Notes: generated from the letters alone by a model not told the origin. Positions 1 through 64,000 are shown, counted from the first letter of the stretch. The stretch: 64,000 nucleotides of DNA from an uncultured cyanobacterium (GCA_963793265.1 CAWBZI010000002.1:576001-640000), one strand, 5' to 3'. Numbers and translations: made by a program.

Positions 1-15
1 CAAAGAGGTCATTGT

Positions 16-444
16 CTATTCAGCCGCTTTCTTACCGCCAAACAATCCCTTGATACTATTAATCGCACCCATTAAGCCGCGTTCGTTCCGATCGCGCTGC
101 TTAGTTGCCAGTTCAATATCATCATCCTTTTCACCCTTAAGCCGATACCCATACTCCAGAGTGTCCCGGCTTTTTTTCAACACAGGAAAAGCCCGGAACG
201 CGCCCTGAAGTAAATCGGCTTCGCTGTGATAAATCGCGCGGCTAATTTGGCTAGAGCGGCGGACTGCGATCGCACCAATCGGATACCACTGCTTAGTGCC
301 TTCACCCCGTACATACACCTCATACTCAGGCAGGCCATCGGTTTTCATTTTGTCGTACTGCTGAGAAGCCTTTTCCCGCTTCTGCGTACGCTCCGACTTA
401 GGTTTCTTAGGTGTTTTCTTCCCAAAACCGACTGGCTCAGACAT
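16..444 (-). CDS. Conserved cyanobacterial protein, HHL1-like
   Basis: 142-aa ORF; GFG N-terminus, basic helix, then GLPEYEVYVR..W.P.G and FP.LKK...LEYGYRLK segments recalled from the HHL1-like family. Confidence 0.6.
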   Translation of the reverse strand: MSEPVGFGKKTPKKPKSERTQKREKASQQYDKMKTDGLPEYEVYVRGEGTKQWYPIGAIAVRRSSQISRAIYHSEADLLQGAFRAFPVLKKSRDTLEYGYRLKGEKDDDIELATKQRDRNERGLMGAINSIKGLFGGKKAAE

Positions 445-487
445 AGTTCTTCTGGTGTTTTATGAACGTCATTTATAAAAGTTTACA

Positions 488-1129
488 TTATTGCACGCGA
501 GTATACTTTGCCCGGTATACCGGCAGGCCCTTTTCTTGCGTGACGCGCTCGCGATCTGTCTGGGCTGGAAATGGGCTTTCTATTAGCCAGCTAGTGCCTT
601 TGCGGGTAAAGGCAGCGTTTTCGTCAAAGCGATCACACATCTCCACACACACCTCCTCAATATCCGACTGTAGCCAAATCATTGCCCCTATAGGCATTAG
701 CTCTGCCAAAGCCTCAACCAGCTCCGGCTGCACCACCCGTCTTTTTTGGTGCCGCTTCTTAAACCAAGGGTCAGGGAACTGAATGCTCACAACCTGCAAA
801 GGGCAGCCGTTCGGCCAGTTAGCCAGCAGCGGCTTCAGTGAATTATTCGCATTACAAAAAACGAAGTGCAGATTTTTCTGTCCTGCCTGATCTCGTCTGA
901 TCAAAGCCCGCTCAACCAAAGGCTCTCGAATCTCTAACCCCAAAAAGTTCCAGTCTGGAACCCGATTGGCCATCTCCCGCACAAAATCACCCTTGCCGCA
1001 GCCAATATCCAAATGCAGCGGTCGCTGAGGGTTGGCAAATACCGCCTGCCAGTCGGGGGCATCAGCCGGATTGGCATACTTACTGCTGAGCGGATTAACG
1101 TGCTGTCGAACGCGGCGAATAGGGGGCAT
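488..1129 (-). CDS. trmB: tRNA (guanine-N7)-methyltransferase
   Basis: RVRQHVNPL N-terminus, LDIGCGKG SAM motif, GLEIR, FPDPWFKKRHQKRR motif. Confidence 0.95.
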   Translation of the reverse strand: MPPIRRVRQHVNPLSSKYANPADAPDWQAVFANPQRPLHLDIGCGKGDFVREMANRVPDWNFLGLEIREPLVERALIRRDQAGQKNLHFVFCNANNSLKPLLANWPNGCPLQVVSIQFPDPWFKKRHQKRRVVQPELVEALAELMPIGAMIWLQSDIEEVCVEMCDRFDENAAFTRKGTSWLIESPFPAQTDRERVTQEKGLPVYRAKYTRVQ

Positions 1130-1130
1130 T

Positions 1131-2060
1131 TTAGAGGCTCTCCGGCTCGCTTTGAGCCATTTGAAAATTTAACAGATAGGGAATGGCGTCCGTTTTCTTG
1201 GGCCAGCTTTTCCACACAAACCAGGCCCAGAAAGGGAAAGACACCGCTATTAGCACCAGGCTAGTTCTCCACTCCGATTGAATATCGCTTACCGTCGCAG
1301 TTTGATCGGCTACTGACATTCGAGAGAGCCAATCCATACCGACTGCCGCTAAATTGTTTAACGAGTGACACGCTACCGGCACCCAAAGACTACGCGATCG
1401 CACATACAGCAGCCCCATCACTAGCCCAAATAGGGTCAGCCCCAGCGGATTGCTAAAGTGCAGCACCCCAAACAATACCGAAGAAGCAATCATCCCTCGC
1501 CGCAGGCCCCACTTCACCGCCCATCTCTGAAGCAAAAAGCCTCTGAAGATGAGTTCTTCTACCAAAGGTGCGTATATCACTAGCAGAAACAGCATTAGCC
1601 AGTTATACACTCGCGGATACAGGCTTTCTGTTCCTCTCAACAGCTTACTGTTTTCCAATAAACCATTCACATAGTTCGGAAAACCGAGAGAGAGTACGTA
1701 GAAAGCGAGTAGAGAAATTCCAAGAGAAAATAGCAGCAGGCTAGCGACTAAGAGCACCCCATAGAAAATAGAAAACCGCGGCACTCGCTGCCCTATCAAA
1801 TATTTAACGTCTAGCCCTTCCTGACGGCCCGCCCATAAGATCACGCTGCCCACAATCGTTAGTAGTGAAATCGTTAAAATAGGCGTCGAAATCGGATCTT
1901 GTGATACTCGTAACAGAGGCAGCCAATAGTCCAGCGAGCCATACACTATGCCGACTAAGGGGGCGGCGATAAAGTAGGTGCTAAAAACCAAATAGCGACT
2001 CTGAAGTTTTGAGAAAGGGTTATGAGGTGATGAACTAGAAAATGAATTGGGCCTGTCCAT
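1131..2060 (-). CDS. CPBP (Abi/CAAX) family intramembrane metalloprotease
   Basis: Multiple TM segments; EELIFRG, FGVLH and CHSLNN motifs. Confidence 0.9.
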   Translation of the reverse strand: MDRPNSFSSSSPHNPFSKLQSRYLVFSTYFIAAPLVGIVYGSLDYWLPLLRVSQDPISTPILTISLLTIVGSVILWAGRQEGLDVKYLIGQRVPRFSIFYGVLLVASLLLFSLGISLLAFYVLSLGFPNYVNGLLENSKLLRGTESLYPRVYNWLMLFLLVIYAPLVEELIFRGFLLQRWAVKWGLRRGMIASSVLFGVLHFSNPLGLTLFGLVMGLLYVRSRSLWVPVACHSLNNLAAVGMDWLSRMSVADQTATVSDIQSEWRTSLVLIAVSFPFWAWFVWKSWPKKTDAIPYLLNFQMAQSEPESL

Positions 2061-2300
2061 TGGGGGGCGATCGCGAGTCCTAGTTCAAAAGTATTCGGAA
2101 TACACTTTTACAGCGCAGTAGCTATTATAGGAACCTTTTGTCATCGTCGCCTTTTGGATCGTTGCCTTTTAAGATGCCTTTTGAACAGTGCTTAGCAATC
2201 GCTTTAAATCGGTATGCACTTACGAAATTGCCACATACTCATAAAAGGCGTGAGCAATGTTGCTAGAGTAGCTGAGTAGTCAGGCTTTAGCCCATTTGCA

Positions 2301-5300
2301 GTGTCGCCAAATACACCGCCACCTGTGCCGCCAGTGCCGCCCAATTCTGATAGCAGTCCATCATCTACACCAGAGCCAACCCCTGAATTAGCGCCCGATC
2401 GCCCTCCACAAGGTCGACGGACTTTTCCGTGGTTTTGGTTAGGCACTTTTATTGGCACACTCTTTGGTGCTGCAGGGCTTGGGCTAGCCGCTTGGGCCTG
2501 GATTTTCATTAACGAAGACCTCTCTCCGCTGCTATCTAAAACGCTGACCGATTCTCTAGAGCGCCCTGTTGACTTAGGGGAGGTTGAGAAGGTCACGCTT
2601 GGCAGCATTCAGGTGGGGCCGTCTACTATTGGCGCAGCCGCAGACGACTCTACAACACTGGAAGTCGATACCACCATTGTTAGATTCGATCTAATCGAAA
2701 CCCTGCTGACCTCAGAGCTAGGGTTAGATTTGACACTCGTAAAAGCAGAAGGTTACTTAGAACAGGATGAGGAAAAGGGATGGCTTGATGTTGATGTACC
2801 TGAACAAGATGAGGAAGAGACAGATCGTAGATTTGAGATTCGCCTAGACGATATTCGCGTTCGTGACTCTCAGCTCACGCTGGTACCGCTGCCTTTTAAT
2901 CCTGAAGAGCCCGAAACCATTCCTTTTAATGACGTGAACGGCAGCGTCAGTTTTGACAATATTGTTGTAGCAGGCGAAGATACGCGGCGAACTCGGTTTG
3001 AAGTAACAGGCGATCCGGTCGCGGGCGGTGTGCTGACGCTAAAAGGTGAAGTCCAGCCGGTTGAGGTCGTAGAAGCAGTTGACGGAACGGCTAAGGAGTC
3101 TCAAGCGAGCGATTCAGAGTCAGCGGATCGAAACTCATCTGATAGTGAGAAAGACAGCAATATTAAAAGCGCGACTAACCTATATCTTCAGTCAGACAAG
3201 GTAACGCTAGACGATATTTTAGATTTCACGCTGCCGACGATTGGGCTATTCAGTGATAAATTCGCCGTCGAATCTGGCGTTGTGAGTGGCACGATGGATA
3301 TGGCCTTCAGGCCCGATCAGCCGTTTGAATATTCGGGTGCGTTGGCGGTCGATGACGCCGGGGTGACGACTGATATTCTGCCGCTGCCGCTAGAAAATAT
3401 TGAGGGCCAAACGCGCTTTCAGGGCAACAAGTGGACGATTGATCGAGTCAGCGCTGACTACGGCGACATTGATGCTGTTGCTGAGGGTTTGGTTGATTTT
3501 GATAATGGCTACGACCTGACGGCAGTGGCTAACGATGTGACGGTCAAAGAGTTTACAGAAACGGTTGATTTAGAGCTGCCTGTGCCGACTGAAGGTGTCT
3601 TTGATGCGATCGCCAATATTAACGGCCCTATCGACAATCCCATTTTTTCAGGCCAGGCGATCGCCACCAAACCCCTCACAGTAGACAAGCTCGCCTTCAC
3701 CAATGCCGCTACCGATTTTCGCCTTCAGGGCCAACAGCTCACCCTCAGCGACATCGCCGCCACCCCTGCCAACGGCGGAGCCCTACGCGGCTCGGGCCAG
3801 GTTCTACTCGCCCAGGGAACGCCTTTTACCTTCAACGTCACTGGCCGCAGCCTGCCTGCTGAAGCGATCGCTAAAATCTACGGCATCAATCCTGGCTTTA
3901 GACTAGGGCTCGTCTCTGCCGATGCGAGAGTCGTCAGCCGGGGCGGGCAGATCAGCACAACAATTGACTGGCGAGCGCCCGATGCCCTTTACGCAGGCGC
4001 AGGCAGCATTGATATTACTGGCAACAACATTGCTTTTCGAGACAGCACTTTTAAGCTAGGCGGCGGCATTGTCAACGCTTCCGGCAACCTTTTGAACGGC
4101 CAGTGGACAAGCGATATTTCACTAGCAAACGTCAATCTCAACGCGATTTCAGAAAATTTGACTGGCGAAGTGAGCGGTGACTTTACGGCGAGTGGGAATA
4201 CGGCAAATACCAAGATTGGGGCGATCACAGCCCAGGGAAACATCACCTTCACCAACGGCCTAGCCACCTTCGGCCCCCAGTTTGCCAGCATCAGTAATCC
4301 GCTCACCTCCCAAGTCGCCTGGAACGGCGAAAAGCTACAGATCACCGGAGCCCGCACCGACCGCATCACCGCCAACGGCACCATCACCCCCATCTTCGAC
4401 AGCGGCTTCGAGGGCCTAGAACGACTAGATCTCACCGTCGTCGCCCAAGACTATGGCATCAACGAAATTCCCTTCGTCACCATCCCCGACGTACTCAACC
4501 TCGCCGGACGCACCGACTTCAACGGCACCATCAGCGGCAGTCCCGAAGCGCCCACCATCAGCGGCGACGTCCGCCTCACCGACCTCATCGCCAACCGCCT
4601 CCCCTTCAACCCCCTGCTCACCGGCACCGTAGACTTCGCCTTCAGCGACGGCCTAGATCTCAACCTCACCGGCCCCACCGACAGCATCGCCCTCGACATC
4701 GGCCCTGCCACCTTCCGCGAAGACAGCCCTTCACCCGACTTCAACTTCGACATCGACTGGCGCAGCGCCTTTGCCAGAGGCCAAACCCAGGGCGACATCC
4801 TCGCCGTCCAGGCAGGCAACTTTCCCCTCTCCGTCCTCAACTTCCCCCCTGAAGGTGCAGCCGACATCGGCCAGCTACGCGGCACCCTCTCCTCAGCCGA
4901 TTTAGCCGTCAACCTTAGCGACGAAACTCTCATAGGCGACATTGCTATCGAGCAGCTAGGGCTCGGCTACATTGGAGCCGGACGCCTTGCAGGCCAAGTC
5001 CGCTACGCCAATGAGCTAGCCACCTTTACCAGCGGAGAACTCGTCCTCAATGACAATCTCTATTCGCTCAGCGGTAGCCTCGCGCTAGACGGCCCCGAGC
5101 CGGTTTACAGCGCTAATCTCGCTACGCAGCAAGGCGATGTTCAAAACATTCTCACGGCACTATCTATTTACGAGCTTAACGACTTCCGCCGGGGGCTTAC
5201 CCCGCCAGAATGGTTAGAGAATCCGCCCTCTCAAGCAGTATTAGACAGCATTCTAGCGACTAGCTCCACTGGCAACCCCGACGCCGCGCTGCTAGAACAG

Positions 5301-7667
5301 CTCCGTCGCCTTGCCGAAATTCAAGCGCTTCAGACCGAAGAAAGGATAGCTGACGAAGCGCGTCCGGTGCCACCACTTGCAGAACTCAGCGGCCCCTTTG
5401 CGGGCAATATTGTGCTCAACGGTGCGGGTAGCGACTTCAAGTTAGATTTCGATTTGGCCGGAGCTAACTGGCAGTGGGGTGATGACTACAGCGCTGAAGA
5501 AGTAATTGCGAAAGGGAGCTTGACGCCTAATATACTGACCCTAGAGCCCGTACGGTTTGCATCGGTTCTATCACTTCCTGAAGGTTCTGAACTAGCTGAT
5601 TTAGAGACTGATACCGACATTGTTGAGCCTGAGTTTGATGAAGGGCTACCTAGTCTATCTGACGATCCAACAAACACCGAAGTGCGGCCTATTGAGGGTG
5701 AATTGGAACAGGCGATCGCAGCCATTAACCTATCAGGCCAAATCGTCTTCGGCCAGAACACTGAACTCACCTCAAACCTCCAAGCCACCGCCCAAAACCT
5801 TGACGTTTCCGCCGCCCGCGACATCCTCGAAATTCCTCTCGACATCGACGGCTTTGCCAACGCTAATGCCAGGCTAGGCGGTACGCTCGCCAACCCTCAG
5901 CTCAGGGGCGAAGCTGAAATCGCCGCTGCCACCATCAACGACACCCCTATCGAAACCGCCGCTGCCCAGTTCCTCTACCAAAACGCCCGCCTCAGCCTCG
6001 CCAGCACTCTCACCGCCAGCACCCCCGAACAACCCCTCACCCTCTCAGCCCAAATTCCCTACGCCTTCAACTTCATGGATGTTCAACCTGATAGCGAAGA
6101 CATCTCCGTGTCTGTCAATGTTCAGGACGAAGGTTTAGCGCTCCTCAATATCTTCACGCAGCAAGTCGCTTGGGAATCAGGCAGCGGCACAGTCAACCTA
6201 AACGTAGGTGGCACCCTAAAAGATCCTGAGATCGACGGCATTGCAACGCTAGAAGATGCCGTCATCAACGCCCAGGTTTTGCCAGAACCTTTGACAAACG
6301 TCAACGGCAGGGCAATTTTTCAGGGCGAGCGGATTGTCGTCGAAGCCCTGGAAGGACAGTTTAGCGATGGTAGACTGACCGCTGCTGGTATTTTCCCGCT
6401 GCTATATCCGGTCATCAGCGGCCCGCGTCTGAGCACACTGACTGCCGTCTCTACAGCCGCACCTTCAGAAGATGAGGCAGAAGAAGATGCCACGAATACC
6501 AACCCGCTCTTTCCTCAGCCGCTAGCTGCCGATCGTCCTCTCACTGTCAACTTTGAAGACATTGCCCTAAATCTCGACAACCTCTACAGCGGCGGCGTCA
6601 AGGGTCAAATTGTGGTAGGTGGTAGCGCGCTGATAGGTGGGCCTCAAGTTAGCGGTCAGGTCATTCTTGCTGACGGTCGCGTCCTACTGCCTGAAGGAAA
6701 CGGTACAGCAGCGACCACCAACGCTTCGGACACTACCGACTTCAACACCGCTTTGCTCAGCGGCGGCTCTGAAACCGGTGGAATTACCACCAACTTCCGC
6801 GATCTTCGGCTCACCCTTGGCCCATCGATTCAAATTACGCAGGGCAACCTGCTTAACTTTGTTGCCGATGGCACGCTGTTACTCAACGGCCCCCCCTCAG
6901 ACTTAGAGCCTGACGGCGTTATCAATATCAAGTCAGGCCGCGTCAGCCTTTTCAACACTGTATTCCGACTTAGAGGAGGAGACAACACAGCTGTGTTCAC
7001 CCGAGAGATGGGCATCTCAAATCCATTCTTAGACGTTTCGCTACGTAGCAACGTGCCAGAAGTTGATAGCCCGCCTTCTTTAACTAACACGCCGTTCGCA
7101 AACGCTGAGATTGCAGATACTTCTAACAACGGCTTCAGTAACCCAGGATCGTTACGTACCATTCGCGTCTATGCAGACGTCAACGGCCCTGCTAACGCTA
7201 TCTTTGAAAATCTAGAACTATCTAGCTCACCCTCCCGGAGCGAAACCGAACTGCTTGCCCTCATCGGCGGCGGATTCGTAGACGCAATCGAATCTACAGT
7301 AGGTAGCCTCGGCGGCGGTGGTGATGGGTTTGAAGGACTGATCAACTTAGTTGGCGGTACCGTGCTGACTAGAGTTCAAGACCTGATTGGCAATACGCTC
7401 AGCCTGAGTGAGTTCCGGCTATTTCCAGTCACCTCTGCTAGCCGCACCCAATCGGAAGAAGACAATGAGTCAGGGTTAGACATCGGTGCAACGGCTGGTT
7501 TTGATGTTACTGACTCGACCTCAGTTTCGCTCACCAAAATCCTCACCGATAGCAGCAACCCTGAAGTTGGCGTCAACTATCGCCTTACCGACTCACTCAC
7601 CGTCCGTAGCGCCACCAACTTTGATGACATCAACCAATTCTTGATTGAATACGAGCTGAGGTTTTAG
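2301..7667 (+). CDS. tamB: TamB/DUF490 translocation and assembly module protein
   Basis: 1788 aa; one N-terminal TM, long Gly-rich beta-strand repeats, C-terminal LSSSPSRSETELLALIGG and terminal EYELRF. Confidence 0.85.
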   Translation: MSPNTPPPVPPVPPNSDSSPSSTPEPTPELAPDRPPQGRRTFPWFWLGTFIGTLFGAAGLGLAAWAWIFINEDLSPLLSKTLTDSLERPVDLGEVEKVTLGSIQVGPSTIGAAADDSTTLEVDTTIVRFDLIETLLTSELGLDLTLVKAEGYLEQDEEKGWLDVDVPEQDEEETDRRFEIRLDDIRVRDSQLTLVPLPFNPEEPETIPFNDVNGSVSFDNIVVAGEDTRRTRFEVTGDPVAGGVLTLKGEVQPVEVVEAVDGTAKESQASDSESADRNSSDSEKDSNIKSATNLYLQSDKVTLDDILDFTLPTIGLFSDKFAVESGVVSGTMDMAFRPDQPFEYSGALAVDDAGVTTDILPLPLENIEGQTRFQGNKWTIDRVSADYGDIDAVAEGLVDFDNGYDLTAVANDVTVKEFTETVDLELPVPTEGVFDAIANINGPIDNPIFSGQAIATKPLTVDKLAFTNAATDFRLQGQQLTLSDIAATPANGGALRGSGQVLLAQGTPFTFNVTGRSLPAEAIAKIYGINPGFRLGLVSADARVVSRGGQISTTIDWRAPDALYAGAGSIDITGNNIAFRDSTFKLGGGIVNASGNLLNGQWTSDISLANVNLNAISENLTGEVSGDFTASGNTANTKIGAITAQGNITFTNGLATFGPQFASISNPLTSQVAWNGEKLQITGARTDRITANGTITPIFDSGFEGLERLDLTVVAQDYGINEIPFVTIPDVLNLAGRTDFNGTISGSPEAPTISGDVRLTDLIANRLPFNPLLTGTVDFAFSDGLDLNLTGPTDSIALDIGPATFREDSPSPDFNFDIDWRSAFARGQTQGDILAVQAGNFPLSVLNFPPEGAADIGQLRGTLSSADLAVNLSDETLIGDIAIEQLGLGYIGAGRLAGQVRYANELATFTSGELVLNDNLYSLSGSLALDGPEPVYSANLATQQGDVQNILTALSIYELNDFRRGLTPPEWLENPPSQAVLDSILATSSTGNPDAALLEQLRRLAEIQALQTEERIADEARPVPPLAELSGPFAGNIVLNGAGSDFKLDFDLAGANWQWGDDYSAEEVIAKGSLTPNILTLEPVRFASVLSLPEGSELADLETDTDIVEPEFDEGLPSLSDDPTNTEVRPIEGELEQAIAAINLSGQIVFGQNTELTSNLQATAQNLDVSAARDILEIPLDIDGFANANARLGGTLANPQLRGEAEIAAATINDTPIETAAAQFLYQNARLSLASTLTASTPEQPLTLSAQIPYAFNFMDVQPDSEDISVSVNVQDEGLALLNIFTQQVAWESGSGTVNLNVGGTLKDPEIDGIATLEDAVINAQVLPEPLTNVNGRAIFQGERIVVEALEGQFSDGRLTAAGIFPLLYPVISGPRLSTLTAVSTAAPSEDEAEEDATNTNPLFPQPLAADRPLTVNFEDIALNLDNLYSGGVKGQIVVGGSALIGGPQVSGQVILADGRVLLPEGNGTAATTNASDTTDFNTALLSGGSETGGITTNFRDLRLTLGPSIQITQGNLLNFVADGTLLLNGPPSDLEPDGVINIKSGRVSLFNTVFRLRGGDNTAVFTREMGISNPFLDVSLRSNVPEVDSPPSLTNTPFANAEIADTSNNGFSNPGSLRTIRVYADVNGPANAIFENLELSSSPSRSETELLALIGGGFVDAIESTVGSLGGGGDGFEGLINLVGGTVLTRVQDLIGNTLSLSEFRLFPVTSASRTQSEEDNESGLDIGATAGFDVTDSTSVSLTKILTDSSNPEVGVNYRLTDSLTVRSATNFDDINQFLIEYELRF

Positions 7668-7825
7668 CTTTACTTAGCGGCACACCGCACATAACCGAAC
7701 TAAAACTCATTAGATAAAATTATCTTTAAGTCTATGCTGAAAAAGAGCGGTACTAGCTGAAAGTAGTCATAGCAACCGCGCTTGTAAAGTTAACTCTCTA
7801 TTGTTTCTTACACAAAAAATAACCC

Positions 7826-8683
7826 GTGCTCAAACGAATTACCTTCTCGCTCATGCTGCTCTTAGGAACCTGGAGTCAGGCCAAACCGGCCCTATCTCAG
7901 GCACTCCTCCCTTACACGCTGCCGCTAGATGAAGAGCGCTTGCAAGCAGACGGTCAAAGCTTAGCTAGAGACGCTGCGCAACTGGCTCAGTTTCAGCAAT
8001 ACGACGAAGCCCTAGCCCGCGCTCAGCTCGCCGCCCAGCTACTGCCTGGCGATGCTGATATCTTGGCTTTGCTCGGAAGCCTTTATCTGCAGGCAAGTGA
8101 GCCCCAGCCCGATCAGGCGATTGAAGCCCTTGGTAGAGCCAAACAGCTCCAGCCTGAAAATTCTTTGGTTATGTTTGCATTAGGGAATGCCTACTTCAGC
8201 CAGCAGCAATACGCTGAAGCTGCCGCATCTATTGAGTCTGGGCTAGACATCGACCCTGAGAATGCTAATGCCTTGTTCGATTTGGGCAACGCCTATTACA
8301 AGCTCAACCGTTACGATCAGGCGATCACACAGTACGAAAAAGCAGCCAGCACCGACCCCAACTTCTGGCCCGCGATCAACAACATTGGCCTGGTCATGTA
8401 CGAATCGGGCGATACCGAAGGCGCTATTAGCCAGTGGCAACGGGCGCTTGAATTGGCTGAGGCCGAAGAGAGTGAGCCCCAGCTTGCGATCGCGGTTGCC
8501 AGATACAGTCAGGGCAACCAGACCCTCGCCAGCAGCGACATTGCCGTTGCCGCTTTAGAGCGCGACCCTCGCTATGCGGATATTGAGTTTCTTAAAGAAA
8601 ATCTGTGGGGCGATCGCCTCATCACGGCCACCGAAAACTTCTTTAATACACCAACGCTCAGAGAATTGATTAGTCAGCTCTAG
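7826..8683 (+). CDS. Secreted tetratricopeptide repeat protein
   Basis: Signal-peptide-like N-terminus; repeated TPR units (LGNAYF, LGNAYY, NNIGLV). Confidence 0.85.
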   Translation: MLKRITFSLMLLLGTWSQAKPALSQALLPYTLPLDEERLQADGQSLARDAAQLAQFQQYDEALARAQLAAQLLPGDADILALLGSLYLQASEPQPDQAIEALGRAKQLQPENSLVMFALGNAYFSQQQYAEAAASIESGLDIDPENANALFDLGNAYYKLNRYDQAITQYEKAASTDPNFWPAINNIGLVMYESGDTEGAISQWQRALELAEAEESEPQLAIAVARYSQGNQTLASSDIAVAALERDPRYADIEFLKENLWGDRLITATENFFNTPTLRELISQL

Positions 8684-8735
8684 ACCCAATCCTCTCGACT
8701 AGCGTCCGTCAACCAGCAGTCTTCAAGCAGTCATT

Positions 8736-8780
8736 AAAAAGAGCGACAGGCCATGTTATTCAGGCCCGTCGCTCTTTTTT
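8736..8780. terminator. Bidirectional intrinsic terminator
   Basis: AAAAAGAGCGAC..GGCC-loop-GGCC..GTCGCTCTTTTTT between convergent genes. Confidence 0.8.
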
Positions 8781-8826
8781 GCAATAAATTTGCGATAGAA
8801 TAGTACAGTAGAACTAACTAGAGCCT

Positions 8827-9228
8827 TCAATCTTTATCAGGAATCATCGCCGCAATGTCATCGACAAACTTTTGATGGTCAACTACAGGCTTAGAGATGT
8901 AGCCATCAGCGCCGCTTTGGCTTAGGAAGGTTTCGCGATCACCATCCATCGCATGAGCCGTCACCAAAATCACTGGCACACCTGCCGTCTCAGGATTGCT
9001 CTTAAGCATCTGAGTGATCTCAATCCCGTCTACTGGCTTCCCCTGATAAACACTGTGAGAGAGCGAAACATCCATTAAAATAACGTCTGCCCCCTTGGTC
9101 TGAGCGGTGCTAATCACCTCTTCAACATTCTCGGTATGTTTCACATTCAGCCCCCCTCGCTTCGTCAAAATCTTTGAGAAAACGCGGGCGTTTACCATGT
9201 CGTCTTCCACAATTAGAACGGTCTTCAT
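8827..9228 (-). CDS. Single-domain response regulator (CheY/DivK-like)
   Basis: Receiver domain only: IVEDD, ILMDV phospho-Asp, VTAH, SKP. Confidence 0.9.
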   Translation of the reverse strand: MKTVLIVEDDMVNARVFSKILTKRGGLNVKHTENVEEVISTAQTKGADVILMDVSLSHSVYQGKPVDGIEITQMLKSNPETAGVPVILVTAHAMDGDRETFLSQSGADGYISKPVVDHQKFVDDIAAMIPDKD

Positions 9229-9616
9229 GACTTTTCTGGACTGAATTTGAACTGAGATTAAACAAAGGTTTAAAGTAACAAAAACCTATCAAAACAAAGG
9301 TACCGAGGCCCCTCTGTAAGAACAGCTTACCCAAGCTAGCATCAAAAAAAATTGATATTTTTGATATTTATTGGATATTTAAGTAACACCCAAGTGTTTC
9401 GTAAGGCCCTTAACATGGCACGATAGCCGCTTAATAAGATTGCAAAAAATTGCAAACCTCAAAGCCAAAACCACATACTTTAGTTGCGGCTTAATGATAC
9501 AAACTAAAGACCGCATTTCAGGAAGCGCATCCTAGAGTATTGCAGTTTTTCGACCCTTCCGTATATCGTTATTCCCGCTTCCTATCCACCCAGCCGATTT
9601 ATTCAGGACTCCATTC

Positions 9617-12124
9617 ATGGCGAAAAAGTTAGACTTTTCCAAAGAGCAGATCGTAACCACCGCACTCCACACCGAAGTGCAGCGATCATATTTGGAATAC
9701 GCCATGAGTGTCATTGTCGGGCGCGCGCTGCCTGACGTACGAGACGGCCTCAAGCCGGTTCATCGGCGCATTCTCTACGCCATGCACGAGCTAGGACTGG
9801 TGCCAGATAGGCCATTCCGAAAATGCGCCCGCGTCGTCGGAGACGTGCTCGGTAAATACCATCCCCACGGCGATCAGGCGGTATACGACGCCCTCGTCCG
9901 CATGGTGCAAGACTTTTCTAGCCGCTACCCGTTGCTCGCAGGCCACGGCAACTTTGGCTCGGTTGATAACGACCCACCAGCGGCCATGCGCTACACCGAA
10001 ACGCGCCTGGCAGAAATCGGCCACAGCGCGCTGTTAGGGGATGTTAGCGAGGCTACGGTCGATTTTGCCGACAACTTCGACAGCTCTCAGCAAGAGCCCG
10101 TTGTGCTGCCCGCGCATTTACCAAATCTGCTGCTCAACGGCAGCTCGGGTATTGCAGTCGGCATGGCCACAAATATTCCGCCGCACAACCTGGGCGAAAT
10201 TATCGACGGTCTGATTGCTCTGATTGACCGGCCCAATCTCTCTAACGACAAGCTGTTTGATCTCATTCCAGGGCCAGATTTTCCAACTGGCGCGGAAATT
10301 ATTGATACTAAAGGCATTCGCGATGCCTACCGCACCGGGCGAGGCGGTATTCCCATTCGCGGGATTGCTAATTTTGAAGAAATCAAGACGGGGAAGGGGA
10401 AGCGATCGCGTCAGGCCATTATCGTCACCGAGCTACCCTATCAGGTCAACAAAGCAAGCTGGATTACCAAGATTGCTAGCCTTGTGAACCAGGGGCGTAT
10501 TGAGGGCATTACAGATATTCGCGACGAGAGCGATCGCGATGGTATGAGAGTGGTGATCGAAGTTAAGCGGGAGGCTCAACCCCACTTAATTTTGAATGAC
10601 CTCTACAAAATGACGCCGCTACAGGTCAACTTTGGCGCACTCATGCTGGCTATCGACGACGGTCAGCCCCGGCAGCTATCGCTCAGAGAAATGCTCGAAG
10701 CCTTTCTTACCTTCCGCGAAGACACGCTGATTCGTCAGTACAATCACGAGCTAGGTCAAAAGCAAAACCGCGCTCACGTTGTTGAAGGTCTGATCGTCGC
10801 ACTCGACAATCTAGATGACGTGATTGAGATATTGCGCGGTGCCGCCGATGGGACGACTGCCAGAGCAGAGTTGCAGTCGCATCTGGACTTGAGCGATCGC
10901 CAGGCAGATAGCATTCTTTCTATGCCCTTGCGCAGGCTCACCGGGTTAGAGCAGCAGAAGCTTCGCGATGAGGCTGAGGAATTGAGCGATCGCATTGACG
11001 AACTCCAGACCCTCATAGACGATCGCTCGGTGCTGATGAAGTCGCTCAAAAAAGAGCTGCGTGCCCTTAAAAAGAAATTCAACGATCCCCGCCGCACTCG
11101 CATCCAAACTGACGCCCAGCGTAAAAAAGAAGAAAAAGTCCTCGCTGAGATTGCCGCTGAAGAAAGCGAGGCCGAATTCGTCCTCGAAATCACTCGCAAA
11201 GGCTACATTCGCCGTTCTGCGCCCAAAACCTACAGTCGCCGCAAAGCCAAAGAAGACTCGCCCGGCAAGCGGCTCGACGAATTCGATGATGTCACCATCC
11301 AGGCCGAGATCACCAATCCCACTCAAGAGATTCTCGTGCTCACCCGCGACGGTAAAGCTTACACCGTCAGCACCAACGACGTACCGCTAGCCCAGCGCAA
11401 CAACAAAGGCGTCCCACTTATCAACCTCCTGCCCCCCGCTGTCGGCAGCGTTCCTGACAGCATCGTCACCCACATCGTTATGACCGAAGAGCGCCTGGCA
11501 CAGCAGCTCATCGTCATCTCCGCCTATGGCCGCGTCAAACGCCTCCCCGCTAAAGAACTCACCAACATCAGCGGTCGTGGCCTCACCGCCCTCAAGCTTA
11601 AAGACGACGACACGCTACTATTTGCCTTCACCGCTGATATTGGAACAGACATCGTTCTTGCCTCATCTGGCGGCAGGCTCCTGCGCTTCCAAATCAACGA
11701 CGATCAGCTCCCCGAAACTAGCCGGACTTCTCAGGGCACCAAAGGCATTCGCCTCACCAAAAACGAAACGCTCGTCGGCGGTGTGCCTGTCAGCGTCAAA
11801 GACAGCCTCCTGCTCGTCTCTCAAAAAGGCTACGGTAAGCGAATGCTCGTCAACAACTTCCGGGCCTCCAATCGGGGCGGCATCGGCTCTCAGTCTTTCA
11901 AGTTCGACTTGAAAAATGACGCGCTAGCCTCCATGATATTGGCGGTTCCAGAAGCCAACGTTACCCTGCTCACCAGCGAAAACCGCTTCGCCCAAATCAA
12001 CATCGACAACATCCCGCTTCAGGGCCGCTCCCAACCCAACGCCCGCCTCGTCACCCCGAACCGCAGCGAAATTATTACAGAAGCCCGCATCACTGACATT
12101 GACGAAGAAGACCTCGACACGTAG
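9617..12124 (+). CDS. Type IIA topoisomerase A subunit (GyrA/ParC family; likely the second, ParC-like paralog)
   Basis: [21 protein letters not shown], catalytic [15 protein letters not shown] and C-terminal pinwheel; no canonical GyrA-box. Confidence 0.9.
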
Positions 12125-12136
12125 CAGCACAATCCT

Positions 12137-13306
12137 TTGGCCAGAGTCGTCCTCCAGAACATTTCCAAGTCCTTCGATAGCCGCGCTAAAGCTGTCGAAG
12201 ACAAACCTCCGACAAAAGACCCCAAAAGCAAAGCGACGACTAGGCCAGATCCTGCGCGGCCTGTGCTCAGCCAAATAGATCTCACCGTCAACGATGGTGA
12301 GTTTATGGTGCTTGTTGGCCCTTCAGGCTGCGGAAAAAGTACGCTTTTGCGGCTTATTTCCGGGCTCGAAACGCTAACCAGCGGCAATATTCATGTGGGC
12401 GATCGCCTCGTCAACACCCTGCCGCCCAAGCAGCGCGACATCGCCATGGTGTTCCAAAGCTACGCCCTCTACCCACACCTCAGCGTCTATAACAATCTCG
12501 CCTTCGGCCTCCGCCGCAGCCGCCCGCGCCCTTCCAAAACAGAGATTTCCAAGCGCATTCAAAGCGTCGCTGACATGCTTCAGATTGGCGAACTTCTCGA
12601 TCGACTGCCCAAACAGCTCTCTGGTGGTCAAAAGCAACGTGTCGCCTTAGGCCGCGCCATGGCTCGCGATCCCCAAGTCTTTTTAATGGACGAGCCACTT
12701 TCTAACCTTGATGCTAAGCTACGCACCGAAACCAGAGCGCAGATTGTCAGCCTTCAGAGATCGCTCGGCACCACCACTATCTACGTCACCCACGACCAAA
12801 CTGAAGCAATGACGATGGGCGATCGCATCGCCGTCATGAACCAGGGTCAAATTCAGCAAGTCGCCCCCCCGCTAGAACTGTATCGCCAGCCCGCCAACCG
12901 CTTTGTCGCCGCCTTCATTGGCTCTCCACCAATGAACTTCATCCCAGTTACCGCAAAGCTTACGGCGGATGCTGCTCAGCTCGTGCATCCCGATTTTGCG
13001 GTGGCTTTACCTGCTGAATGGAGAGATGCGATCGCCCCCTATCAAAACCAACCCCTCACCCTCGGCATCCGCCCCGAACACATCGCCACCGGTCAAACCC
13101 CAGGCTCCATCCCCATCACCGTCACCCAGCTAGAAGCCCTCGGCAGCGAAACCTACATCCTCGCCACTCTCCCAAACAACCAAACCCTCCAGGCCCGCAT
13201 TCCAGCCGATCAACCCATCCAGCTCGGCAGCATTCTCCAAGTCAGCTTCCCCCCCGCTCAAATCCACCTCTTCGACCCCACAACAGAAGTCGCCGTCCGT
13301 CCATAA
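12137..13306 (+). CDS. Carbohydrate ABC transporter ATP-binding subunit (MalK/UgpC family)
   Basis: GPSGCGKS Walker A, LSGGQ signature, FLMDEPLSNLD, VTHDQ, C-terminal TOBE-like region. Confidence 0.92.
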   Translation: MARVVLQNISKSFDSRAKAVEDKPPTKDPKSKATTRPDPARPVLSQIDLTVNDGEFMVLVGPSGCGKSTLLRLISGLETLTSGNIHVGDRLVNTLPPKQRDIAMVFQSYALYPHLSVYNNLAFGLRRSRPRPSKTEISKRIQSVADMLQIGELLDRLPKQLSGGQKQRVALGRAMARDPQVFLMDEPLSNLDAKLRTETRAQIVSLQRSLGTTTIYVTHDQTEAMTMGDRIAVMNQGQIQQVAPPLELYRQPANRFVAAFIGSPPMNFIPVTAKLTADAAQLVHPDFAVALPAEWRDAIAPYQNQPLTLGIRPEHIATGQTPGSIPITVTQLEALGSETYILATLPNNQTLQARIPADQPIQLGSILQVSFPPAQIHLFDPTTEVAVRP

Positions 13307-13422
13307 TCCCAACAAAAAGCCCCACGAAAAAGGCAAAAAGCCACATCGCAGGGACACCAAACCAACACACTCAGAGCCTCATCTTTGGGGACGGGGGCCT
13401 CCGAATCTCCGAAACTCAAACC

Positions 13423-13845
13423 CTACCCCTCGTCCTCATCCACCATATTCGGGCTAATCAGCGTAATATCAAACTCATCTGGCGCAACCCCCGAAAACGT
13501 ATCCCGCTCCAGTTGATAAAAAATCGCTCGAGCCTGCGGCCCAAAGACAATTTCGTCTTCATTATTCAAATCATGGGCCTGCACCTTCCGCCCATTAATC
13601 AGCATTCCGTTTGCGCTCGGCTTCCCTTTTAAATTGCCGTCCACAATCCGGTAATAGTCTGTCTCATTATCCTTAGGCAACTGCACCAGCGTCGCATGGT
13701 GCCGCGATACAAACTGCGAAGCTAACCGAATATCGCACTTCGGATCGCGACCCAGCGAATACACAGAACTCTCAAGCGAGATCTCACGTCTCCCCTGACT
13801 ATCTTCGACGATCAAAATGCTAGTGAGCTTAGAATCTGAAGACAT
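13423..13845 (-). CDS. FHA domain protein
   Basis: LGR, VSRHHA and SANG FHA motifs. Confidence 0.9.
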   Translation of the reverse strand: MSSDSKLTSILIVEDSQGRREISLESSVYSLGRDPKCDIRLASQFVSRHHATLVQLPKDNETDYYRIVDGNLKGKPSANGMLINGRKVQAHDLNNEDEIVFGPQARAIFYQLERDTFSGVAPDEFDITLISPNMVDEDEG

Positions 13846-13974
13846 AATGTCGCCACGCTGCGGTAGTCAAAATACAGACAGCCTATAAAATGCTATTTAG
13901 CCTGAGGTTGCCCGTCTAATCAAGAATACTTTACAACTCTCTCGGCCCTATTTCAGCCCAATAAAAAATTCCAT

Positions 13975-14012
13975 AAAAAAGGAGGGCAGTCCGAAAAAGA
14001 CCACTCTCCTCT
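13975..14012 (-). terminator. Probable intrinsic terminator of prk
   Basis: Imperfect GC stem followed by a T6 run on the minus strand, about 50 nt after the prk stop. Confidence 0.6.
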
Positions 14013-14062
14013 TTTGATACCTACAAGCATCACCTATTTAAGTAATCCCTCGGCAGTCAGGT

Positions 14063-15070
14063 CTAAGCCACAGTCTCCGCCAGCACTTTCTCACCCGCCA
14101 TCAGCAAGTCATAAGTCGCCCGCATCTTCAGGCCAACCAACACTTGAAACAAGCCGCTTCCGTTCTTAGAACCGGGATACTCACTGTGCTTCAGCAGCAG
14201 CTCAGTCATTTCACCGTAGTGCTTAGTCGAAGTATTGCTCAAGTGGCTCTCAATATAGATAACCTCTTCCAAGCGGTCGAATTCACCGTCTAGCTCTAGC
14301 ACGGATACCTCATTGCCGTAGTAGCTGTCGGGGCCATAGTGCATCCGCAAACCAGGATAAGAACACGTCAGCTTACGACCGCAAGGAATCCAGTCGATTG
14401 TCGAGCCTTGGTCGAACAGATAGACCGGATCGAAGCCCTTAATACCTTCGCGCTGAATCAAACGTACGCGCAGAATCTTATTTTCCTTATCATCAGGAAT
14501 CAAATTCGTTGGTAAGATTTGAATAACGACATCGGCGTACTGCTTTTGCACGTCAATATAGGCTTCAAAGTCAGGCTTACGAGCATTCACTGCCGCCAGC
14601 ACATCCTCGTACGTATGGCCGCGCTCAGCCATATCGCGCTGAATCTTCCAGTTGATTTTTACTTCATCGCTAATGTCTAAATACACGCTGAAGTCAATCA
14701 GATTGCGGACGCGCTCATCATACAGCGGGTGAAGACCCTCAATCACCACAATCTTATTAGGATGCACCTTCTCAGGCGGATCGAGTTCGCCCGTTTCGTG
14801 GTTGTAAATAGGCTTATCAATCGTGTTGCCTTCCTTCAACGCTTTGATCTGCTCGTACATCAAATCAAAGTTGTTCGCCTTTGGATTCAGCGCAGTTACT
14901 TTCTGCTCCTTACGCTGCTTGCGATCCAAGCTGTGATAGTCATCCAAACAGATAACCGTCATCAGCTCTTCACCAAACAAATCCATCAGGCGACGCAAGA
15001 AAGTGGATTTACCACATCCAGAGTCTCCAGCCACACCGATCAAAACTACTTGGCCTTCTTTACTGGTCAT
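14063..15070 (-). CDS. prk: Phosphoribulokinase
   Basis: GVAGDSGCGKST, VICLDDYHSLDR, WKIQRDMAERGH, PCGRKLTCSYPG. Confidence 0.97.
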   Translation of the reverse strand: MTSKEGQVVLIGVAGDSGCGKSTFLRRLMDLFGEELMTVICLDDYHSLDRKQRKEQKVTALNPKANNFDLMYEQIKALKEGNTIDKPIYNHETGELDPPEKVHPNKIVVIEGLHPLYDERVRNLIDFSVYLDISDEVKINWKIQRDMAERGHTYEDVLAAVNARKPDFEAYIDVQKQYADVVIQILPTNLIPDDKENKILRVRLIQREGIKGFDPVYLFDQGSTIDWIPCGRKLTCSYPGLRMHYGPDSYYGNEVSVLELDGEFDRLEEVIYIESHLSNTSTKHYGEMTELLLKHSEYPGSKNGSGLFQVLVGLKMRATYDLLMAGEKVLAETVA

Positions 15071-15514
15071 AGGGTCCTCTACAACAAAGTCAAAATTATT
15101 TTTAAAGAGCTTCTTTGAGCAGGCAAACGAACGTTCCCTATCCCAATCGCCGCTATTGCCAAGCCCTTACACCAAAGGCCATAGCCAGCAACACACATCC
15201 ATTGAGGTCATCAACGGCAGTTGACAAATCACAGAAGTTTATGATTCGCAACTTTTGATTACGTATATCAAATCTTATCAGACACTACGACTTGCGAACA
15301 AGCGGCCCTTGATTTACAGCCCACATAAAACCCCTTGTTTAATGGCACGTCAGCTAACCCTGACGTGATCGCCTACCCAAATAATATTTTTTGATTAACA
15401 TAAAACACAGAAGCAACATCGAGAAAACCGGCAGAGCATCAAGACACGCCTTTAGGAAGATAAGCCGCAAGGTGAAATCAATCAGCTCAAAATGATAATC
15501 TATTCTCCATATAG

Positions 15515-16774
<1,260 letters not shown>

Positions 16775-16844
16775 AGCCAGACTACTCTGTGCGCTTGCTG
16801 AGTACTACATTTGGTTGAGCGTCTAAGCGTATTCGACAAATCTT

Positions 16845-16878
16845 AAAGGAGGGGCATTCCACGGAACGTCCCTCCTTT
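16845..16878 (+). terminator. Hairpin/terminator after petH
   Basis: AAAGGAGGGGCATTCC-AC-GGAACGTCCCTCCTTT inverted repeat. Confidence 0.65.
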
Positions 16879-16912
16879 ACAATTGGAAAGGTATTTTTGC
16901 GGGTTCCGAACA

Positions 16913-18238
16913 TTGGATTCAAAGGCGGCATTGAAGGTAGGGCTACTAGGATTAGGCACGGTGGGCACAGGCGTTGCCAAAATCCTTTTAGATCCTCAAG
17001 GTCGCAATCCTTTGCTCAAAGATGTGGAGATTAGTCGGGTGGGTGTGCGATCGCTCAAACCCCGAGACACTCCCCTCCCCAACACTATCTTCACCACCGA
17101 TCTCGGCAGCATCGTCACCGATCCTAATATCGACGTTGTAATTGAAGTGATTGGCGGCTTAGAACCTGCGCGATCGCTGATTCTCACTGCCATCAAAAAC
17201 GGCAAACACATCATCACCGCCAATAAAGCTGTCATCTCCCGCTATGGCGAAGAAATTTACGAAGCCGCTACCGCCGCAGGGGTCTACGTTACCGTCGAGG
17301 CCGCAGTCGGCGGCGGTATTCCTGTCATCACACCGCTGAAGCAAGCTCTCAGCGTAAACCGCATCCAAACCGTGATGGGCATTATCAACGGCACCACTAA
17401 CTACATTCTCACCCGAATGCAAAACGAGGGTGGCGACTTTGAGCCCATTCTTACTGACGCTCAGCAGCTAGGCTACGCCGAAGCCGACCCGACTGCTGAC
17501 GTAGATGGCTTAGATGCTGCTGATAAAATTGCTATTTTGGCGTCACTTGCCTTTGGCGGTCGCATCAACCGCGACAATATTTACTGCGAAGGTATCCGTA
17601 ACGTGAGCGCCGCTGATATTACGTATGCTGAAAATTTAGGCTTTGTGATTAAGCTGTTAGCGATCGCCAAACTCCCCGATAGTCCATCCAGCAGCTCACC
17701 TGACAGCACAAATACCTCAGACAGCATTCAAGTCCGCGTTCACCCCACTCTAGTACCCACCAGCCATCCCCTCGCCAGCGTCAACGACGTAAACAACGCC
17801 GTCCTCGTCGAAGGCGATCCCATCGGCCAGGTCATGTTCTATGGCCCTGGCGCAGGAGAAGGCCCCACCGCCAGCGCTGTCGTCTCCGACCTCCTACTCA
17901 TCGCCTCCAGTCTCGCCAACGGCACAAAGCCAAATCCCTTACTTACCTGCCCGCACCATCACACCCTCAGCATCATTCCTAACGCCGAAGTTGTCACCCG
18001 CCTTTACGTCCGCCTCCTCGTAAAAGACAGCCCTGGCGTCATCGGCAAACTCGGCACCTGCTTCGGCACCCACAGCGTCAGCCTAGAATCCATCGTCCAA
18101 ATCGGCATTCAAAACGGCCAGGTAGAACTCGTCGTTGTCACTCACGAAGTCCCAGAGGGCTCTTTCCAAAAAGCCCTTGCCGAGATCCGTCAGTTTGAAG
18201 AAGTTATCGATATTCCCAGCCTTCTCCACGTTCTTTAG
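16913..18238 (+). CDS. hom: Homoserine dehydrogenase with C-terminal ACT domain (start uncertain: TTG at 16883, 16913 or 16931)
   Basis: GLLGLGTVG, TANKA, EAAVGGGIP, GYAEADPTADVDG, GPGAG..PTASAV, ACT domain. Confidence 0.93.
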   Translation: MDSKAALKVGLLGLGTVGTGVAKILLDPQGRNPLLKDVEISRVGVRSLKPRDTPLPNTIFTTDLGSIVTDPNIDVVIEVIGGLEPARSLILTAIKNGKHIITANKAVISRYGEEIYEAATAAGVYVTVEAAVGGGIPVITPLKQALSVNRIQTVMGIINGTTNYILTRMQNEGGDFEPILTDAQQLGYAEADPTADVDGLDAADKIAILASLAFGGRINRDNIYCEGIRNVSAADITYAENLGFVIKLLAIAKLPDSPSSSSPDSTNTSDSIQVRVHPTLVPTSHPLASVNDVNNAVLVEGDPIGQVMFYGPGAGEGPTASAVVSDLLLIASSLANGTKPNPLLTCPHHHTLSIIPNAEVVTRLYVRLLVKDSPGVIGKLGTCFGTHSVSLESIVQIGIQNGQVELVVVTHEVPEGSFQKALAEIRQFEEVIDIPSLLHVL

Positions 18239-19146
18239 ATGTCTCAAGAAATCTCAGGAGAACGGCTCTATCAATGGAGACAATGGGCTATTCAACTGGC
18301 TCAAGAGAATGACGTTGACCCCAGCGAAGTCGATTGGCTGCTGCAAGGAATCACGCCGCTCAAGGGCCTATCGCTAAGATTAGACAGCTATCGAAATCAG
18401 TCCACTATCACTTGCGACCAATCACTTGATAGACTCACTGCTCAGTGGCAAAGACGAATTCAATGATCGAGTCCCTGTGCAATATCTCGTTGGAGAAACC
18501 CCCTGGCGAAATTTCTCTTTGAACTGTCTCACCTGATGTACTCATTCCTCGGCCCGAAACCGAACTCATCATCGATATCGCCAAGGCTTTAGCAGCACAG
18601 AGCCCTATTGCAGACCAGCAGCTTGTAGAAAATTGGGCCGATTTAGGAACAGGGAGTGGGGCGATCGCACTTGGCCTTGCTGACAGCTTCACCGAAGCCT
18701 CTATCCACGCCGTTGACATCAGCAAGCAAGCCCTAAAAATCGCTCAACACAACGCCAGGAAAAACCACCTTGCTCACCGCATCACCTTCCACAAAGGAAG
18801 CTGGCTATCCCCCTTATCAGCCCTCAAAGGCCAGCTCACTGGCATCGTCTCCAACCCACCCTACATCCCAACCCAAACCGTCCTTACACTTCAGCCCGAA
18901 GTCACCAATCACGAACCCCACCTCGCCCTAGACGGCGGCGTAGATGGCTTAGACTGCACTAAAACCCTCATTACGGATAGCGTTTCCCACTTACGTCCTC
19001 ACGGCATCTGGCTCGCAGAAGTTATGACCGGGCAAGCCGAAACCGTCACCCACTTACTCAGACAGCAAGGAAGCTACACTCACATCACGATTCACCAAGA
19101 TCTTTCAGGCATTGATAGATTCGTCTCTGCTCGCAAAGCACTATAA
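18239..19146 (+). pseudogene. prmC: Release-factor glutamine methyltransferase, interrupted by two +1 frameshifts (probably sequencing errors)
   Basis: Frame 1 to about 18460 (..QWQRRI), frame 2 18462-18521 (NDRVPVQYLVGETPWRNFSL), frame 3 18523-19146 (TVSPDVLIPRPETE..WADLGTGSGAIA..SNPPYIP..EPHLALDGG..RKAL*). Confidence 0.9.
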
Positions 19147-19176
19147 TCACCAAATAACCTACCCGTATTGAATTCT

Positions 19177-19296
19177 ATGGAAAGCACAGCATCTTACGAT
19201 TGGGTTTTAGGAGTGAGCGCGATCGCCATCCTCCTCGGCGGCCTCTTTCTCCTCTTCCTCTTCCTCCTCTTCGATGGCCTCAACGGCAGTAATTAG
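19177..19296 (+). CDS. Small 39-aa single-pass membrane peptide
   Basis: ATG..TAG ORF MESTASYDWVLGVSAIAILLGGLFLLFLFLLFDGLNGSN fills the prmC-pilin gap; below the ORF-track cutoff. Confidence 0.5.
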   Translation: MESTASYDWVLGVSAIAILLGGLFLLFLFLLFDGLNGSN

Positions 19297-19302
19297 GAAA
19301 CC

Positions 19303-19854
19303 CTAATAGCAAAGACGACCGCCGTCATCAGGTATCTCCTGTCCTTCAGATGTACGGGTAGCTCCAATTAGAGTAGATACGAACACACAGCGCTTAATAT
19401 CAGGAAATTGTCTGCTAGAAATAGTCACTCTTCCAAGCCTAGAATCTCGAACGTTTCCTTTTGAGTCGAATCGAACGTAGTAAGCACCATCGTCGGTATA
19501 GAAACTTGTCTCTTCTTCGAGGTGTATAGACTTATCTAACGACTCCCAATTAGACGAATTTAAAGAAACCGTTCTCGGGTGAGTTGCCGTTTCAACAATT
19601 CCGGCGTTTTCTCGAATACTAAACTGCCAGAAAGTATTATTTTGCTGCGATTTCAACTGAGCACGCTGAATGTCCTGTCGTAGTGAGCCCTGTGCTGCAA
19701 TAACTTTCTGAGTCTCTAAAAAGCGTAACCAAACGGGAGCCGCAATTGCCGCTAATGTTCCAATAATGGCAACGATTGCTAGCAATTCCAGCATCGTAAA
19801 ACCAGCATCGTAACTGTTTGATTCGTTTTCAATAGGTTTCACAATATATCTCAT
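19303..19854 (-). CDS. Type IV minor pilin (FimT/FimU-like)
   Basis: Class III signal G|FTMLE plus hydrophobic helix; C-terminal KRCV...LIG..C. Confidence 0.88.
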   Translation of the reverse strand: MRYIVKPIENESNSYDAGFTMLELLAIVAIIGTLAAIAAPVWLRFLETQKVIAAQGSLRQDIQRAQLKSQQNNTFWQFSIRENAGIVETATHPRTVSLNSSNWESLDKSIHLEEETSFYTDDGAYYVRFDSKGNVRDSRLGRVTISSRQFPDIKRCVFVSTLIGATRTSEGQEIPDDGGRLCY

Positions 19855-19918
19855 AAATTAGATATGCATTCAGGAAGCTTTGCGATGGTAATCACTTATC
19901 CACGCTGGCATTTCTTTA

Positions 19919-20461
19919 TTAAGGGATAGGTACGTAATTGGGTGCGTCGCAAGTGTCTCCCTCAGCAGTCACCATACTACCAAGTGGTGTTGTGATGACA
20001 ACACAACGTTTGGGAAGGTTGGTGCCGTCCAAACTTGTAAAAATTACTAGCGGAAGCTGTCCAGCTTCATCGACCTTACCATCGTGAGTAAAAACAAATT
20101 CATTAACACTGACAGGGGTCGCAGGAGTGCTATCTATAGCCTCTACCTTGAGCTTGCTACGAATTTGACTATCACCGAGTTCTGTTTGAATACCTGAAAA
20201 GGTTGCTGCATTCGGCCCCGTAGTAATGGAAGCAGCTCCAATTGTAGAGTTTATCTCGACCTTGTAGTTTTTGTTAGTTCTTCGAGCATCTGATTGAGCT
20301 GTTTGAAGCACTTGCAATATTTCGTCTCGTACCGCGTTAGCGCGTTGACGATTTATAAAAGTCAACCATCCAGGGGCGGCGATAGAAGCTAAAACGCCTA
20401 CTATTACCACTACAACCAGAACTTCAATTAAAGTAAATCCACCTGTTGAAGTTTTCTTCAT
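19919..20461 (-). CDS. Type IV minor pilin (FimT/FimU-like)
   Basis: G|FTLIE plus hydrophobic helix; KRCVVITTPLG..C C-terminus. Confidence 0.9.
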   Translation of the reverse strand: MKKTSTGGFTLIEVLVVVVIVGVLASIAAPGWLTFINRQRANAVRDEILQVLQTAQSDARRTNKNYKVEINSTIGAASITTGPNAATFSGIQTELGDSQIRSKLKVEAIDSTPATPVSVNEFVFTHDGKVDEAGQLPLVIFTSLDGTNLPKRCVVITTPLGSMVTAEGDTCDAPNYVPIP

Positions 20462-20495
20462 ATACTTGAATGATGCCCAGAGAAACGACAGAAAA

Positions 20496-21449
20496 TTAGT
20501 CAGCAGGATTTTTGTTGATTATGCCGCGAATGAGGACTTGAGTTTGTAGTCTTGGGGAACGGCTAGCATCGCTAGCGGGGCTTGTCGATGTCGAACGACC
20601 AGACGTGTCCCCCTTCAAAAATAGAAATACATCCTGATTATCTACGCCCACTCCACCGGGTAAGCTTGGATCGCTTATACAAGCAAAGAAGCTACTATCC
20701 GCTGTTACGTTGGATGGCGAACGTACATATCCGGCAGAGCCCGTGAAATTTTGACAGTTTAGGGCATTGGTACTGTCTATATCTACCTCACCAATATAGT
20801 CAACTAATACAGTAGAGGTATCAGGTGGCTTGGTTGATCCATTTTTAGTCCAGGAACCAAAGTCGCCACCTGGTTCCTCGTAACCTACAGTCTTTGTTAG
20901 CGTCGAAACATCTGAATATTGTTTCATTTCAAAACGGCTGATTCGAGACTGACCCTCCCATGGATCAGTTGCCCCGGAAATCTGTGAGTAAACAACTAAA
21001 TCGTAAGAGGCTCTACGGATTTTTAAGATGTCACACTCTGCCTCATCATCATCATCAGAGAACTCGCTAGCGCAGGTGTTCGGAATCTCGCTGTTGATAT
21101 CAATAGGTCTAACCTTCCAGAAAGCTAGAACAGGTATGTGAGCACTTTGTAGTTCAACACCCGTAGCTCCTGTTACATCAGATGGATCTGGATAAACGTA
21201 AACGGCCTCTCGTAAGTCATCCGCTATGTAGTTCATAGCTCTCTGAGTATCTCTTTGCACTTCTTCTAACGCAATCTCGCGGTTATCTACTCTGAGAAGT
21301 TCTATGACTAAGAAAAGTAGACCAGAAACTACTAAGCCAGAAATTACAACAGCAATCAGAAGTTCCATCAAGGTGAAACCTTTATCGACTGGCTTTCTAT
21401 GTATTAGAAATAAGAAGTATCGCCACGATCGTGGAACCGTTTTAGACAT
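20496..21449 (-). CDS. Type IV minor pilin (PilW/HpsC-like)
   Basis: G|FTLME; AMNYIADDLREAVYVY and PVLAFWK segments. Confidence 0.85.
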   Translation of the reverse strand: MSKTVPRSWRYFLFLIHRKPVDKGFTLMELLIAVVISGLVVSGLLFLVIELLRVDNREIALEEVQRDTQRAMNYIADDLREAVYVYPDPSDVTGATGVELQSAHIPVLAFWKVRPIDINSEIPNTCASEFSDDDDEAECDILKIRRASYDLVVYSQISGATDPWEGQSRISRFEMKQYSDVSTLTKTVGYEEPGGDFGSWTKNGSTKPPDTSTVLVDYIGEVDIDSTNALNCQNFTGSAGYVRSPSNVTADSSFFACISDPSLPGGVGVDNQDVFLFLKGDTSGRSTSTSPASDASRSPRLQTQVLIRGIINKNPAD

Positions 21450-21517
21450 TTTTTAGTGAATTTATAAATTTAGAGAGGAAGAGAATCAGCAAAATGTAGA
21501 TAAGCGCAAACAATTAT

Positions 21518-22219
21518 CTATGGGGACGTACAAGATCCAGGAGTGGTAGCACTGTCGTCATCCATATAAAGATAATAACCACACAAAGACTCTTTTCTGT
21601 CACTTTTGACAATGGTTGTATACACCACAGAGAGAGGGCGATTTGTACCTTGGCCTTCTCCGCTCGTCATCGTCAGGCTAGCCTGACGAGAATCTGAATC
21701 AGCACCAACAGCACTAACTCTATAGACTCGAACACCTAGCTCAAACGCAACTGGCTGTCCGCCTGCACCATCAATAGTGCCGCTGTCGAGATTGGTGCGG
21801 AAGATTTGAACGGCAAAGTCATCGTCGCCATCGCTATCAATATCAATGCCTCTTGCGTGGTTCGGTGCCACAGTATCAGAGACGCTATCTGGGGGATCAA
21901 CGTCTTCCATTGTCTCAGAGGCAGCTAAGGCAATAGGGGCAACGTCATTCAGATCATAGTCTCCTCCCTTTTCGATTCTTAAGCGTATTTTATCTACTTC
22001 AGACTGAGCAATATGAGTAGCCTGTTCCGCTCTTTGATTCTGTACGCGGGTTGCCACCGATAGAACTGTTACAGGTGCAATAACACCTAGACTAGCTGCG
22101 ATGACAGCGATCGCCACTAGGCATTCAATAAGAGTCAAGCCTTTGCTTTTTTCTAGCTCTGTTTGTTCTATAACAACTAACCTTTTGAAAAAGTACTGAG
22201 AGAGAGAGTTTAGTTTCAC
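21518..22219 (-). CDS. Type IV minor pilin (PilV/HpsB-like)
   Basis: G|LTLIE; VATRVQNQRAEQA, DIDSDGDDDF..Q.FR, LGVRVY. Confidence 0.85.
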   Translation of the reverse strand: MKLNSLSQYFFKRLVVIEQTELEKSKGLTLIECLVAIAVIAASLGVIAPVTVLSVATRVQNQRAEQATHIAQSEVDKIRLRIEKGGDYDLNDVAPIALAASETMEDVDPPDSVSDTVAPNHARGIDIDSDGDDDFAVQIFRTNLDSGTIDGAGGQPVAFELGVRVYRVSAVGADSDSRQASLTMTSGEGQGTNRPLSVVYTTIVKSDRKESLCGYYLYMDDDSATTPGSCTSP

Positions 22220-22253
22220 TTATAACAACCTCTTGAGAATGAGAAGAAAAACA

Positions 22254-25200
22254 TCAACAGTCAAAGTCCACCTCTGTTGTGCTGCATAAGTTAGCAATGT
22301 ATTCATCGTCTACGGCCAATTCTCTAAAGTACTCGCTACGAGGTCTAGCCACCTTCACAAATCGCTGAGCAATAGGTCCAGCAGGCGAGTATTGAAAGGC
22401 AACATCGTAGCCCCAAATACGTTTAGCAGCACCGTAATAGTAGTTACTTTGAACCTGGTTGCCGGTAACTACACCATCACTAATGAAATCAAGTACTCCG
22501 CTAGCGTTTGTCTTATTTGAATGCGGTTGTGCTCCAGGCTCCCATGCATCCTGATCAAAAGGCGCTACAGCTTGAGAACTAAAGTTAAGTTGAAAGAAAC
22601 CACCTGAGATAATTAGCGGTCTACTCGAGTCAACGCCGGGTCTACCTGCCCAGAACTCTAATAGTCTAGGGAAGTTATGGAGGCCACCATAGGTTTGTCC
22701 TGGCCTAGATGGAACGATTCCGCCTACTAAGAGTGCGTTTACTCTAACTATGTCGGTTTCGTTTGGTCTGTTCTGCTGGGATTGTCTATTTTTATAGTAT
22801 GGATTAGTATAAGGAGCCCTATAAAAAGATAGGTATCTACCTCCTGATTCTTTTGGAAATACCTCAAAAGAGCCTGGATGAACCAGCAGGCGTATTGGAC
22901 GATGTATTGTATGATCTTCGATTGTCGCTTCGCTTATAGACTTTTCCGTTCCTATCAACGCTAACGGGAGTAGTGACTTCATAAGCCACAGTAGAAGAAT
23001 CAGACGCCGGGTTAGAAGCTTCGCGTCGCCAGATAGAACGATTATGCTCAACGCCTGCAGAGCTGCCTAAATCGAATTTTCCCCAAGGATGGTTCCAATT
23101 CAGATAGGAAGAAATTTTAGAAGGTTCTCCCTCTTTCGGAGTGTTAGGGGCCACAGTAGAAAATCCATCTTCTATCCAACCATCTGTAAAAAAGTCTGAC
23201 AAAATAGTTATGCCATCGGCAAATATTTCTACCGGACGCCAGTTATCTTGCAAAGGATCTGCAAATCTGTCGTCTAACTTGTCGCGTCCATAGAATAATT
23301 TTCTCGCGTTCTGTTCTTCTGTCTCAGGAAAATTAGCAAATGTTGTTGACAATAAATTACTTTGGCCAGAAACGATACTACTGGTTCCTTTGAATTCCTC
23401 GATAAGGTGTTCTTCTAAAGTTCCTCCTGCAGTTTTATCGGCATGTAAGTTAAAGTCGCCTTTTATATAAACTGTATTGTCAGTAACAAATGTCATTCCA
23501 GCAATAGCGGCTGGTTCGACAGAAGCTGGTCTATTCAAAGATTCACCGTTGATGAAACGAAAGCCGTTAGGACGACGATCTGGATCTGCATACATATCTA
23601 CAGGCTTCGGACTTATTCCAGTGCTGCTATTAAGCGGTGGATCTTGTGGATATCTTGAGTCAGTCGGGTCTACTGACATATAACACTTGTCATTCGTGGT
23701 TAACTCATCAAAGTCTTTACAGAGCGACCAATCTCCATCATTAGGTCGCACGATTGAGTCTTCTCGTACTGCATCTTCTCTAAAGGCATAAACAATTCCA
23801 CTATCAGCAGGAATCCAGGCTTTGTTGTTAGGTGCTGCTCCTACTGTACCATTAGTCGCGCTAGTGTCAGTTAATAGGTCAATATCAAGATCTAGTACGC
23901 GAACACTAAGCAACTCACGACCATCCATCATGGCCTTATCCAGCATAGACAACCTGTAATACTTGTAATCTAATCCTTCCTTTACTCGAATGACATTCCG
24001 GGTTAAATTCCTAGCTGTCAGTGTTGGACGACCGCTATTGGTAGTTGCTCCGCTCTCAGTATATTTGTAATCATTGGGATCGGGAGATCCACCAAACTCA
24101 GGGGCGGCGACTTCAGAGAACTCGAATGGAGTTGAAGAACTCGGAGCCGAATCTGGTGTGACAGAAGCTCTAGGTAGTTTCCAATCGGAAGGTTGACGAA
24201 TCGTTAACGCAATCGCAGATGGTTCTAAAGCCTCGTAAAGGGATGAGCCACTACCGTTAGCAGTATCAATGTAATCATTTACTCCTACATCGAATAACTC
24301 CTCCAATGGCGGCTGAGTAGAAGTTCCTGAACCTCTCTGACTATGAGAAACCTCCGGGAAAATGTAAAATAAAGATGGATATCTAGAGATCTCGTTTGTA
24401 GCCTTTTCACAGAAGATTGCTCCCAGTATGTTTCGATTGGCAGGCCCACCGAAGACAGGACCAAATTCTGAAGTTGGGTTACAAACAGAGCTAGATAAAT
24501 CTGAGTCCTTTATGAAGCCAAATTGTCTGTCCCTCATTATCTGACGATACAGAAAAAGATTTCTCTTCTCAATATCCGAGAGCCTCAATCCGACAGGCAA
24601 TAGTGAATTAATAAAGTCGATACGTTTCCTTATTGTTTCTTTTGCTGCAATATCAGATGAAGTTTTTCCGTTGACTGTCATCGCGAGTGAGATTGCATTA
24701 ATTTTATTCTTAAGAATTTCTCTTGCTTCTTTCTTAACACTGTCTAAGTTATAAGCCAACATTCCTAGAGTACAGGCTGCTGTATCAATAGTTGATTTAT
24801 CGGCTGGACTCAGCGTGTCGTAGTTTGTAGCGGATATATCGATAATGCGGCGCAGCACTGAGAAGTCACCCCACATTGACATATAAGGATATGGGTGAAT
24901 GAAGTCGTCTTGAATGGCAGGAAAAGACGGGGCTCCTCCGTTCGGATCTCCTGCGAAGTATGCCAAGTTCTTGAGTGCTTTAGACCAAGCGCCCGATATG
25001 GTAGGGCCGAAGCTAGCACTAGGTGGTGCAAATTCTACACCATTCGTTCCGCGACCTGTCAGAAAATTAGTTTCCCACAGGCGCTGGCCTGAACTATTAA
25101 CGTAAGAATATTGCTCGAATGTTCGACTATCTTCTAATGTCTCTTGAGTACCAGGGTGTGAAGTAGCAGCAACACAGGCTAAAGGGTATCCACCGGCTGC

Positions 25201-27078
25201 TGAATCAGCAGAATGGTAAACTACCAGTCCTTGAACAGCAGCAAGATTATCTCTTAAGGAACGCATTTGAAGTGTCTCTGCTGCACCTTTCTGTAGATTA
25301 TCTGTACCGGGCTTAAAGTATCCACTAAAGTTGTTAGAAGACCTCCTCGCGACGGGAAGCTCGAAGTCAGTGTCACTTGGAGGATACAAAGGATCATCAC
25401 TTTCCTTCCAGCCAAAATAGTCGCCTAGTTCAAGCCTTTGGCCTACAACTATGCGTAAGCCATTAGCAATAGCGCTTCTTTCCCAATAGCCATCTAATCC
25501 ATAGCCAGTATCAGCGCTTGCAGAGTTACTAATGAGAACATCTCTACCAACTATTGCATCTCCAGACTTATGCGTAACAGTGAGAGGCGCTCCATCTTCT
25601 TTCTTAAGACCTTCATCGTCGTTATATTTGGGTTTAGGCCCGTAGCGATTATCAGCGCGGTAGCCATCGTCCAAAAAAGGACGGGCTGAGCCGTTATCAT
25701 CATTTTCGATTCGTAAGGGATGACTACTATCATCTTCCCAAACAGCATTATCTCTTTTCCAAGAACCAGAGGGTGCGGGAGCTACATTATGGATAAACTC
25801 ATCTTCTGTAAATATGCGGACAGGATCTTGAGCTATGTCCGAAGGGCTAATTGCATTAGTTGGGTCTACGGAGTCTGATGAGGCTATAAGCGCACCTCCA
25901 CCATCTTCAAATAGGGGAGCATCTTTAGCTGTGACATCCGTATGAAAGACTGAGCCATCAGAAGTATGGAAAGGACTGTCACCAGCCTTTTTGCCAGTGA
26001 CACCTGCAACAGCTTGCCCGAGGAAGTTTGCATCCCCATTATCATTCTCCACTAGGCCGCTAATCTCAATAACAGATGCCTGTGGGTCATATACACATGA
26101 TTCAGGCGAGCTTACCATGTAAGCATTGAAGCCCTTACCCGTCAACAAGCTGCCTTCTGTATGCATCGCACCATTCCATCGAAGGGGCTCACCGGGTGAA
26201 ATCTCCATATCATAGCGAAACCAAGCTCCCCACAGATTGCCTCTAGGCGATGTACGTACTTGCTGGTATTCAGAAGCACTTACTGTCTTAGAAGAACCTG
26301 TACCTTTTACCGCAACAACATTGACTTGAATATTCTTTGCTAGATTTTGCCCACCAGCAAGTTGCCATCCGGTACCAGACACACCTTCTACCGGACAGTT
26401 CTCTGATGGCGTTTGGGTATCAATCGGTCCATTGCGAACTATGAATCTATCTGCCTTCTCTTCATCAGATGATTTAGAAATAGTGAAATCATCGCTATCA
26501 TCGCTATCAGTTCCATTGTTGTCAGAGTCATCTAACACAATCGAATAGATGATTTGTGTTCCATCCGGTGCTTGAAAAGACCAAACGTTATCTACTGTAG
26601 AGGCATCACCATCTGTATCGTTCAGACGTATTTCACCACCCCGCTCATCTGAGGTAAAAGTGTACGGGTCAGTTAAAGGAGTATCAGCTTTGAGAAGAAG
26701 TGCATCAAGTAGATTGCTACTAGAGGGCGGACGTTTATCTGCGACACTGGCATCCTGAGTAAATAGAAATTCTATTTTCGCTTTAGCTCTGTCTATAGCG
26801 GGGGCAGCTAAGCTATCTATAACTTGTTGATTGCGGTATGCGATGGTTTGTTCTGTACGAGAAAAGGTGCGAAAGCTGATAGCACCAACTGTTAATGTCA
26901 CCATCAGTAACAGTAGTACAGTGGTGGGTAGCACGAAACCGGCCTGGCCTGCGTGAGTTGGTTTGTTGATAAGAAAAAGACTTCTTAGAAGGCTGCTCAT
27001 GAAGCGGCTGCTTAGTCGCCGGAAGTCTGAGCGGGGGTTTCGAGGTTTTCTGGGGCGAGTCTGCTTGTCGGCGGACAT
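22254..27078 (-). CDS. hpsA: HpsA-like giant pilin-leader protein (about 1607 aa if joined), split by one +1 frameshift between 22864 and 23051
   Basis: G|FVLPTT leader without Glu5, WGAWFRYD..PG...WNGAMHT, DGYWER..A...GLRIVVGQRLELG in ORF 22864..27078; GGLHNFPR..WGYDV..PAGP..RSEYFREL in overlapping ORF 22254..23051. Confidence 0.8.
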
Positions 27079-27230
27079 GGCTGGCTTCCTAACTGAATGA
27101 TGCTATTTGCCCAGATTACCCAATGCCGTTGGGCAAAATAATCCGTAGGTTCACTCATCTAGAAAGCTGGAAAATATAGGGTTTTCGGCTTATCAGTACG
27201 ATATTGCTCATTTGGGAGGAAAGGTATAAA

Positions 27231-27264
27231 AATAAGCCCTCTGTGATATTACAGAGGGCTTATT
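27231..27264 (-). terminator. Intrinsic terminator after rpmB
   Basis: Perfect 14-bp stem AATAAGCCCTCTGT-GATATT-ACAGAGGGCTTATT, T-run on the minus strand. Confidence 0.8.
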
Positions 27265-27300
27265 AGTAGATAGAGATTAAAGGGTTTGATGCCTTGTTTT

Positions 27301-27537
27301 CTAATACTTGTTGAGGTCGATGCCTGCGTCGCGGGCCATGGCTTCGAGTCCTTTTTTCTCAAGCGTTTTCAGGGCTTTTGTGGAGACGCGGAGCTTGACA
27401 AAGCGTTTGCCTTGGGGCCACCAGATGCGCTTGTCTTGAAGGTTGGCTTCTTGGAGGCGCTTGGTGCGGCGGTGGGAGTGGGAGACGGAAAAGGCGTTGT
27501 TGGCCTTTTTACCGGTGAGGTCACAGACTTTGGACAT
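27301..27537 (-). CDS. rpmB: 50S ribosomal protein L28
   Basis: [34 protein letters not shown]. Confidence 0.97.
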
Positions 27538-27613
27538 GGTACTTTACGCTAACAGGATTACTTATTATAGACAGCTATGGTCAGAAGGACAAAAAACGGT
27601 TAAATCAATCTGC

Positions 27614-29596
27614 TTATCGCTCAGTTAGCTGGGTGAGTAAGCTGGTAGAGCGTTCGGTGAAGGCTTTCATACCATCGGCGTCGAAGCCTTTTTGGGCCAT
27701 TAGCGCTAAATCGTATACCTGCTCGCAAATTAAGGAGGCTAGCTGTTCGGACGGGGAGGCGTTGCCATCGGGTTGAACGATAGCACCCTGGCCGAGCTTA
27801 GCGACGTTTTGAATAAGCGGGTGAGCGGTGTTCACTAGCAGCGTGTGTGAGTCAGGGAACTGGACGCCCTGCTGCTGAAGGAAGGCGCTCATTTCTTGCA
27901 TTCGACGAAGTTCTTCAGGGACGAGTACCATGGCGGGCGGGGCCGACTGGTCTGCGGACTTGAGGGCTTCTGTACGGATGGTGATTTGTGGGCGGTTCAG
28001 GGCTTTTGTGAATACGTCCTTAATTTGTTCGCTGCGAGTTTTGTTCGTCGTGGCATCTACGATTTCTGCTTCTTTGTCACTGTCAATCAGCGTGTCGTCA
28101 AGATCAGAGTCTACTCGGGAGAATTTTACGTCTGAGTATTCTTGCTCTAGGAAGGAGACAAAGTGGGTGTCGATGAAGGAGTCCATGAAGAGGACTTCGA
28201 GGCCCTGGTTTTTGAGCAGGCTGATGTAGGTGGCCTGGGAAACTTCGTCAGTGGCGTAGTAGATGCGGTTTTCGTGCTTTTCTTTATTGCGCTCTAGATA
28301 TTCTTTGATGGTGGTGTAAGAATTACCATCAGCGTCAGTAGCAGCAGCCGTCTCGTTCACGTCTGCCCAAGCGTCGCCTTCCGTTTCACCATCGACCTCA
28401 ACTTCGACTTTAGGTTTGTCGCTTCCCGCCAAGTCAGCAGTTGTGCGGAAGATTACATAGTCTTGTACCTGCTTTTTGAACTTGTCGTCGTTGAGTGAGC
28501 CAAATTTGGCAAAGGTGCCGAGGTCTTGCCAGATGCGGACGTATTCGGATAGGTCGTCGCGGTAGAGTTCTTTGAGGCGATCGCCCACCTTCTTCGCAAC
28601 ATAATCCGCAATTCGCCGTACCGTCCGATCCGCCTGCAAAAAGCTACGAGACACGTTCAACGGAATATCGGTACTGTCAATCACACCGCGCAAAGGCGTG
28701 AGGAACTTAGGAATAATTTCTTCGCAGTTGTCGCTAACAAATACCTGATTGCAGAACAGCTTAATCTGTCCCTTATTCAGCTCTACATCGGGCTTGAGCT
28801 TAGGGAAGTAGAGGATGCCATTGACTACGAAAGGATAGTCAGTGTTGAGGTGTACCCATAGCAAAGGCTCTTCTTCATACGGATAGAGGTAGCGGTAAAG
28901 ATTGAGGTAGTCTTCGTCAGTGAGTTCACTCGGAGACTTTTTCCAAAGCGCTTCTTGCTTGTTGATTGCCTCATCGCCCATTTTGATCGGGACGGGCATG
29001 AAGTCGCAGTAGGTTTTGACGAGCTGCTTGATGCGAGCTTCTTCTAGATACTCAGCTTCGTCGTCGTTGAGGTGGAGGGTGATAGTGGTGCCGCGTGTGG
29101 TGCGATCGCTCTCACTAATTTCAAAAGACGTGCTGCCATCACAAGACCAGTGCACAGGCTGAGCATCTTCGCGCCAGGAAAGCGTATCGATGTCAACGCG
29201 GTCGGCCACCATAAACGAAGAGTAAAAGCCTAAGCCAAAGTGACCAATAATCTGCTGGTCGTCGTTGTCTTTGTACTTATTGATAAACTCCTCTGCGCTA
29301 GAGAAGGCCACCTGATTAATATATTTTTTAATTTCATCAGCCGTCATGCCGATGCCGGTATCGCTGATGCTGAGCGTCTTCGCTTCTTTATCGATAGCGA
29401 TAGTGATTTCTGCATCAGTTTCGCCCTTGTACTCGCCTGAGCGAGAGAGCATACTTAGCTTGCTAATCGCATCAACGCCGTTGGAGATTAGCTCGCGAAT
29501 AAAAATTTCATGGTCGGAATACAGCCATTTTTTAATAATGGGGAAGATATTCTCGGTATGGATGCTGATGTTGCCCTGTTCTAAAACAGTTGTCAT
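27614..29596 (-). CDS. htpG: Molecular chaperone HtpG (Hsp90)
   Basis: YSDHEIFIRELISN, DTGIGMT, IGHFGLGFYSSF, IPLNVSRS. Confidence 0.97.
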   Translation of the reverse strand: MTTVLEQGNISIHTENIFPIIKKWLYSDHEIFIRELISNGVDAISKLSMLSRSGEYKGETDAEITIAIDKEAKTLSISDTGIGMTADEIKKYINQVAFSSAEEFINKYKDNDDQQIIGHFGLGFYSSFMVADRVDIDTLSWREDAQPVHWSCDGSTSFEISESDRTTRGTTITLHLNDDEAEYLEEARIKQLVKTYCDFMPVPIKMGDEAINKQEALWKKSPSELTDEDYLNLYRYLYPYEEEPLLWVHLNTDYPFVVNGILYFPKLKPDVELNKGQIKLFCNQVFVSDNCEEIIPKFLTPLRGVIDSTDIPLNVSRSFLQADRTVRRIADYVAKKVGDRLKELYRDDLSEYVRIWQDLGTFAKFGSLNDDKFKKQVQDYVIFRTTADLAGSDKPKVEVEVDGETEGDAWADVNETAAATDADGNSYTTIKEYLERNKEKHENRIYYATDEVSQATYISLLKNQGLEVLFMDSFIDTHFVSFLEQEYSDVKFSRVDSDLDDTLIDSDKEAEIVDATTNKTRSEQIKDVFTKALNRPQITIRTEALKSADQSAPPAMVLVPEELRRMQEMSAFLQQQGVQFPDSHTLLVNTAHPLIQNVAKLGQGAIVQPDGNASPSEQLASLICEQVYDLALMAQKGFDADGMKAFTERSTSLLTQLTER

Positions 29597-29680
29597 ACTG
29601 GCGTCGGCTCCTATTCATATAGACGTATGAAGCCTATTGTTAGGAGTTTTAGACGCGGGTGCAATGGGGAATAACCGAAT

Positions 29681-30754
29681 CTAAGCGATCGGCTGAGCCG
29701 TATGCTGGTGGACAAGGGCGTCTAGAGCGGCCATGTGCGACCAGCTTTGTTGAGCAAGATCAGTGAAGCGATCAAAGTCGTATATATTGCGAATATTTTT
29801 GGTGCCTTGAGTAGCAAGCTGAATGGCGAGGTTGAGAGTGGCGAGTTTGGTGGTGGGTGTGATCGCTCTTTCAGCATCAATAGATTTGAGCAAAGTATGC
29901 GTTTTCCCTTGACCGCCATAGGAAATGAAAGGTACGCCCATTGCCAAAGCAGAAAGGCCCAAGTGCAGCTTTTGAGAAACCAATACGTCTAGCGAGCCTA
30001 AGAAAGCGAGGGTTTCAACGGGATCTGAGTAGGTGTGGCTGTGGAGATGCGTTTGGTTTGGGCGAGGCATCATTTCGTAGTCAACCGGGTACTGTGCCAG
30101 GTGAGAGCGAATTAGGTGGATTTCTACCGTTTGTGGGTTTAGTTTGGATAGCAGCGCGAGGGTTGAGACAAAGGCGCGGTGCTTGCGAGTATCAGCAAGG
30201 TTGATGCCGATTTTGATTGTGCCTGGTGTTTTTTCAGGCTTCTCTAGTTTCCAATAGTTAGGGGCTGACCAAAGCACGTCAGGATAGCAAACGGCTTCTT
30301 TGCCTAAGTGGTTCATTAGGGCAATGTCAGACTGATTGCGGACGGCTGTCTTTTGGCAGGTCGGGCTGCTGAATAGGCTGTGACGGCCTTTCGGCAATGG
30401 CGTTTTCTCGCCTCGTCCGTCGCCGCCTACCGATAGCGGATAAACAAAGCAGTTGTATTTTTGAGTTGCCAGTGCAAAGGCTTCGTAGCCGTCTTCTATT
30501 TCTTGGTCTAACGCGCTGAGTTTGCTTTTACCTGTTAGGAGTCCGCCGCCGCCAACAATGCAGAATTCAGCGTTAGATAGCAGAGTATCTAAGGATTCAG
30601 TTGTCTTGACACCGTAGGTTTTAGCGAAGGTAGGGTCTAAGCGGTAAACGATAGGATCCGCACCGAGCTGTTTGAGGCGGTGGGCAAACATAACGCCCAT
30701 GAGGTCGTCGCCATAGTTGCCGTAATTGTAGGAGCCGAAGATTGCGACTTTCAT
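29681..30754 (-). CDS. Polysaccharide pyruvyl transferase family protein (start moved to ATG 30754)
   Basis: MKVAIFGSYNYGNYGDDLM, VGGGGLL, AVRN, PD, KLH....ALAMGVP motifs; the upstream extension in the ORF track is low-complexity. Confidence 0.8.
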   Translation of the reverse strand: MKVAIFGSYNYGNYGDDLMGVMFAHRLKQLGADPIVYRLDPTFAKTYGVKTTESLDTLLSNAEFCIVGGGGLLTGKSKLSALDQEIEDGYEAFALATQKYNCFVYPLSVGGDGRGEKTPLPKGRHSLFSSPTCQKTAVRNQSDIALMNHLGKEAVCYPDVLWSAPNYWKLEKPEKTPGTIKIGINLADTRKHRAFVSTLALLSKLNPQTVEIHLIRSHLAQYPVDYEMMPRPNQTHLHSHTYSDPVETLAFLGSLDVLVSQKLHLGLSALAMGVPFISYGGQGKTHTLLKSIDAERAITPTTKLATLNLAIQLATQGTKNIRNIYDFDRFTDLAQQSWSHMAALDALVHQHTAQPIA

Positions 30755-30810
30755 TGGGTTTTGTGGGGTTAGAGGAAGAAGATGAGGGTTTGGGCGAGGG
30801 GCGACGGGAT

Positions 30811-30872
30811 GGGTTCGGTAGCTCGCGCCCGGAACCCACCCCACCCTATCGGGCACCCCTCCAGAGGGGATT
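30811..30872. repeat. Candidate short dispersed palindromic element
   Basis: Nested hairpins GGGTTCGG..CCGGAACCC, CCCTATCGGG and CCCCT-CCAG-AGGGG; resembles small cyanobacterial dispersed repeats; only one copy seen in the window. Confidence 0.4.
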
Positions 30873-32174
30873 TACTTCTGGCTGGGCTGGTGAAGGTGCT
30901 GGCTTTTTAGCTGACTCTATCAGTCCTTGATAAAGCGTTCGATATTGCTCAGCCTGGCGGACGAGCGTAAATTTATCCTCTACCGTCTGCCGAGCGTTTT
31001 TAGAAAGGGTTTGAAGGCGCTCGGCATCTTCGAGCACCCAGGCAATCCCGTTTGCTAAGTCAGCAGCGTCAAAGCAGATGGCGGAATAGCCGTTATGTTT
31101 ATGGATGACTGAATCCTTGAGGCCAGTAGCATTGAAGCCGACAACTGGGGTGCCGCAGGCCATGGCTTCTATTGTTGTTTTTGCGAAGTTGTCTTGAATA
31201 GAAGGCATGACGAAAACGTCGGCGGCGGCATAGGCGATCGCTAACATCGTGTCGTCGTGCAGGCGACCTAAAAAAGTAGTCGGCAGTTTTAGTCCTAAGT
31301 CTTTGGCGGGTTTGTCTGTGCCGAATATGGCGAGTTCTAGGCAATCGCTCTCAGAATAACTTGCAAGGTGTTGCAGGGCGCTGTGTAGGTGCTTGAAACC
31401 TTTGCGAGGGTCGGCAGTGGGGCTGAGGGCTCCGAAAAGGATAAGCTTTTTGTGCTGTGGGAGGTTGAGAAGGTTACGGGCGATCGCCTGCTCAACTGGC
31501 CGATATTGCTCGGCATCGATCGCATTAGGAATCACCTGAATCGGGTATTTAGAAAACAAAGCACTTTGCCGAGCGCAGTCAGCTAGCCAGTGGCTCAATG
31601 GTGCTAGGGTGATATCTAGATTTTTCCAGGCAGATTGTTTTCGCTGCCACGTTTTGTAAGCAAGGTCGTGGGGTATCTCAGAGCCCAGCGCTGGGCATTG
31701 GCCGCAACCCGTTTGGTAGGCCGTGCAGTCACCTGAGTAGTGACAGCCTCCTGTGAAGGCCCACATATCGCGCATCGTCCAAACCAAATGACGAGGGCGT
31801 TTTTGTTGAAATTTGACGAGATCTTGAGGACGGAGAAGGCCGCCTGCAACCCAATGTAGGTTAATAATATCGGGGTCGATAGCTTCGACTTTGGCAGCGA
31901 TTTTGCTGGGATAGATAGCCGGAGAGAACGCGCCAGGCTTTTTGCTTTTGTAGCTTTTGAGCGGCCAGTATTCGTAGGTTTGGCGAAGACCCGCAAGCAC
32001 TTTTTGAGAACCAGTAATGCCAGTAGAGCCGGTGACGGTGGGATCGCTGGTAAATTTATCAGCGACCAGCATATGAGAATCAACGCCCGCGCTACGGAGA
32101 GCTTTGTGCAGGCTATAAGCGCCTCGGGCCGCGCCACCGTTGGCATCAGCAGCGCTTAGATGGAGTATTTTCAT
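30846..32174 (-). CDS. Glycosyltransferase family 4 (WcaC-like)
   Basis: GGAARGAY, INLHW, WTMRDMWAFTGGCHY, KGF, EAMACGTPVV. Confidence 0.92.
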   Translation of the reverse strand: MKILHLSAADANGGAARGAYSLHKALRSAGVDSHMLVADKFTSDPTVTGSTGITGSQKVLAGLRQTYEYWPLKSYKSKKPGAFSPAIYPSKIAAKVEAIDPDIINLHWVAGGLLRPQDLVKFQQKRPRHLVWTMRDMWAFTGGCHYSGDCTAYQTGCGQCPALGSEIPHDLAYKTWQRKQSAWKNLDITLAPLSHWLADCARQSALFSKYPIQVIPNAIDAEQYRPVEQAIARNLLNLPQHKKLILFGALSPTADPRKGFKHLHSALQHLASYSESDCLELAIFGTDKPAKDLGLKLPTTFLGRLHDDTMLAIAYAAADVFVMPSIQDNFAKTTIEAMACGTPVVGFNATGLKDSVIHKHNGYSAICFDAADLANGIAWVLEDAERLQTLSKNARQTVEDKFTLVRQAEQYRTLYQGLIESAKKPAPSPAQPEVNPLWRGAR

Positions 32175-32183
32175 AATGGTGGC

Positions 32184-33155
32184 TTACGGCTGATTGAGAA
32201 CGGTTTGGGCAATGTCAGTCGGGATGTTTTGACGCTGAAAGTAGGCTTGAATGCGCGCTTGCCGAACCTGCCAGGGAATCAGCTCGCTGCCGATGATTTT
32301 GATGAGCTTGCGACAGTAGAACAAGAGGTATTTCCACTTCGGAATAGAGGGCTCAGCGCGGTGAATGCTGTTGACCATGTGCTCAACGTTGTGGGGCGAT
32401 CGCCTGCTCGAAAGGCTCTTAAGCACTTGCCATTTATCAGCTAGTCGGGCACTTGTAGCCCACTGAATCCACAGTGGCATGTAGCGAATCACATCTGCTG
32501 GGCGGTAGTCGGTTGTTGCCCGCAGATGACTCGATAGCTGGGCGGTGTAGCCATTTCGCTTAGCCCGGCAGATGTATTCAAAGTCACCACCGTAGTGCCG
32601 AAAGCGCTGAATATCGGGCAGGCCAATGTCGGCTATAATCCGGGTCGGTAAAACTGCAATGTTGCCGTTGAGCGTATCGACGTTGAGAACAGGGCGATCA
32701 AATTGTGCAATGTCGTTGATAAGCTGGCTGGCGATAACGCCGCCGAAGACAATCCAATCAGGATGCTTTTGATCGCAGATGACGCCGCCTGTGAGCGTTT
32801 TAGCCTCGGGTTCTTTGAGCTGAATAACCTGGCTGATGAAGTCGTCGGCTAGGGTAATGTCGTCGTTTAGCCAAATTATGTAGTCGGTGTGAAGGGTGTC
32901 GGCTGCGTAGGTCATGGCTTGTGCGATCGCCCCTGTCCACCACAGCTCACCATCACCTCGCAACAAATGGACATTGGGAAAGCTTGTCTCAATTAGCTCA
33001 GGTGTGCCGTCAGTAGAACCATCATCTACTACGACTATCTGCACGTCTTTGGCATGTAGATTTTGATTTACTATTTGCTCGGTAAGCTGCTGTAAGATTG
33101 CGCTGGTAAAGGCTTTTCGGTTGCGAACTGGGATAGCGATCGCAAAACTAGACAT
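32184..33155 (-). CDS. Glycosyltransferase family 2
   Basis: IPVRNR, VVVDDGSTDGT, LWWTGA, WLNDD, HYGGD. Confidence 0.92.
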   Translation of the reverse strand: MSSFAIAIPVRNRKAFTSAILQQLTEQIVNQNLHAKDVQIVVVDDGSTDGTPELIETSFPNVHLLRGDGELWWTGAIAQAMTYAADTLHTDYIIWLNDDITLADDFISQVIQLKEPEAKTLTGGVICDQKHPDWIVFGGVIASQLINDIAQFDRPVLNVDTLNGNIAVLPTRIIADIGLPDIQRFRHYGGDFEYICRAKRNGYTAQLSSHLRATTDYRPADVIRYMPLWIQWATSARLADKWQVLKSLSSRRSPHNVEHMVNSIHRAEPSIPKWKYLLFYCRKLIKIIGSELIPWQVRQARIQAYFQRQNIPTDIAQTVLNQP

Positions 33156-33320
33156 AACGCTTTTCAGGTAAAACTCACCTTATTTATGCCCATTTGTCAA
33201 ATCAATAGAGCATCAAAAATTAATACAACTTCTACGGATTTGTGCTTAGCTAATCGCGTAACGAATAGGAACTGACAGGGCTGGAAATCATCAGGCGAAG
33301 GTGTTAAGCTCTATCACTAA

Positions 33321-33368
33321 ATGCTATATGTAGCGTTTTTAGGTTCTGCTTAGCACTACATACGCTAC
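33321..33368 (+). promoter_or_regulatory. Probable NrdR box(es) upstream of nrdJ
   Basis: ATGCTATATGTAGCGT (33321-33336) fits acaCwAtATaTwGtg; weaker GCACTACATACGCTAC starts 32 bp later. Confidence 0.6.
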
Positions 33369-33395
33369 AAAAGCGCCCACTCATCTCTTAAAGCC

Positions 33396-35591
33396 ATGGT
33401 TCAAGAACTTGATCGCATTCGTCTGAAAAACAAACAGAAAAGTCCTTTTCCTGAAACTGCGCCTGCGGCCTATCCTGTGTTCTATCGCACCTATAGCCGT
33501 CGGTTTGAAGGCGGGCGGCGTGAGAGTTGGCATGAGGTATGCGATCGCACACTCACCGGATTAGTAGAACTCGGCAAGCTCACTGACGAAGAGCGCGATC
33601 TGGTTTCTAAAATGCAGCGCAACCTCAAAGCGATGCCCTCGGGCCGATGGCTGTGGGTTGGTGGTACAGAGTGGAGCAAAAATCCTAAAAACTTTTCGGG
33701 CGCTTACAACTGCACAAGCACGAACGTTGTGGACTGGCGTGCGTTTGGCCTGATGATGGATTTAGCCATGATGGGCTGTGGTACGGGCGCGGTGCTGGAG
33801 CCAAAGTACATCAGTCAGCTCCCTGCGATTCGTAACAAGATTACGGTCAAGATGCGGGGTGATGTGGGCATGACCATTGCTAGCCAGCGTCGGGAAGAGG
33901 CAGATGTTGAGATAGATACTGAGAATAATCGGGTTGTAATTGTTGCAGGTGACAGCCGTCAGGGCTGGGTGAAGTCTTATCAAACGCTGCTAGAAACTTC
34001 TACGGATGAGCGGTTTGAGGGCGAGGTAGAGATCGTTGTAGACCTGAGTGACGTGCGGCCTGCGGGTGAGCGGCTGAATGGATTTGGCGGGATGGCGAAT
34101 CCGGTAAAGCTGCCTGAGCTATATGAGCGCTGCGCCAAAATTTTGAACAATGCGATTGGGCGAAAGCTGAATTCGATTGAGTGCTGCTTGCTGATTGATG
34201 AGGCTGCGGCCTGTGTGGTGGCCGGAAATATTCGAAGATCCGCTGGCATGAGGCAGTTTGATAGCAATGATGATGTTGCTACGGGCGCAAAGGAAAACTT
34301 GTGGCAGCAGGATGAGGCAGGTAATTGGCGAATTGACCCAACGCGCGATGTGCTGAGAATGGCAAATCATACGCGGGTTTATCATGAAAAGCCTTCAAAA
34401 GACGATGTGCTCAATGCAGTTCGCAAGCAATTTCATTCGGGTGAAGGTGCTATTCAGTGGGCAGGGGAAGCAGAGCGGAGAGCTGGTGGAAAAGGAAGAT
34501 ATGGTCTGAATCCATGCGGTGAGATTATTGGGCAGGATTTTCACTGCAACTTGGCTGAGATTCATCTGAACCAGATTTCACCAAGGGATGAGCAGGAGCA
34601 GGAAGACGCATTTAAGGCTGGCGCGATCGCTGTAGCCGCCCTCCTAAACCACCAATTCCAAGAACCTCGCTACCAGCAGTCCCGAGAGGAAGACCCGATT
34701 GTAGGCGTTTCCTTCACAGGCTTCTTTGACTTTTGCGTCAAGGCATTCGGTGTGGAATGGCTGCAATGGTTTGAAGATGGTCGGCCTGATACGATGCAGG
34801 GCTTGGAGTTTAAGGAAAAGGAAGCGGCTTATTTAAGCCGGTGGAAAAAGGTCGTGCATGAAACCGTTTGGGAGTATTGCGATCGCCACCAAATCCGCCG
34901 ACCCAACCGCTGCACTACCGTCCAACCAGCAGGCACCAAAAGTCTGCTTACGGGAGCATCTTCTGGCTGGCATCCGCCCAAGGCACAGCGATTCATTCGC
35001 CGCATTACCTTCCGCAAAGATGATCCGGTTGCATTAGCCTGTATCGCCTACGGCTACTCGGTGATTCCGTCACAGGCTGATAAGGATGAAAACGGCAACT
35101 TGCTCAACGATCCGTTTGATCCGCGCTGTACTGAGTGGCTCGTTGAGCTGCCGGTAGAGGTGGACTGGGCGAATTTGCCGGGGGCCGATGAGGTGGCGAT
35201 TGAGAAGTTCACGGCGCTGGCGCAGTTTGACTTTTATATGCAGGTGCAGAAGCACTACACCGCGCATAATACGTCTGCGACAGTGGAGCTAAGAGAGCAC
35301 GAGGTTGAGCCTTTGGCTGAGCGGATCTATAGCGCAATTGAGAATGACGAAGGGTATATCTCGGCGGCGCTGCTGGCGCGGTTTGATGATGTGCAGACGT
35401 TTCCGAGACTGCCGTTTGAGCCGATTACAAAAGCTGAGTATGAAAAGATGTTGGCAGGGGTGCGATCACGTCGAACCACTGAGAACTTCCATGCGGCATT
35501 AGAAACGCACGATGCGGGTGAACTGGTAGAAGCAGGCCCGGCAGGCTGTGACTCTGATAAGTGCCTGATGCCTGAGGCTAAGCCTGACTAG
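33396..35591 (+). CDS. nrdJ: Adenosylcobalamin-dependent (class II) ribonucleoside-triphosphate reductase
   Basis: PSGRWLW, AYNCTS, VVAGNIRRSA, GLNPCGEI, CNLAE, TTVQPAGTKS, C-terminal CDSDKC. Confidence 0.95.
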   Translation: MVQELDRIRLKNKQKSPFPETAPAAYPVFYRTYSRRFEGGRRESWHEVCDRTLTGLVELGKLTDEERDLVSKMQRNLKAMPSGRWLWVGGTEWSKNPKNFSGAYNCTSTNVVDWRAFGLMMDLAMMGCGTGAVLEPKYISQLPAIRNKITVKMRGDVGMTIASQRREEADVEIDTENNRVVIVAGDSRQGWVKSYQTLLETSTDERFEGEVEIVVDLSDVRPAGERLNGFGGMANPVKLPELYERCAKILNNAIGRKLNSIECCLLIDEAAACVVAGNIRRSAGMRQFDSNDDVATGAKENLWQQDEAGNWRIDPTRDVLRMANHTRVYHEKPSKDDVLNAVRKQFHSGEGAIQWAGEAERRAGGKGRYGLNPCGEIIGQDFHCNLAEIHLNQISPRDEQEQEDAFKAGAIAVAALLNHQFQEPRYQQSREEDPIVGVSFTGFFDFCVKAFGVEWLQWFEDGRPDTMQGLEFKEKEAAYLSRWKKVVHETVWEYCDRHQIRRPNRCTTVQPAGTKSLLTGASSGWHPPKAQRFIRRITFRKDDPVALACIAYGYSVIPSQADKDENGNLLNDPFDPRCTEWLVELPVEVDWANLPGADEVAIEKFTALAQFDFYMQVQKHYTAHNTSATVELREHEVEPLAERIYSAIENDEGYISAALLARFDDVQTFPRLPFEPITKAEYEKMLAGVRSRRTTENFHAALETHDAGELVEAGPAGCDSDKCLMPEAKPD

Positions 35592-35661
35592 CAAAAGGTC
35601 TGAAGCTGACGGAAAAGCTGACAGATGTTACGGTTCAACAAGCTAAATTGATTCAATAGGC

Positions 35662-35701
35662 AAAAGGGGAATGCTCTACCGGAGGGCGTTCCCTTTTTTT
35701 T
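35662..35701 (+). terminator. Intrinsic terminator after nrdJ
   Basis: GGGAATGCTCT-loop-AGGGCGTTCCC followed by a long T-run. Confidence 0.85.
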
Positions 35702-35872
35702 GCTTTTTCCGGCTCTTTTTTGACATCCTCTTTGGAAGATTTTCAGGAATCAACCTAGTATTTACGGTATCTACTTGCACGATAGAGTGAGATTCCTTGA
35801 TATCAAGAGCGAGTCTTGGAAAGATGGAAAAGTCCTTGGCATTCTGTCCGTTTAGTCCTTAAGAGCAATCCT

Positions 35873-36577
35873 GTGCAATCAGTTTATTGGTTTTGTTTTG
35901 TAATTGGCGGCGTTTTTGTTGCCCTGTCTATCTTTGGCGGTGGCGAACTGCTAGACGCGGACGGTGATTTTGACGCGGACGTAGATGTCGATTTCGACGC
36001 GGACGGTGATCTAGACGCTGATTTTGATGCCGATGTCGATTTGGATGCTGATGCGGATCTAGATACTGGTACAGATGTGCAGATGGACACCGATGTCGAT
36101 TTGCTGCGCGATCGCCGTCGCCGTCGCCGCATACCAGGCTGGCTATCAATGCTGATGAGCTTTAAGTTCTGGACGTTTGGCGGCTGCTTTTTTGGCTTGA
36201 CAGGGTTGGTAATTGGCGCGACTGAGCCAGGTTTGTCTGTGGCGGTTGTGTTTGCGATCGCCTTAGCCATTGGCTTAATCTGCGGTGGTACACTCGTCAG
36301 CGCTCTACGTAGCTTAAAAGGTCGTCAGGTCAGCAGCATGGTACGAAACGAAGATTTTGCTGGGCTGCTTGGCACTGTAGAGCTACCGTTCGATGCGAGT
36401 AGCAAGGGCAAAGTGGTTTTGGAAGTTGGCGGCAGTACGCTCCATTTGGTCGCACAAACCGATGAGGAAAAGGCTTTTGTAGTCGGAGAGCCCGTACTCG
36501 TGGTCGGTCGTACGAATAACCGGCTTTGGGTCGTCTCATCAGAAGGCAGCTTTAATTCAATCAGCGAAGAAGTTTAA
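35873..36577 (+). CDS. NfeD/YqiJ-like membrane protein with Asp-rich repeat loop (start likely GTG 35873)
   Basis: N-terminal TM, (D-x)n tract, two more TMs, C-terminal OB-fold-like GKV...A....F..GE.VLVV; directly upstream of flotillins. Confidence 0.8.
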   Translation: MQSVYWFCFVIGGVFVALSIFGGGELLDADGDFDADVDVDFDADGDLDADFDADVDLDADADLDTGTDVQMDTDVDLLRDRRRRRRIPGWLSMLMSFKFWTFGGCFFGLTGLVIGATEPGLSVAVVFAIALAIGLICGGTLVSALRSLKGRQVSSMVRNEDFAGLLGTVELPFDASSKGKVVLEVGGSTLHLVAQTDEEKAFVVGEPVLVVGRTNNRLWVVSSEGSFNSISEEV

Positions 36578-36634
36578 GCGACTCTCTCTCAATCATTCAC
36601 ATAGATCATTCACCGATAGAAGGATGGATACGTT

Positions 36635-38095
36635 ATGGATCAACCCACTTTTGAAGGTATGTCTGCACCGGAAATGTCGCAACAGGGAGATCAGCAAATG
36701 ATGTCTTTACGAACAGAGCAGATCGTTGACACGTTCAACAGTTTTCAGCCAATACAGGCAACGGCGGCAATTGATGCAGGGGCCGTGGGCGCGATCGCCG
36801 TAGGCTTCGTCGTCCTTGGTTCGGCTTTTGCTCTGATCAAGTCTTCTCTACGAATTTGTCAGCCCAACGAAATTTTAATTGTTTCGGGTCGTAAGTATAA
36901 GCAACAGAACGGGTTAGAAGTCGGCTATCGCGTTATTTTTGGCGGTCGGGCCTTTGTGATTCCGATTATCGAGCAGGTGGAAAAAATGGACATGACCACC
37001 ATGCCGATTCCCGTAGAGGTGACGAACTCTTATGCAAAAGGAGGGACGCCGCTGAATATTCAGGCGATCGCGACCGTGAAAATCTCTAGCCAACGCGGCG
37101 TAGTTGGCAATGCCATTGAGCGATTTTTAGGCCGCAACCGCTCAGAGATTGAGCGCGTCGTTCGCGAAACGCTAGAAGGTAACTTGCGTGGCGTCGTTGC
37201 CAACCTCACGCCAGAGCAGGTTAACGAAGATAGGCTTAATTTCGCTCAGCGAATTGCTGAAGATGTCGCTCGCGATCTCAATAAGCTGGGCCTGCATCTA
37301 GACACGCTTAAAGTGCAAAGCGTTACCGACGATGTAGACTATCTCAGCTCGATTGGTCGCCGCCAGATTGCCAATATCATTCGCGATGCTGAAATTGCTG
37401 AAGCTGAAGCGCTAGGAGAAGCTGACCGCATAGAGTCTGACTGTCAGCGGCGATCGGAGGTGTTTAAGTCTCAAGCACTGACCGTCATTCAAGAGAAGCA
37501 AAACCAGCTTCGTAAAATTAAAGCCGAACTTGACCAGCGCTCTAAGTCTGAAGAAGAGCGGACGGCGGCAGCGGCCAAAGAAGCTAGGGCTAGAGCCGAA
37601 CAGCAGCTTCAAACGGTGAGAGCTAAGCTAGAGCGTTTGCGTTTAGAAGCTGAGCAGGTGCTACCGGCTGAAGCGCGTAAAGAAGCTCAGGCGCTTCAAG
37701 CGAAGGGCGCGGCGGCTGAGGTTGCGGAGAATGCGAAGGCGGCGGCTGAAGTGAACGAAATGCTGGCTCAGGTTTGGGAGAAAACCGGCAGCGATGCGAC
37801 TCAGATCTTTTTGCTACAGCAGATTGACATGGTGCTTAAAGAAGCCGCTTCGATTCCTCACAAGATGAACTTAGAGAACATTAACGTCATTGACAACGGC
37901 GATGGTAAGTCAATTGCGAGCCTCGCAAATGTCTATCCCGAGATTGTTAGACAGTTCTTGGTTCAGGTAGAACAAACGCTTGGAATTGATGTAGCCGGTA
38001 CGCTCAGCCAGCGGAACCTAGCTAGCAACGGTTCATCTAGCAACGGTGCAGAGAATGGCTCACAGACGGCAGTGCCCGTCGCACCTACGGCGTAA
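36635..38095 (+). CDS. Flotillin/SPFH domain protein
   Basis: ICQPNEILIVSG, ETLEGNLRGVVANLTPEQVN, Ala/Glu-rich coiled coil. Confidence 0.92.
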   Translation: MDQPTFEGMSAPEMSQQGDQQMMSLRTEQIVDTFNSFQPIQATAAIDAGAVGAIAVGFVVLGSAFALIKSSLRICQPNEILIVSGRKYKQQNGLEVGYRVIFGGRAFVIPIIEQVEKMDMTTMPIPVEVTNSYAKGGTPLNIQAIATVKISSQRGVVGNAIERFLGRNRSEIERVVRETLEGNLRGVVANLTPEQVNEDRLNFAQRIAEDVARDLNKLGLHLDTLKVQSVTDDVDYLSSIGRRQIANIIRDAEIAEAEALGEADRIESDCQRRSEVFKSQALTVIQEKQNQLRKIKAELDQRSKSEEERTAAAAKEARARAEQQLQTVRAKLERLRLEAEQVLPAEARKEAQALQAKGAAAEVAENAKAAAEVNEMLAQVWEKTGSDATQIFLLQQIDMVLKEAASIPHKMNLENINVIDNGDGKSIASLANVYPEIVRQFLVQVEQTLGIDVAGTLSQRNLASNGSSSNGAENGSQTAVPVAPTA

Positions 38096-38151
38096 AGCAC
38101 TATTCGATTGCAGATTCTTTTTAGAAAACACTCACCAGGAGAGTTACAACC

Positions 38152-39444
38152 ATGGGTTTTATTCTTGCCATTTTAGCCACCGCTGCGGGCTCTGGCTATT
38201 TCATCGTCAAGAACCTTTACTACGTCTGTCAGCCCAACGAGATTTTGATATTTGCGGGCACTAAGCAGAAGTCAGGCGATCGCAATCTCGGCTACCGACT
38301 CATCAAAGGCGGCAACAGCATTCGCACACCCCTGCTTGAAAAAGTGATGCGAATGAACCTGAGCAACATGATCATTGAGCTAAAAGTTTCTAACTCCTAC
38401 TCCAAAGGCGGCATTCCGCTACAGGTAGAAGGCGTTGCTAACATTAAAATTGCGGGCGAAGAGCCAACGATTCATAACGCGATTGAGAGACTGTTAGGCA
38501 AGCCTCGCAAAGAGATTGAGAAAATTGCGAAAGAGACTTTGGAAGGGAACTTGCGTGGTGTACTTGCCAGCCTAACGCCCGAGCAGGTGAATCAAGACAA
38601 AATCGCTTTTGCTAAAAGTCTGCTAGAAGAAGCGGAAGAAGACCTTGAAAAGCTTGGTTTGGTGCTAGACACGCTACAGATTCAGAATATCTCTGACGAC
38701 GTGCGATATCTTGATTCTTTAGGCCGCAAGCAGCAGGCTGACTTGCAGCGCGATGCTCGAATTGCTGAGGCCGAAGCCCGTGCTGAATCTGAAGTACAAG
38801 CGGCTGAAAACAAGAAAATTACGGCTGTTCGCCGGTTAGAGCGCGATATTGGCGTTGCCCAAGCGGCGGCTGAGCAGCGAACTCAAGATGCACTCACAGG
38901 GCGAGCGGCGGTTGTGGCAGAGGCGGAGGCGGAGATTGCCGCTGAGCTGGCGCGGATTCAGGCGGATGTGCCTGTGCAGGAGGAGCGGATTAAGCAGGTT
39001 GTGCAGCAGCTAAAGGCGGACGTGATTGCTCCGGCTGAAGCGGACTGTAAGCGTGCGATCGCCCAGGCCCAAGGTAATGCCTCGGTCATCCTTGAAGAAG
39101 GTAAAGCTCAAGCCGAAGGTACGCTCAGACTTGCTGAGTCTTGGGTAGCCGCAGGCGACAGCGCTCGCGATATCTTCTTACTGCAAAAGCTAGAGGGACT
39201 GCTAAAGACGCTGACTTCGACAGTGCCGCCAATTTCCGTGCAAAACGTGACGGTGATCGATACAAAGTCAGGCAACTTGGCGACTCAGGCGGCGGCTTTC
39301 ATGACGCAGCTTAAGCAGACCGCTGGTGTGGATGTTGCTGGTGCTATCAACGGCTTTGGGCGAGGCGATCAATCTGTCAGTGATGCAGATATCGCCAGGC
39401 TGAAGCAGCTTGTGCAAATCGATTCGCAATCTACCGACGCTTGA
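38152..39444 (+). CDS. Flotillin/SPFH domain protein (paralog)
   Basis: VCQPNEILIFAG, ETLEGNLRGVLASLTPEQVN, AEAEA coiled coil. Confidence 0.92.
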   Translation: MGFILAILATAAGSGYFIVKNLYYVCQPNEILIFAGTKQKSGDRNLGYRLIKGGNSIRTPLLEKVMRMNLSNMIIELKVSNSYSKGGIPLQVEGVANIKIAGEEPTIHNAIERLLGKPRKEIEKIAKETLEGNLRGVLASLTPEQVNQDKIAFAKSLLEEAEEDLEKLGLVLDTLQIQNISDDVRYLDSLGRKQQADLQRDARIAEAEARAESEVQAAENKKITAVRRLERDIGVAQAAAEQRTQDALTGRAAVVAEAEAEIAAELARIQADVPVQEERIKQVVQQLKADVIAPAEADCKRAIAQAQGNASVILEEGKAQAEGTLRLAESWVAAGDSARDIFLLQKLEGLLKTLTSTVPPISVQNVTVIDTKSGNLATQAAAFMTQLKQTAGVDVAGAINGFGRGDQSVSDADIARLKQLVQIDSQSTDA

Positions 39445-39548
39445 ACTTAGGGAGGGGACGTAATCTAGAGGCTCACTATATAATTGAGCCTGCGCTAGCT
39501 TAATTGCTGGCGTACATTCGTTAAAGTTGTGCCCTTCAAACAATATCC

Positions 39549-40367
39549 ATGAGACTTTCCCCCGCTGGCCAGCGCTTTTACCAAGAGGTTCAAAAAGCGG
39601 AGGGGCGAATTAATCTAGCAGCCGCAGCGCTCTACATTGCGCAAGAAGACTACTGGGATATGGCTCCTGGAGAGTACCTTGAGAAGCTAGATACGATGGC
39701 AAGAGAAGTGCGATCGCGCCTTCCTCCCGGTCGCTATCCGCTCAAAATTATTCAGGTCATTAACGACTATTTGTTTGGCGAACTCAAGTTTTCGGGCAAC
39801 GCTCAAGACTATTACAATCCTGACAATAGCTGCCTTAACTGCGTAATCGACCGGCGGTTAGGCATTCCAATCACGCTTTCGCTGGTTTATTTAGAAATTG
39901 CCCGGCGCATTCAGTTCCCGATGGTGGGGGTGGGAATGCCTGGGCATTTTTTGGTGCGTCCGATAGTCGATGACATGGAAGTATTTGTTGATCCGTTTAA
40001 TCAGGGCGAGGTGATGTTTTTGGCAGACTGCCAGGGACGCTTTCGACAGCAGTACGGGCCAGATATTGAGTGGAAAAATGAGTTTGTCAGCGGGGTGACG
40101 CCGAAAGTTTTTTTGATGCGGATGCTGCTGAACTTGAAAATGGTCTATCTGAATTTGGAATCGTTTGAAAAGGCCGTGGCGACTTTGGATAAGCTGCTGA
40201 TTTTGATGCCACAGCAGCCGCAGCACGTGCGCGATCGCGGTCTTTTACACTACGAATTGCAGAACTACGAGCTTGCTCAGCAAGACTTGAAGGGATATTT
40301 GCGATCGCACCCCCGCGCGCCCGACAGCCAAAAAATCCAAATCATCCTAAACAAAATTGGCCTGTAG
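39549..40367 (+). CDS. SirB1 family (transglutaminase-like plus TPR) protein
   Basis: YYNPDNS.LN.VIDRR.GIPITLS, GMPGHF, RDRGLL motifs. Confidence 0.88.
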   Translation: MRLSPAGQRFYQEVQKAEGRINLAAAALYIAQEDYWDMAPGEYLEKLDTMAREVRSRLPPGRYPLKIIQVINDYLFGELKFSGNAQDYYNPDNSCLNCVIDRRLGIPITLSLVYLEIARRIQFPMVGVGMPGHFLVRPIVDDMEVFVDPFNQGEVMFLADCQGRFRQQYGPDIEWKNEFVSGVTPKVFLMRMLLNLKMVYLNLESFEKAVATLDKLLILMPQQPQHVRDRGLLHYELQNYELAQQDLKGYLRSHPRAPDSQKIQIILNKIGL

Positions 40368-40464
40368 CAAAACTGGGTCACAAGACCGACACGCAGCAGC
40401 GCAGGTCTTTTTTGGTGATTCTTTTTGTTGATACAATCTAAACCTTATTTGAAAGGCGAAGTGA

Positions 40465-41241
40465 ATGGATGTCATCCCGGCTATTGACCTGCTTGAAGGG
40501 CGCTGTGTAAGGCTGTTTCAGGGCGATTACGCGCAGTCTCAGGTGTTTAACGAAAATCCGGTGGAAGTGGCCCGGCAGTGGGAGGCCGAAGGGGCAACGC
40601 GGCTGCATTTAGTAGATTTGGATGGCGCAAAGGCGGGGAAGCCGGAAAACTGGCAGGCGATTGAGGCGATCGCTCGCGCGGTGAATTTGCCTATTCAGGT
40701 GGGTGGGGGCTTGCGGGATAGCGATCGCGTCAGCGCCCTATTCGAGCTAGGCGTACAGTACGCAATTTTAGGCACCGTCGCCGTTGAAAGTCCAGATCTC
40801 GTCGGGCAACTGTGCGAGAGATTTCCCGGCCAGATTATTGTCGGAATTGACGCCCGTGAAGGCAAAGTAGCCACTCGTGGATGGCTAGAGACTTCTGAAG
40901 TAATGGCCGTTGAACTTGCGCAGCGGATGGGTGAAATGGGCGCAGCAGAAATTGTTTACACCGATATCAAGCGCGACGGCACGATGAAAGGCCCCAATAT
41001 GGAAGCGCTCAGGGAACTAGCTAATGCAATCGACACGCCCGTCATCGCCTCGGGTGGCGTTAGCTCGGTGTCTGATTTGATGAAACTGCTGAGCCTTGTG
41101 CCCTCTGGTGTGTCCGGTGCGATTGTCGGGAAAGCGCTCTATACCGGGGATGTATCGCTCAAAGAGGCGATTCGGGCTGTAGGGCCTGGGCGCTGGCAAG
41201 ATGTGCCACCTGCGGGCGGTGGGGGAAGTGTCATCGCGTAG
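40465..41241 (+). CDS. hisA: ProFAR isomerase
   Basis: [43 protein letters not shown]. Confidence 0.97.
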
Positions 41242-41337
41242 ATTTTGAAGGAAGTCGCCCTAGTATCCGTGCTGGGGCTATAGCAAGATAAGATAGCAAG
41301 GTTAAAACACGGGGCTAGAGGCCCTAATTTTTTTGCG

Positions 41338-41856
41338 ATGAAGCATACGCTTTCTGTATTGGTTGAAGATGAAGCGGGCGTTTTGACCCGAATTGCCGGG
41401 CTCTTTGCTCGGCGCGGCTTTAATATTGAAAGCCTAGCGGTAGGGCCAGCCGAGCAGCCTGGCATCTCGCGGATCACGATGGTTGTGCCCGGCGATGATT
41501 TGGTGATTGAGCAGCTTACTAAGCAGCTATACAAGCTGATTAACGTGCTCAAAGTGGATGACATCACCGAAACGCCTAGCGTTGAGCGCGAGCTGATGCT
41601 GCTAAAGGTAAGTGCAAACGGCCAAAATCGATCGGAAGTCGTAGGGCTCGCTCAAATTTTTAGGGCGCGTGTGGTCGATGTCTCTGAAGAGTCGCTGACG
41701 CTTGAAGTGGTAGGCGACCCTGGCAAAATGGTGGCGATTGAGCAGGTGCTTGACCGATTTGGCATTACTGAGATTGCTCGTACAGGTAAGATTGCGCTCA
41801 CGCGTGAGTCGGGCGTGAATACAGAGTATTTGAAATCTTTGGAGAGCCGGGTTTAG
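41338..41856 (+). CDS. ilvN: Acetolactate synthase small subunit
   Basis: [38 protein letters not shown]. Confidence 0.96.
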
Positions 41857-43568
41857 GCGGGGGCGGAGGTGTAGGTGTTGAGTAGCGCGATCGCGTTCTC
41901 CAATGTATCGGCCTCAGCCATCGGCTTGTCATCTCGCCAGCGCAAAATCCGTGGGAAGCGAACGGCAATGCCTGACTTATGCCGCTTGGATTCAGCAATG
42001 CCTTCAAACCCGATTTCAAAGACGTGCAAAGGCTCGACCGATCTCACCGGGCCAAATTTTTCGAGCGTATGCCGACGAATCCAGCGATCCAGCTTCTCAA
42101 TTTCCTTATTGTCTAGACCAGAATAAGCCTTAGTAAACGGCACCAGCGTCTCGCCCTTCCAGAGCGCAAACGTGTAGTCAGTAAACAGGTTCGCCCGTTT
42201 ACCTGTACCTGCTTGCGCGTAAATCAACACGGCGTCTAGCGTCATCGGATCGACTTTGTGCTTCCACCAGTAGCCACGCTTACGGCCTACAAGGTAGGGG
42301 CTGTCTAGCGCTTTGAGCATTAAGCCTTCTGCGCCGTAGGTTCTAGAGTGCGATCGCCATTCTTGAATATCGGCAAAGCTCTCTATTGGTAAGGGATTTG
42401 CATAGCTGATACGGGTTTGAAGCGCGGGGTGATTGTCGATAAGTTGAGTGAGGAGGGTGCGGCGCGATCGCAGCGCCTTCTCCCGAATGTCCTCACCGTC
42501 AATTTCCAGCAAATCGTAAGCAATAAAGTGCACCGGGTTCTCAGCCAGCAGCTTCTTAGTCACCCGCTTACGTCCCAAACGCTTCTGCAAATAATTAAAG
42601 TCCAGCGGCCTAATCGTGCCATCTTTCGCTACGCTCTGCCCATCCCAACACACTACCTCACCATCAATCACGGTGCCCTGTGGCAGCTCCATCATCGCCT
42701 CGGCCAGCTCAGGAAACTGATGCGTCACCAAATCCTCGCCGCGCGACCATATAAACGTCTGCTCGGCCCGATGGATCATCTGAGCGCGAATGCCATCCCA
42801 CTTCCACTCCGTCTGCCAGTCTCTTTTCTCAGCCTCCGCGCCCTCTTCAGATCCTTCATCCTCAGACTCGCAATCAATTTCGGCCGCAAATTTCTCCACA
42901 TCAATTGGCGAGGCCAAAAAGAAAGGATAGGGCTGACTCGGTAGCGTATCGGCATCATCTGGATGCACCAGCGCCTCATAGAACGCTGCTGTCGGCTCAA
43001 TTTCACCCATCAGCCGGTGCGCCAAAACGGCCTCCGTCAGATCATATCCAGCCGCCAGCGCCTTAATCACTAGCTTAGTGCTCACCCCGACCCTAAAAGA
43101 GCCAGTAAGCACCTTATTTAGCACAAAGATCTCGCCCTCTGACAAATTTGCCCACCAGTCAATCACCAAATCCTTAAGCTGATTTTCGTCTGTTTTAGAA
43201 AGCTGCTTGACCTGAGGAATAATATCCTCCATCCATACGTGCAAAGGCGTATTGCTATCAGCATCAGAGGCACCTGTCGGCGCTATTGGCGTATCGCGTA
43301 GCAGTAGCGCGATTGTTTCTGCCGAATCACCCACGTGCGAATAGCTCTCTTCAAATAGCCACTCTGGAATATCTGAAATCTGTAGAAAAATCTCCCGCAA
43401 AATCCGCGACGTAATCAGACGTTTGCGGGTCTTGCCCAGTAGCAAGTAGAGTGCCCACACCGCATTCTCAGGGCGCTCCTGCTGAAAGTAGTGCTGGAGA
43501 GCTTTAACCTTTTCGTTAGTTGATGTCGTCGCATCAACGGCCTTGAAGAGCTGCGTGAACTTTTCCAT
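41853..43568 (-). CDS. ATP-dependent DNA ligase
   Basis: [10 protein letters not shown] adenylation motif, [37 protein letters not shown]. Confidence 0.93.
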
Positions 43569-43789
43569 ATTCTCTGATTTTGCTCCTATTAGTCTCAGGC
43601 CACATCATGCTCTTGGGCATCTATCGCCCTGCTGACATTTTCAGGCTCAAACTAGCTCAAACTCAGATACTTTCTATGGCTAGCGAAACCCACAGCCATT
43701 CATTAAATCATTTGCAGAGATTTAGATCAGTGAGGCAAACACAGATTAGACTGTTAAAGTTCGCAACATTTTGAGATATCGTCATTCCC

Positions 43790-44719
43790 TTGCAGCCTTC
43801 TGACTCCACCTTAGCCAGAAATCGTGTGACTCCCCAGTCTGTTATGAAAAAAGCCAATGAAGCCAACACCACTAGCGGCTCCTTAGAGAATTCTTTAAAG
43901 AGAGAGGTAAAGCCGCCTGCTGTTTCTAGTGAAGAGGCTAAATCGCAAGCCAACGGGCAAACCAACGGGCAAACCAAAGCGATCGCAGGCACACATCAAA
44001 AAAAAGTCAACAATCTCATTCTCAAAAGCAGCGCTAGTCAGAAATCCGTAGCGCTGTTTCATAGGCCATTAAATATCCAAAGCACTGCTAGCTCCGATTC
44101 AGATTCTATGTCTGATATGAGCACTTATTCCATCAGAGACGGTCGCACGTCAATACCCGCGCCCACTACGAACGTCAGACGCCATGCCGTCAATCGCACG
44201 CCTTCCTTCCAGTCGAGCTTTCAGCCTGCTAGCGAAAGTGGTGATCGCATTGCCATTTTCATCGACGGCTCCAACCTTTTCTACGCCGCCTCCCACCTCA
44301 ACATAGAAGTAGACTACCGCCGCCTGCTCACCACCTTAGTTCGGGGCCGTCGCCTGCTACGCGCCTACTTCTACACAGGCGTTGATCCACAAAACGAGAA
44401 GCAGCGCGGTTTTCTCCTTTGGCTTAACCGCCATGGTCACCGCGTCGTAAGCAAAGAACTCGCCCAGCTCTCCGATGGCTCTCGTAAGGCCAATATGCAC
44501 GTCGAAATGGCCGTTGATATGATGCGTATTTCTGAATACTGCTCGACTCTGACGCTGCTTGGTGGAGATGGAAATTTAGCTTACGCTCTGCAAGTTCTTT
44601 CTCAGCGTGGTACCTCTATCGAGGTTGTGAGCCTGCAATCTATGACCAGCGATAGCCTGATTGATCTTGCGGATTCGTACACAGATTTAGCGGATCTGAA
44701 AGATGAGATTAGGCGATAG
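43790..44719 (+). CDS. NYN domain (LabA/DUF88 family) protein with long low-complexity N-terminus; start uncertain
   Basis: IAIFIDGSNLFYA, LLRAYFYTG, RKAN..VEMAVDMM, GDGNLAYA. Confidence 0.85.
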   Translation: MQPSDSTLARNRVTPQSVMKKANEANTTSGSLENSLKREVKPPAVSSEEAKSQANGQTNGQTKAIAGTHQKKVNNLILKSSASQKSVALFHRPLNIQSTASSDSDSMSDMSTYSIRDGRTSIPAPTTNVRRHAVNRTPSFQSSFQPASESGDRIAIFIDGSNLFYAASHLNIEVDYRRLLTTLVRGRRLLRAYFYTGVDPQNEKQRGFLLWLNRHGHRVVSKELAQLSDGSRKANMHVEMAVDMMRISEYCSTLTLLGGDGNLAYALQVLSQRGTSIEVVSLQSMTSDSLIDLADSYTDLADLKDEIRR

Positions 44720-44738
44720 AGAATAGGAGGCATACATC

Positions 44739-44782
44739 AAAAAGCCCCAGACTCTTAGCAAAGATTAAGTCTGGGGCTTTTT
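44739..44782. terminator. Bidirectional intrinsic terminator
   Basis: AAAAAGCCCCAGACT..AGTCTGGGGCTTTTT between convergent genes. Confidence 0.85.
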
Positions 44783-44815
44783 AGGATTTTGTCTATGTCG
44801 GTCTATACCAAAGGT

Positions 44816-45382
44816 CTACGCTTTACGCTTTACCCGAGCAAAACCAATGCAGGCTGCCGCTACGGCAATTGAGCCCACAGCCATCAAAGGTGAGCTGGCA
44901 TAGTGCACATCCTGCACTTCATCGCCCTGAGCGATCAAATCAGCTTCAATACCTTCTTCACTCACTGGCACATGAATAATATCGCTGTGCCCAGCTCGGT
45001 TAATCTTCACTTCCCACTCGCCAGGAAGGGCAGCATTAGGCGAGAAAGTGTATCGGCCCTGGCTGTCTGTAAGGCCAGTTGCGTAGGGTCTGAAAGACTG
45101 ATCGGGAGCATAGACGGTGACTTTAGCGCCCTTGAGCGGCTGGCCATTGCTGAACGTAGTATGTAGCTCTAGAGAACTAGCTTCAGTCGGTTGAACAGCA
45201 GGTTCTGGGCTTGTAGCTTCCGGGGTCGTCAGCTCAGGGATCGCTGGAGCAGCGTCTTGAAAGCTATTGCCTTTCAAAATATAGTTGGTCTGTACCTGGT
45301 GAGCAAACGCGGTAGTGGGGACGCTTGCCATACCCGCAGCAGCGAGCACAAGGAACGTATTGCGAAAAAATTGCTGTTTCAT
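44816..45382 (-). CDS. Secreted, C-terminally anchored carboxypeptidase-regulatory-like domain protein
   Basis: Signal peptide ending AFA|H, FSNGQPL.GA.V.VYAP, G.TD.QGRY.F.P, PG.W.V, GH; C-terminal TM. Confidence 0.7.
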   Translation of the reverse strand: MKQQFFRNTFLVLAAAGMASVPTTAFAHQVQTNYILKGNSFQDAAPAIPELTTPEATSPEPAVQPTEASSLELHTTFSNGQPLKGAKVTVYAPDQSFRPYATGLTDSQGRYTFSPNAALPGEWEVKINRAGHSDIIHVPVSEEGIEADLIAQGDEVQDVHYASSPLMAVGSIAVAAACIGFARVKRKA

Positions 45383-45570
45383 AGAATTACCCTCTTTGGG
45401 CCTTTGGGTAGTTGTTCAGAAAAGTTTGACTTCAGTAGAACGATCAACTCTAGGTTTGCCCAATAATAACGTGGACATAACAAGTCGTCTCGATTTGACC
45501 ATATTACGGGCTTACTTGCTCTTACGCAGGTAGCTAGGGCCAATCAGGGAATTGGTTCATCCGACTGAAC

Positions 45571-45843
45571 TTATTCAACCGGCAAATCGAGCAGGTCTTT
45601 AGCATCCCACTTCAGCACAGAAGCCTCTACGCCCTCGGTTTGCTTGCGCTTAGAGTCAGCCTCAAACCAGGCAATAATTTGCTCGTTAGTCAGCGCCTCT
45701 ACAGTCGTATTAAGGTCTTTAGCAATATAGGTCAAAAGCTTGCTCGTCGAGAGCGTTAGCCGGGTCAAAAACTTTTCGGGGGTCGTGAGCAAGGCTGCAT
45801 CTACGGCGGCGGACTCTTCAGGCGTTAAAAACTGTAGCGACAT
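45571..45843 (-). CDS. Conserved hypothetical protein
   Basis: 90-aa ORF 4 nt downstream of sufR; F.TPEES..VDAALL...EKFLTRL pattern. Confidence 0.7.
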   Translation of the reverse strand: MSLQFLTPEESAAVDAALLTTPEKFLTRLTLSTSKLLTYIAKDLNTTVEALTNEQIIAWFEADSKRKQTEGVEASVLKWDAKDLLDLPVE

Positions 45844-45847
45844 AGCG

Positions 45848-46498
45848 TTAGTGTTGATCTTTAGTTTTGACGAGGTAGCCGCACTGATGTTCGCCGTTGA
45901 CGAGCCAGTGGGTGCGCTCTACTGAGCAGTCGGGGAGGGCGATCGCAAACATCGCTAGCTCATGACCACACACGGTAGGGTAAGACTCGGCAATATGGGC
46001 GATCGCACAGTTATATTCAGTAATCACAAACGCCGCCGCATCCTCTTCGGCCGCCGGATGACACTCCGCCATATAGCCTTCTGCCTGCCTCAGCTTCACC
46101 AATGTCTGCATCCGATCTGCTAGTGGAGCCTCACCCAGCTTTTCCCTATATTCTTTCGCCTTACTTTGCCACTGGTGCTTTAGAAGCTTACTCACGTGCT
46201 CGGGGCCCATCGTATCGGCCACCGTATTCAGCAGCGACAGCGCAAACTGATCGTACTGATCGGGAAAATGCTCTCGGCCCTTACGACTAAGCTGATACAC
46301 ATGGTTAGGCCGACCAATCCCCTCTTGAGCGCTCTGGTGCTCAATGAGTTCGCTAGATTCTAAGGTTTTAAGATGGCGACGAATAGCTTGAGGTGTGACT
46401 TGGAGGTGACGAGCGATCGCGCCTGCATTTGCCGTTCCACGCTTAAGCAAAAAGCGTAAAATGTCCTCTCTTATAGATGGGGTCTGTTGAGAAGTCAT
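45848..46498 (-). CDS. sufR: Fe-S cluster biosynthesis transcriptional regulator SufR (start moved to ATG 46498)
   Basis: N-terminal HTH (QAIRRHLK.LE, GRP), LR..EGYMA, NC-x12-C..E-C-x14-C ligand pattern; divergent from sufB. Confidence 0.93.
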   Translation of the reverse strand: MTSQQTPSIREDILRFLLKRGTANAGAIARHLQVTPQAIRRHLKTLESSELIEHQSAQEGIGRPNHVYQLSRKGREHFPDQYDQFALSLLNTVADTMGPEHVSKLLKHQWQSKAKEYREKLGEAPLADRMQTLVKLRQAEGYMAECHPAAEEDAAAFVITEYNCAIAHIAESYPTVCGHELAMFAIALPDCSVERTHWLVNGEHQCGYLVKTKDQH

Positions 46499-46602
46499 TT
46501 CCTCGCGCAAAGATCTCCGTAGGTAGTTTGGCAGTCTGTAGTTTGGCAAGCAGTCTATAGATAGGATGAACCGTCCTAAATGCAACGGTTTGTTCACAAT
46601 AC

Positions 46603-46674
46603 TTTAGAAACACTTTTGTTGCTAAAGTAGGGTTATTAAAGTAATCTTTAAACAGTTAAACAACCAGTGCGTTG
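46603..46674. promoter_or_regulatory. Two SufR operator-like inverted repeats
   Basis: TTTAG-AAAC-N6-GTTG-CTAAA (46603-46626) and perfect CAAC-N6-GTTG (46661-46674). Confidence 0.8.
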
Positions 46675-46818
46675 CTTAACTACTTTTCAATCTTAGACCA
46701 AAATCATCGGTTGCATCTGCCATATCCTCATTTACCGATTGCGTAGTTTGCCTTTGAGGTTTTAGTCTCTTTTCCCAATCGTCCCCCGATAAAACGTAAA
46801 CTTCTCCCCTTTAGCACA

Positions 46819-47184
46819 ATGAGCGCTCCCAATCCTCTCCAAGGCTCAGATAAAAGCCTTGAAATCATGCGAAATTTTGCCCAAAGCTACGCTAAGCGTA
46901 CGGGTACTTACTTTTGCCAAGATCTAGGCGTCACCGCCGTTGTGCTCGAGGGTTTGGCTAAACACAAAGACGATTTGGGCGCACCCCTATGCCCCTGTCG
47001 GCACTACGAAGACAAAGAAGCCGAAGCAAAAGCTTCTTACTGGAACTGTCCTTGCGTACCCATGCAAGAGCGCCAAGAATGCCATTGCATGTTATTTCTC
47101 ACCGAAGAAAATCCATTCTCCGGCACCGAGCAAGCGATTACCTTTGAGCAAATCCGCACCGAGACAGGCGCAGTCAAGTCATAA
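46819..47184 (+). CDS. ftrC: Ferredoxin-thioredoxin reductase catalytic subunit
   Basis: LCPCRHY, WNCPCVPM, ECHCMLF. Confidence 0.96.
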   Translation: MSAPNPLQGSDKSLEIMRNFAQSYAKRTGTYFCQDLGVTAVVLEGLAKHKDDLGAPLCPCRHYEDKEAEAKASYWNCPCVPMQERQECHCMLFLTEENPFSGTEQAITFEQIRTETGAVKS

Positions 47185-47262
47185 GCCTTAAGGTTTGAAA
47201 ATTCAAGGCTTAGAGTCTCCCTCCACTGAATCCTCACACACCCTTCAAAAGCAGCCCCAACA

Positions 47263-48705
47263 ATGACATCCAGCGTTCAAACTGTTGTTAGCCAACCCTA
47301 TAAATACGGTTTTACCACTGATATCGAAACCGATTCGCTTCCTCGTGGCTTGAATGAGGACGTGATTCGGGCGATTTCAGTGAAGAAGAACGAGCCGGAA
47401 TTTATGCTGGACTTTAGGCTTAAAGCCTATCGTCGCTGGCTGAAGATGACGGAGCCTTCCTGGCCGAATGTGACGCATCCACCCATCGACTACAACGAGA
47501 TTGTCTACTACTCTGCGCCCAAGCAAAACGTAGAGAAAAAGCTAGACAGCCTTGATGATGTCGATCCAGCGCTGCTAGAGACTTTTGACAAGCTAGGCAT
47601 CTCTATTAACGAGCAAAAGCGCCTGGCAAACGTAGCGGTAGACGTCATTTTTGACAGCGTTTCTATCGCCACTACTTTTAAGAAGGATCTTGCCAAGCAC
47701 GGCGTTATCTTCTGCTCTATTTCTGAGGCAGTTCAAGATCATCCTGAACTGATTGAGAAGTATATGGGCAGCGTCATTCCGGTGGGCGACAACTATTTCA
47801 CAGCGCTCAACTCAGCGGTCTTCACAGACGGATCTTTCGTCTACATTCCAAAGGGCGTGAAGTGTCCGATGGATCTATCGACTTACTTCCGTATCAACAA
47901 CGGCGACTCGGGTCAGTTTGAGCGGACGCTGATTGTGGCTGAAGAAGGTAGTTCTGTTACTTACTTGGAAGGCTGTACGGCCCCAATGTACGACAGCAAT
48001 CAGCTTCACGCTGCGGTCGTTGAGCTAGTCGCTTTAGACAACGCAGAGATTAAATACTCTACCGTGCAGAATTGGTACGCTGGCGACGAAGACGGCAAAG
48101 GCGGCATTTATAACTTTGTGACCAAGCGCGGGCTGTGCAAGGGCGTTAATTCCAAAATCTCCTGGACTCAGGTAGAAACGGGTTCAGCGATTACCTGGAA
48201 ATATCCTAGCTGTGTGCTGGTGGGCGATAATTCAGTGGGCGAGTTTTACTCGGTAGCCCTAACAAACCACCGTCAGCAGGCAGACACAGGTACCAAGATG
48301 GTGCATGTCGGTAAAAACACTCGCAGCACGATTATCTCTAAAGGTATCTCTGCCGGTAAGTCTAAAAATAGCTATCGCGGCCTGGTGCAGATAAATCCTA
48401 AAGCAGAAGGTGCTCGCAACTACTCACAGTGCGACTCTATGCTGCTAGGCGATACTTCTAACGCCAACACATTCCCATACATTCAGGTACAAAACAGCAC
48501 GGCTCAAGTAGAGCACGAGGCGTCCACCTCCAAGATTGGTGAAGACCAACTGTTCTACTTTGCTCAGCGCGGCATTTCACCAGAAGACGCAGTGTCGATG
48601 CTCGTTAGCGGCTTTTGTCGCGACGTATTCAACGAGCTGCCCATGGAATTTGCGGCTGAGGCCGATAAGCTATTGAGCTTGAAACTAGAAAACTCTGTCG
48701 GATAA
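47263..48705 (+). CDS. sufB: Fe-S cluster assembly protein SufB
   Basis: [47 protein letters not shown]. Confidence 0.97.
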
Positions 48706-48720
48706 AACAACACTTCAGTA

Positions 48721-49500
48721 ATGATCAACGAAAACGCCGATACTATTCTTTCCGTCCGTAACCTTCATGCCAGCGTAGAAGGCACAGAAATTCTCAAAGG
48801 CGTCAACTTTGAGGTGAAGGCGGGAGAGATTCACGCCATTATGGGGCTTAATGGCTCAGGCAAAAGTACCTTTTCTAAAGTGCTAGCGGGTCATCCTGAC
48901 TACGAAGTCACGGCTGGAGAAGTGCTGTTTAAGGGCCAAGACCTGATGGCATTAGAGCCGCACGAGCGGGCTAATTCTGGTGTGTTTCTAGCCTTTCAAT
49001 ATCCATTAGAGATTCCAGGCGTGAGCAACCGTGACTTTTTACGAGTTGCTTATAACGCTCACCGTCAGGCTAATGGTGAAGAAGAAATTGACGTGTTTGA
49101 TTTTGACGACTTGGTAGAAGATCGTTCTGAAATCGTCAAAATGGACGTTAGCTTTTTGGATCGCAGCGTGAACGAAGGCTTTTCAGGCGGTGAGAAGAAG
49201 CGCAATGAGATTTTGCAGATGGCGCTGTTGCAGCCTCACCTAGCGATTTTAGATGAGACAGATTCAGGCTTAGATATTGACGCTTTGAAAGTTGTTTCGG
49301 GTGGCGTTAATCAGTTGAGCACCGACGATAACGCGACTGTTTTAATTACGCACTACCAGCGGCTGCTGAACTACATCGTGCCTGATTATGTGCATGTGAT
49401 GTCTCAAGGGCGCATCGTCAAGACAGGCGGTAAAGAGCTGGCTCAAGAGCTTGAGTCTCGCGGCTATGACTGGATTACGGCTGAGGGGGTAGCAGCGTGA
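48721..49500 (+). CDS. sufC: Fe-S cluster assembly ATPase SufC
   Basis: [41 protein letters not shown]. Confidence 0.97.
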
Positions 49501-50849
49501 GTACGACCAGTACGACTGAGCAGTCAATATCGGCTAAGCGTCAAACGTATTTGAAGCATTTGCTGACTCAGGCGGTTGAGGCTTCCGATGCTTCGGGTTT
49601 GGGATTGAAGAAGTTGAGAGAAGAGGCGATCGCACAAGTCAGCGACCGATCTTTCCCCCACGGCAAAACCGAAGAATGGCGCTTCACCGATCTCTCTGAA
49701 ATGCTGTCTCTTCCCTTTCAAAGCGCCAGTACAGCACCAGTAGACAACAAGCTATCTGCGCATCTCACGCTCCTAGAGGACGGTTATAGACTAGCCACTA
49801 TTAACGGTCACTACGACGAATCTATTTCGGTAAAAGGTCGTGCTGTCGCTGCGCCGAAGCTACCGGAAGGGGCGGTTATTGCGCCATTATCTAAGCTGAT
49901 TGCCCACCCTGATTATGGCGATCGCGTCGCTAGAATAGTCTCAGAACGACTCGCTAAAGTTGAAGGCAGCGAGGAAGTCTTTACAGCGCTAAACACCGCT
50001 GGATTCTCTGATGTGATGGTGATTTGGATTCGAGCCGATCAGGTGATCGAACAGCCCATTCATATTGCTCGCGGGTCTGAAGGCGATGGAATCGCTCACT
50101 TGCGATCGCTCATCATTGCCGAACCCAACGCTAAGTTCACCCTCATAGAATCCTTCTGGGGCGATGCCGAACAAACTCGATGCAACACCAGCGTCACTGA
50201 ATTCTTAATTGCCCAAGGCGCACAGGTTACTCATGTGCGTCTCCAAGACGAAGGCGCACAGACCTTTCATATCGGCAAGACAGCGGTTTCTCAAGCCGCA
50301 GACAGCCGCTACCATTGCACCTCTCTAGACTTAGGCGGCAAGCTATCTCGCCACCATCACGAGATTTATCAGCAGGGGCCGCAGACAGATACTCATTTGT
50401 ACGGACTGAGTGCGTTGAGCGATCGCCAACTTGCAGATACCCACAGTCTGATTGCACTGACTCATCCTCACGGCAGCGCTACCCAGGTTCAAAAAAACGT
50501 AGTTGATGATCAAGCCCACAGCGTCTTTAACGGCAGAGTTTACGTCGCTCGCGAGGCTCAGTTTACGAACGCAGCTCAGCTCAACCGAAATCTGATGATT
50601 TCTAGCAAAGCGCGGATAGACACTAAACCTGAGCTAGACATTGTTGCTGATAACGTTAAATGCGCGCACGGTGCCACGGTCAGTCAGTTGCAAGCCGATG
50701 AAGTCTTCTATCTTCAGAGCCGAGGAATCGATGCCGCACAGGCCCAGAGACTTTTACTGTACGGCTTTGCAATGGAGATCGTTGAAAAAATTACGGTTGC
50801 TCCGCTGCGTCAGTCTTTGAGCGATCGCGTTGCTCAGTGGGCTCGCTAA
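49497..50849 (+). CDS. sufD: Fe-S cluster assembly protein SufD
   Basis: [38 protein letters not shown]. Confidence 0.95.
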
Positions 50850-50907
50850 GCGATCTACAAAAACCTCCCTACTCCCCCACCTCCAAAAAACCGCTCGCCC
50901 CACCACT

Positions 50908-52176
50908 ATGCCTACCACCACCCTCCAAAAAACGCTCCTCGCTGACGAAGTTCGCGCCGACTTCCCCATCCTTCACCAGCAGGTCAACGGCCAGCCCCTC
51001 GTCTATCTAGACAACGCGGCCACCTCCCAAAAGCCGCAGGCAGTGCTAGATGCCATGACGCACTACTACGAGGCTGATAATGCCAACGTGCATCGGGGCG
51101 TTCATACCCTGAGCGCGCGCGCAACTGAAGCCTATGAAGGGGCTCGGGACAAAGTAGCTGCCTTTGTGAATGCTGCCTCCCGTGACGAGATTGTATTCAC
51201 TCGTAACGCTAGCGAAGCGATTAATTTAGTCGCTTACGCATGGGGCCTTAATGAACTCTCGCCGGGCGATGAAATTTTGCTATCGGTGATGGAGCACCAC
51301 AGTAACTTAGTACCCTGGCAGCTCATTGCTAAGCGGACGGGCGCGGTGCTCAAACATGTGCCCTTGAACGAAGCACAGTCATTTGATTTAGACGCATTCA
51401 AGCAGCTCATCAACGATAAAACTAAGTTAGTAGCCGTCAATCACGTTTCCAACACACTAGGGTGCATTAACCCTGTGCGAGAGATTGTAGAAACTGCGCA
51501 CAAGTACGGCGCTAAAGTTTTGATCGATGCCTGTCAGAGTGTGCCGCACATGCCGGTAGACGTGCAGGCGCTTGACTGTGATTGGCTAGTAGCCTCGGGC
51601 CATAAAATGTGCGGGCCAACTGGCGCGGGTTTTTTGTACGGCAAGCTTGGTGTGCTTCAGGCAATGCCGCCTTTCATGGGTGGTGGTGAGATGATTCAAG
51701 ACGTATTTTTGGATCATTCGACCTATGCTGAGCTGCCGCATAAGTTTGAAGCAGGGACGCCAGCGATCGCAGAAGCCGTCGTTTTGGGTGCAGCCGTAGA
51801 CTACCTGAACAAAATTGGGATGGATCGAATTGCGGACTACGAGCATCAGCTCACTGCGCATTTGTATGACCGGCTGAGCGAAGTGCCCAAGCTGAATTTG
51901 TATGGGCCTAAGCCAGCAGCAGACGGGACGGGGAGAGCCGCGATCGCAACCTTCACCGTCGATGGCGTTCACGCCCAAGACCTCTCTACTTTTCTAGATC
52001 AATCAGGCGTTGCCATTCGCTCGGGTCATCACTGCACCCAGCCGCTTCACACGCTTCTAGGCGTTGACTCCACCGCCAGAGCTAGCCTGTACTTTTACAA
52101 TACGCCCGCTGAAATCGATACCTTCATCAAGTCGCTTAAAGAAACTATTGACTTCTTCGGTACCGTTTTCGACTAG
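50908..52176 (+). CDS. sufS: Cysteine desulfurase SufS (start moved to ATG 50908)
   Basis: [24 protein letters not shown] lysine, [15 protein letters not shown]. Confidence 0.97.
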
Positions 52177-52254
52177 ATAAGGCAGGTAAAGACCCCTTTC
52201 TTATCAATTACGATAGTTTTAACTGAGGTAAAGGCACTCTAGGGGCATTCATCG

Positions 52255-54870
52255 GTGCCTCCTTCTGCCATGCCGCTTAGCATCAACCGATCGCACGATC
52301 TGTTAACAACGCCAGTCATGCCTGAGCAAAAGCTAGGTCTGCTGGCGCAAAACTCCCCGTTGGCAATGATCGAATGGGACAGCGACCTGACCGTAATCGC
52401 CTGGAACCCGGCAGCAGCGGCGCTATTTGATTTTTTTGAAGACGAGGCCGTTGGTCAGCCATTAAACGAACTGCTTGATCAAAGACAAATTTCTAACTTA
52501 GGTCGAGAAGACTGGCAGAGCTGCGATCCAGCAGGTATTTTGCGCGCCCACGTATGTATTACCGGAAAAAAACTATGCCGCTGGTACAATACACCGCTTT
52601 GGATTAGAGCAGAAGAAAGACAGGTCGGGACGCTGGCAACCATTGTCGATGTAACTCATCAGACAGCGCTTTCTAATGAAGAACTGCGATCGCAGCTACA
52701 GTCTCGAACCCGCGTACTCAAACACACCACAGAGCGACTTCAACTTGCTATGAGCAGCCGCGCTCAAACAGATGCAGCCCTCAGAGCCAGCGAAGCTCGA
52801 TTCATTAACCTGGCCGCCAACGTGCCCGGCGTCCTCTATCAGTTTTGTTTACATGCCGACGGTAGCTACACCTTTCCCTACATCAGCGTTGCTTGCCAAG
52901 ACATCTATGAGCTAAGCGCCGAGCAGCTACAAAAAAACGCCGCTCCCGTAATGGAAATGATTAGTGAAGAGGATCAGCAGCGCCTAAAGGAGGCCATGCG
53001 GGCATCGGCTAAGAGCATGTCACCATGGCACTTTGAGCATCGAATCACCACGCCTAGCGGTCAAGTTAAGTGGGTAAAAATTGCCTCTCAACCGCAGCGA
53101 ACACATAGCGGCAATATGCTGTGGTCAGGCATCCTCACCGATATTACTGAGCGCAAGAAAGCAGACCATAAAATACAGGCGGCGCATACTTTCCTAAGAA
53201 ATCTTATCAACGGCATTGCAGAACCTGTTTTTGTGAAAGACCAGAATCATAAATGGATATTGTTGAACGATGCTTTCTGTAAGTTTATGGGGCGATCGCG
53301 CGCCGACCTACTAGGCCGTAACGATGCCGACTTCTTCCCCCCTGAAACTGCCGAAGAAGCCTTCTTACAAGACAACCAGGTGATTGAAAGCGGTCAGAGC
53401 TGTATCAGCGAAAGGTACTTTAATAGCTGTAAAGAATCTGTTGCAGGAGTAAATGAGCAGTCGAGCTTTCAGTCAGAAGAAAGACTGATTTCAATCGTTA
53501 AGACGCGTTTTTATGCACTTGATGGTGCGCCTTACTTACTTGGAATTATTCACGACCTGACCGAGCAAGCGAACGCTCAAAAAGCACTTCAGGAGAATGA
53601 AAAACAGCTCAAAAAGCTAACGGCTAATTTGCCAGGAATGCTCTATCAGTTTTGTCTGAGCGCTGAACTCCAACCCTCCTTTCCTTTTGTTAGCAGCAGT
53701 AGTCAAACAATCTTTGAATGTTCTTCAGATGACATTATTGCGGACGCTAAGTGCTTAATAGACAAACTACATCCTGACGATCGTGCCAGCTTCAACAGCT
53801 CCGTTGTTGCTAGCGCACAAACGCTCGCTGACTGGCACTGGCAAGGCCGTTTTGTCCTGCCTTCAGGTCGGATGATTTGGGTTCAAGGAGCTTCTAGACC
53901 CGAGCGCTGCGCCGACAACAGCATCCTTTGGGACGGCCTGCTGATGGACATTACCAACACCAAAGAATCTGAAGCCGCCCTTCAGCAGTCTGAAACCCAA
54001 CTGCGACTACAAACCCAACAGCTCACCACGACATTACAACAGCTCAGACAAACCCAATCCAAGCTCATTCAAAGTGAAAAAATGTCTTCACTGGGGCAGC
54101 TAGTTGCTGGAATAGCACACGAGATCAACAATCCCGTGAACTTTATTCACGGCAACTTAACGCACGCGCAAGGCTACATCGAAGACATGCTAACCATCAT
54201 TCGGCTGTATCAGGCACACTACCCAGCCCCTATTCCTGAAATTGCGAGAATTAGCGAAGAACTAGAGCTAGACTACGTGCTTCACGACCTTCCTAAGCTG
54301 CTAAATTCAGTCCAGTCAGGAGCCGATCGTATCCGGCAGATTGTTCTATCGCTCCGCAACTTCTCTCGCTTGGATGAATCAGAACTCAAGCAAGCTAACA
54401 TTCACGAAGGCATAGAAAGCACGCTGATGATTTTGAGCAATCGCCTCAAGGCAACAGCTTCAAGACATGCGATAGAAGTTGTGAAAGCCTATGAAAATAT
54501 TCCAAAAATAGACTGCTATGTGAGTCAGCTCAATCAGGTCTTTATGAGCGTTTTAGTCAATGCTATTGACGCCATTGATGGCTCTAGTACACCTGACAAA
54601 ATCTATCAAATAGTGTTACAAACATTTCAGCGAGGAAAGCATGTTGTTGTTCGGATAACGAATAACGGGCCACCCATCGAAAGCGAAACAGTCCAAAGGA
54701 TGTTTGATCCCTTCTTTACGACTAAGCCTGTGGGTAAAGGTACCGGCATGGGACTAGCAATCAGCTACCAAACCATTGTAGATTTGCATAAAGGTAGTTT
54801 GGAATACACTCAAACAGAAGATCAAAAGACGGTTTTTACCATCGAAATTCCGATAGAAATCAATCAGTAG
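52255..54870 (+). CDS. Soluble multi-PAS sensor histidine kinase (start uncertain)
   Basis: About four PAS/PAC repeats; QSEKMSSLGQLVAGIAHEINNP H-box, FDPFFTTKPVGKGTGMGL; no clear TM. Confidence 0.92.
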   Translation: MPPSAMPLSINRSHDLLTTPVMPEQKLGLLAQNSPLAMIEWDSDLTVIAWNPAAAALFDFFEDEAVGQPLNELLDQRQISNLGREDWQSCDPAGILRAHVCITGKKLCRWYNTPLWIRAEERQVGTLATIVDVTHQTALSNEELRSQLQSRTRVLKHTTERLQLAMSSRAQTDAALRASEARFINLAANVPGVLYQFCLHADGSYTFPYISVACQDIYELSAEQLQKNAAPVMEMISEEDQQRLKEAMRASAKSMSPWHFEHRITTPSGQVKWVKIASQPQRTHSGNMLWSGILTDITERKKADHKIQAAHTFLRNLINGIAEPVFVKDQNHKWILLNDAFCKFMGRSRADLLGRNDADFFPPETAEEAFLQDNQVIESGQSCISERYFNSCKESVAGVNEQSSFQSEERLISIVKTRFYALDGAPYLLGIIHDLTEQANAQKALQENEKQLKKLTANLPGMLYQFCLSAELQPSFPFVSSSSQTIFECSSDDIIADAKCLIDKLHPDDRASFNSSVVASAQTLADWHWQGRFVLPSGRMIWVQGASRPERCADNSILWDGLLMDITNTKESEAALQQSETQLRLQTQQLTTTLQQLRQTQSKLIQSEKMSSLGQLVAGIAHEINNPVNFIHGNLTHAQGYIEDMLTIIRLYQAHYPAPIPEIARISEELELDYVLHDLPKLLNSVQSGADRIRQIVLSLRNFSRLDESELKQANIHEGIESTLMILSNRLKATASRHAIEVVKAYENIPKIDCYVSQLNQVFMSVLVNAIDAIDGSSTPDKIYQIVLQTFQRGKHVVVRITNNGPPIESETVQRMFDPFFTTKPVGKGTGMGLAISYQTIVDLHKGSLEYTQTEDQKTVFTIEIPIEINQ

Positions 54871-54999
54871 CACTCGCGCTCATAAGCAGGTATTGCTTAG
54901 CGTTAGCCGGTTTCTGCAGTCTGAACATTTATTCAATGCTACGGGAATCCTATTGATATGGAAATTAGCACTGGGCAGAGTTGCTGTTAAGTAAATAGA

Positions 55000-56682
55000 A
55001 TGTCAATTCTCTCAGAGCAACCTGTTGTTTGGCCTACTGACAAAACGCTGTCAGAACCGTTATCACAACAATCTCAACTAGCGAACTCAATGCCTGTGGA
55101 CTCGGTAGGTGAAATACTGACGTCAATTGATAGACAGCAGCAGGGCTTGCAGTCACTATCTCAGCACCCTTCTATTTACGGCGGAGATTTGGCGGCGGCA
55201 GCAGCAGAAATTACGCAGACAACAGCAAATATGCTGATGGTCGATCGCGTTAGCCTATGGCTATACGCTAGCGACCGACAGAGCTTTGAACAGATCGATA
55301 GCTATGAGCGTGTAGACGACTTACATACCAAGGGCACAGCGTTAGTTATTACAGAGCGTGCCGACTACTTTGCAACATTAGGCGATCGCCCAGGACTACT
55401 GCTCGAAGATGTATCAGAAAGCATAGCAGCCGGGCTACCGCACATCGGTACGCTGACCCAGCATAAGCTGATATATCAAGAGCCAGGATCGCTGTTTGAA
55501 CTTCCGATTCGGTGTCAGGGCGCAGTCGTTGGCGCGCTGTGGTGTGAATGCATTGGGGCTCGCCGCTGGACAGCTTCAGAAAGAGCCGCTGCCTTGTCGG
55601 TATCTTTGCTCGCCGTTACCGCTATAGACGCCCAGCAGCAGCGGCAGCTATCAGCCTCTTTAGCGACGCATACCCGTCAGCTCAAACGAGAAACCATTGA
55701 ACGTGAACAGGCAGAACAAGCTTGGCAAGAGAGCCAGCGTTTTATTCAAGGCATTATCGATGCCAGCACGAATATTTTGTACGTTGATAGCTTTGCCGAT
55801 GGCAGTAACTTTTACATCAGCCGATGGATTAAGAACGTACTTGGCTATGAGCCGAGCGAAGTCCAAAAGCTAGGGCCAAAGTACCTTGAGCAGCTTGTTC
55901 ATGCTGACGAGAAAAAGCATATGGCCGATGAGCGCAGTAAGCTTGCAGCTATCAATGATGGCGAGGTGGTAGAGAACGAATACCGTTTCCGCCATCGTCA
56001 GGGCAACTGGCGGTGGCTCCTATGCAGAGAAACCGTTTTTCAGAGAGACAGCGAAGGGCAGCCGACTCAAGTTTTTGGAACGGCAACTGATATCACCAAG
56101 CGTAAGCACGCCGAAGTAGCACTTAAGGAATTTAACGCAGAGCTAGAACGGCTCGCCAATATGGACGGCCTTACGCAGGTAGCTAACCGCCGATCGTTTG
56201 ATAATTATCTGAGCCAAGAGTGGAAAAATGTAGGCTCCGGGCGTTCTACGCTGTCTTTGATTTTGTGCGATATTGATTACTTTAAAAATTACAACGATAC
56301 CTACGGTCATCAGGCAGGCGACGTTTGTTTGAGGCAAGTAGCAGAGGCGATAGAGCGAGCCGTAAAACGCTCTACTGATTTGGTGGCTCGCTACGGGGGT
56401 GAGGAGTTTGCGGTGGTGCTGCCGAATACGAGTGGGGTAGGCGTAGAGCAAGTTGCCATTGGAATTCAGCAAGAGATTGAACAGCTCAGTATTCCGCATA
56501 GCCGTTCAGAGGTGAGCGATCGCATCACGCTGAGCTTAGGGATAGCCTCTGTAAGCAGTACCGAAAATACGCATCCAGATATGCTGATAGCTGCCGCTGA
56601 TCAGGGCTTGTATCAGGCAAAGTATGAGGGCCGAAATCGCTTTTGCTTTGCAGAATTAGAGCAACCTCAGAACGAACCGTAG
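55000..56682 (+). CDS. GAF-PAS-GGDEF diguanylate cyclase
   Basis: DRVSLW GAF-like region, PAS/PAC, DGLTQVANRR, DID.FK.YND.YGH, RSTD I-site, RYGGEEF. Confidence 0.93.
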   Translation: MSILSEQPVVWPTDKTLSEPLSQQSQLANSMPVDSVGEILTSIDRQQQGLQSLSQHPSIYGGDLAAAAAEITQTTANMLMVDRVSLWLYASDRQSFEQIDSYERVDDLHTKGTALVITERADYFATLGDRPGLLLEDVSESIAAGLPHIGTLTQHKLIYQEPGSLFELPIRCQGAVVGALWCECIGARRWTASERAAALSVSLLAVTAIDAQQQRQLSASLATHTRQLKRETIEREQAEQAWQESQRFIQGIIDASTNILYVDSFADGSNFYISRWIKNVLGYEPSEVQKLGPKYLEQLVHADEKKHMADERSKLAAINDGEVVENEYRFRHRQGNWRWLLCRETVFQRDSEGQPTQVFGTATDITKRKHAEVALKEFNAELERLANMDGLTQVANRRSFDNYLSQEWKNVGSGRSTLSLILCDIDYFKNYNDTYGHQAGDVCLRQVAEAIERAVKRSTDLVARYGGEEFAVVLPNTSGVGVEQVAIGIQQEIEQLSIPHSRSEVSDRITLSLGIASVSSTENTHPDMLIAAADQGLYQAKYEGRNRFCFAELEQPQNEP

Positions 56683-56711
56683 AATATTAGAGTAGTCATA
56701 GAACTAGGCCG

Positions 56712-57188
56712 ATGAAAACCAATGCAGCTCGCGGACTAGATGCGCTCGGCATTGAATACGAACTGCTCGACTACCCTGTAGATCTTGACAATTTGGCCGC
56801 GACTTCGACCGCTGAGAAGCTGGGTTTGCCTGTCGATCAGGTGTTTAAGACATTAGTGGTGAGAGGCGATCGCAATGGTGTCGCCTTAGCGGTGATTCCA
56901 GGCAGCTATCAGCTTGACTTAAAAGCTTTGGCAAGGCTGAGTGGTGATCGCAAAATAGAAACCGTCGCGCTCAAGCAAGTGCAGCCTTTAACCGGCTATG
57001 TTCGCGGCGGCGTTACCGCGCTAGCTTGTAAAAAGCCATATCCTGTCTTTTTAGATGAATGGGCGACTGTGTACGAGCGAATTACAGTATCAGCCGGGGT
57101 GAGAGGGCAGCTAATGTTATTGCGTACAGACGACTATGTAAGAGCGACCGGGGCGACGGTAGGGGCGATCGCTAAAGAGGATCGTTAA
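56712..57188 (+). CDS. ybaK: Cys-tRNA(Pro) deacylase
   Basis: KTNAAR.LD, QVFKTLV, LTGYVRGGVT, VSAGVRG. Confidence 0.92.
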   Translation: MKTNAARGLDALGIEYELLDYPVDLDNLAATSTAEKLGLPVDQVFKTLVVRGDRNGVALAVIPGSYQLDLKALARLSGDRKIETVALKQVQPLTGYVRGGVTALACKKPYPVFLDEWATVYERITVSAGVRGQLMLLRTDDYVRATGATVGAIAKEDR

Positions 57189-57194
57189 ACCCAG

Positions 57195-57923
57195 CTAGCG
57201 CTGCACCAAAAACATATAGCCGCGTCCTCGAATCGTCATAATAAACTGCGGATTACTCGTAGGGTCGTTGAGCTTAATGCGCAGCCGAGAAATATGGACA
57301 TCTACCGTTTTGGTATCAGTAGCGCTACCGGCGTCATAGCCCCATAGCGATTGCAAAATGGCATCGCGTGAAAAGATATGACCGGGTTTGCTAGCGAGTA
57401 GCTCAAGCAGCCGAAACTCTATCTCAGTCAGGCGAAGCTGGTGGCTGTCTCGATAGACTTTGCGCGTGATCGGATCGATAGTTAGCGAGCCAACTTTGGT
57501 GAGCTTACTCAGAGAAGGCATTGGCTCAGGGCGATCGCGGGCGCGAGGTATTCGCCTCAAGATAGAGCGAATACGAGCAATTAGCTCTTTCGTAGCAAAA
57601 GGCTTAACAATATAGTCATTGGCACCCATTTCCAAGCCGATTACGCGGTCGGTAGCACTGCCTAAAACAGTCGCCATAATGATCGGCACGTCTGACGTTT
57701 GCCTGATAGCCTGACAGACTTGAAAGCCATCTAAATGAGGCATCAGCACGTCGAGAACGACAAGATCGATACCGTCACTGGTGGCATGGAACAGGTCTAA
57801 AGCGGCTCGCCCATCGGCAGCAGCTATCACCAGATATCCAGATAATTCGAGGCTCTTGGTCAGCGCCCTGCGGGTACGCTCGTCGTCTTCGGCAATGAGA
57901 ATTCTAAAACTTGGCTTGCTCAC
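57195..57923 (-). CDS. OmpR-family response regulator, divergent RpaB/SrrA-like
   Basis: Receiver (AEDD, VLDVLMP, VKPF) plus winged helix TVDVHISRLR..TIRGRGY. Confidence 0.88.
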   Translation of the reverse strand: MSKPSFRILIAEDDERTRRALTKSLELSGYLVIAAADGRAALDLFHATSDGIDLVVLDVLMPHLDGFQVCQAIRQTSDVPIIMATVLGSATDRVIGLEMGANDYIVKPFATKELIARIRSILRRIPRARDRPEPMPSLSKLTKVGSLTIDPITRKVYRDSHQLRLTEIEFRLLELLASKPGHIFSRDAILQSLWGYDAGSATDTKTVDVHISRLRIKLNDPTSNPQFIMTIRGRGYMFLVQR

Positions 57924-58616
57924 TAGAAATTGGGAAAATTGGTTTTTAAAGGGGATTTAAGTCGAAAGCGGTCTAGAGATTTAGCGTCAAGATGCAGGAT
58001 CTCAAAGCTAAGCCTCTATATATGACCGAGTTTTTTAGAAACGAACGATGATAAAAAAAGATTTCAAAACTTGCGTCTAGGGCTTTCGTTTAGCAAAGCT
58101 CCAGCCGCGTGTACTCATGCGGCTGGCAATTCGAAGGGTTGCATTTGGCTTAACGTTTGGCTGTAGACAAGTTCCTTTAGCCATATAAATACATATACGG
58201 TCATTAACACAAGTATTAATTGCACCTAAATCGTTTCTATCGCTTCGTTAGCTTAGATTTCTGCTGCTTTACTGAAATTCAAGCATTTGTAATATTTAGA
58301 TACAAAGTTAACGTAATATTTCGTGCCCTCGATTTTGCCTACTCTCTATTACTAAATTAAAGGTACGTGCCTTTCACCTGGCGCGTATCTTTTCGTCGGT
58401 TTTTGGCAGACGAGCTGTATTCAAGTTCCTTCTCTATATAGTTTGTTTTAGCGATCGCCGGGGGATATATCCTTTCGCGCGAATTTCTCGTGTCTTGATG
58501 CTTTAGACTTGTTTGAGATCGAAGGCAGACCGCTAAAATAGGGGTTTGGCGATTCGATTTTAGCAGTGCGAGTTAGCAGTGCAATCTTAGCGACTTAATT
58601 TCTAAAAGGAAGGCCC

Positions 58617-60425
58617 ATGCGACTGTCTCAAATGCTGTTTGTTACGCTGCGCGAAGATCCAGCGGAGGCAGAAATTCCTAGCCACAAGCTGCTGTTGCGA
58701 GCGGGCTACATGCGGCGTGTGGGTAGCGGCCTGTATGCCTATTTGCCGCTACTGCTGCGAGTGCTCAGCAAAATTTCAGACATTGTGCGCGATGAAATGA
58801 ACGCAACGGGCGCGCAAGAATGCCTGCTGCCTCAGCTTCAGCCTGCCTCACTGTGGCAAGAGTCAGGCCGCTGGGACACGTACACCAAAGCAGAAGGCAT
58901 TATGTTCAGCCTGGGCGATCGCCGCCAGCAAGAACTTGCCCTTGGCCCCACTCACGAAGAAGTCATCACCGCCGTTGCCCGCGACATGATCCGCTCGTAC
59001 CGACAGCTTCCGCTCCACCTCTATCAAATTCAAACCAAGTTTCGCGACGAGATCCGCCCCCGATTCGGCTTGATGCGCGGACGCGAATTCATTATGAAAG
59101 ACGGCTACTCGTTTCACGAGGATGCTGAGAGCCTGAAGCAAACGTATGACGAGATGTACCAGGCTTATAGCAATATTTTGCGGCGTACGGGGCTGGCATT
59201 TAGAGCGGTAGATGCCGACTCTGGCGCGATTGGTGGCTCGGGCTCTACCGAATTTATGGTGCTCGCTGAAGCGGGTGAAGATGAGGTGCTGTATACAGAA
59301 GATGGTAAGTACGCAGCGAACGTAGAGAAAGCTGTAACGCTGCCCCCCGATGCGGAGCCTTCTCCTTTTACGGCTTACGAAAAACGTGAGACACCGAACA
59401 CAGCGACTATCGCAGCGATGGTGAAGTTTTTAGACTGTTCACCGACGCAGGTTGTAAAAGACGTGCTGTATCAGGTGAGCTATGACAACGGTCGTCGGGT
59501 TTTGGTGATCGTGAGCATCCGCGCCGATCAGGACGTGAATGAAACCAAGCTACAAAATGCGCTGACGAACTTAGCCGGTAACTACGGAGGCTCGGCGGTA
59601 CTTGCGCTAGAGGTGCCCGACGAAGAGGCGCAGGCGAAGTGGGCAACAAAGCCTTTACCGTTAGGTTATATCGCGCCGAATTTGTCGGATGAGTACATCG
59701 GCAAAGCGGAAGGATTAGAGCCAAAGTTTTTACGTCTGGTTGATGAAACGGCGGTGGAGCTAAGGAATTTTGCAACCGGCTCTAATGAAAGCGGCTTTCA
59801 TGTGGTGGGTGCTAACTGGGGTAAGGAGTTTGAGCTGCCTGAGATTAAGGTGGATGTGAGAACGGCGGTGGCGGGCGATCGCGCTATCCACGACCCCAGC
59901 CAAATTATCCAAACTGCCCGAGGCATCGAAATCGGCCACATTTTCCAGCTCGGTAACAAATACTCACAGGCACTTGGCGCAACTTATACCAAAGAAGATG
60001 GCAAAGAAGCGCCGCTAGAGATGGGCTGCTATGGCGTGGGCGTTTCTCGCTTAGCGCAGGCAGCAGTGGAGCAGTCTTACGATAAGAATGGGATTATCTG
60101 GCCGGTTGCGATCGCCCCCTATCATGCCATTGTCGTTGTCCCTAATATCAGCGCGGCAGATCAGATGGAAGCTGCTGAAAAGCTGTATGCCGAGCTTAAC
60201 GCTGCTGGGGTTGAAACACTGCTAGATGACCGCAAAGAGCGGGCCGGGGTGAAGTTTAAAGACGCTGAGCTAGTGGGGATTCCGTTTCGGATTGTGACGG
60301 GGCGATCGCTCAAAGATGGCAAGGTAGAAGTGGTTAAGCGCGCTGATGGCGAAGCGCAGGACATGCCGATAGCAGACGTTGTATCAACGGTAAAAGGCTG
60401 GGTGGATGCGGCAATCGGTAAGTAA
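58617..60425 (+). CDS. proS: Proline--tRNA ligase (bacterial type with insertion domain)
   Basis: [52 protein letters not shown]. Confidence 0.97.
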
Positions 60426-60438
60426 ATAGAAGGCGTTT

Positions 60439-61263
60439 ATGGAAGTTATTACAGTTGTTCTTTCTAGCTTGCTGCTGCTGATTTCGCCGGTTGGTGTAGT
60501 TGTAGATCAAGTCGCCGAAGACGCTATTCGCTCACGGTTAGCGAGCGTAGAAAGCTTGGACGTGCGAGTAGATAACGGCCCATCTTTTCAGCTCCTTCAG
60601 GGCCGAGTTGATCGGGTACGGATTGCCGGGCGGGGCGTGGTGCCGACCCCTGGACTAAGATTTGAAGTTGCTGAGCTAGAAACCGATCCGATTGATTTGG
60701 CTTTTAAGGCGCTGCGGCAGGGTGAGGTGGTGCTAGAGGAGCCTTTGCAAGGGGCTTTGCATTTGGTGATTACTGAGGCGGATGTCAATGCTTTTTTGCG
60801 ATCGCCCACAGTTGCCCGACAGCTTGACGAGTTGAAAATCGGCTCGCTTACTCAGGCGCAGGCCAGAGAACGAGAACGCTATGAAATTGAGAATCCTTCG
60901 ATTGACTTTTTGGAGGACGATCGGCTGAAGGTTTCGCTGGATCTGGTGGACTTGGTGGAAGAGACGACGCTACAGATAGAGGCTGAGTCGGGATTGAGTG
61001 TTTCGGCGGGCGATCGCCTCACGCTTGTCTCTCCAGTGCTCACCGTGAACGGCCAGCCCGCACCTAATCAACTTGTAAAAGCGCTGCTAGGGAACGTGAA
61101 CGATCGCCTTAGCCTACAGAACTTAGAAAGTCGTGGCCTTACTGCGCGGGTGATCAATTTAGCAGTGCAGCCAGATAGCCTTGACTTAGCGCTATGGGTG
61201 CGTGTAGACCCCAGCGTGACAGCGCCAGTCGTAGCGGGCATTGATACGGGCGCTTTAGAATAG
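60439..61263 (+). CDS. DUF2993/LmeA-like protein
   Basis: N-terminal anchor, VRVDN.P.FQLLQGRVDRVRIAGRG, ELETDPIDL, TEADVN.FL. Confidence 0.75.
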   Translation: MEVITVVLSSLLLLISPVGVVVDQVAEDAIRSRLASVESLDVRVDNGPSFQLLQGRVDRVRIAGRGVVPTPGLRFEVAELETDPIDLAFKALRQGEVVLEEPLQGALHLVITEADVNAFLRSPTVARQLDELKIGSLTQAQARERERYEIENPSIDFLEDDRLKVSLDLVDLVEETTLQIEAESGLSVSAGDRLTLVSPVLTVNGQPAPNQLVKALLGNVNDRLSLQNLESRGLTARVINLAVQPDSLDLALWVRVDPSVTAPVVAGIDTGALE

Positions 61264-61311
61264 GTTATGCAGAAAATAAGCTTCTTACATTCTCCTTTAG
61301 TGTGTTAGCTC

Positions 61312-61926
61312 ATGACTTATACCTCTATCACCGACCGTCGGATTCGCTACCAAAGCTACCAAGAATATTTAAACAACGAGTCGCTATCTCCTGAGGGTAA
61401 CTATCGTCTACTTAGCACTGGAGAACTTGTTGAAGTGTCCTCAGAAGACGACCTCAACCAACTCATAGCAGTTCGTTTACTGCTGCAAATAGCTCAGTTA
61501 GAAAAAGGTGCTTTTGCAGAAAGAGTCCGAATTGGCAACAAAGAAATACAGGTGCGGCCTATTGGCGATCAGCGAGTAAATCGAAAACCTGATTTGGTCG
61601 TTTTACAGACTGAACATTTGGTAGTTGCTAAACAGGCTGTTCTACTTGATATGGTTCCGCCTTTGTTTGTCGCTGAAGTGGTGAGTCCGGGTAATGATAA
61701 TAGCGATAATTATTTGCAAGACTACGTTTGGAAACGGCAGCAGTATGAGGAGATGGGCATTCCTGAATACTGGATTATTGATCCGCATAGAGAGAAAGTA
61801 ACTGTTTTGGGGCTTGTTGATGGCACTTACTCCGATAGAGAGTATGTAGCACCTGAGCAGACCATCTCTAAGGTATTTCCGACACTTTCGGTAACGGTTC
61901 AATCTCTATTAAAAGGTGACTTGTGA
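61312..61926 (+). CDS. Uma2 family putative endonuclease
   Basis: RKPDL, P.FVAEVVSPG, DY.WKR.QY...GIPEYWIIDP. Confidence 0.9.
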   Translation: MTYTSITDRRIRYQSYQEYLNNESLSPEGNYRLLSTGELVEVSSEDDLNQLIAVRLLLQIAQLEKGAFAERVRIGNKEIQVRPIGDQRVNRKPDLVVLQTEHLVVAKQAVLLDMVPPLFVAEVVSPGNDNSDNYLQDYVWKRQQYEEMGIPEYWIIDPHREKVTVLGLVDGTYSDREYVAPEQTISKVFPTLSVTVQSLLKGDL

Positions 61927-62531
61927 TGACATATGCACTCACGCAAACTCGCTACCGCAACTATCAGGAATATCTAGATGATGAACGACTATCGCCAGAA
62001 GATGATTATCGTCTACTTAACACAGGAGAATTGATTGCTGTGCCGCCAGAAGATGACGATAATATTAGCGCCGCTTTTGTATTGGGTTTTTCGATTGCTC
62101 AGGCGACGGATGCGGCTGTCGTGAGTTTGATACGCACAGGCACAAAAGAGATTCAGGTTACGCCAGTGGGCGATCGCTGCGTAAACCGTAAGCCGGACTT
62201 ACTCATTTTGCATCCTGAACATAGAGAGATTGCAAAACAAGCGGTTCTTAAAGGGATGGTTCCGCCTTTGTTTATTGCTGAGGTGGTGAGTCCGGGGAAT
62301 GAGGATAGCGATAACTATCAGCGGGACTATGTTTGGAAACGGCAGCAGTATCAGGAGTGGAGAATTCCTGAGTACTGGATTATTGACCGGCATCGGGGCA
62401 CGGTAACAGTTTTAGTTTTAGTGGATGATTTGTATAAAGAAGCGGTTTATCGTGAGGATGAGAGGATACAATCTACTGTTTTTCCAGCTTTGGAAGTGAC
62501 GGCTGCTAAGGTGCTAACGGCTAGCGTTTAG
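61923..62531 (+). CDS. Uma2 family putative endonuclease (tandem paralog)
   Basis: RKPDL, PLFIAEVVSPG, RDYVWKRQQY, IPEYWIID; overlaps the upstream stop (GTGATGA). Confidence 0.9.
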   Translation: MMTYALTQTRYRNYQEYLDDERLSPEDDYRLLNTGELIAVPPEDDDNISAAFVLGFSIAQATDAAVVSLIRTGTKEIQVTPVGDRCVNRKPDLLILHPEHREIAKQAVLKGMVPPLFIAEVVSPGNEDSDNYQRDYVWKRQQYQEWRIPEYWIIDRHRGTVTVLVLVDDLYKEAVYREDERIQSTVFPALEVTAAKVLTASV

Positions 62532-62613
62532 CGAGTGGGCAAAAGTGCTGGGCCGAAGAGGAATGATTTTTCTTTGTTTTGAACTGAAGTTTTTGTCAGG
62601 TTCTTCGCCTCAG

Positions 62614-63885
62614 CTAGCGTCGCAATCTGTCTCCTAAGCTGGGTTTCTCTTTCAATCGATTCTGGATGGTTTCTAAACCTTCTTGTGACGAGATGGTGTC
62701 AGGATGGCTAGAACCAAGCCGTTCTATACAAATATTAAGAGCTTTAGACATAGTAGTAGCAGCCTCCGGCAGGCGATTTGTGTTGTAGTACAACCATGCT
62801 AGGTTGTTCAGACTGGTAGCAGTATTGGGATGGCGATCACCTAGTTCGGCTTTACTAATCTCCAACGCTTCGACATACAGCGGTTCGGCTTCGCTATAGC
62901 GACCCTGTGACTCATACAGGACTGCCAAGTTGTTCAGACTGGTAGCAGTAGAGGGATGGCGATCACCCAGTTCGACTTTCTTAATTTCCAGCGCTTCGAC
63001 ATACAGCGGTTCGGCTTCGCCATAGCGGCCTTGAATTTTATAGGCTCGCGCTAGTCGATCCAAGCTATCTGCATACTCTTCGGAATTATCTGAAGACTCC
63101 AGCATTTCAGCAGCCGTCTTCAGATAGGTTGTTGCCTTCTCAATCTCTCCTTTATAGCCTTGCGCTTTCCCCGTTTCCACTCGGCTTACGTAGGCGCTCC
63201 CTGTTTGCAGGTATAAACCAGCTAACAAAGCGCTGTCCGACGACTTTGCTACCGTTTCTTCTATCAAGTCTTCTAAATCATCAATTGGTAATGTGTTCCC
63301 CACATCCTCCAATTGTGAGAACTGCTCATGCTTACGGAGTGAAGCCAGCTCATCTGTCGAAATAGCCTGTCGCTTGGGCGAAACAAAACGCATCACATCT
63401 CGCCGCCAGCTCCAAAAGTCAGGGGCCTTACGGCTGAGCTGTTCCTGAAGCTGGTAAGTCACCCACAGCACAATTGCAAATGGAAAATCTTGTAGCCCTT
63501 CTCGTGTCCACTGCAAATAGCCAAAAAACGCCTCCTGCTGAGACTGCGCTGCCTCAAACCTGAGCGTACGCAAGCCCTCAGCCCCTAAAATGCTCATCAC
63601 CGCCCGTCCGCCCTGCTGTAGGTACGGGTCTTCCTTAACCTGTTGCAGCAGCAACGCCTTTAAGCTCGGCTCGTTTGCATTCAACCTCAGCCGATAGTGC
63701 CGAAACTCAGGGGCTAATTCCTGCTCATAGCGGTTAATAATGTCTTCTTTGAGCTGCGGATCATCACACACCGCAATATAAATGCCCAATCGCCCGCCGC
63801 TAGCCTCTATCGACACCAGCAAATCATCCAGCGCATCCTGGTTTTCCTGAGATAAGTTCTTATCGGTAAGGCCGATCTCAGCCAT
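62614..63885 (-). CDS. Tetratricopeptide repeat protein (42-aa kinesin-light-chain-type repeats)
   Basis: LQWTRE..FPFAIVLW..APDFWSWR N-terminal region; repeats of GRY.EAEPLYVEALEI...ELGDRHP.TATSLNNLA. Confidence 0.88.
   Translation of the reverse strand: MAEIGLTDKNLSQENQDALDDLLVSIEASGGRLGIYIAVCDDPQLKEDIINRYEQELAPEFRHYRLRLNANEPSLKALLLQQVKEDPYLQQGGRAVMSILGAEGLRTLRFEAAQSQQEAFFGYLQWTREGLQDFPFAIVLWVTYQLQEQLSRKAPDFWSWRRDVMRFVSPKRQAISTDELASLRKHEQFSQLEDVGNTLPIDDLEDLIEETVAKSSDSALLAGLYLQTGSAYVSRVETGKAQGYKGEIEKATTYLKTAAEMLESSDNSEEYADSLDRLARAYKIQGRYGEAEPLYVEALEIKKVELGDRHPSTATSLNNLAVLYESQGRYSEAEPLYVEALEISKAELGDRHPNTATSLNNLAWLYYNTNRLPEAATTMSKALNICIERLGSSHPDTISSQEGLETIQNRLKEKPSLGDRLRR
62803..63030. repeat. 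126-bp tandem coding repeat (about 1.8 copies) in the TPR gene
   Basis: GTTGTTCAGACTGGTAGCAGTA at 62803 and 62929; CGCTTCGACATACAGCGGTTCGGCTTCGC at 62866 and 62992. Confidence 0.85.
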
Positions 63886-64000
63886 CGATTATCCCCCGTA
63901 TTCGCAATCGAGAAGCGCACCACAAAATAGTTGCGCTCCTCACACCGACGGCCAAACTCAGCTAAAAGCGTAGACTTACCGCAGCCGCGATGCCCAGCAA
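63807..64000 (-). pseudogene. Truncated P-loop NTPase fragment (5' end outside the window)
   Basis: Minus frame reads AGHRGCGKSTLLAEFGRRCEERNYFVVRFSIA, then runs out of frame into the TPR gene and stops at 63807. Confidence 0.7.

What the first reader, a model, noticed from the sequence alone, without database searches (positions are those of the whole stretch)
266..62177. Base skew flips at HIP1 sites: G/T-rich on the 5' side, C/A-rich on the 3' side, regardless of coding strand
Seen (hand counts). HIP1 59875 in proS (+): 59841-59870 has 14G/2C, 59891-59920 has 4G/13C. HIP1 17047 in hom (+): 17021-17046 has 13G/1C, 17061-17090 has 2G/16C. HIP1 34879 in nrdJ (+): 10G/4C before, 5G/14C after. 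HIP1 13028 (+): 9G/6C before, 2G/15C after. Minus-strand genes show the same polarity: HIP1 42464 in the ligase, 13G/2C then 4G/12C; HIP1 28577 in htpG, 11G/5C then 4G/10C. The switch happens mid-gene, largely at synonymous positions, and C-rich tracts can run for hundreds of bases (13036-13340, 17670-18200, 18700-19000). Established: HIP1 is a highly over-represented cyanobacterial palindrome that contains methyltransferase targets (GATC, CGATCG) and its function is unresolved. Inference: a dyad-symmetric skew centred on a palindrome is the footprint expected if DNA is repeatedly nicked or cut and resected or resynthesised from the site. For example, 5'-to-3' resection exposes the 5'-flank strand as ssDNA, and C-to-T loss there gives exactly C-poor upstream and G-poor downstream. 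This is my best candidate for an undescribed system: HIP1-anchored repair or recombination tracts. The examples were picked by eye and not all sites are equally strong. I cannot confirm that the pattern is absent from the literature.
Basis: partly seen in the sequence, partly recalled or inferred. Interest (0 to 1): 0.88.

Follow-up and report, generated by a model that had tools for sequence, protein, structure and literature searches.

The report
G-to-C strand flip at HIP1
In this cyanobacterium the DNA just before almost every copy of the abundant palindrome GCGATCGC is rich in G and the DNA just after it is rich in C, mostly at silent codon positions, which looks like the scar of a one-directional DNA repair or recombination step that starts at this long-unexplained word.

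Summary
This scan had already noted it, on this genome and on others.

- **Size.** Over all 6,888 HIP1 sites of the genome, + strand GC skew is about +0.2 before the site and -0.2 after it. 84.2% of sites lean this way, against 46.7% of random positions. In the window, 62 of 72 do.
- **Controls.** None of the other 255 palindromic octamers does this, nor GATC or CGATCG alone. After masking HIP1, no 8-mer out of 40,630 does.
- **Where it lies.** It holds in + genes, in - genes and between genes. It peaks at fourfold-degenerate sites (+0.65/-0.60) and tails beyond 500 nt.
- **Base signature.** G and C swap while A, T and G+C content barely move. Plain C-to-T deamination therefore does not fit.
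- **Link to HIP1.** The skew largely follows HIP1 at orthologous positions.
- **Distribution.** It recurs in *Phormidesmis*-like, Nostocales and other lineages. It is near zero in several equally HIP1-rich genomes.
- **What does not predict it.** C5-methylase counts, MutS and MutL do not. Vsr, MutH and RecC are missing here.

My best reading (confidence 0.5) is that HIP1 anchors a strand-polar replacement or heteroduplex tract whose repair bias disfavours G on the 3'-side strand. I found no published description.

The parts
266..62177 (.). Span holding the window's 72 HIP1 (GCGATCGC) sites. 62 of them sit at a G-rich to C-rich switch.
13028..13035 (.). HIP1 site: 11G/5C in the 30 nt before it, 2G/16C in the 30 nt after it.
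13036..13340 (+). C-rich tract starting at the HIP1 site (41 G, 138 C; GC skew -0.54, below the first percentile genome-wide).
17047..17054 (.). HIP1 site: 13G/1C before it (17021-17046), 2G/16C after it (17061-17090).
17670..18200 (+). C-rich tract after the HIP1 site at 17660 (GC skew -0.32).
18700..19000 (+). C-rich tract after the HIP1 site at 18661 (GC skew -0.44).
28577..28584 (.). HIP1 site inside a - strand ORF (27614..29596): 12G/4C before it, 2G/12C after it.
34879..34886 (.). HIP1 site inside a + strand ORF (33396..35591): 10G/4C before it, 4G/15C after it.
42464..42471 (.). HIP1 site inside a - strand ORF (41853..43568): 14G/3C before it, 5G/13C after it.
59875..59882 (.). HIP1 site inside the + strand prolyl-tRNA synthetase-like ORF (58617..60425): 14G/2C before it, 4G/13C after it.

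Best explanation
HIP1 marks the start of a strand-polar DNA transaction. On each strand, the stretch 3' of GCGATCGC is repeatedly the replaced, new or incoming strand, and the stretch 5' of it is the kept or template strand. Tract lengths run from tens to more than 500 nt.

When the two strands disagree, the disagreement is settled with a base-dependent bias. That bias disfavours G and favours C on the 3'-side strand, so on the 5' side the order is G > A~T > C. Over evolutionary time this acts like a fixation bias, that is, a strand-biased gene conversion. It is not simple damage.

A concrete version is filtering by MutS-type mismatch recognition:
- A C on the discontinuous strand makes C:C, which is not repaired, or C:T, so it survives.
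- A G makes G:G or G:T, which are well recognised and removed.

What is shown here: the footprint, its specificity to HIP1, its base signature, its range, and its uneven distribution across lineages.

What is inferred: the existence of a nick or end at HIP1, the direction of strand replacement, and the role of mismatch repair.
For: 1. **Sign flip at distance 0.** It appears over 6,886 sites. In an unbiased scan of 53,734 8-mers, HIP1 ranks first (z 87.6). After masking HIP1 and GTGATCGC/GCGATCAC, nothing exceeds |z| 6 among 40,630 words.
2. **Strongest at fourfold sites.** GC skew is +0.65/-0.60 in codons 1-2 and still +0.09/-0.08 at codons 51-70, over 3,631 sites. The skew expected at the third codon position from amino-acid content is at most 0.09 in absolute value, so this is a DNA-level force.
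3. **Additive log-weights.** Relative to A and T, G is about +0.4 and C about -0.45 on the 5' side beyond about 5 codons. A, T and GC4 (0.58-0.60) do not change. Twofold sites agree: C/(C+T) is 0.20 upstream against 0.60 downstream, and G/(G+A) is 0.72 against 0.42 (the log arithmetic is mine). C depletion is alike in all eight fourfold codon families, so there is no dinucleotide context. This is the pattern a fixation bias gives.
4. **Presence in all settings.** It is two-sided in 54 of 54 100-kb regions. It is present in both gene orientations and between genes.
5. **Long tail that adds up between neighbours.** Polar skew is 0.25 at 4-24 nt and 0.038 at 501-700 nt for sites facing a gap of more than 2.5 kb.
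6. **It follows HIP1.**
   - Variants that keep CGATCG but lose an outer G or C show no skew. Plain GATC (12,848 sites) and CGATCG (794 sites) show none.
   - At orthologous positions in 14 *Phormidesmis*-like regions, D is 8.9 where HIP1 is kept (1,441 pairs) and 4.0 where it is two or more changes away (589 pairs).
7. **The same G/C swap recurs** at fourfold sites in two other lineages, G070 and *Nostoc linckia* NIES-25.
8. **Repair background.** MutS and MutL are present. In *E. coli*, C-C mismatches are not repaired by MMR (PMC5416779, passages).
9. **HIP1 and recombination.** HIP1 raises homologous integration in transformation in a way its authors call 'reminiscent of Chi' (bioRxiv 10.1101/2024.09.10.611283, abstract).
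Against: - No nick, end or enzyme at HIP1 is shown. Only assembled contigs of public runs were available, so molecule ends could not be mapped.
- MutS and MutL are each found in 28 of 29 genomes, including those without the skew. They therefore cannot explain why the effect differs between lineages.
- MutH, Vsr and RecC were not found in this genome. No known nick-directed or Chi-type machinery is at hand.
- The full ranking of mismatches by MutS is recalled, not tested here. Only the point about C:C is backed by a paper that I read.
- The ranking predicts T >= A on the 3' side. The data show A slightly above T in most distance bins.
- The polarity needed is a 5' end at HIP1 with the 3'-side strand treated as the one to be corrected. 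This is the opposite of what a resected 3' tail invading a homologue would give under the same repair logic (my reasoning).
- A residual skew (D 2.5-4) remains at orthologous positions that lack HIP1.
- Composition at equilibrium cannot by itself separate a fixation bias from an unusual mutation spectrum.
Confidence: 0.5

Rival explanations
1. Mutational footprint of exposed single-stranded DNA. A nick or break at HIP1 is resected 5' to 3'. The 5'-flank strand is left single-stranded and its cytosines are damaged. The outcomes include C-to-G, so the flank becomes C-poor and G-rich.
For: - The polarity and the dyad symmetry fit.
- In human meiotic break hotspots, the 2-kb flanks show strongly strand-asymmetric mutations, C>N and A>N on the forward strand. 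C>G is prominent among them (PMC7615360, passages).
- Closest to the site, C loss (about -1.05 in log terms) exceeds G gain (about +0.5).
Against: - T does not rise at fourfold sites and A does not fall. The polar T/A effect is under a tenth of the G/C effect.
- Deamination of C, with or without deamination of A, keeps purines and pyrimidines constant. Here purines go from 0.49 to 0.68.
- A model in which lesions on the kept strand are fixed and those on the replaced strand are erased predicts a T/A skew as large as the G/C skew (my reasoning). That is not seen.
- The model would need a spectrum dominated by C-to-G, which is unusual for bacteria (recalled).
- C depletion shows no sequence context.
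Confidence: 0.2
2. Direct weak selection for skewed flanks as part of what HIP1 does. One example would be G/T-rich 3' tails that load RecA well after a break at HIP1. Another would be a strand-composition signal read by a translocase or by the DNA-uptake machinery.
For: - Additive log-weights on G and C are what selection on local skew would give.
- The implied strength (log-odds 0.2-1.5) is in the range of codon-usage selection in bacteria (recalled).
- HIP1 sites are conserved: 65% of 2,232 alignable site pairs at 70-80% DNA identity.
- HIP1 has been reported to aid transformation (abstracts).
Against: - The effect reaches more than 500 nt at thousands of sites, and it shifts amino-acid content next to the site. 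That is a heavy load for a benefit that small per base.
- Several genomes as rich in HIP1 have no skew. G017 shows none at 239 intragenic sites, even in the adjacent codons. The same holds for G072 and for three genomes of family f5. So HIP1 is maintained without it.
- No sequence motif or complementarity is seen in the flanks.
Confidence: 0.1
3. Reverse causation: HIP1 arises or survives preferentially where a G-rich stretch already meets a C-rich one.
For: - The motif's own halves are G-rich and then C-rich.
- A residual skew is seen at orthologous positions without HIP1 (D 2.5-4.0).
Against: - One-off variants, the pool from which HIP1 would arise, show no skew. The exception is the C-to-T decay product GTGATCGC (552 sites).
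- Other palindromes with G-rich then C-rich halves show nothing.
- Lineage-specific HIP1 sites carry nearly the full skew in their own genome: D 10.1 against 11.9 for shared sites. The relative that lacks the site has D 2.7.
- Silent sites are saturated between these genomes (70-80% DNA identity), so shared context cannot be inherited.
Confidence: 0.05

Closest known systems
Strand-asymmetric mutagenesis around human meiotic double-strand-break hotspots (Hinch et al. 2023, PMC7615360)
   Same: - The asymmetry is site-anchored and mirror-image on the two flanks.
- The strand that runs 5' into the site is depleted of C.
- The scale is hundreds of bases to kilobases.
- It is ascribed to strand-specific steps after a break.
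   Different: - There, de novo mutations were observed (C>N and A>N). Here only equilibrium composition is seen, with A and T untouched.
- The anchor here is an 8-base palindrome present about 7,000 times in a bacterial genome.
- No break is shown here.
Replication-associated GC skew (sign change at origin and terminus)
   Same: - There is a G-over-C excess on one strand that flips at a defined point.
- The flip at HIP1 has the sign of a terminus.
   Different: - It flips at thousands of sites, not two.
- It decays within hundreds of bases.
- It is two-sided in all 54 100-kb regions.
- There is almost no accompanying T/A skew.
Methyl-directed mismatch repair (Dam/MutH) and Elhai's proposed G-5mC-directed repair at HIP1 (Elhai 2015, PMC4390886)
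   Same: - A short methylatable word is proposed as the entry point for strand-directed excision over up to about 1 kb.
- MutS and MutL are present.
- Elhai noted that HIP1 spacing of about 1 kb matches this reach.
   Different: - Elhai's model explains how HIP1 accumulates, not a flank skew. The flank analysis in that paper covered conserved adjacent positions only (section 2.4 passages).
- Classical MMR excises in both directions from the nick, so it gives no polarity.
- There is no MutH here.
- The skew occurs in genomes with no C5-methylase gene found (G058, G073, and the *Leptothoe* genome G024).
GC-biased gene conversion
   Same: A neutral transmission bias in heteroduplex repair writes itself into silent sites around sites where recombination starts.
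   Different: - gBGC favours G and C alike over A and T, and it raises GC content.
- Here GC4 stays at 0.58-0.60, and the bias sets G against C in a strand-specific way.
Chi sites and DNA uptake sequences
   Same: - They are over-represented short words tied to recombination or transformation.
- HIP1 has been likened to both.
   Different: - Chi and uptake sequences are asymmetric words. I found no report of a long-range flank skew for them (not searched specifically).
- RecC was not found here.

Membership tests
Replication-associated GC skew | Chromosome-scale domains, with the sign changing only at origin and terminus | tested here: not met
   The flip occurs at 84.2% of 6,888 sites. Both flanks are skewed in 54 of 54 100-kb regions, and 50-kb skews are irregular.
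Replication-associated GC skew | An accompanying T-over-A skew of comparable size | tested here: not met
   Raw TA skew is +0.04/-0.07, against GC skew of about +-0.2. At fourfold sites A and T are nearly unchanged.
Methyl-directed mismatch repair (MutHLS type; Elhai's HIP1 model) | MutS and MutL present | tested here: met
   G000 has one MutS_I match and one MutL_C match. Each family is found in 28 of 29 genomes, with or without the skew.
Methyl-directed mismatch repair (MutHLS type; Elhai's HIP1 model) | A MutH-type endonuclease that nicks at the methylated word | tested here: not met
   PF02976 has no match in G000, which is 98.97% complete. The literature says mutH is absent from all cyanobacteria (PMC5101192 passages). 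An unrelated analogue cannot be excluded.
Methyl-directed mismatch repair (MutHLS type; Elhai's HIP1 model) | Dependence on a C5 methylase acting in HIP1 | tested here: inconclusive
   - Genomes with no PF00145 match still show the skew: G058 D 4.97+-1.11, G073 D 3.09+-0.73, *Leptothoe* 10 of 10 sites.
- Three f5 genomes with 3-5 matches show none.
- The specificity of each methylase, and m4C enzymes, were not determined.
Very-short-patch repair (Vsr) | Vsr endonuclease | tested here: not met
   PF03852 has no match in G000.
Very-short-patch repair (Vsr) | A patch of about ten to a few tens of bases (recalled) | tested here: not met
   The footprint is still 0.038 at 501-700 nt.
Chi/RecBCD recombination hotspot | A RecBCD (or AddAB) enzyme that reads the word | tested here: not met
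   RecC (PF04257) has no match in G000. AddAB was not tested.
GC-biased gene conversion | A bias from A/T to G/C that raises local GC content | tested here: not met
   GC4 is 0.58-0.60 at all distances, while G and C swap.
Break-associated strand-asymmetric mutagenesis (human hotspots) | Mirror-image asymmetry, with C lost on the strand running 5' into the site | tested here: met
   Polarity as described in PMC7615360 (passages).
Break-associated strand-asymmetric mutagenesis (human hotspots) | A break at the site and damage to the single-stranded flank (C>N and A>N) | not testable with these tools
   Only contigs of public runs were available, so no ends could be read. A is not depleted at fourfold sites.
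DNA uptake sequence | Gross over-representation of a short word | tested here: met
   72 copies in the window against 1.75 expected. The genome holds 6,888 copies.
DNA uptake sequence | Preferential uptake of DNA that carries the word | not testable with these tools
   This needs an experiment. Published hints were seen only as abstracts.

The most novel reading that the evidence does not exclude
HIP1 is the entry site of a previously unknown, lineage-variable machine. It opens one strand at GCGATCGC and replaces or exchanges the strand on the 3' side for up to about a kilobase. This drives a strand-specific G-versus-C biased gene conversion at about 7,000 sites per genome. That process, rather than replication, would be the main source of strand asymmetry in these polyploid, transformable cyanobacteria. 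The factor responsible could be found by regressing the flank-skew amplitude against gene content across HIP1-rich genomes, where the polar skew runs from 0 to about 0.16.
Probability: 0.3. Interest if true: 0.9.

Novelty: new variant of a known kind. Interest (0 to 1): 0.8.

Why it matters
HIP1 has been known for 30 years and is the most over-represented word in most cyanobacterial genomes. Recent papers still call its function only beginning to be elucidated (PMC13756078 abstract).

A polar footprint hundreds of bases long, written into silent sites, says that something directional happens to DNA at HIP1. It gives three handles that can be used at once:
- **A quantitative trait.** The flank-skew amplitude differs between HIP1-rich lineages, so it can be mapped to genes by comparative genomics.
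- **A base signature.** G against C, with A and T untouched, narrows the chemistry towards biased mismatch resolution.
- **A prediction for the bench.** Expect polar co-conversion from HIP1, a C:C versus G:G asymmetry, and nicks at HIP1.

There are also practical consequences. Codon usage, local skew and even amino-acid content near HIP1 are shaped by a non-adaptive force. This affects gene design, codon-bias studies and skew-based origin finding in cyanobacteria.

Tried and rejected
- **Hairpin or cruciform (extended palindrome).** The flanks are no more complementary than their composition predicts. At +-1 they are less so (0.193 against 0.268).
- **Generic persistence of composition around G-then-C palindromes.** The other 255 palindromic octamers show nothing.
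- **A subset of sites or a repeat family.** The distribution of per-site D is unimodal and shifted as a whole.
- **Dependence on the adjacent bases or the reading frame.** The effect is present for all -1/+1 bases and all three frames.
- **Replichore-specific one-sidedness (Okazaki or Pol I idea).** Both sides are skewed in 54 of 54 regions.
- **C5-methylase content as predictor.** There is no relation. I could not tell which orthogroup is the CGATCG enzyme.
- **Vsr, MutH, RecC in G000.** None was found.
- **MutS and MutL as predictors.** Both are near-universal.
- **Alternative iterated palindrome.** GGCGCC in a *Calothrix* locus (38 sites) gives D -1.24+-1.18.
- **Young versus old HIP1 sites with close relatives.** The nearest of 40 same-genus genomes is only 83% identical in proS DNA, so silent sites are saturated.
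- **Polarised SNPs and molecule ends from public runs.** Only Logan contigs are kept, no ends are readable, and 40 of 226 difference rows were shown. No test was possible.
- **A blocking effect of a neighbouring HIP1.** An upstream neighbour within 120 nt changes the downstream skew little (-5.8 against -5.3). This is too weak to interpret.

Full report
**Setting.** The window is G000:C2:576001-640000 of a 5.68-Mb, 7-contig genome with 50.7% G+C. The closest named relatives of its prolyl-tRNA synthetase are *Phormidesmis* MAGs, at 86-90% amino-acid identity. The window holds 72 GCGATCGC (HIP1) sites, against 1.75 expected from shuffles. The genome holds 6,888.

**Check of the observation.**
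- The four hand counts given with coordinates reproduce exactly. The others agree within one or two counts, using 30-nt windows of my choice.
- The three long C-rich tracts are real. Their skews are -0.54, -0.32 and -0.44, each below the first percentile for its length. Each begins within about 30 nt after a HIP1 site.
- Averaged over all sites, + strand GC skew upstream is as follows:

| Distance upstream (nt) | GC skew |
|---|---|
| 1-3 | +0.42 |
| 7-12 | +0.24 |
| 13-24 | +0.18 |
| 25-48 | +0.13 |
| 49-99 | +0.07 |
| 100-150 | +0.04 |

- Downstream values mirror these. TA skew is small (+0.04/-0.07).
- I define D as (G-C) in -63..-4 minus (G-C) in +4..+63.
  - D>0 at 84.2% of 6,888 sites, against 46.7% of 34,440 random positions.
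  - The distribution is unimodal and shifted as a whole: mean 9.8, sd 9.3, against 0.0 and 7.9 for random positions.
  - In the window, 62 of 72 sites have D>0. Forty of them have both signs as described. Ten do not lean this way.

**Controls.**
- For a palindrome, strand symmetry forces any average profile to be antisymmetric. The real question is therefore whether the profile differs from zero.
- It is zero for the other 255 palindromic octamers. Weighted mean up-minus-down differences, grouped by half-site composition, run from -0.053 to +0.006. HIP1 gives 0.225. Only ATCGCGAT, which overlaps tandem HIP1, shows some.
- In a scan of all 8-mers with at least 40 copies (53,734 words), HIP1 is first (z 87.6), followed by words that overlap it.
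- After masking +-150 nt around HIP1 and GTGATCGC/GCGATCAC, no word out of 40,630 exceeds |z| 6.
- GATC alone (12,848 sites, D -0.60) and CGATCG alone (794 sites, D -0.15) show nothing.

**Genes.**
- I made my own ORF-based gene calls: 4,793 genes, 86% coding.
- The flip holds deep inside + strand genes (1,029 sites), deep inside - strand genes (1,038 sites) and at intergenic sites (541 sites). It rides on a sense-strand baseline of +0.04.
- It is concentrated at silent positions. At fourfold-degenerate sites, for 3,631 sites at least 230 nt from gene ends, the baseline is -0.02 and the skew runs as follows:

| Codons from site | Skew upstream / downstream |
|---|---|
| 1-2 | +0.65 / -0.60 |
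| 3-5 | +0.56 / -0.52 |
| 6-10 | +0.44 / -0.42 |
| 11-20 | +0.35 / -0.33 |
| 21-35 | +0.24 / -0.21 |
| 36-50 | +0.15 / -0.14 |
| 51-70 | +0.09 / -0.08 |

- The third-position skew expected from amino-acid content and genome-wide codon usage is at most 0.09 in absolute value. This calculation is the analytic form of a codon shuffle.
- Amino-acid content is itself shifted within about 10 codons of the site. The first-position skew expected from amino acids is 0.32 before the site and 0.01 after it.

**Base signature (728 sites).**
- At fourfold sites, G and C swap. Upstream, G is 0.48 and C is 0.10. Downstream, C is 0.48 and G is 0.12.
- A stays at 0.15-0.20, T at 0.21-0.25, and GC4 at 0.58-0.60.
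- The purine fraction goes from 0.49 far away to 0.68 upstream and 0.27 downstream.
- At sites where only transitions are silent, C/(C+T) is 0.20 upstream and 0.60 downstream. G/(G+A) is 0.72 upstream and 0.42 downstream.
- In log terms (my arithmetic), beyond about 5 codons the 5' side reads G about +0.4, A and T about 0, C about -0.45. In the nearest two codons, C loss (-1.05) exceeds G gain (+0.5).
- C depletion is similar in all eight fourfold codon families (x0.50-0.67). There is therefore no dinucleotide context.
- A transition-only process, such as deamination of C with or without deamination of A, cannot change the purine fraction. Models in which common lesions on the kept strand are fixed predict a T/A skew as large as the G/C skew. 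The polar T/A effect is under a tenth of that.
- Additive log-weights with unchanged A and T are what a fixation bias (conversion or selection) gives.

**Range.**
- For sites facing a gap of more than 2.5 kb to the next HIP1 (about 300 per side), the polar skew is as follows:

| Distance (nt) | Polar skew |
|---|---|
| 4-24 | 0.25 |
| 25-60 | 0.17 |
| 61-100 | 0.117 |
| 101-150 | 0.084 |
| 151-200 | 0.075 |
| 201-300 | 0.056 |
| 301-400 | 0.045 |
| 401-500 | 0.046 |
| 501-700 | 0.038 |

- With nearer neighbours, the opposite flank of the next site cancels the skew. This gives a sawtooth.
- Both flanks are skewed in all 54 100-kb regions, and all seven contigs are alike.
- The flanks show no complementarity beyond what composition predicts.

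**Dependence on HIP1.**
- Among the one-off variants lying more than 150 nt from a HIP1, those that keep CGATCG but lose an outer base show no skew.
- The exception is GTGATCGC/GCGATCAC (552 sites, +0.134/-0.113). This is the C-to-T product at the cytosine reported to be methylated. GCAATCGC is weakly skewed.
- I aligned 14 *Phormidesmis*-like regions around proS, which are 70-80% identical in DNA.
  - HIP1 is kept at 1,441 of 2,232 alignable site pairs.
  - D in the other genome is 8.9 where HIP1 is kept, 5.9 where it is one-off (202 pairs) and 4.0 where it is two or more changes away (589 pairs).
  - Centred on G000, D is 9.2 against 2.7+-1.0 (67 pairs). In the reverse direction it is 11.9 against 2.5+-1.6 (46 pairs).
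- These pairs are not independent. A residual skew without HIP1 remains unexplained. It could come from amino-acid conservation, from recent loss, or from shifted sites.

**Other genomes: named loci.** In 80 named loci of about 21 kb, pooled D is as follows:

| Group | D | Sites with D>0 |
|---|---|---|
| *Phormidesmis*-like | 8.43+-0.45 | 279 of 341 |
| Coleofasciculaceae/*Microseira* group | 6.10+-0.81 | 107 of 144 |
| *Leptothoe*/*Halomicronema* group | 4.73+-0.62 | 100 of 142 |
| *Nodosilinea* group | 4.34+-0.61 | 140 of 214 |
| Nostocales | 3.98+-0.44 | 171 of 259 |

**Other genomes: unnamed handles.** I sampled 60-166 kb from each.
- Strong: G070 (D 9.13+-1.31).
- Intermediate: G058 (4.97), G065 (4.45), G073 (3.09), G071 (2.94), G018 (2.82), G110 (2.47), G080 (2.18).
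- About zero:
  - G017: -0.45+-0.47, 281 sites, 2.8 HIP1 per kb.
  - G072: 0.30+-0.84.
  - G098: 0.37.
  - G114: 0.89.
  - G089: 0.77.
  - G020: 0.93.
  - G108: 1.33.
  - G016: 1.34+-0.49.
  - G014: 1.69+-0.55.
- Six sampled genomes had too few HIP1 sites to score.
- At fourfold sites, the same G/C swap with A and T unchanged recurs in G070 (507 intragenic sites, +0.58/-0.67) and in *Nostoc linckia* NIES-25 (288 sites, +0.43/-0.43 on a baseline of -0.15). G017 (239 sites) shows nothing, even in the adjacent codons.
- HIP1 abundance and the flank skew are therefore separable. The skew is not a by-product of whatever keeps HIP1 abundant.
- An alternative iterated palindrome, GGCGCC in a *Calothrix* locus, shows no flip.

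**Gene content.**
- G000 has eight PF00145 matches, corresponding to seven C5-methylase genes (one split, one a pseudogene), one MutS and one MutL.
- It has no Vsr, MutH or RecC.
- The number of C5-methylase genes does not track the skew.
  - Genomes with none still have it: G058, G073 and *Leptothoe*.
  - Three f5 genomes with 3-5 such genes lack it.
- Two methylase orthogroups are widespread, but I could not assign their specificity.
- MutS_I and MutL_C are each found in 28 of 29 genomes, so they do not discriminate either.

**Mechanism.**
- The data call for a process with four properties:
  - it is anchored at the full 8-mer;
  - it is polar along each strand;
  - its tract lengths vary from tens to more than 500 nt;
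  - its outcome favours G over C on the 5'-side strand with little effect on A and T.
- My best reading is that the strand 3' of HIP1 is repeatedly the discontinuous (new or incoming) strand, and that disagreements are settled by mismatch recognition.
- C-C mismatches are not repaired by MMR (PMC5416779, passages). That G-containing mismatches are the best recognised is recalled, not tested.
- Alleles with C on the discontinuous strand would then be transmitted, and alleles with G removed. This gives C > A~T > G there, and its mirror on the other flank.
- The reading fits the G/C specificity and the twofold-site data. It does not fit the small A-over-T excess on the 3' side.
- It needs a polarity that I cannot derive from a known pathway, and it needs an unknown HIP1-specific initiator.
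It has a precedent at human break hotspots (PMC7615360, passages). It would need a spectrum dominated by C-to-G.
- Weak selection on flank skew cannot be excluded from composition alone. The no-skew, HIP1-rich genomes argue that HIP1 does not need it.

**Literature.**
- Full-text searches:
  - 'highly iterated palindrome' with 'skew' gave 4 papers.
  - HIP1 with GCGATCGC gave 18 papers.
  - cyanobacteri/GC skew/palindrom/flanking/synonymous gave 136 papers, 15 of them listed.
- Term look-ups for skew, flank and asymmetr, with a few other terms that differed from paper to paper, found no description of a flank skew in Xu 2018, Elhai 2015 or Rodriguez-Cruz 2026.
- Elhai examined only conserved positions adjacent to HIP1 (section 2.4 passages), and I read his section 3.4 in full.
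- I did not look at any supplementary files.
- Subscription-only papers are outside the library.
- Earlier notes of this scan report the same phenomenon on this genome and on others. They are not independent evidence.

**Limits.**
- Gene calls are my own approximation.
- Amplitudes in other genomes rest on samples of 60-400 kb.
- Related genomes are not independent.
- No close relatives, raw reads or experiments were available. Mutation, conversion and selection therefore cannot be told apart here.

Noticed in passing
G000:C4:92803-94930 (locus L101:1270-3397), outside the window: A C5 DNA methylase with an N-terminal HTH domain is split into two overlapping frames, of 371 aa and 134 aa. Its C-terminal motifs lie in the second frame. 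It sits next to an intact SinI-type restriction endonuclease gene (PF09570, E 1e-96). A broken methylase beside a whole endonuclease is odd. It may be an assembly error.
   Followed up: partly
window 36254-36261: In contigs of one public metagenome run (X1) that otherwise nearly match the window, position 36255 reads T instead of C. This turns that HIP1 into GTGATCGC. Genome-wide, that variant is the commonest one-off form (552 sites away from HIP1) and the only one that keeps the full flank skew.
   Followed up: partly
genome-wide, positions -3..-1 and +1..+3 around HIP1: Longer palindromes are avoided. The bases at -1 and +1 are complementary in 19.3% of sites, against 26.8% expected from their separate frequencies. 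This holds although G is favoured before the site and C after it.
   Followed up: no
14 Phormidesmis-like regions around proS (G000:C2:621617-649422; L016-L020, L042, L043, L046, L048, L050-L053): HIP1 is kept at 1,441 of 2,232 alignable orthologous positions, although the DNA is only 70-80% identical. This agrees with the published claim that HIP1 sites are conserved.
   Followed up: partly
window about 62788-63034, inside the - strand ORF 62614..63885: This stretch matches many overlapping places about 126 nt apart in relatives' contigs (for example G029:C9:60924-61715). That suggests a tandemly repeated coding unit in the homologous genes.
   Followed up: no
L078 (Calothrix sp. FI2-JRJ7 locus, 21.8 kb): There is no HIP1 at all, but 39 copies of GGCGCC. 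This matches the alternative iterated palindrome reported for some *Calothrix*. It shows no G-to-C flip (D -1.24+-1.18 over the 38 scorable sites).
   Followed up: partly
G000, all contigs: GC skew in 50-kb windows ranges from -0.11 to +0.14. It shows no clear two-domain pattern within contigs, so a replication origin cannot be read from skew here.
   Followed up: no
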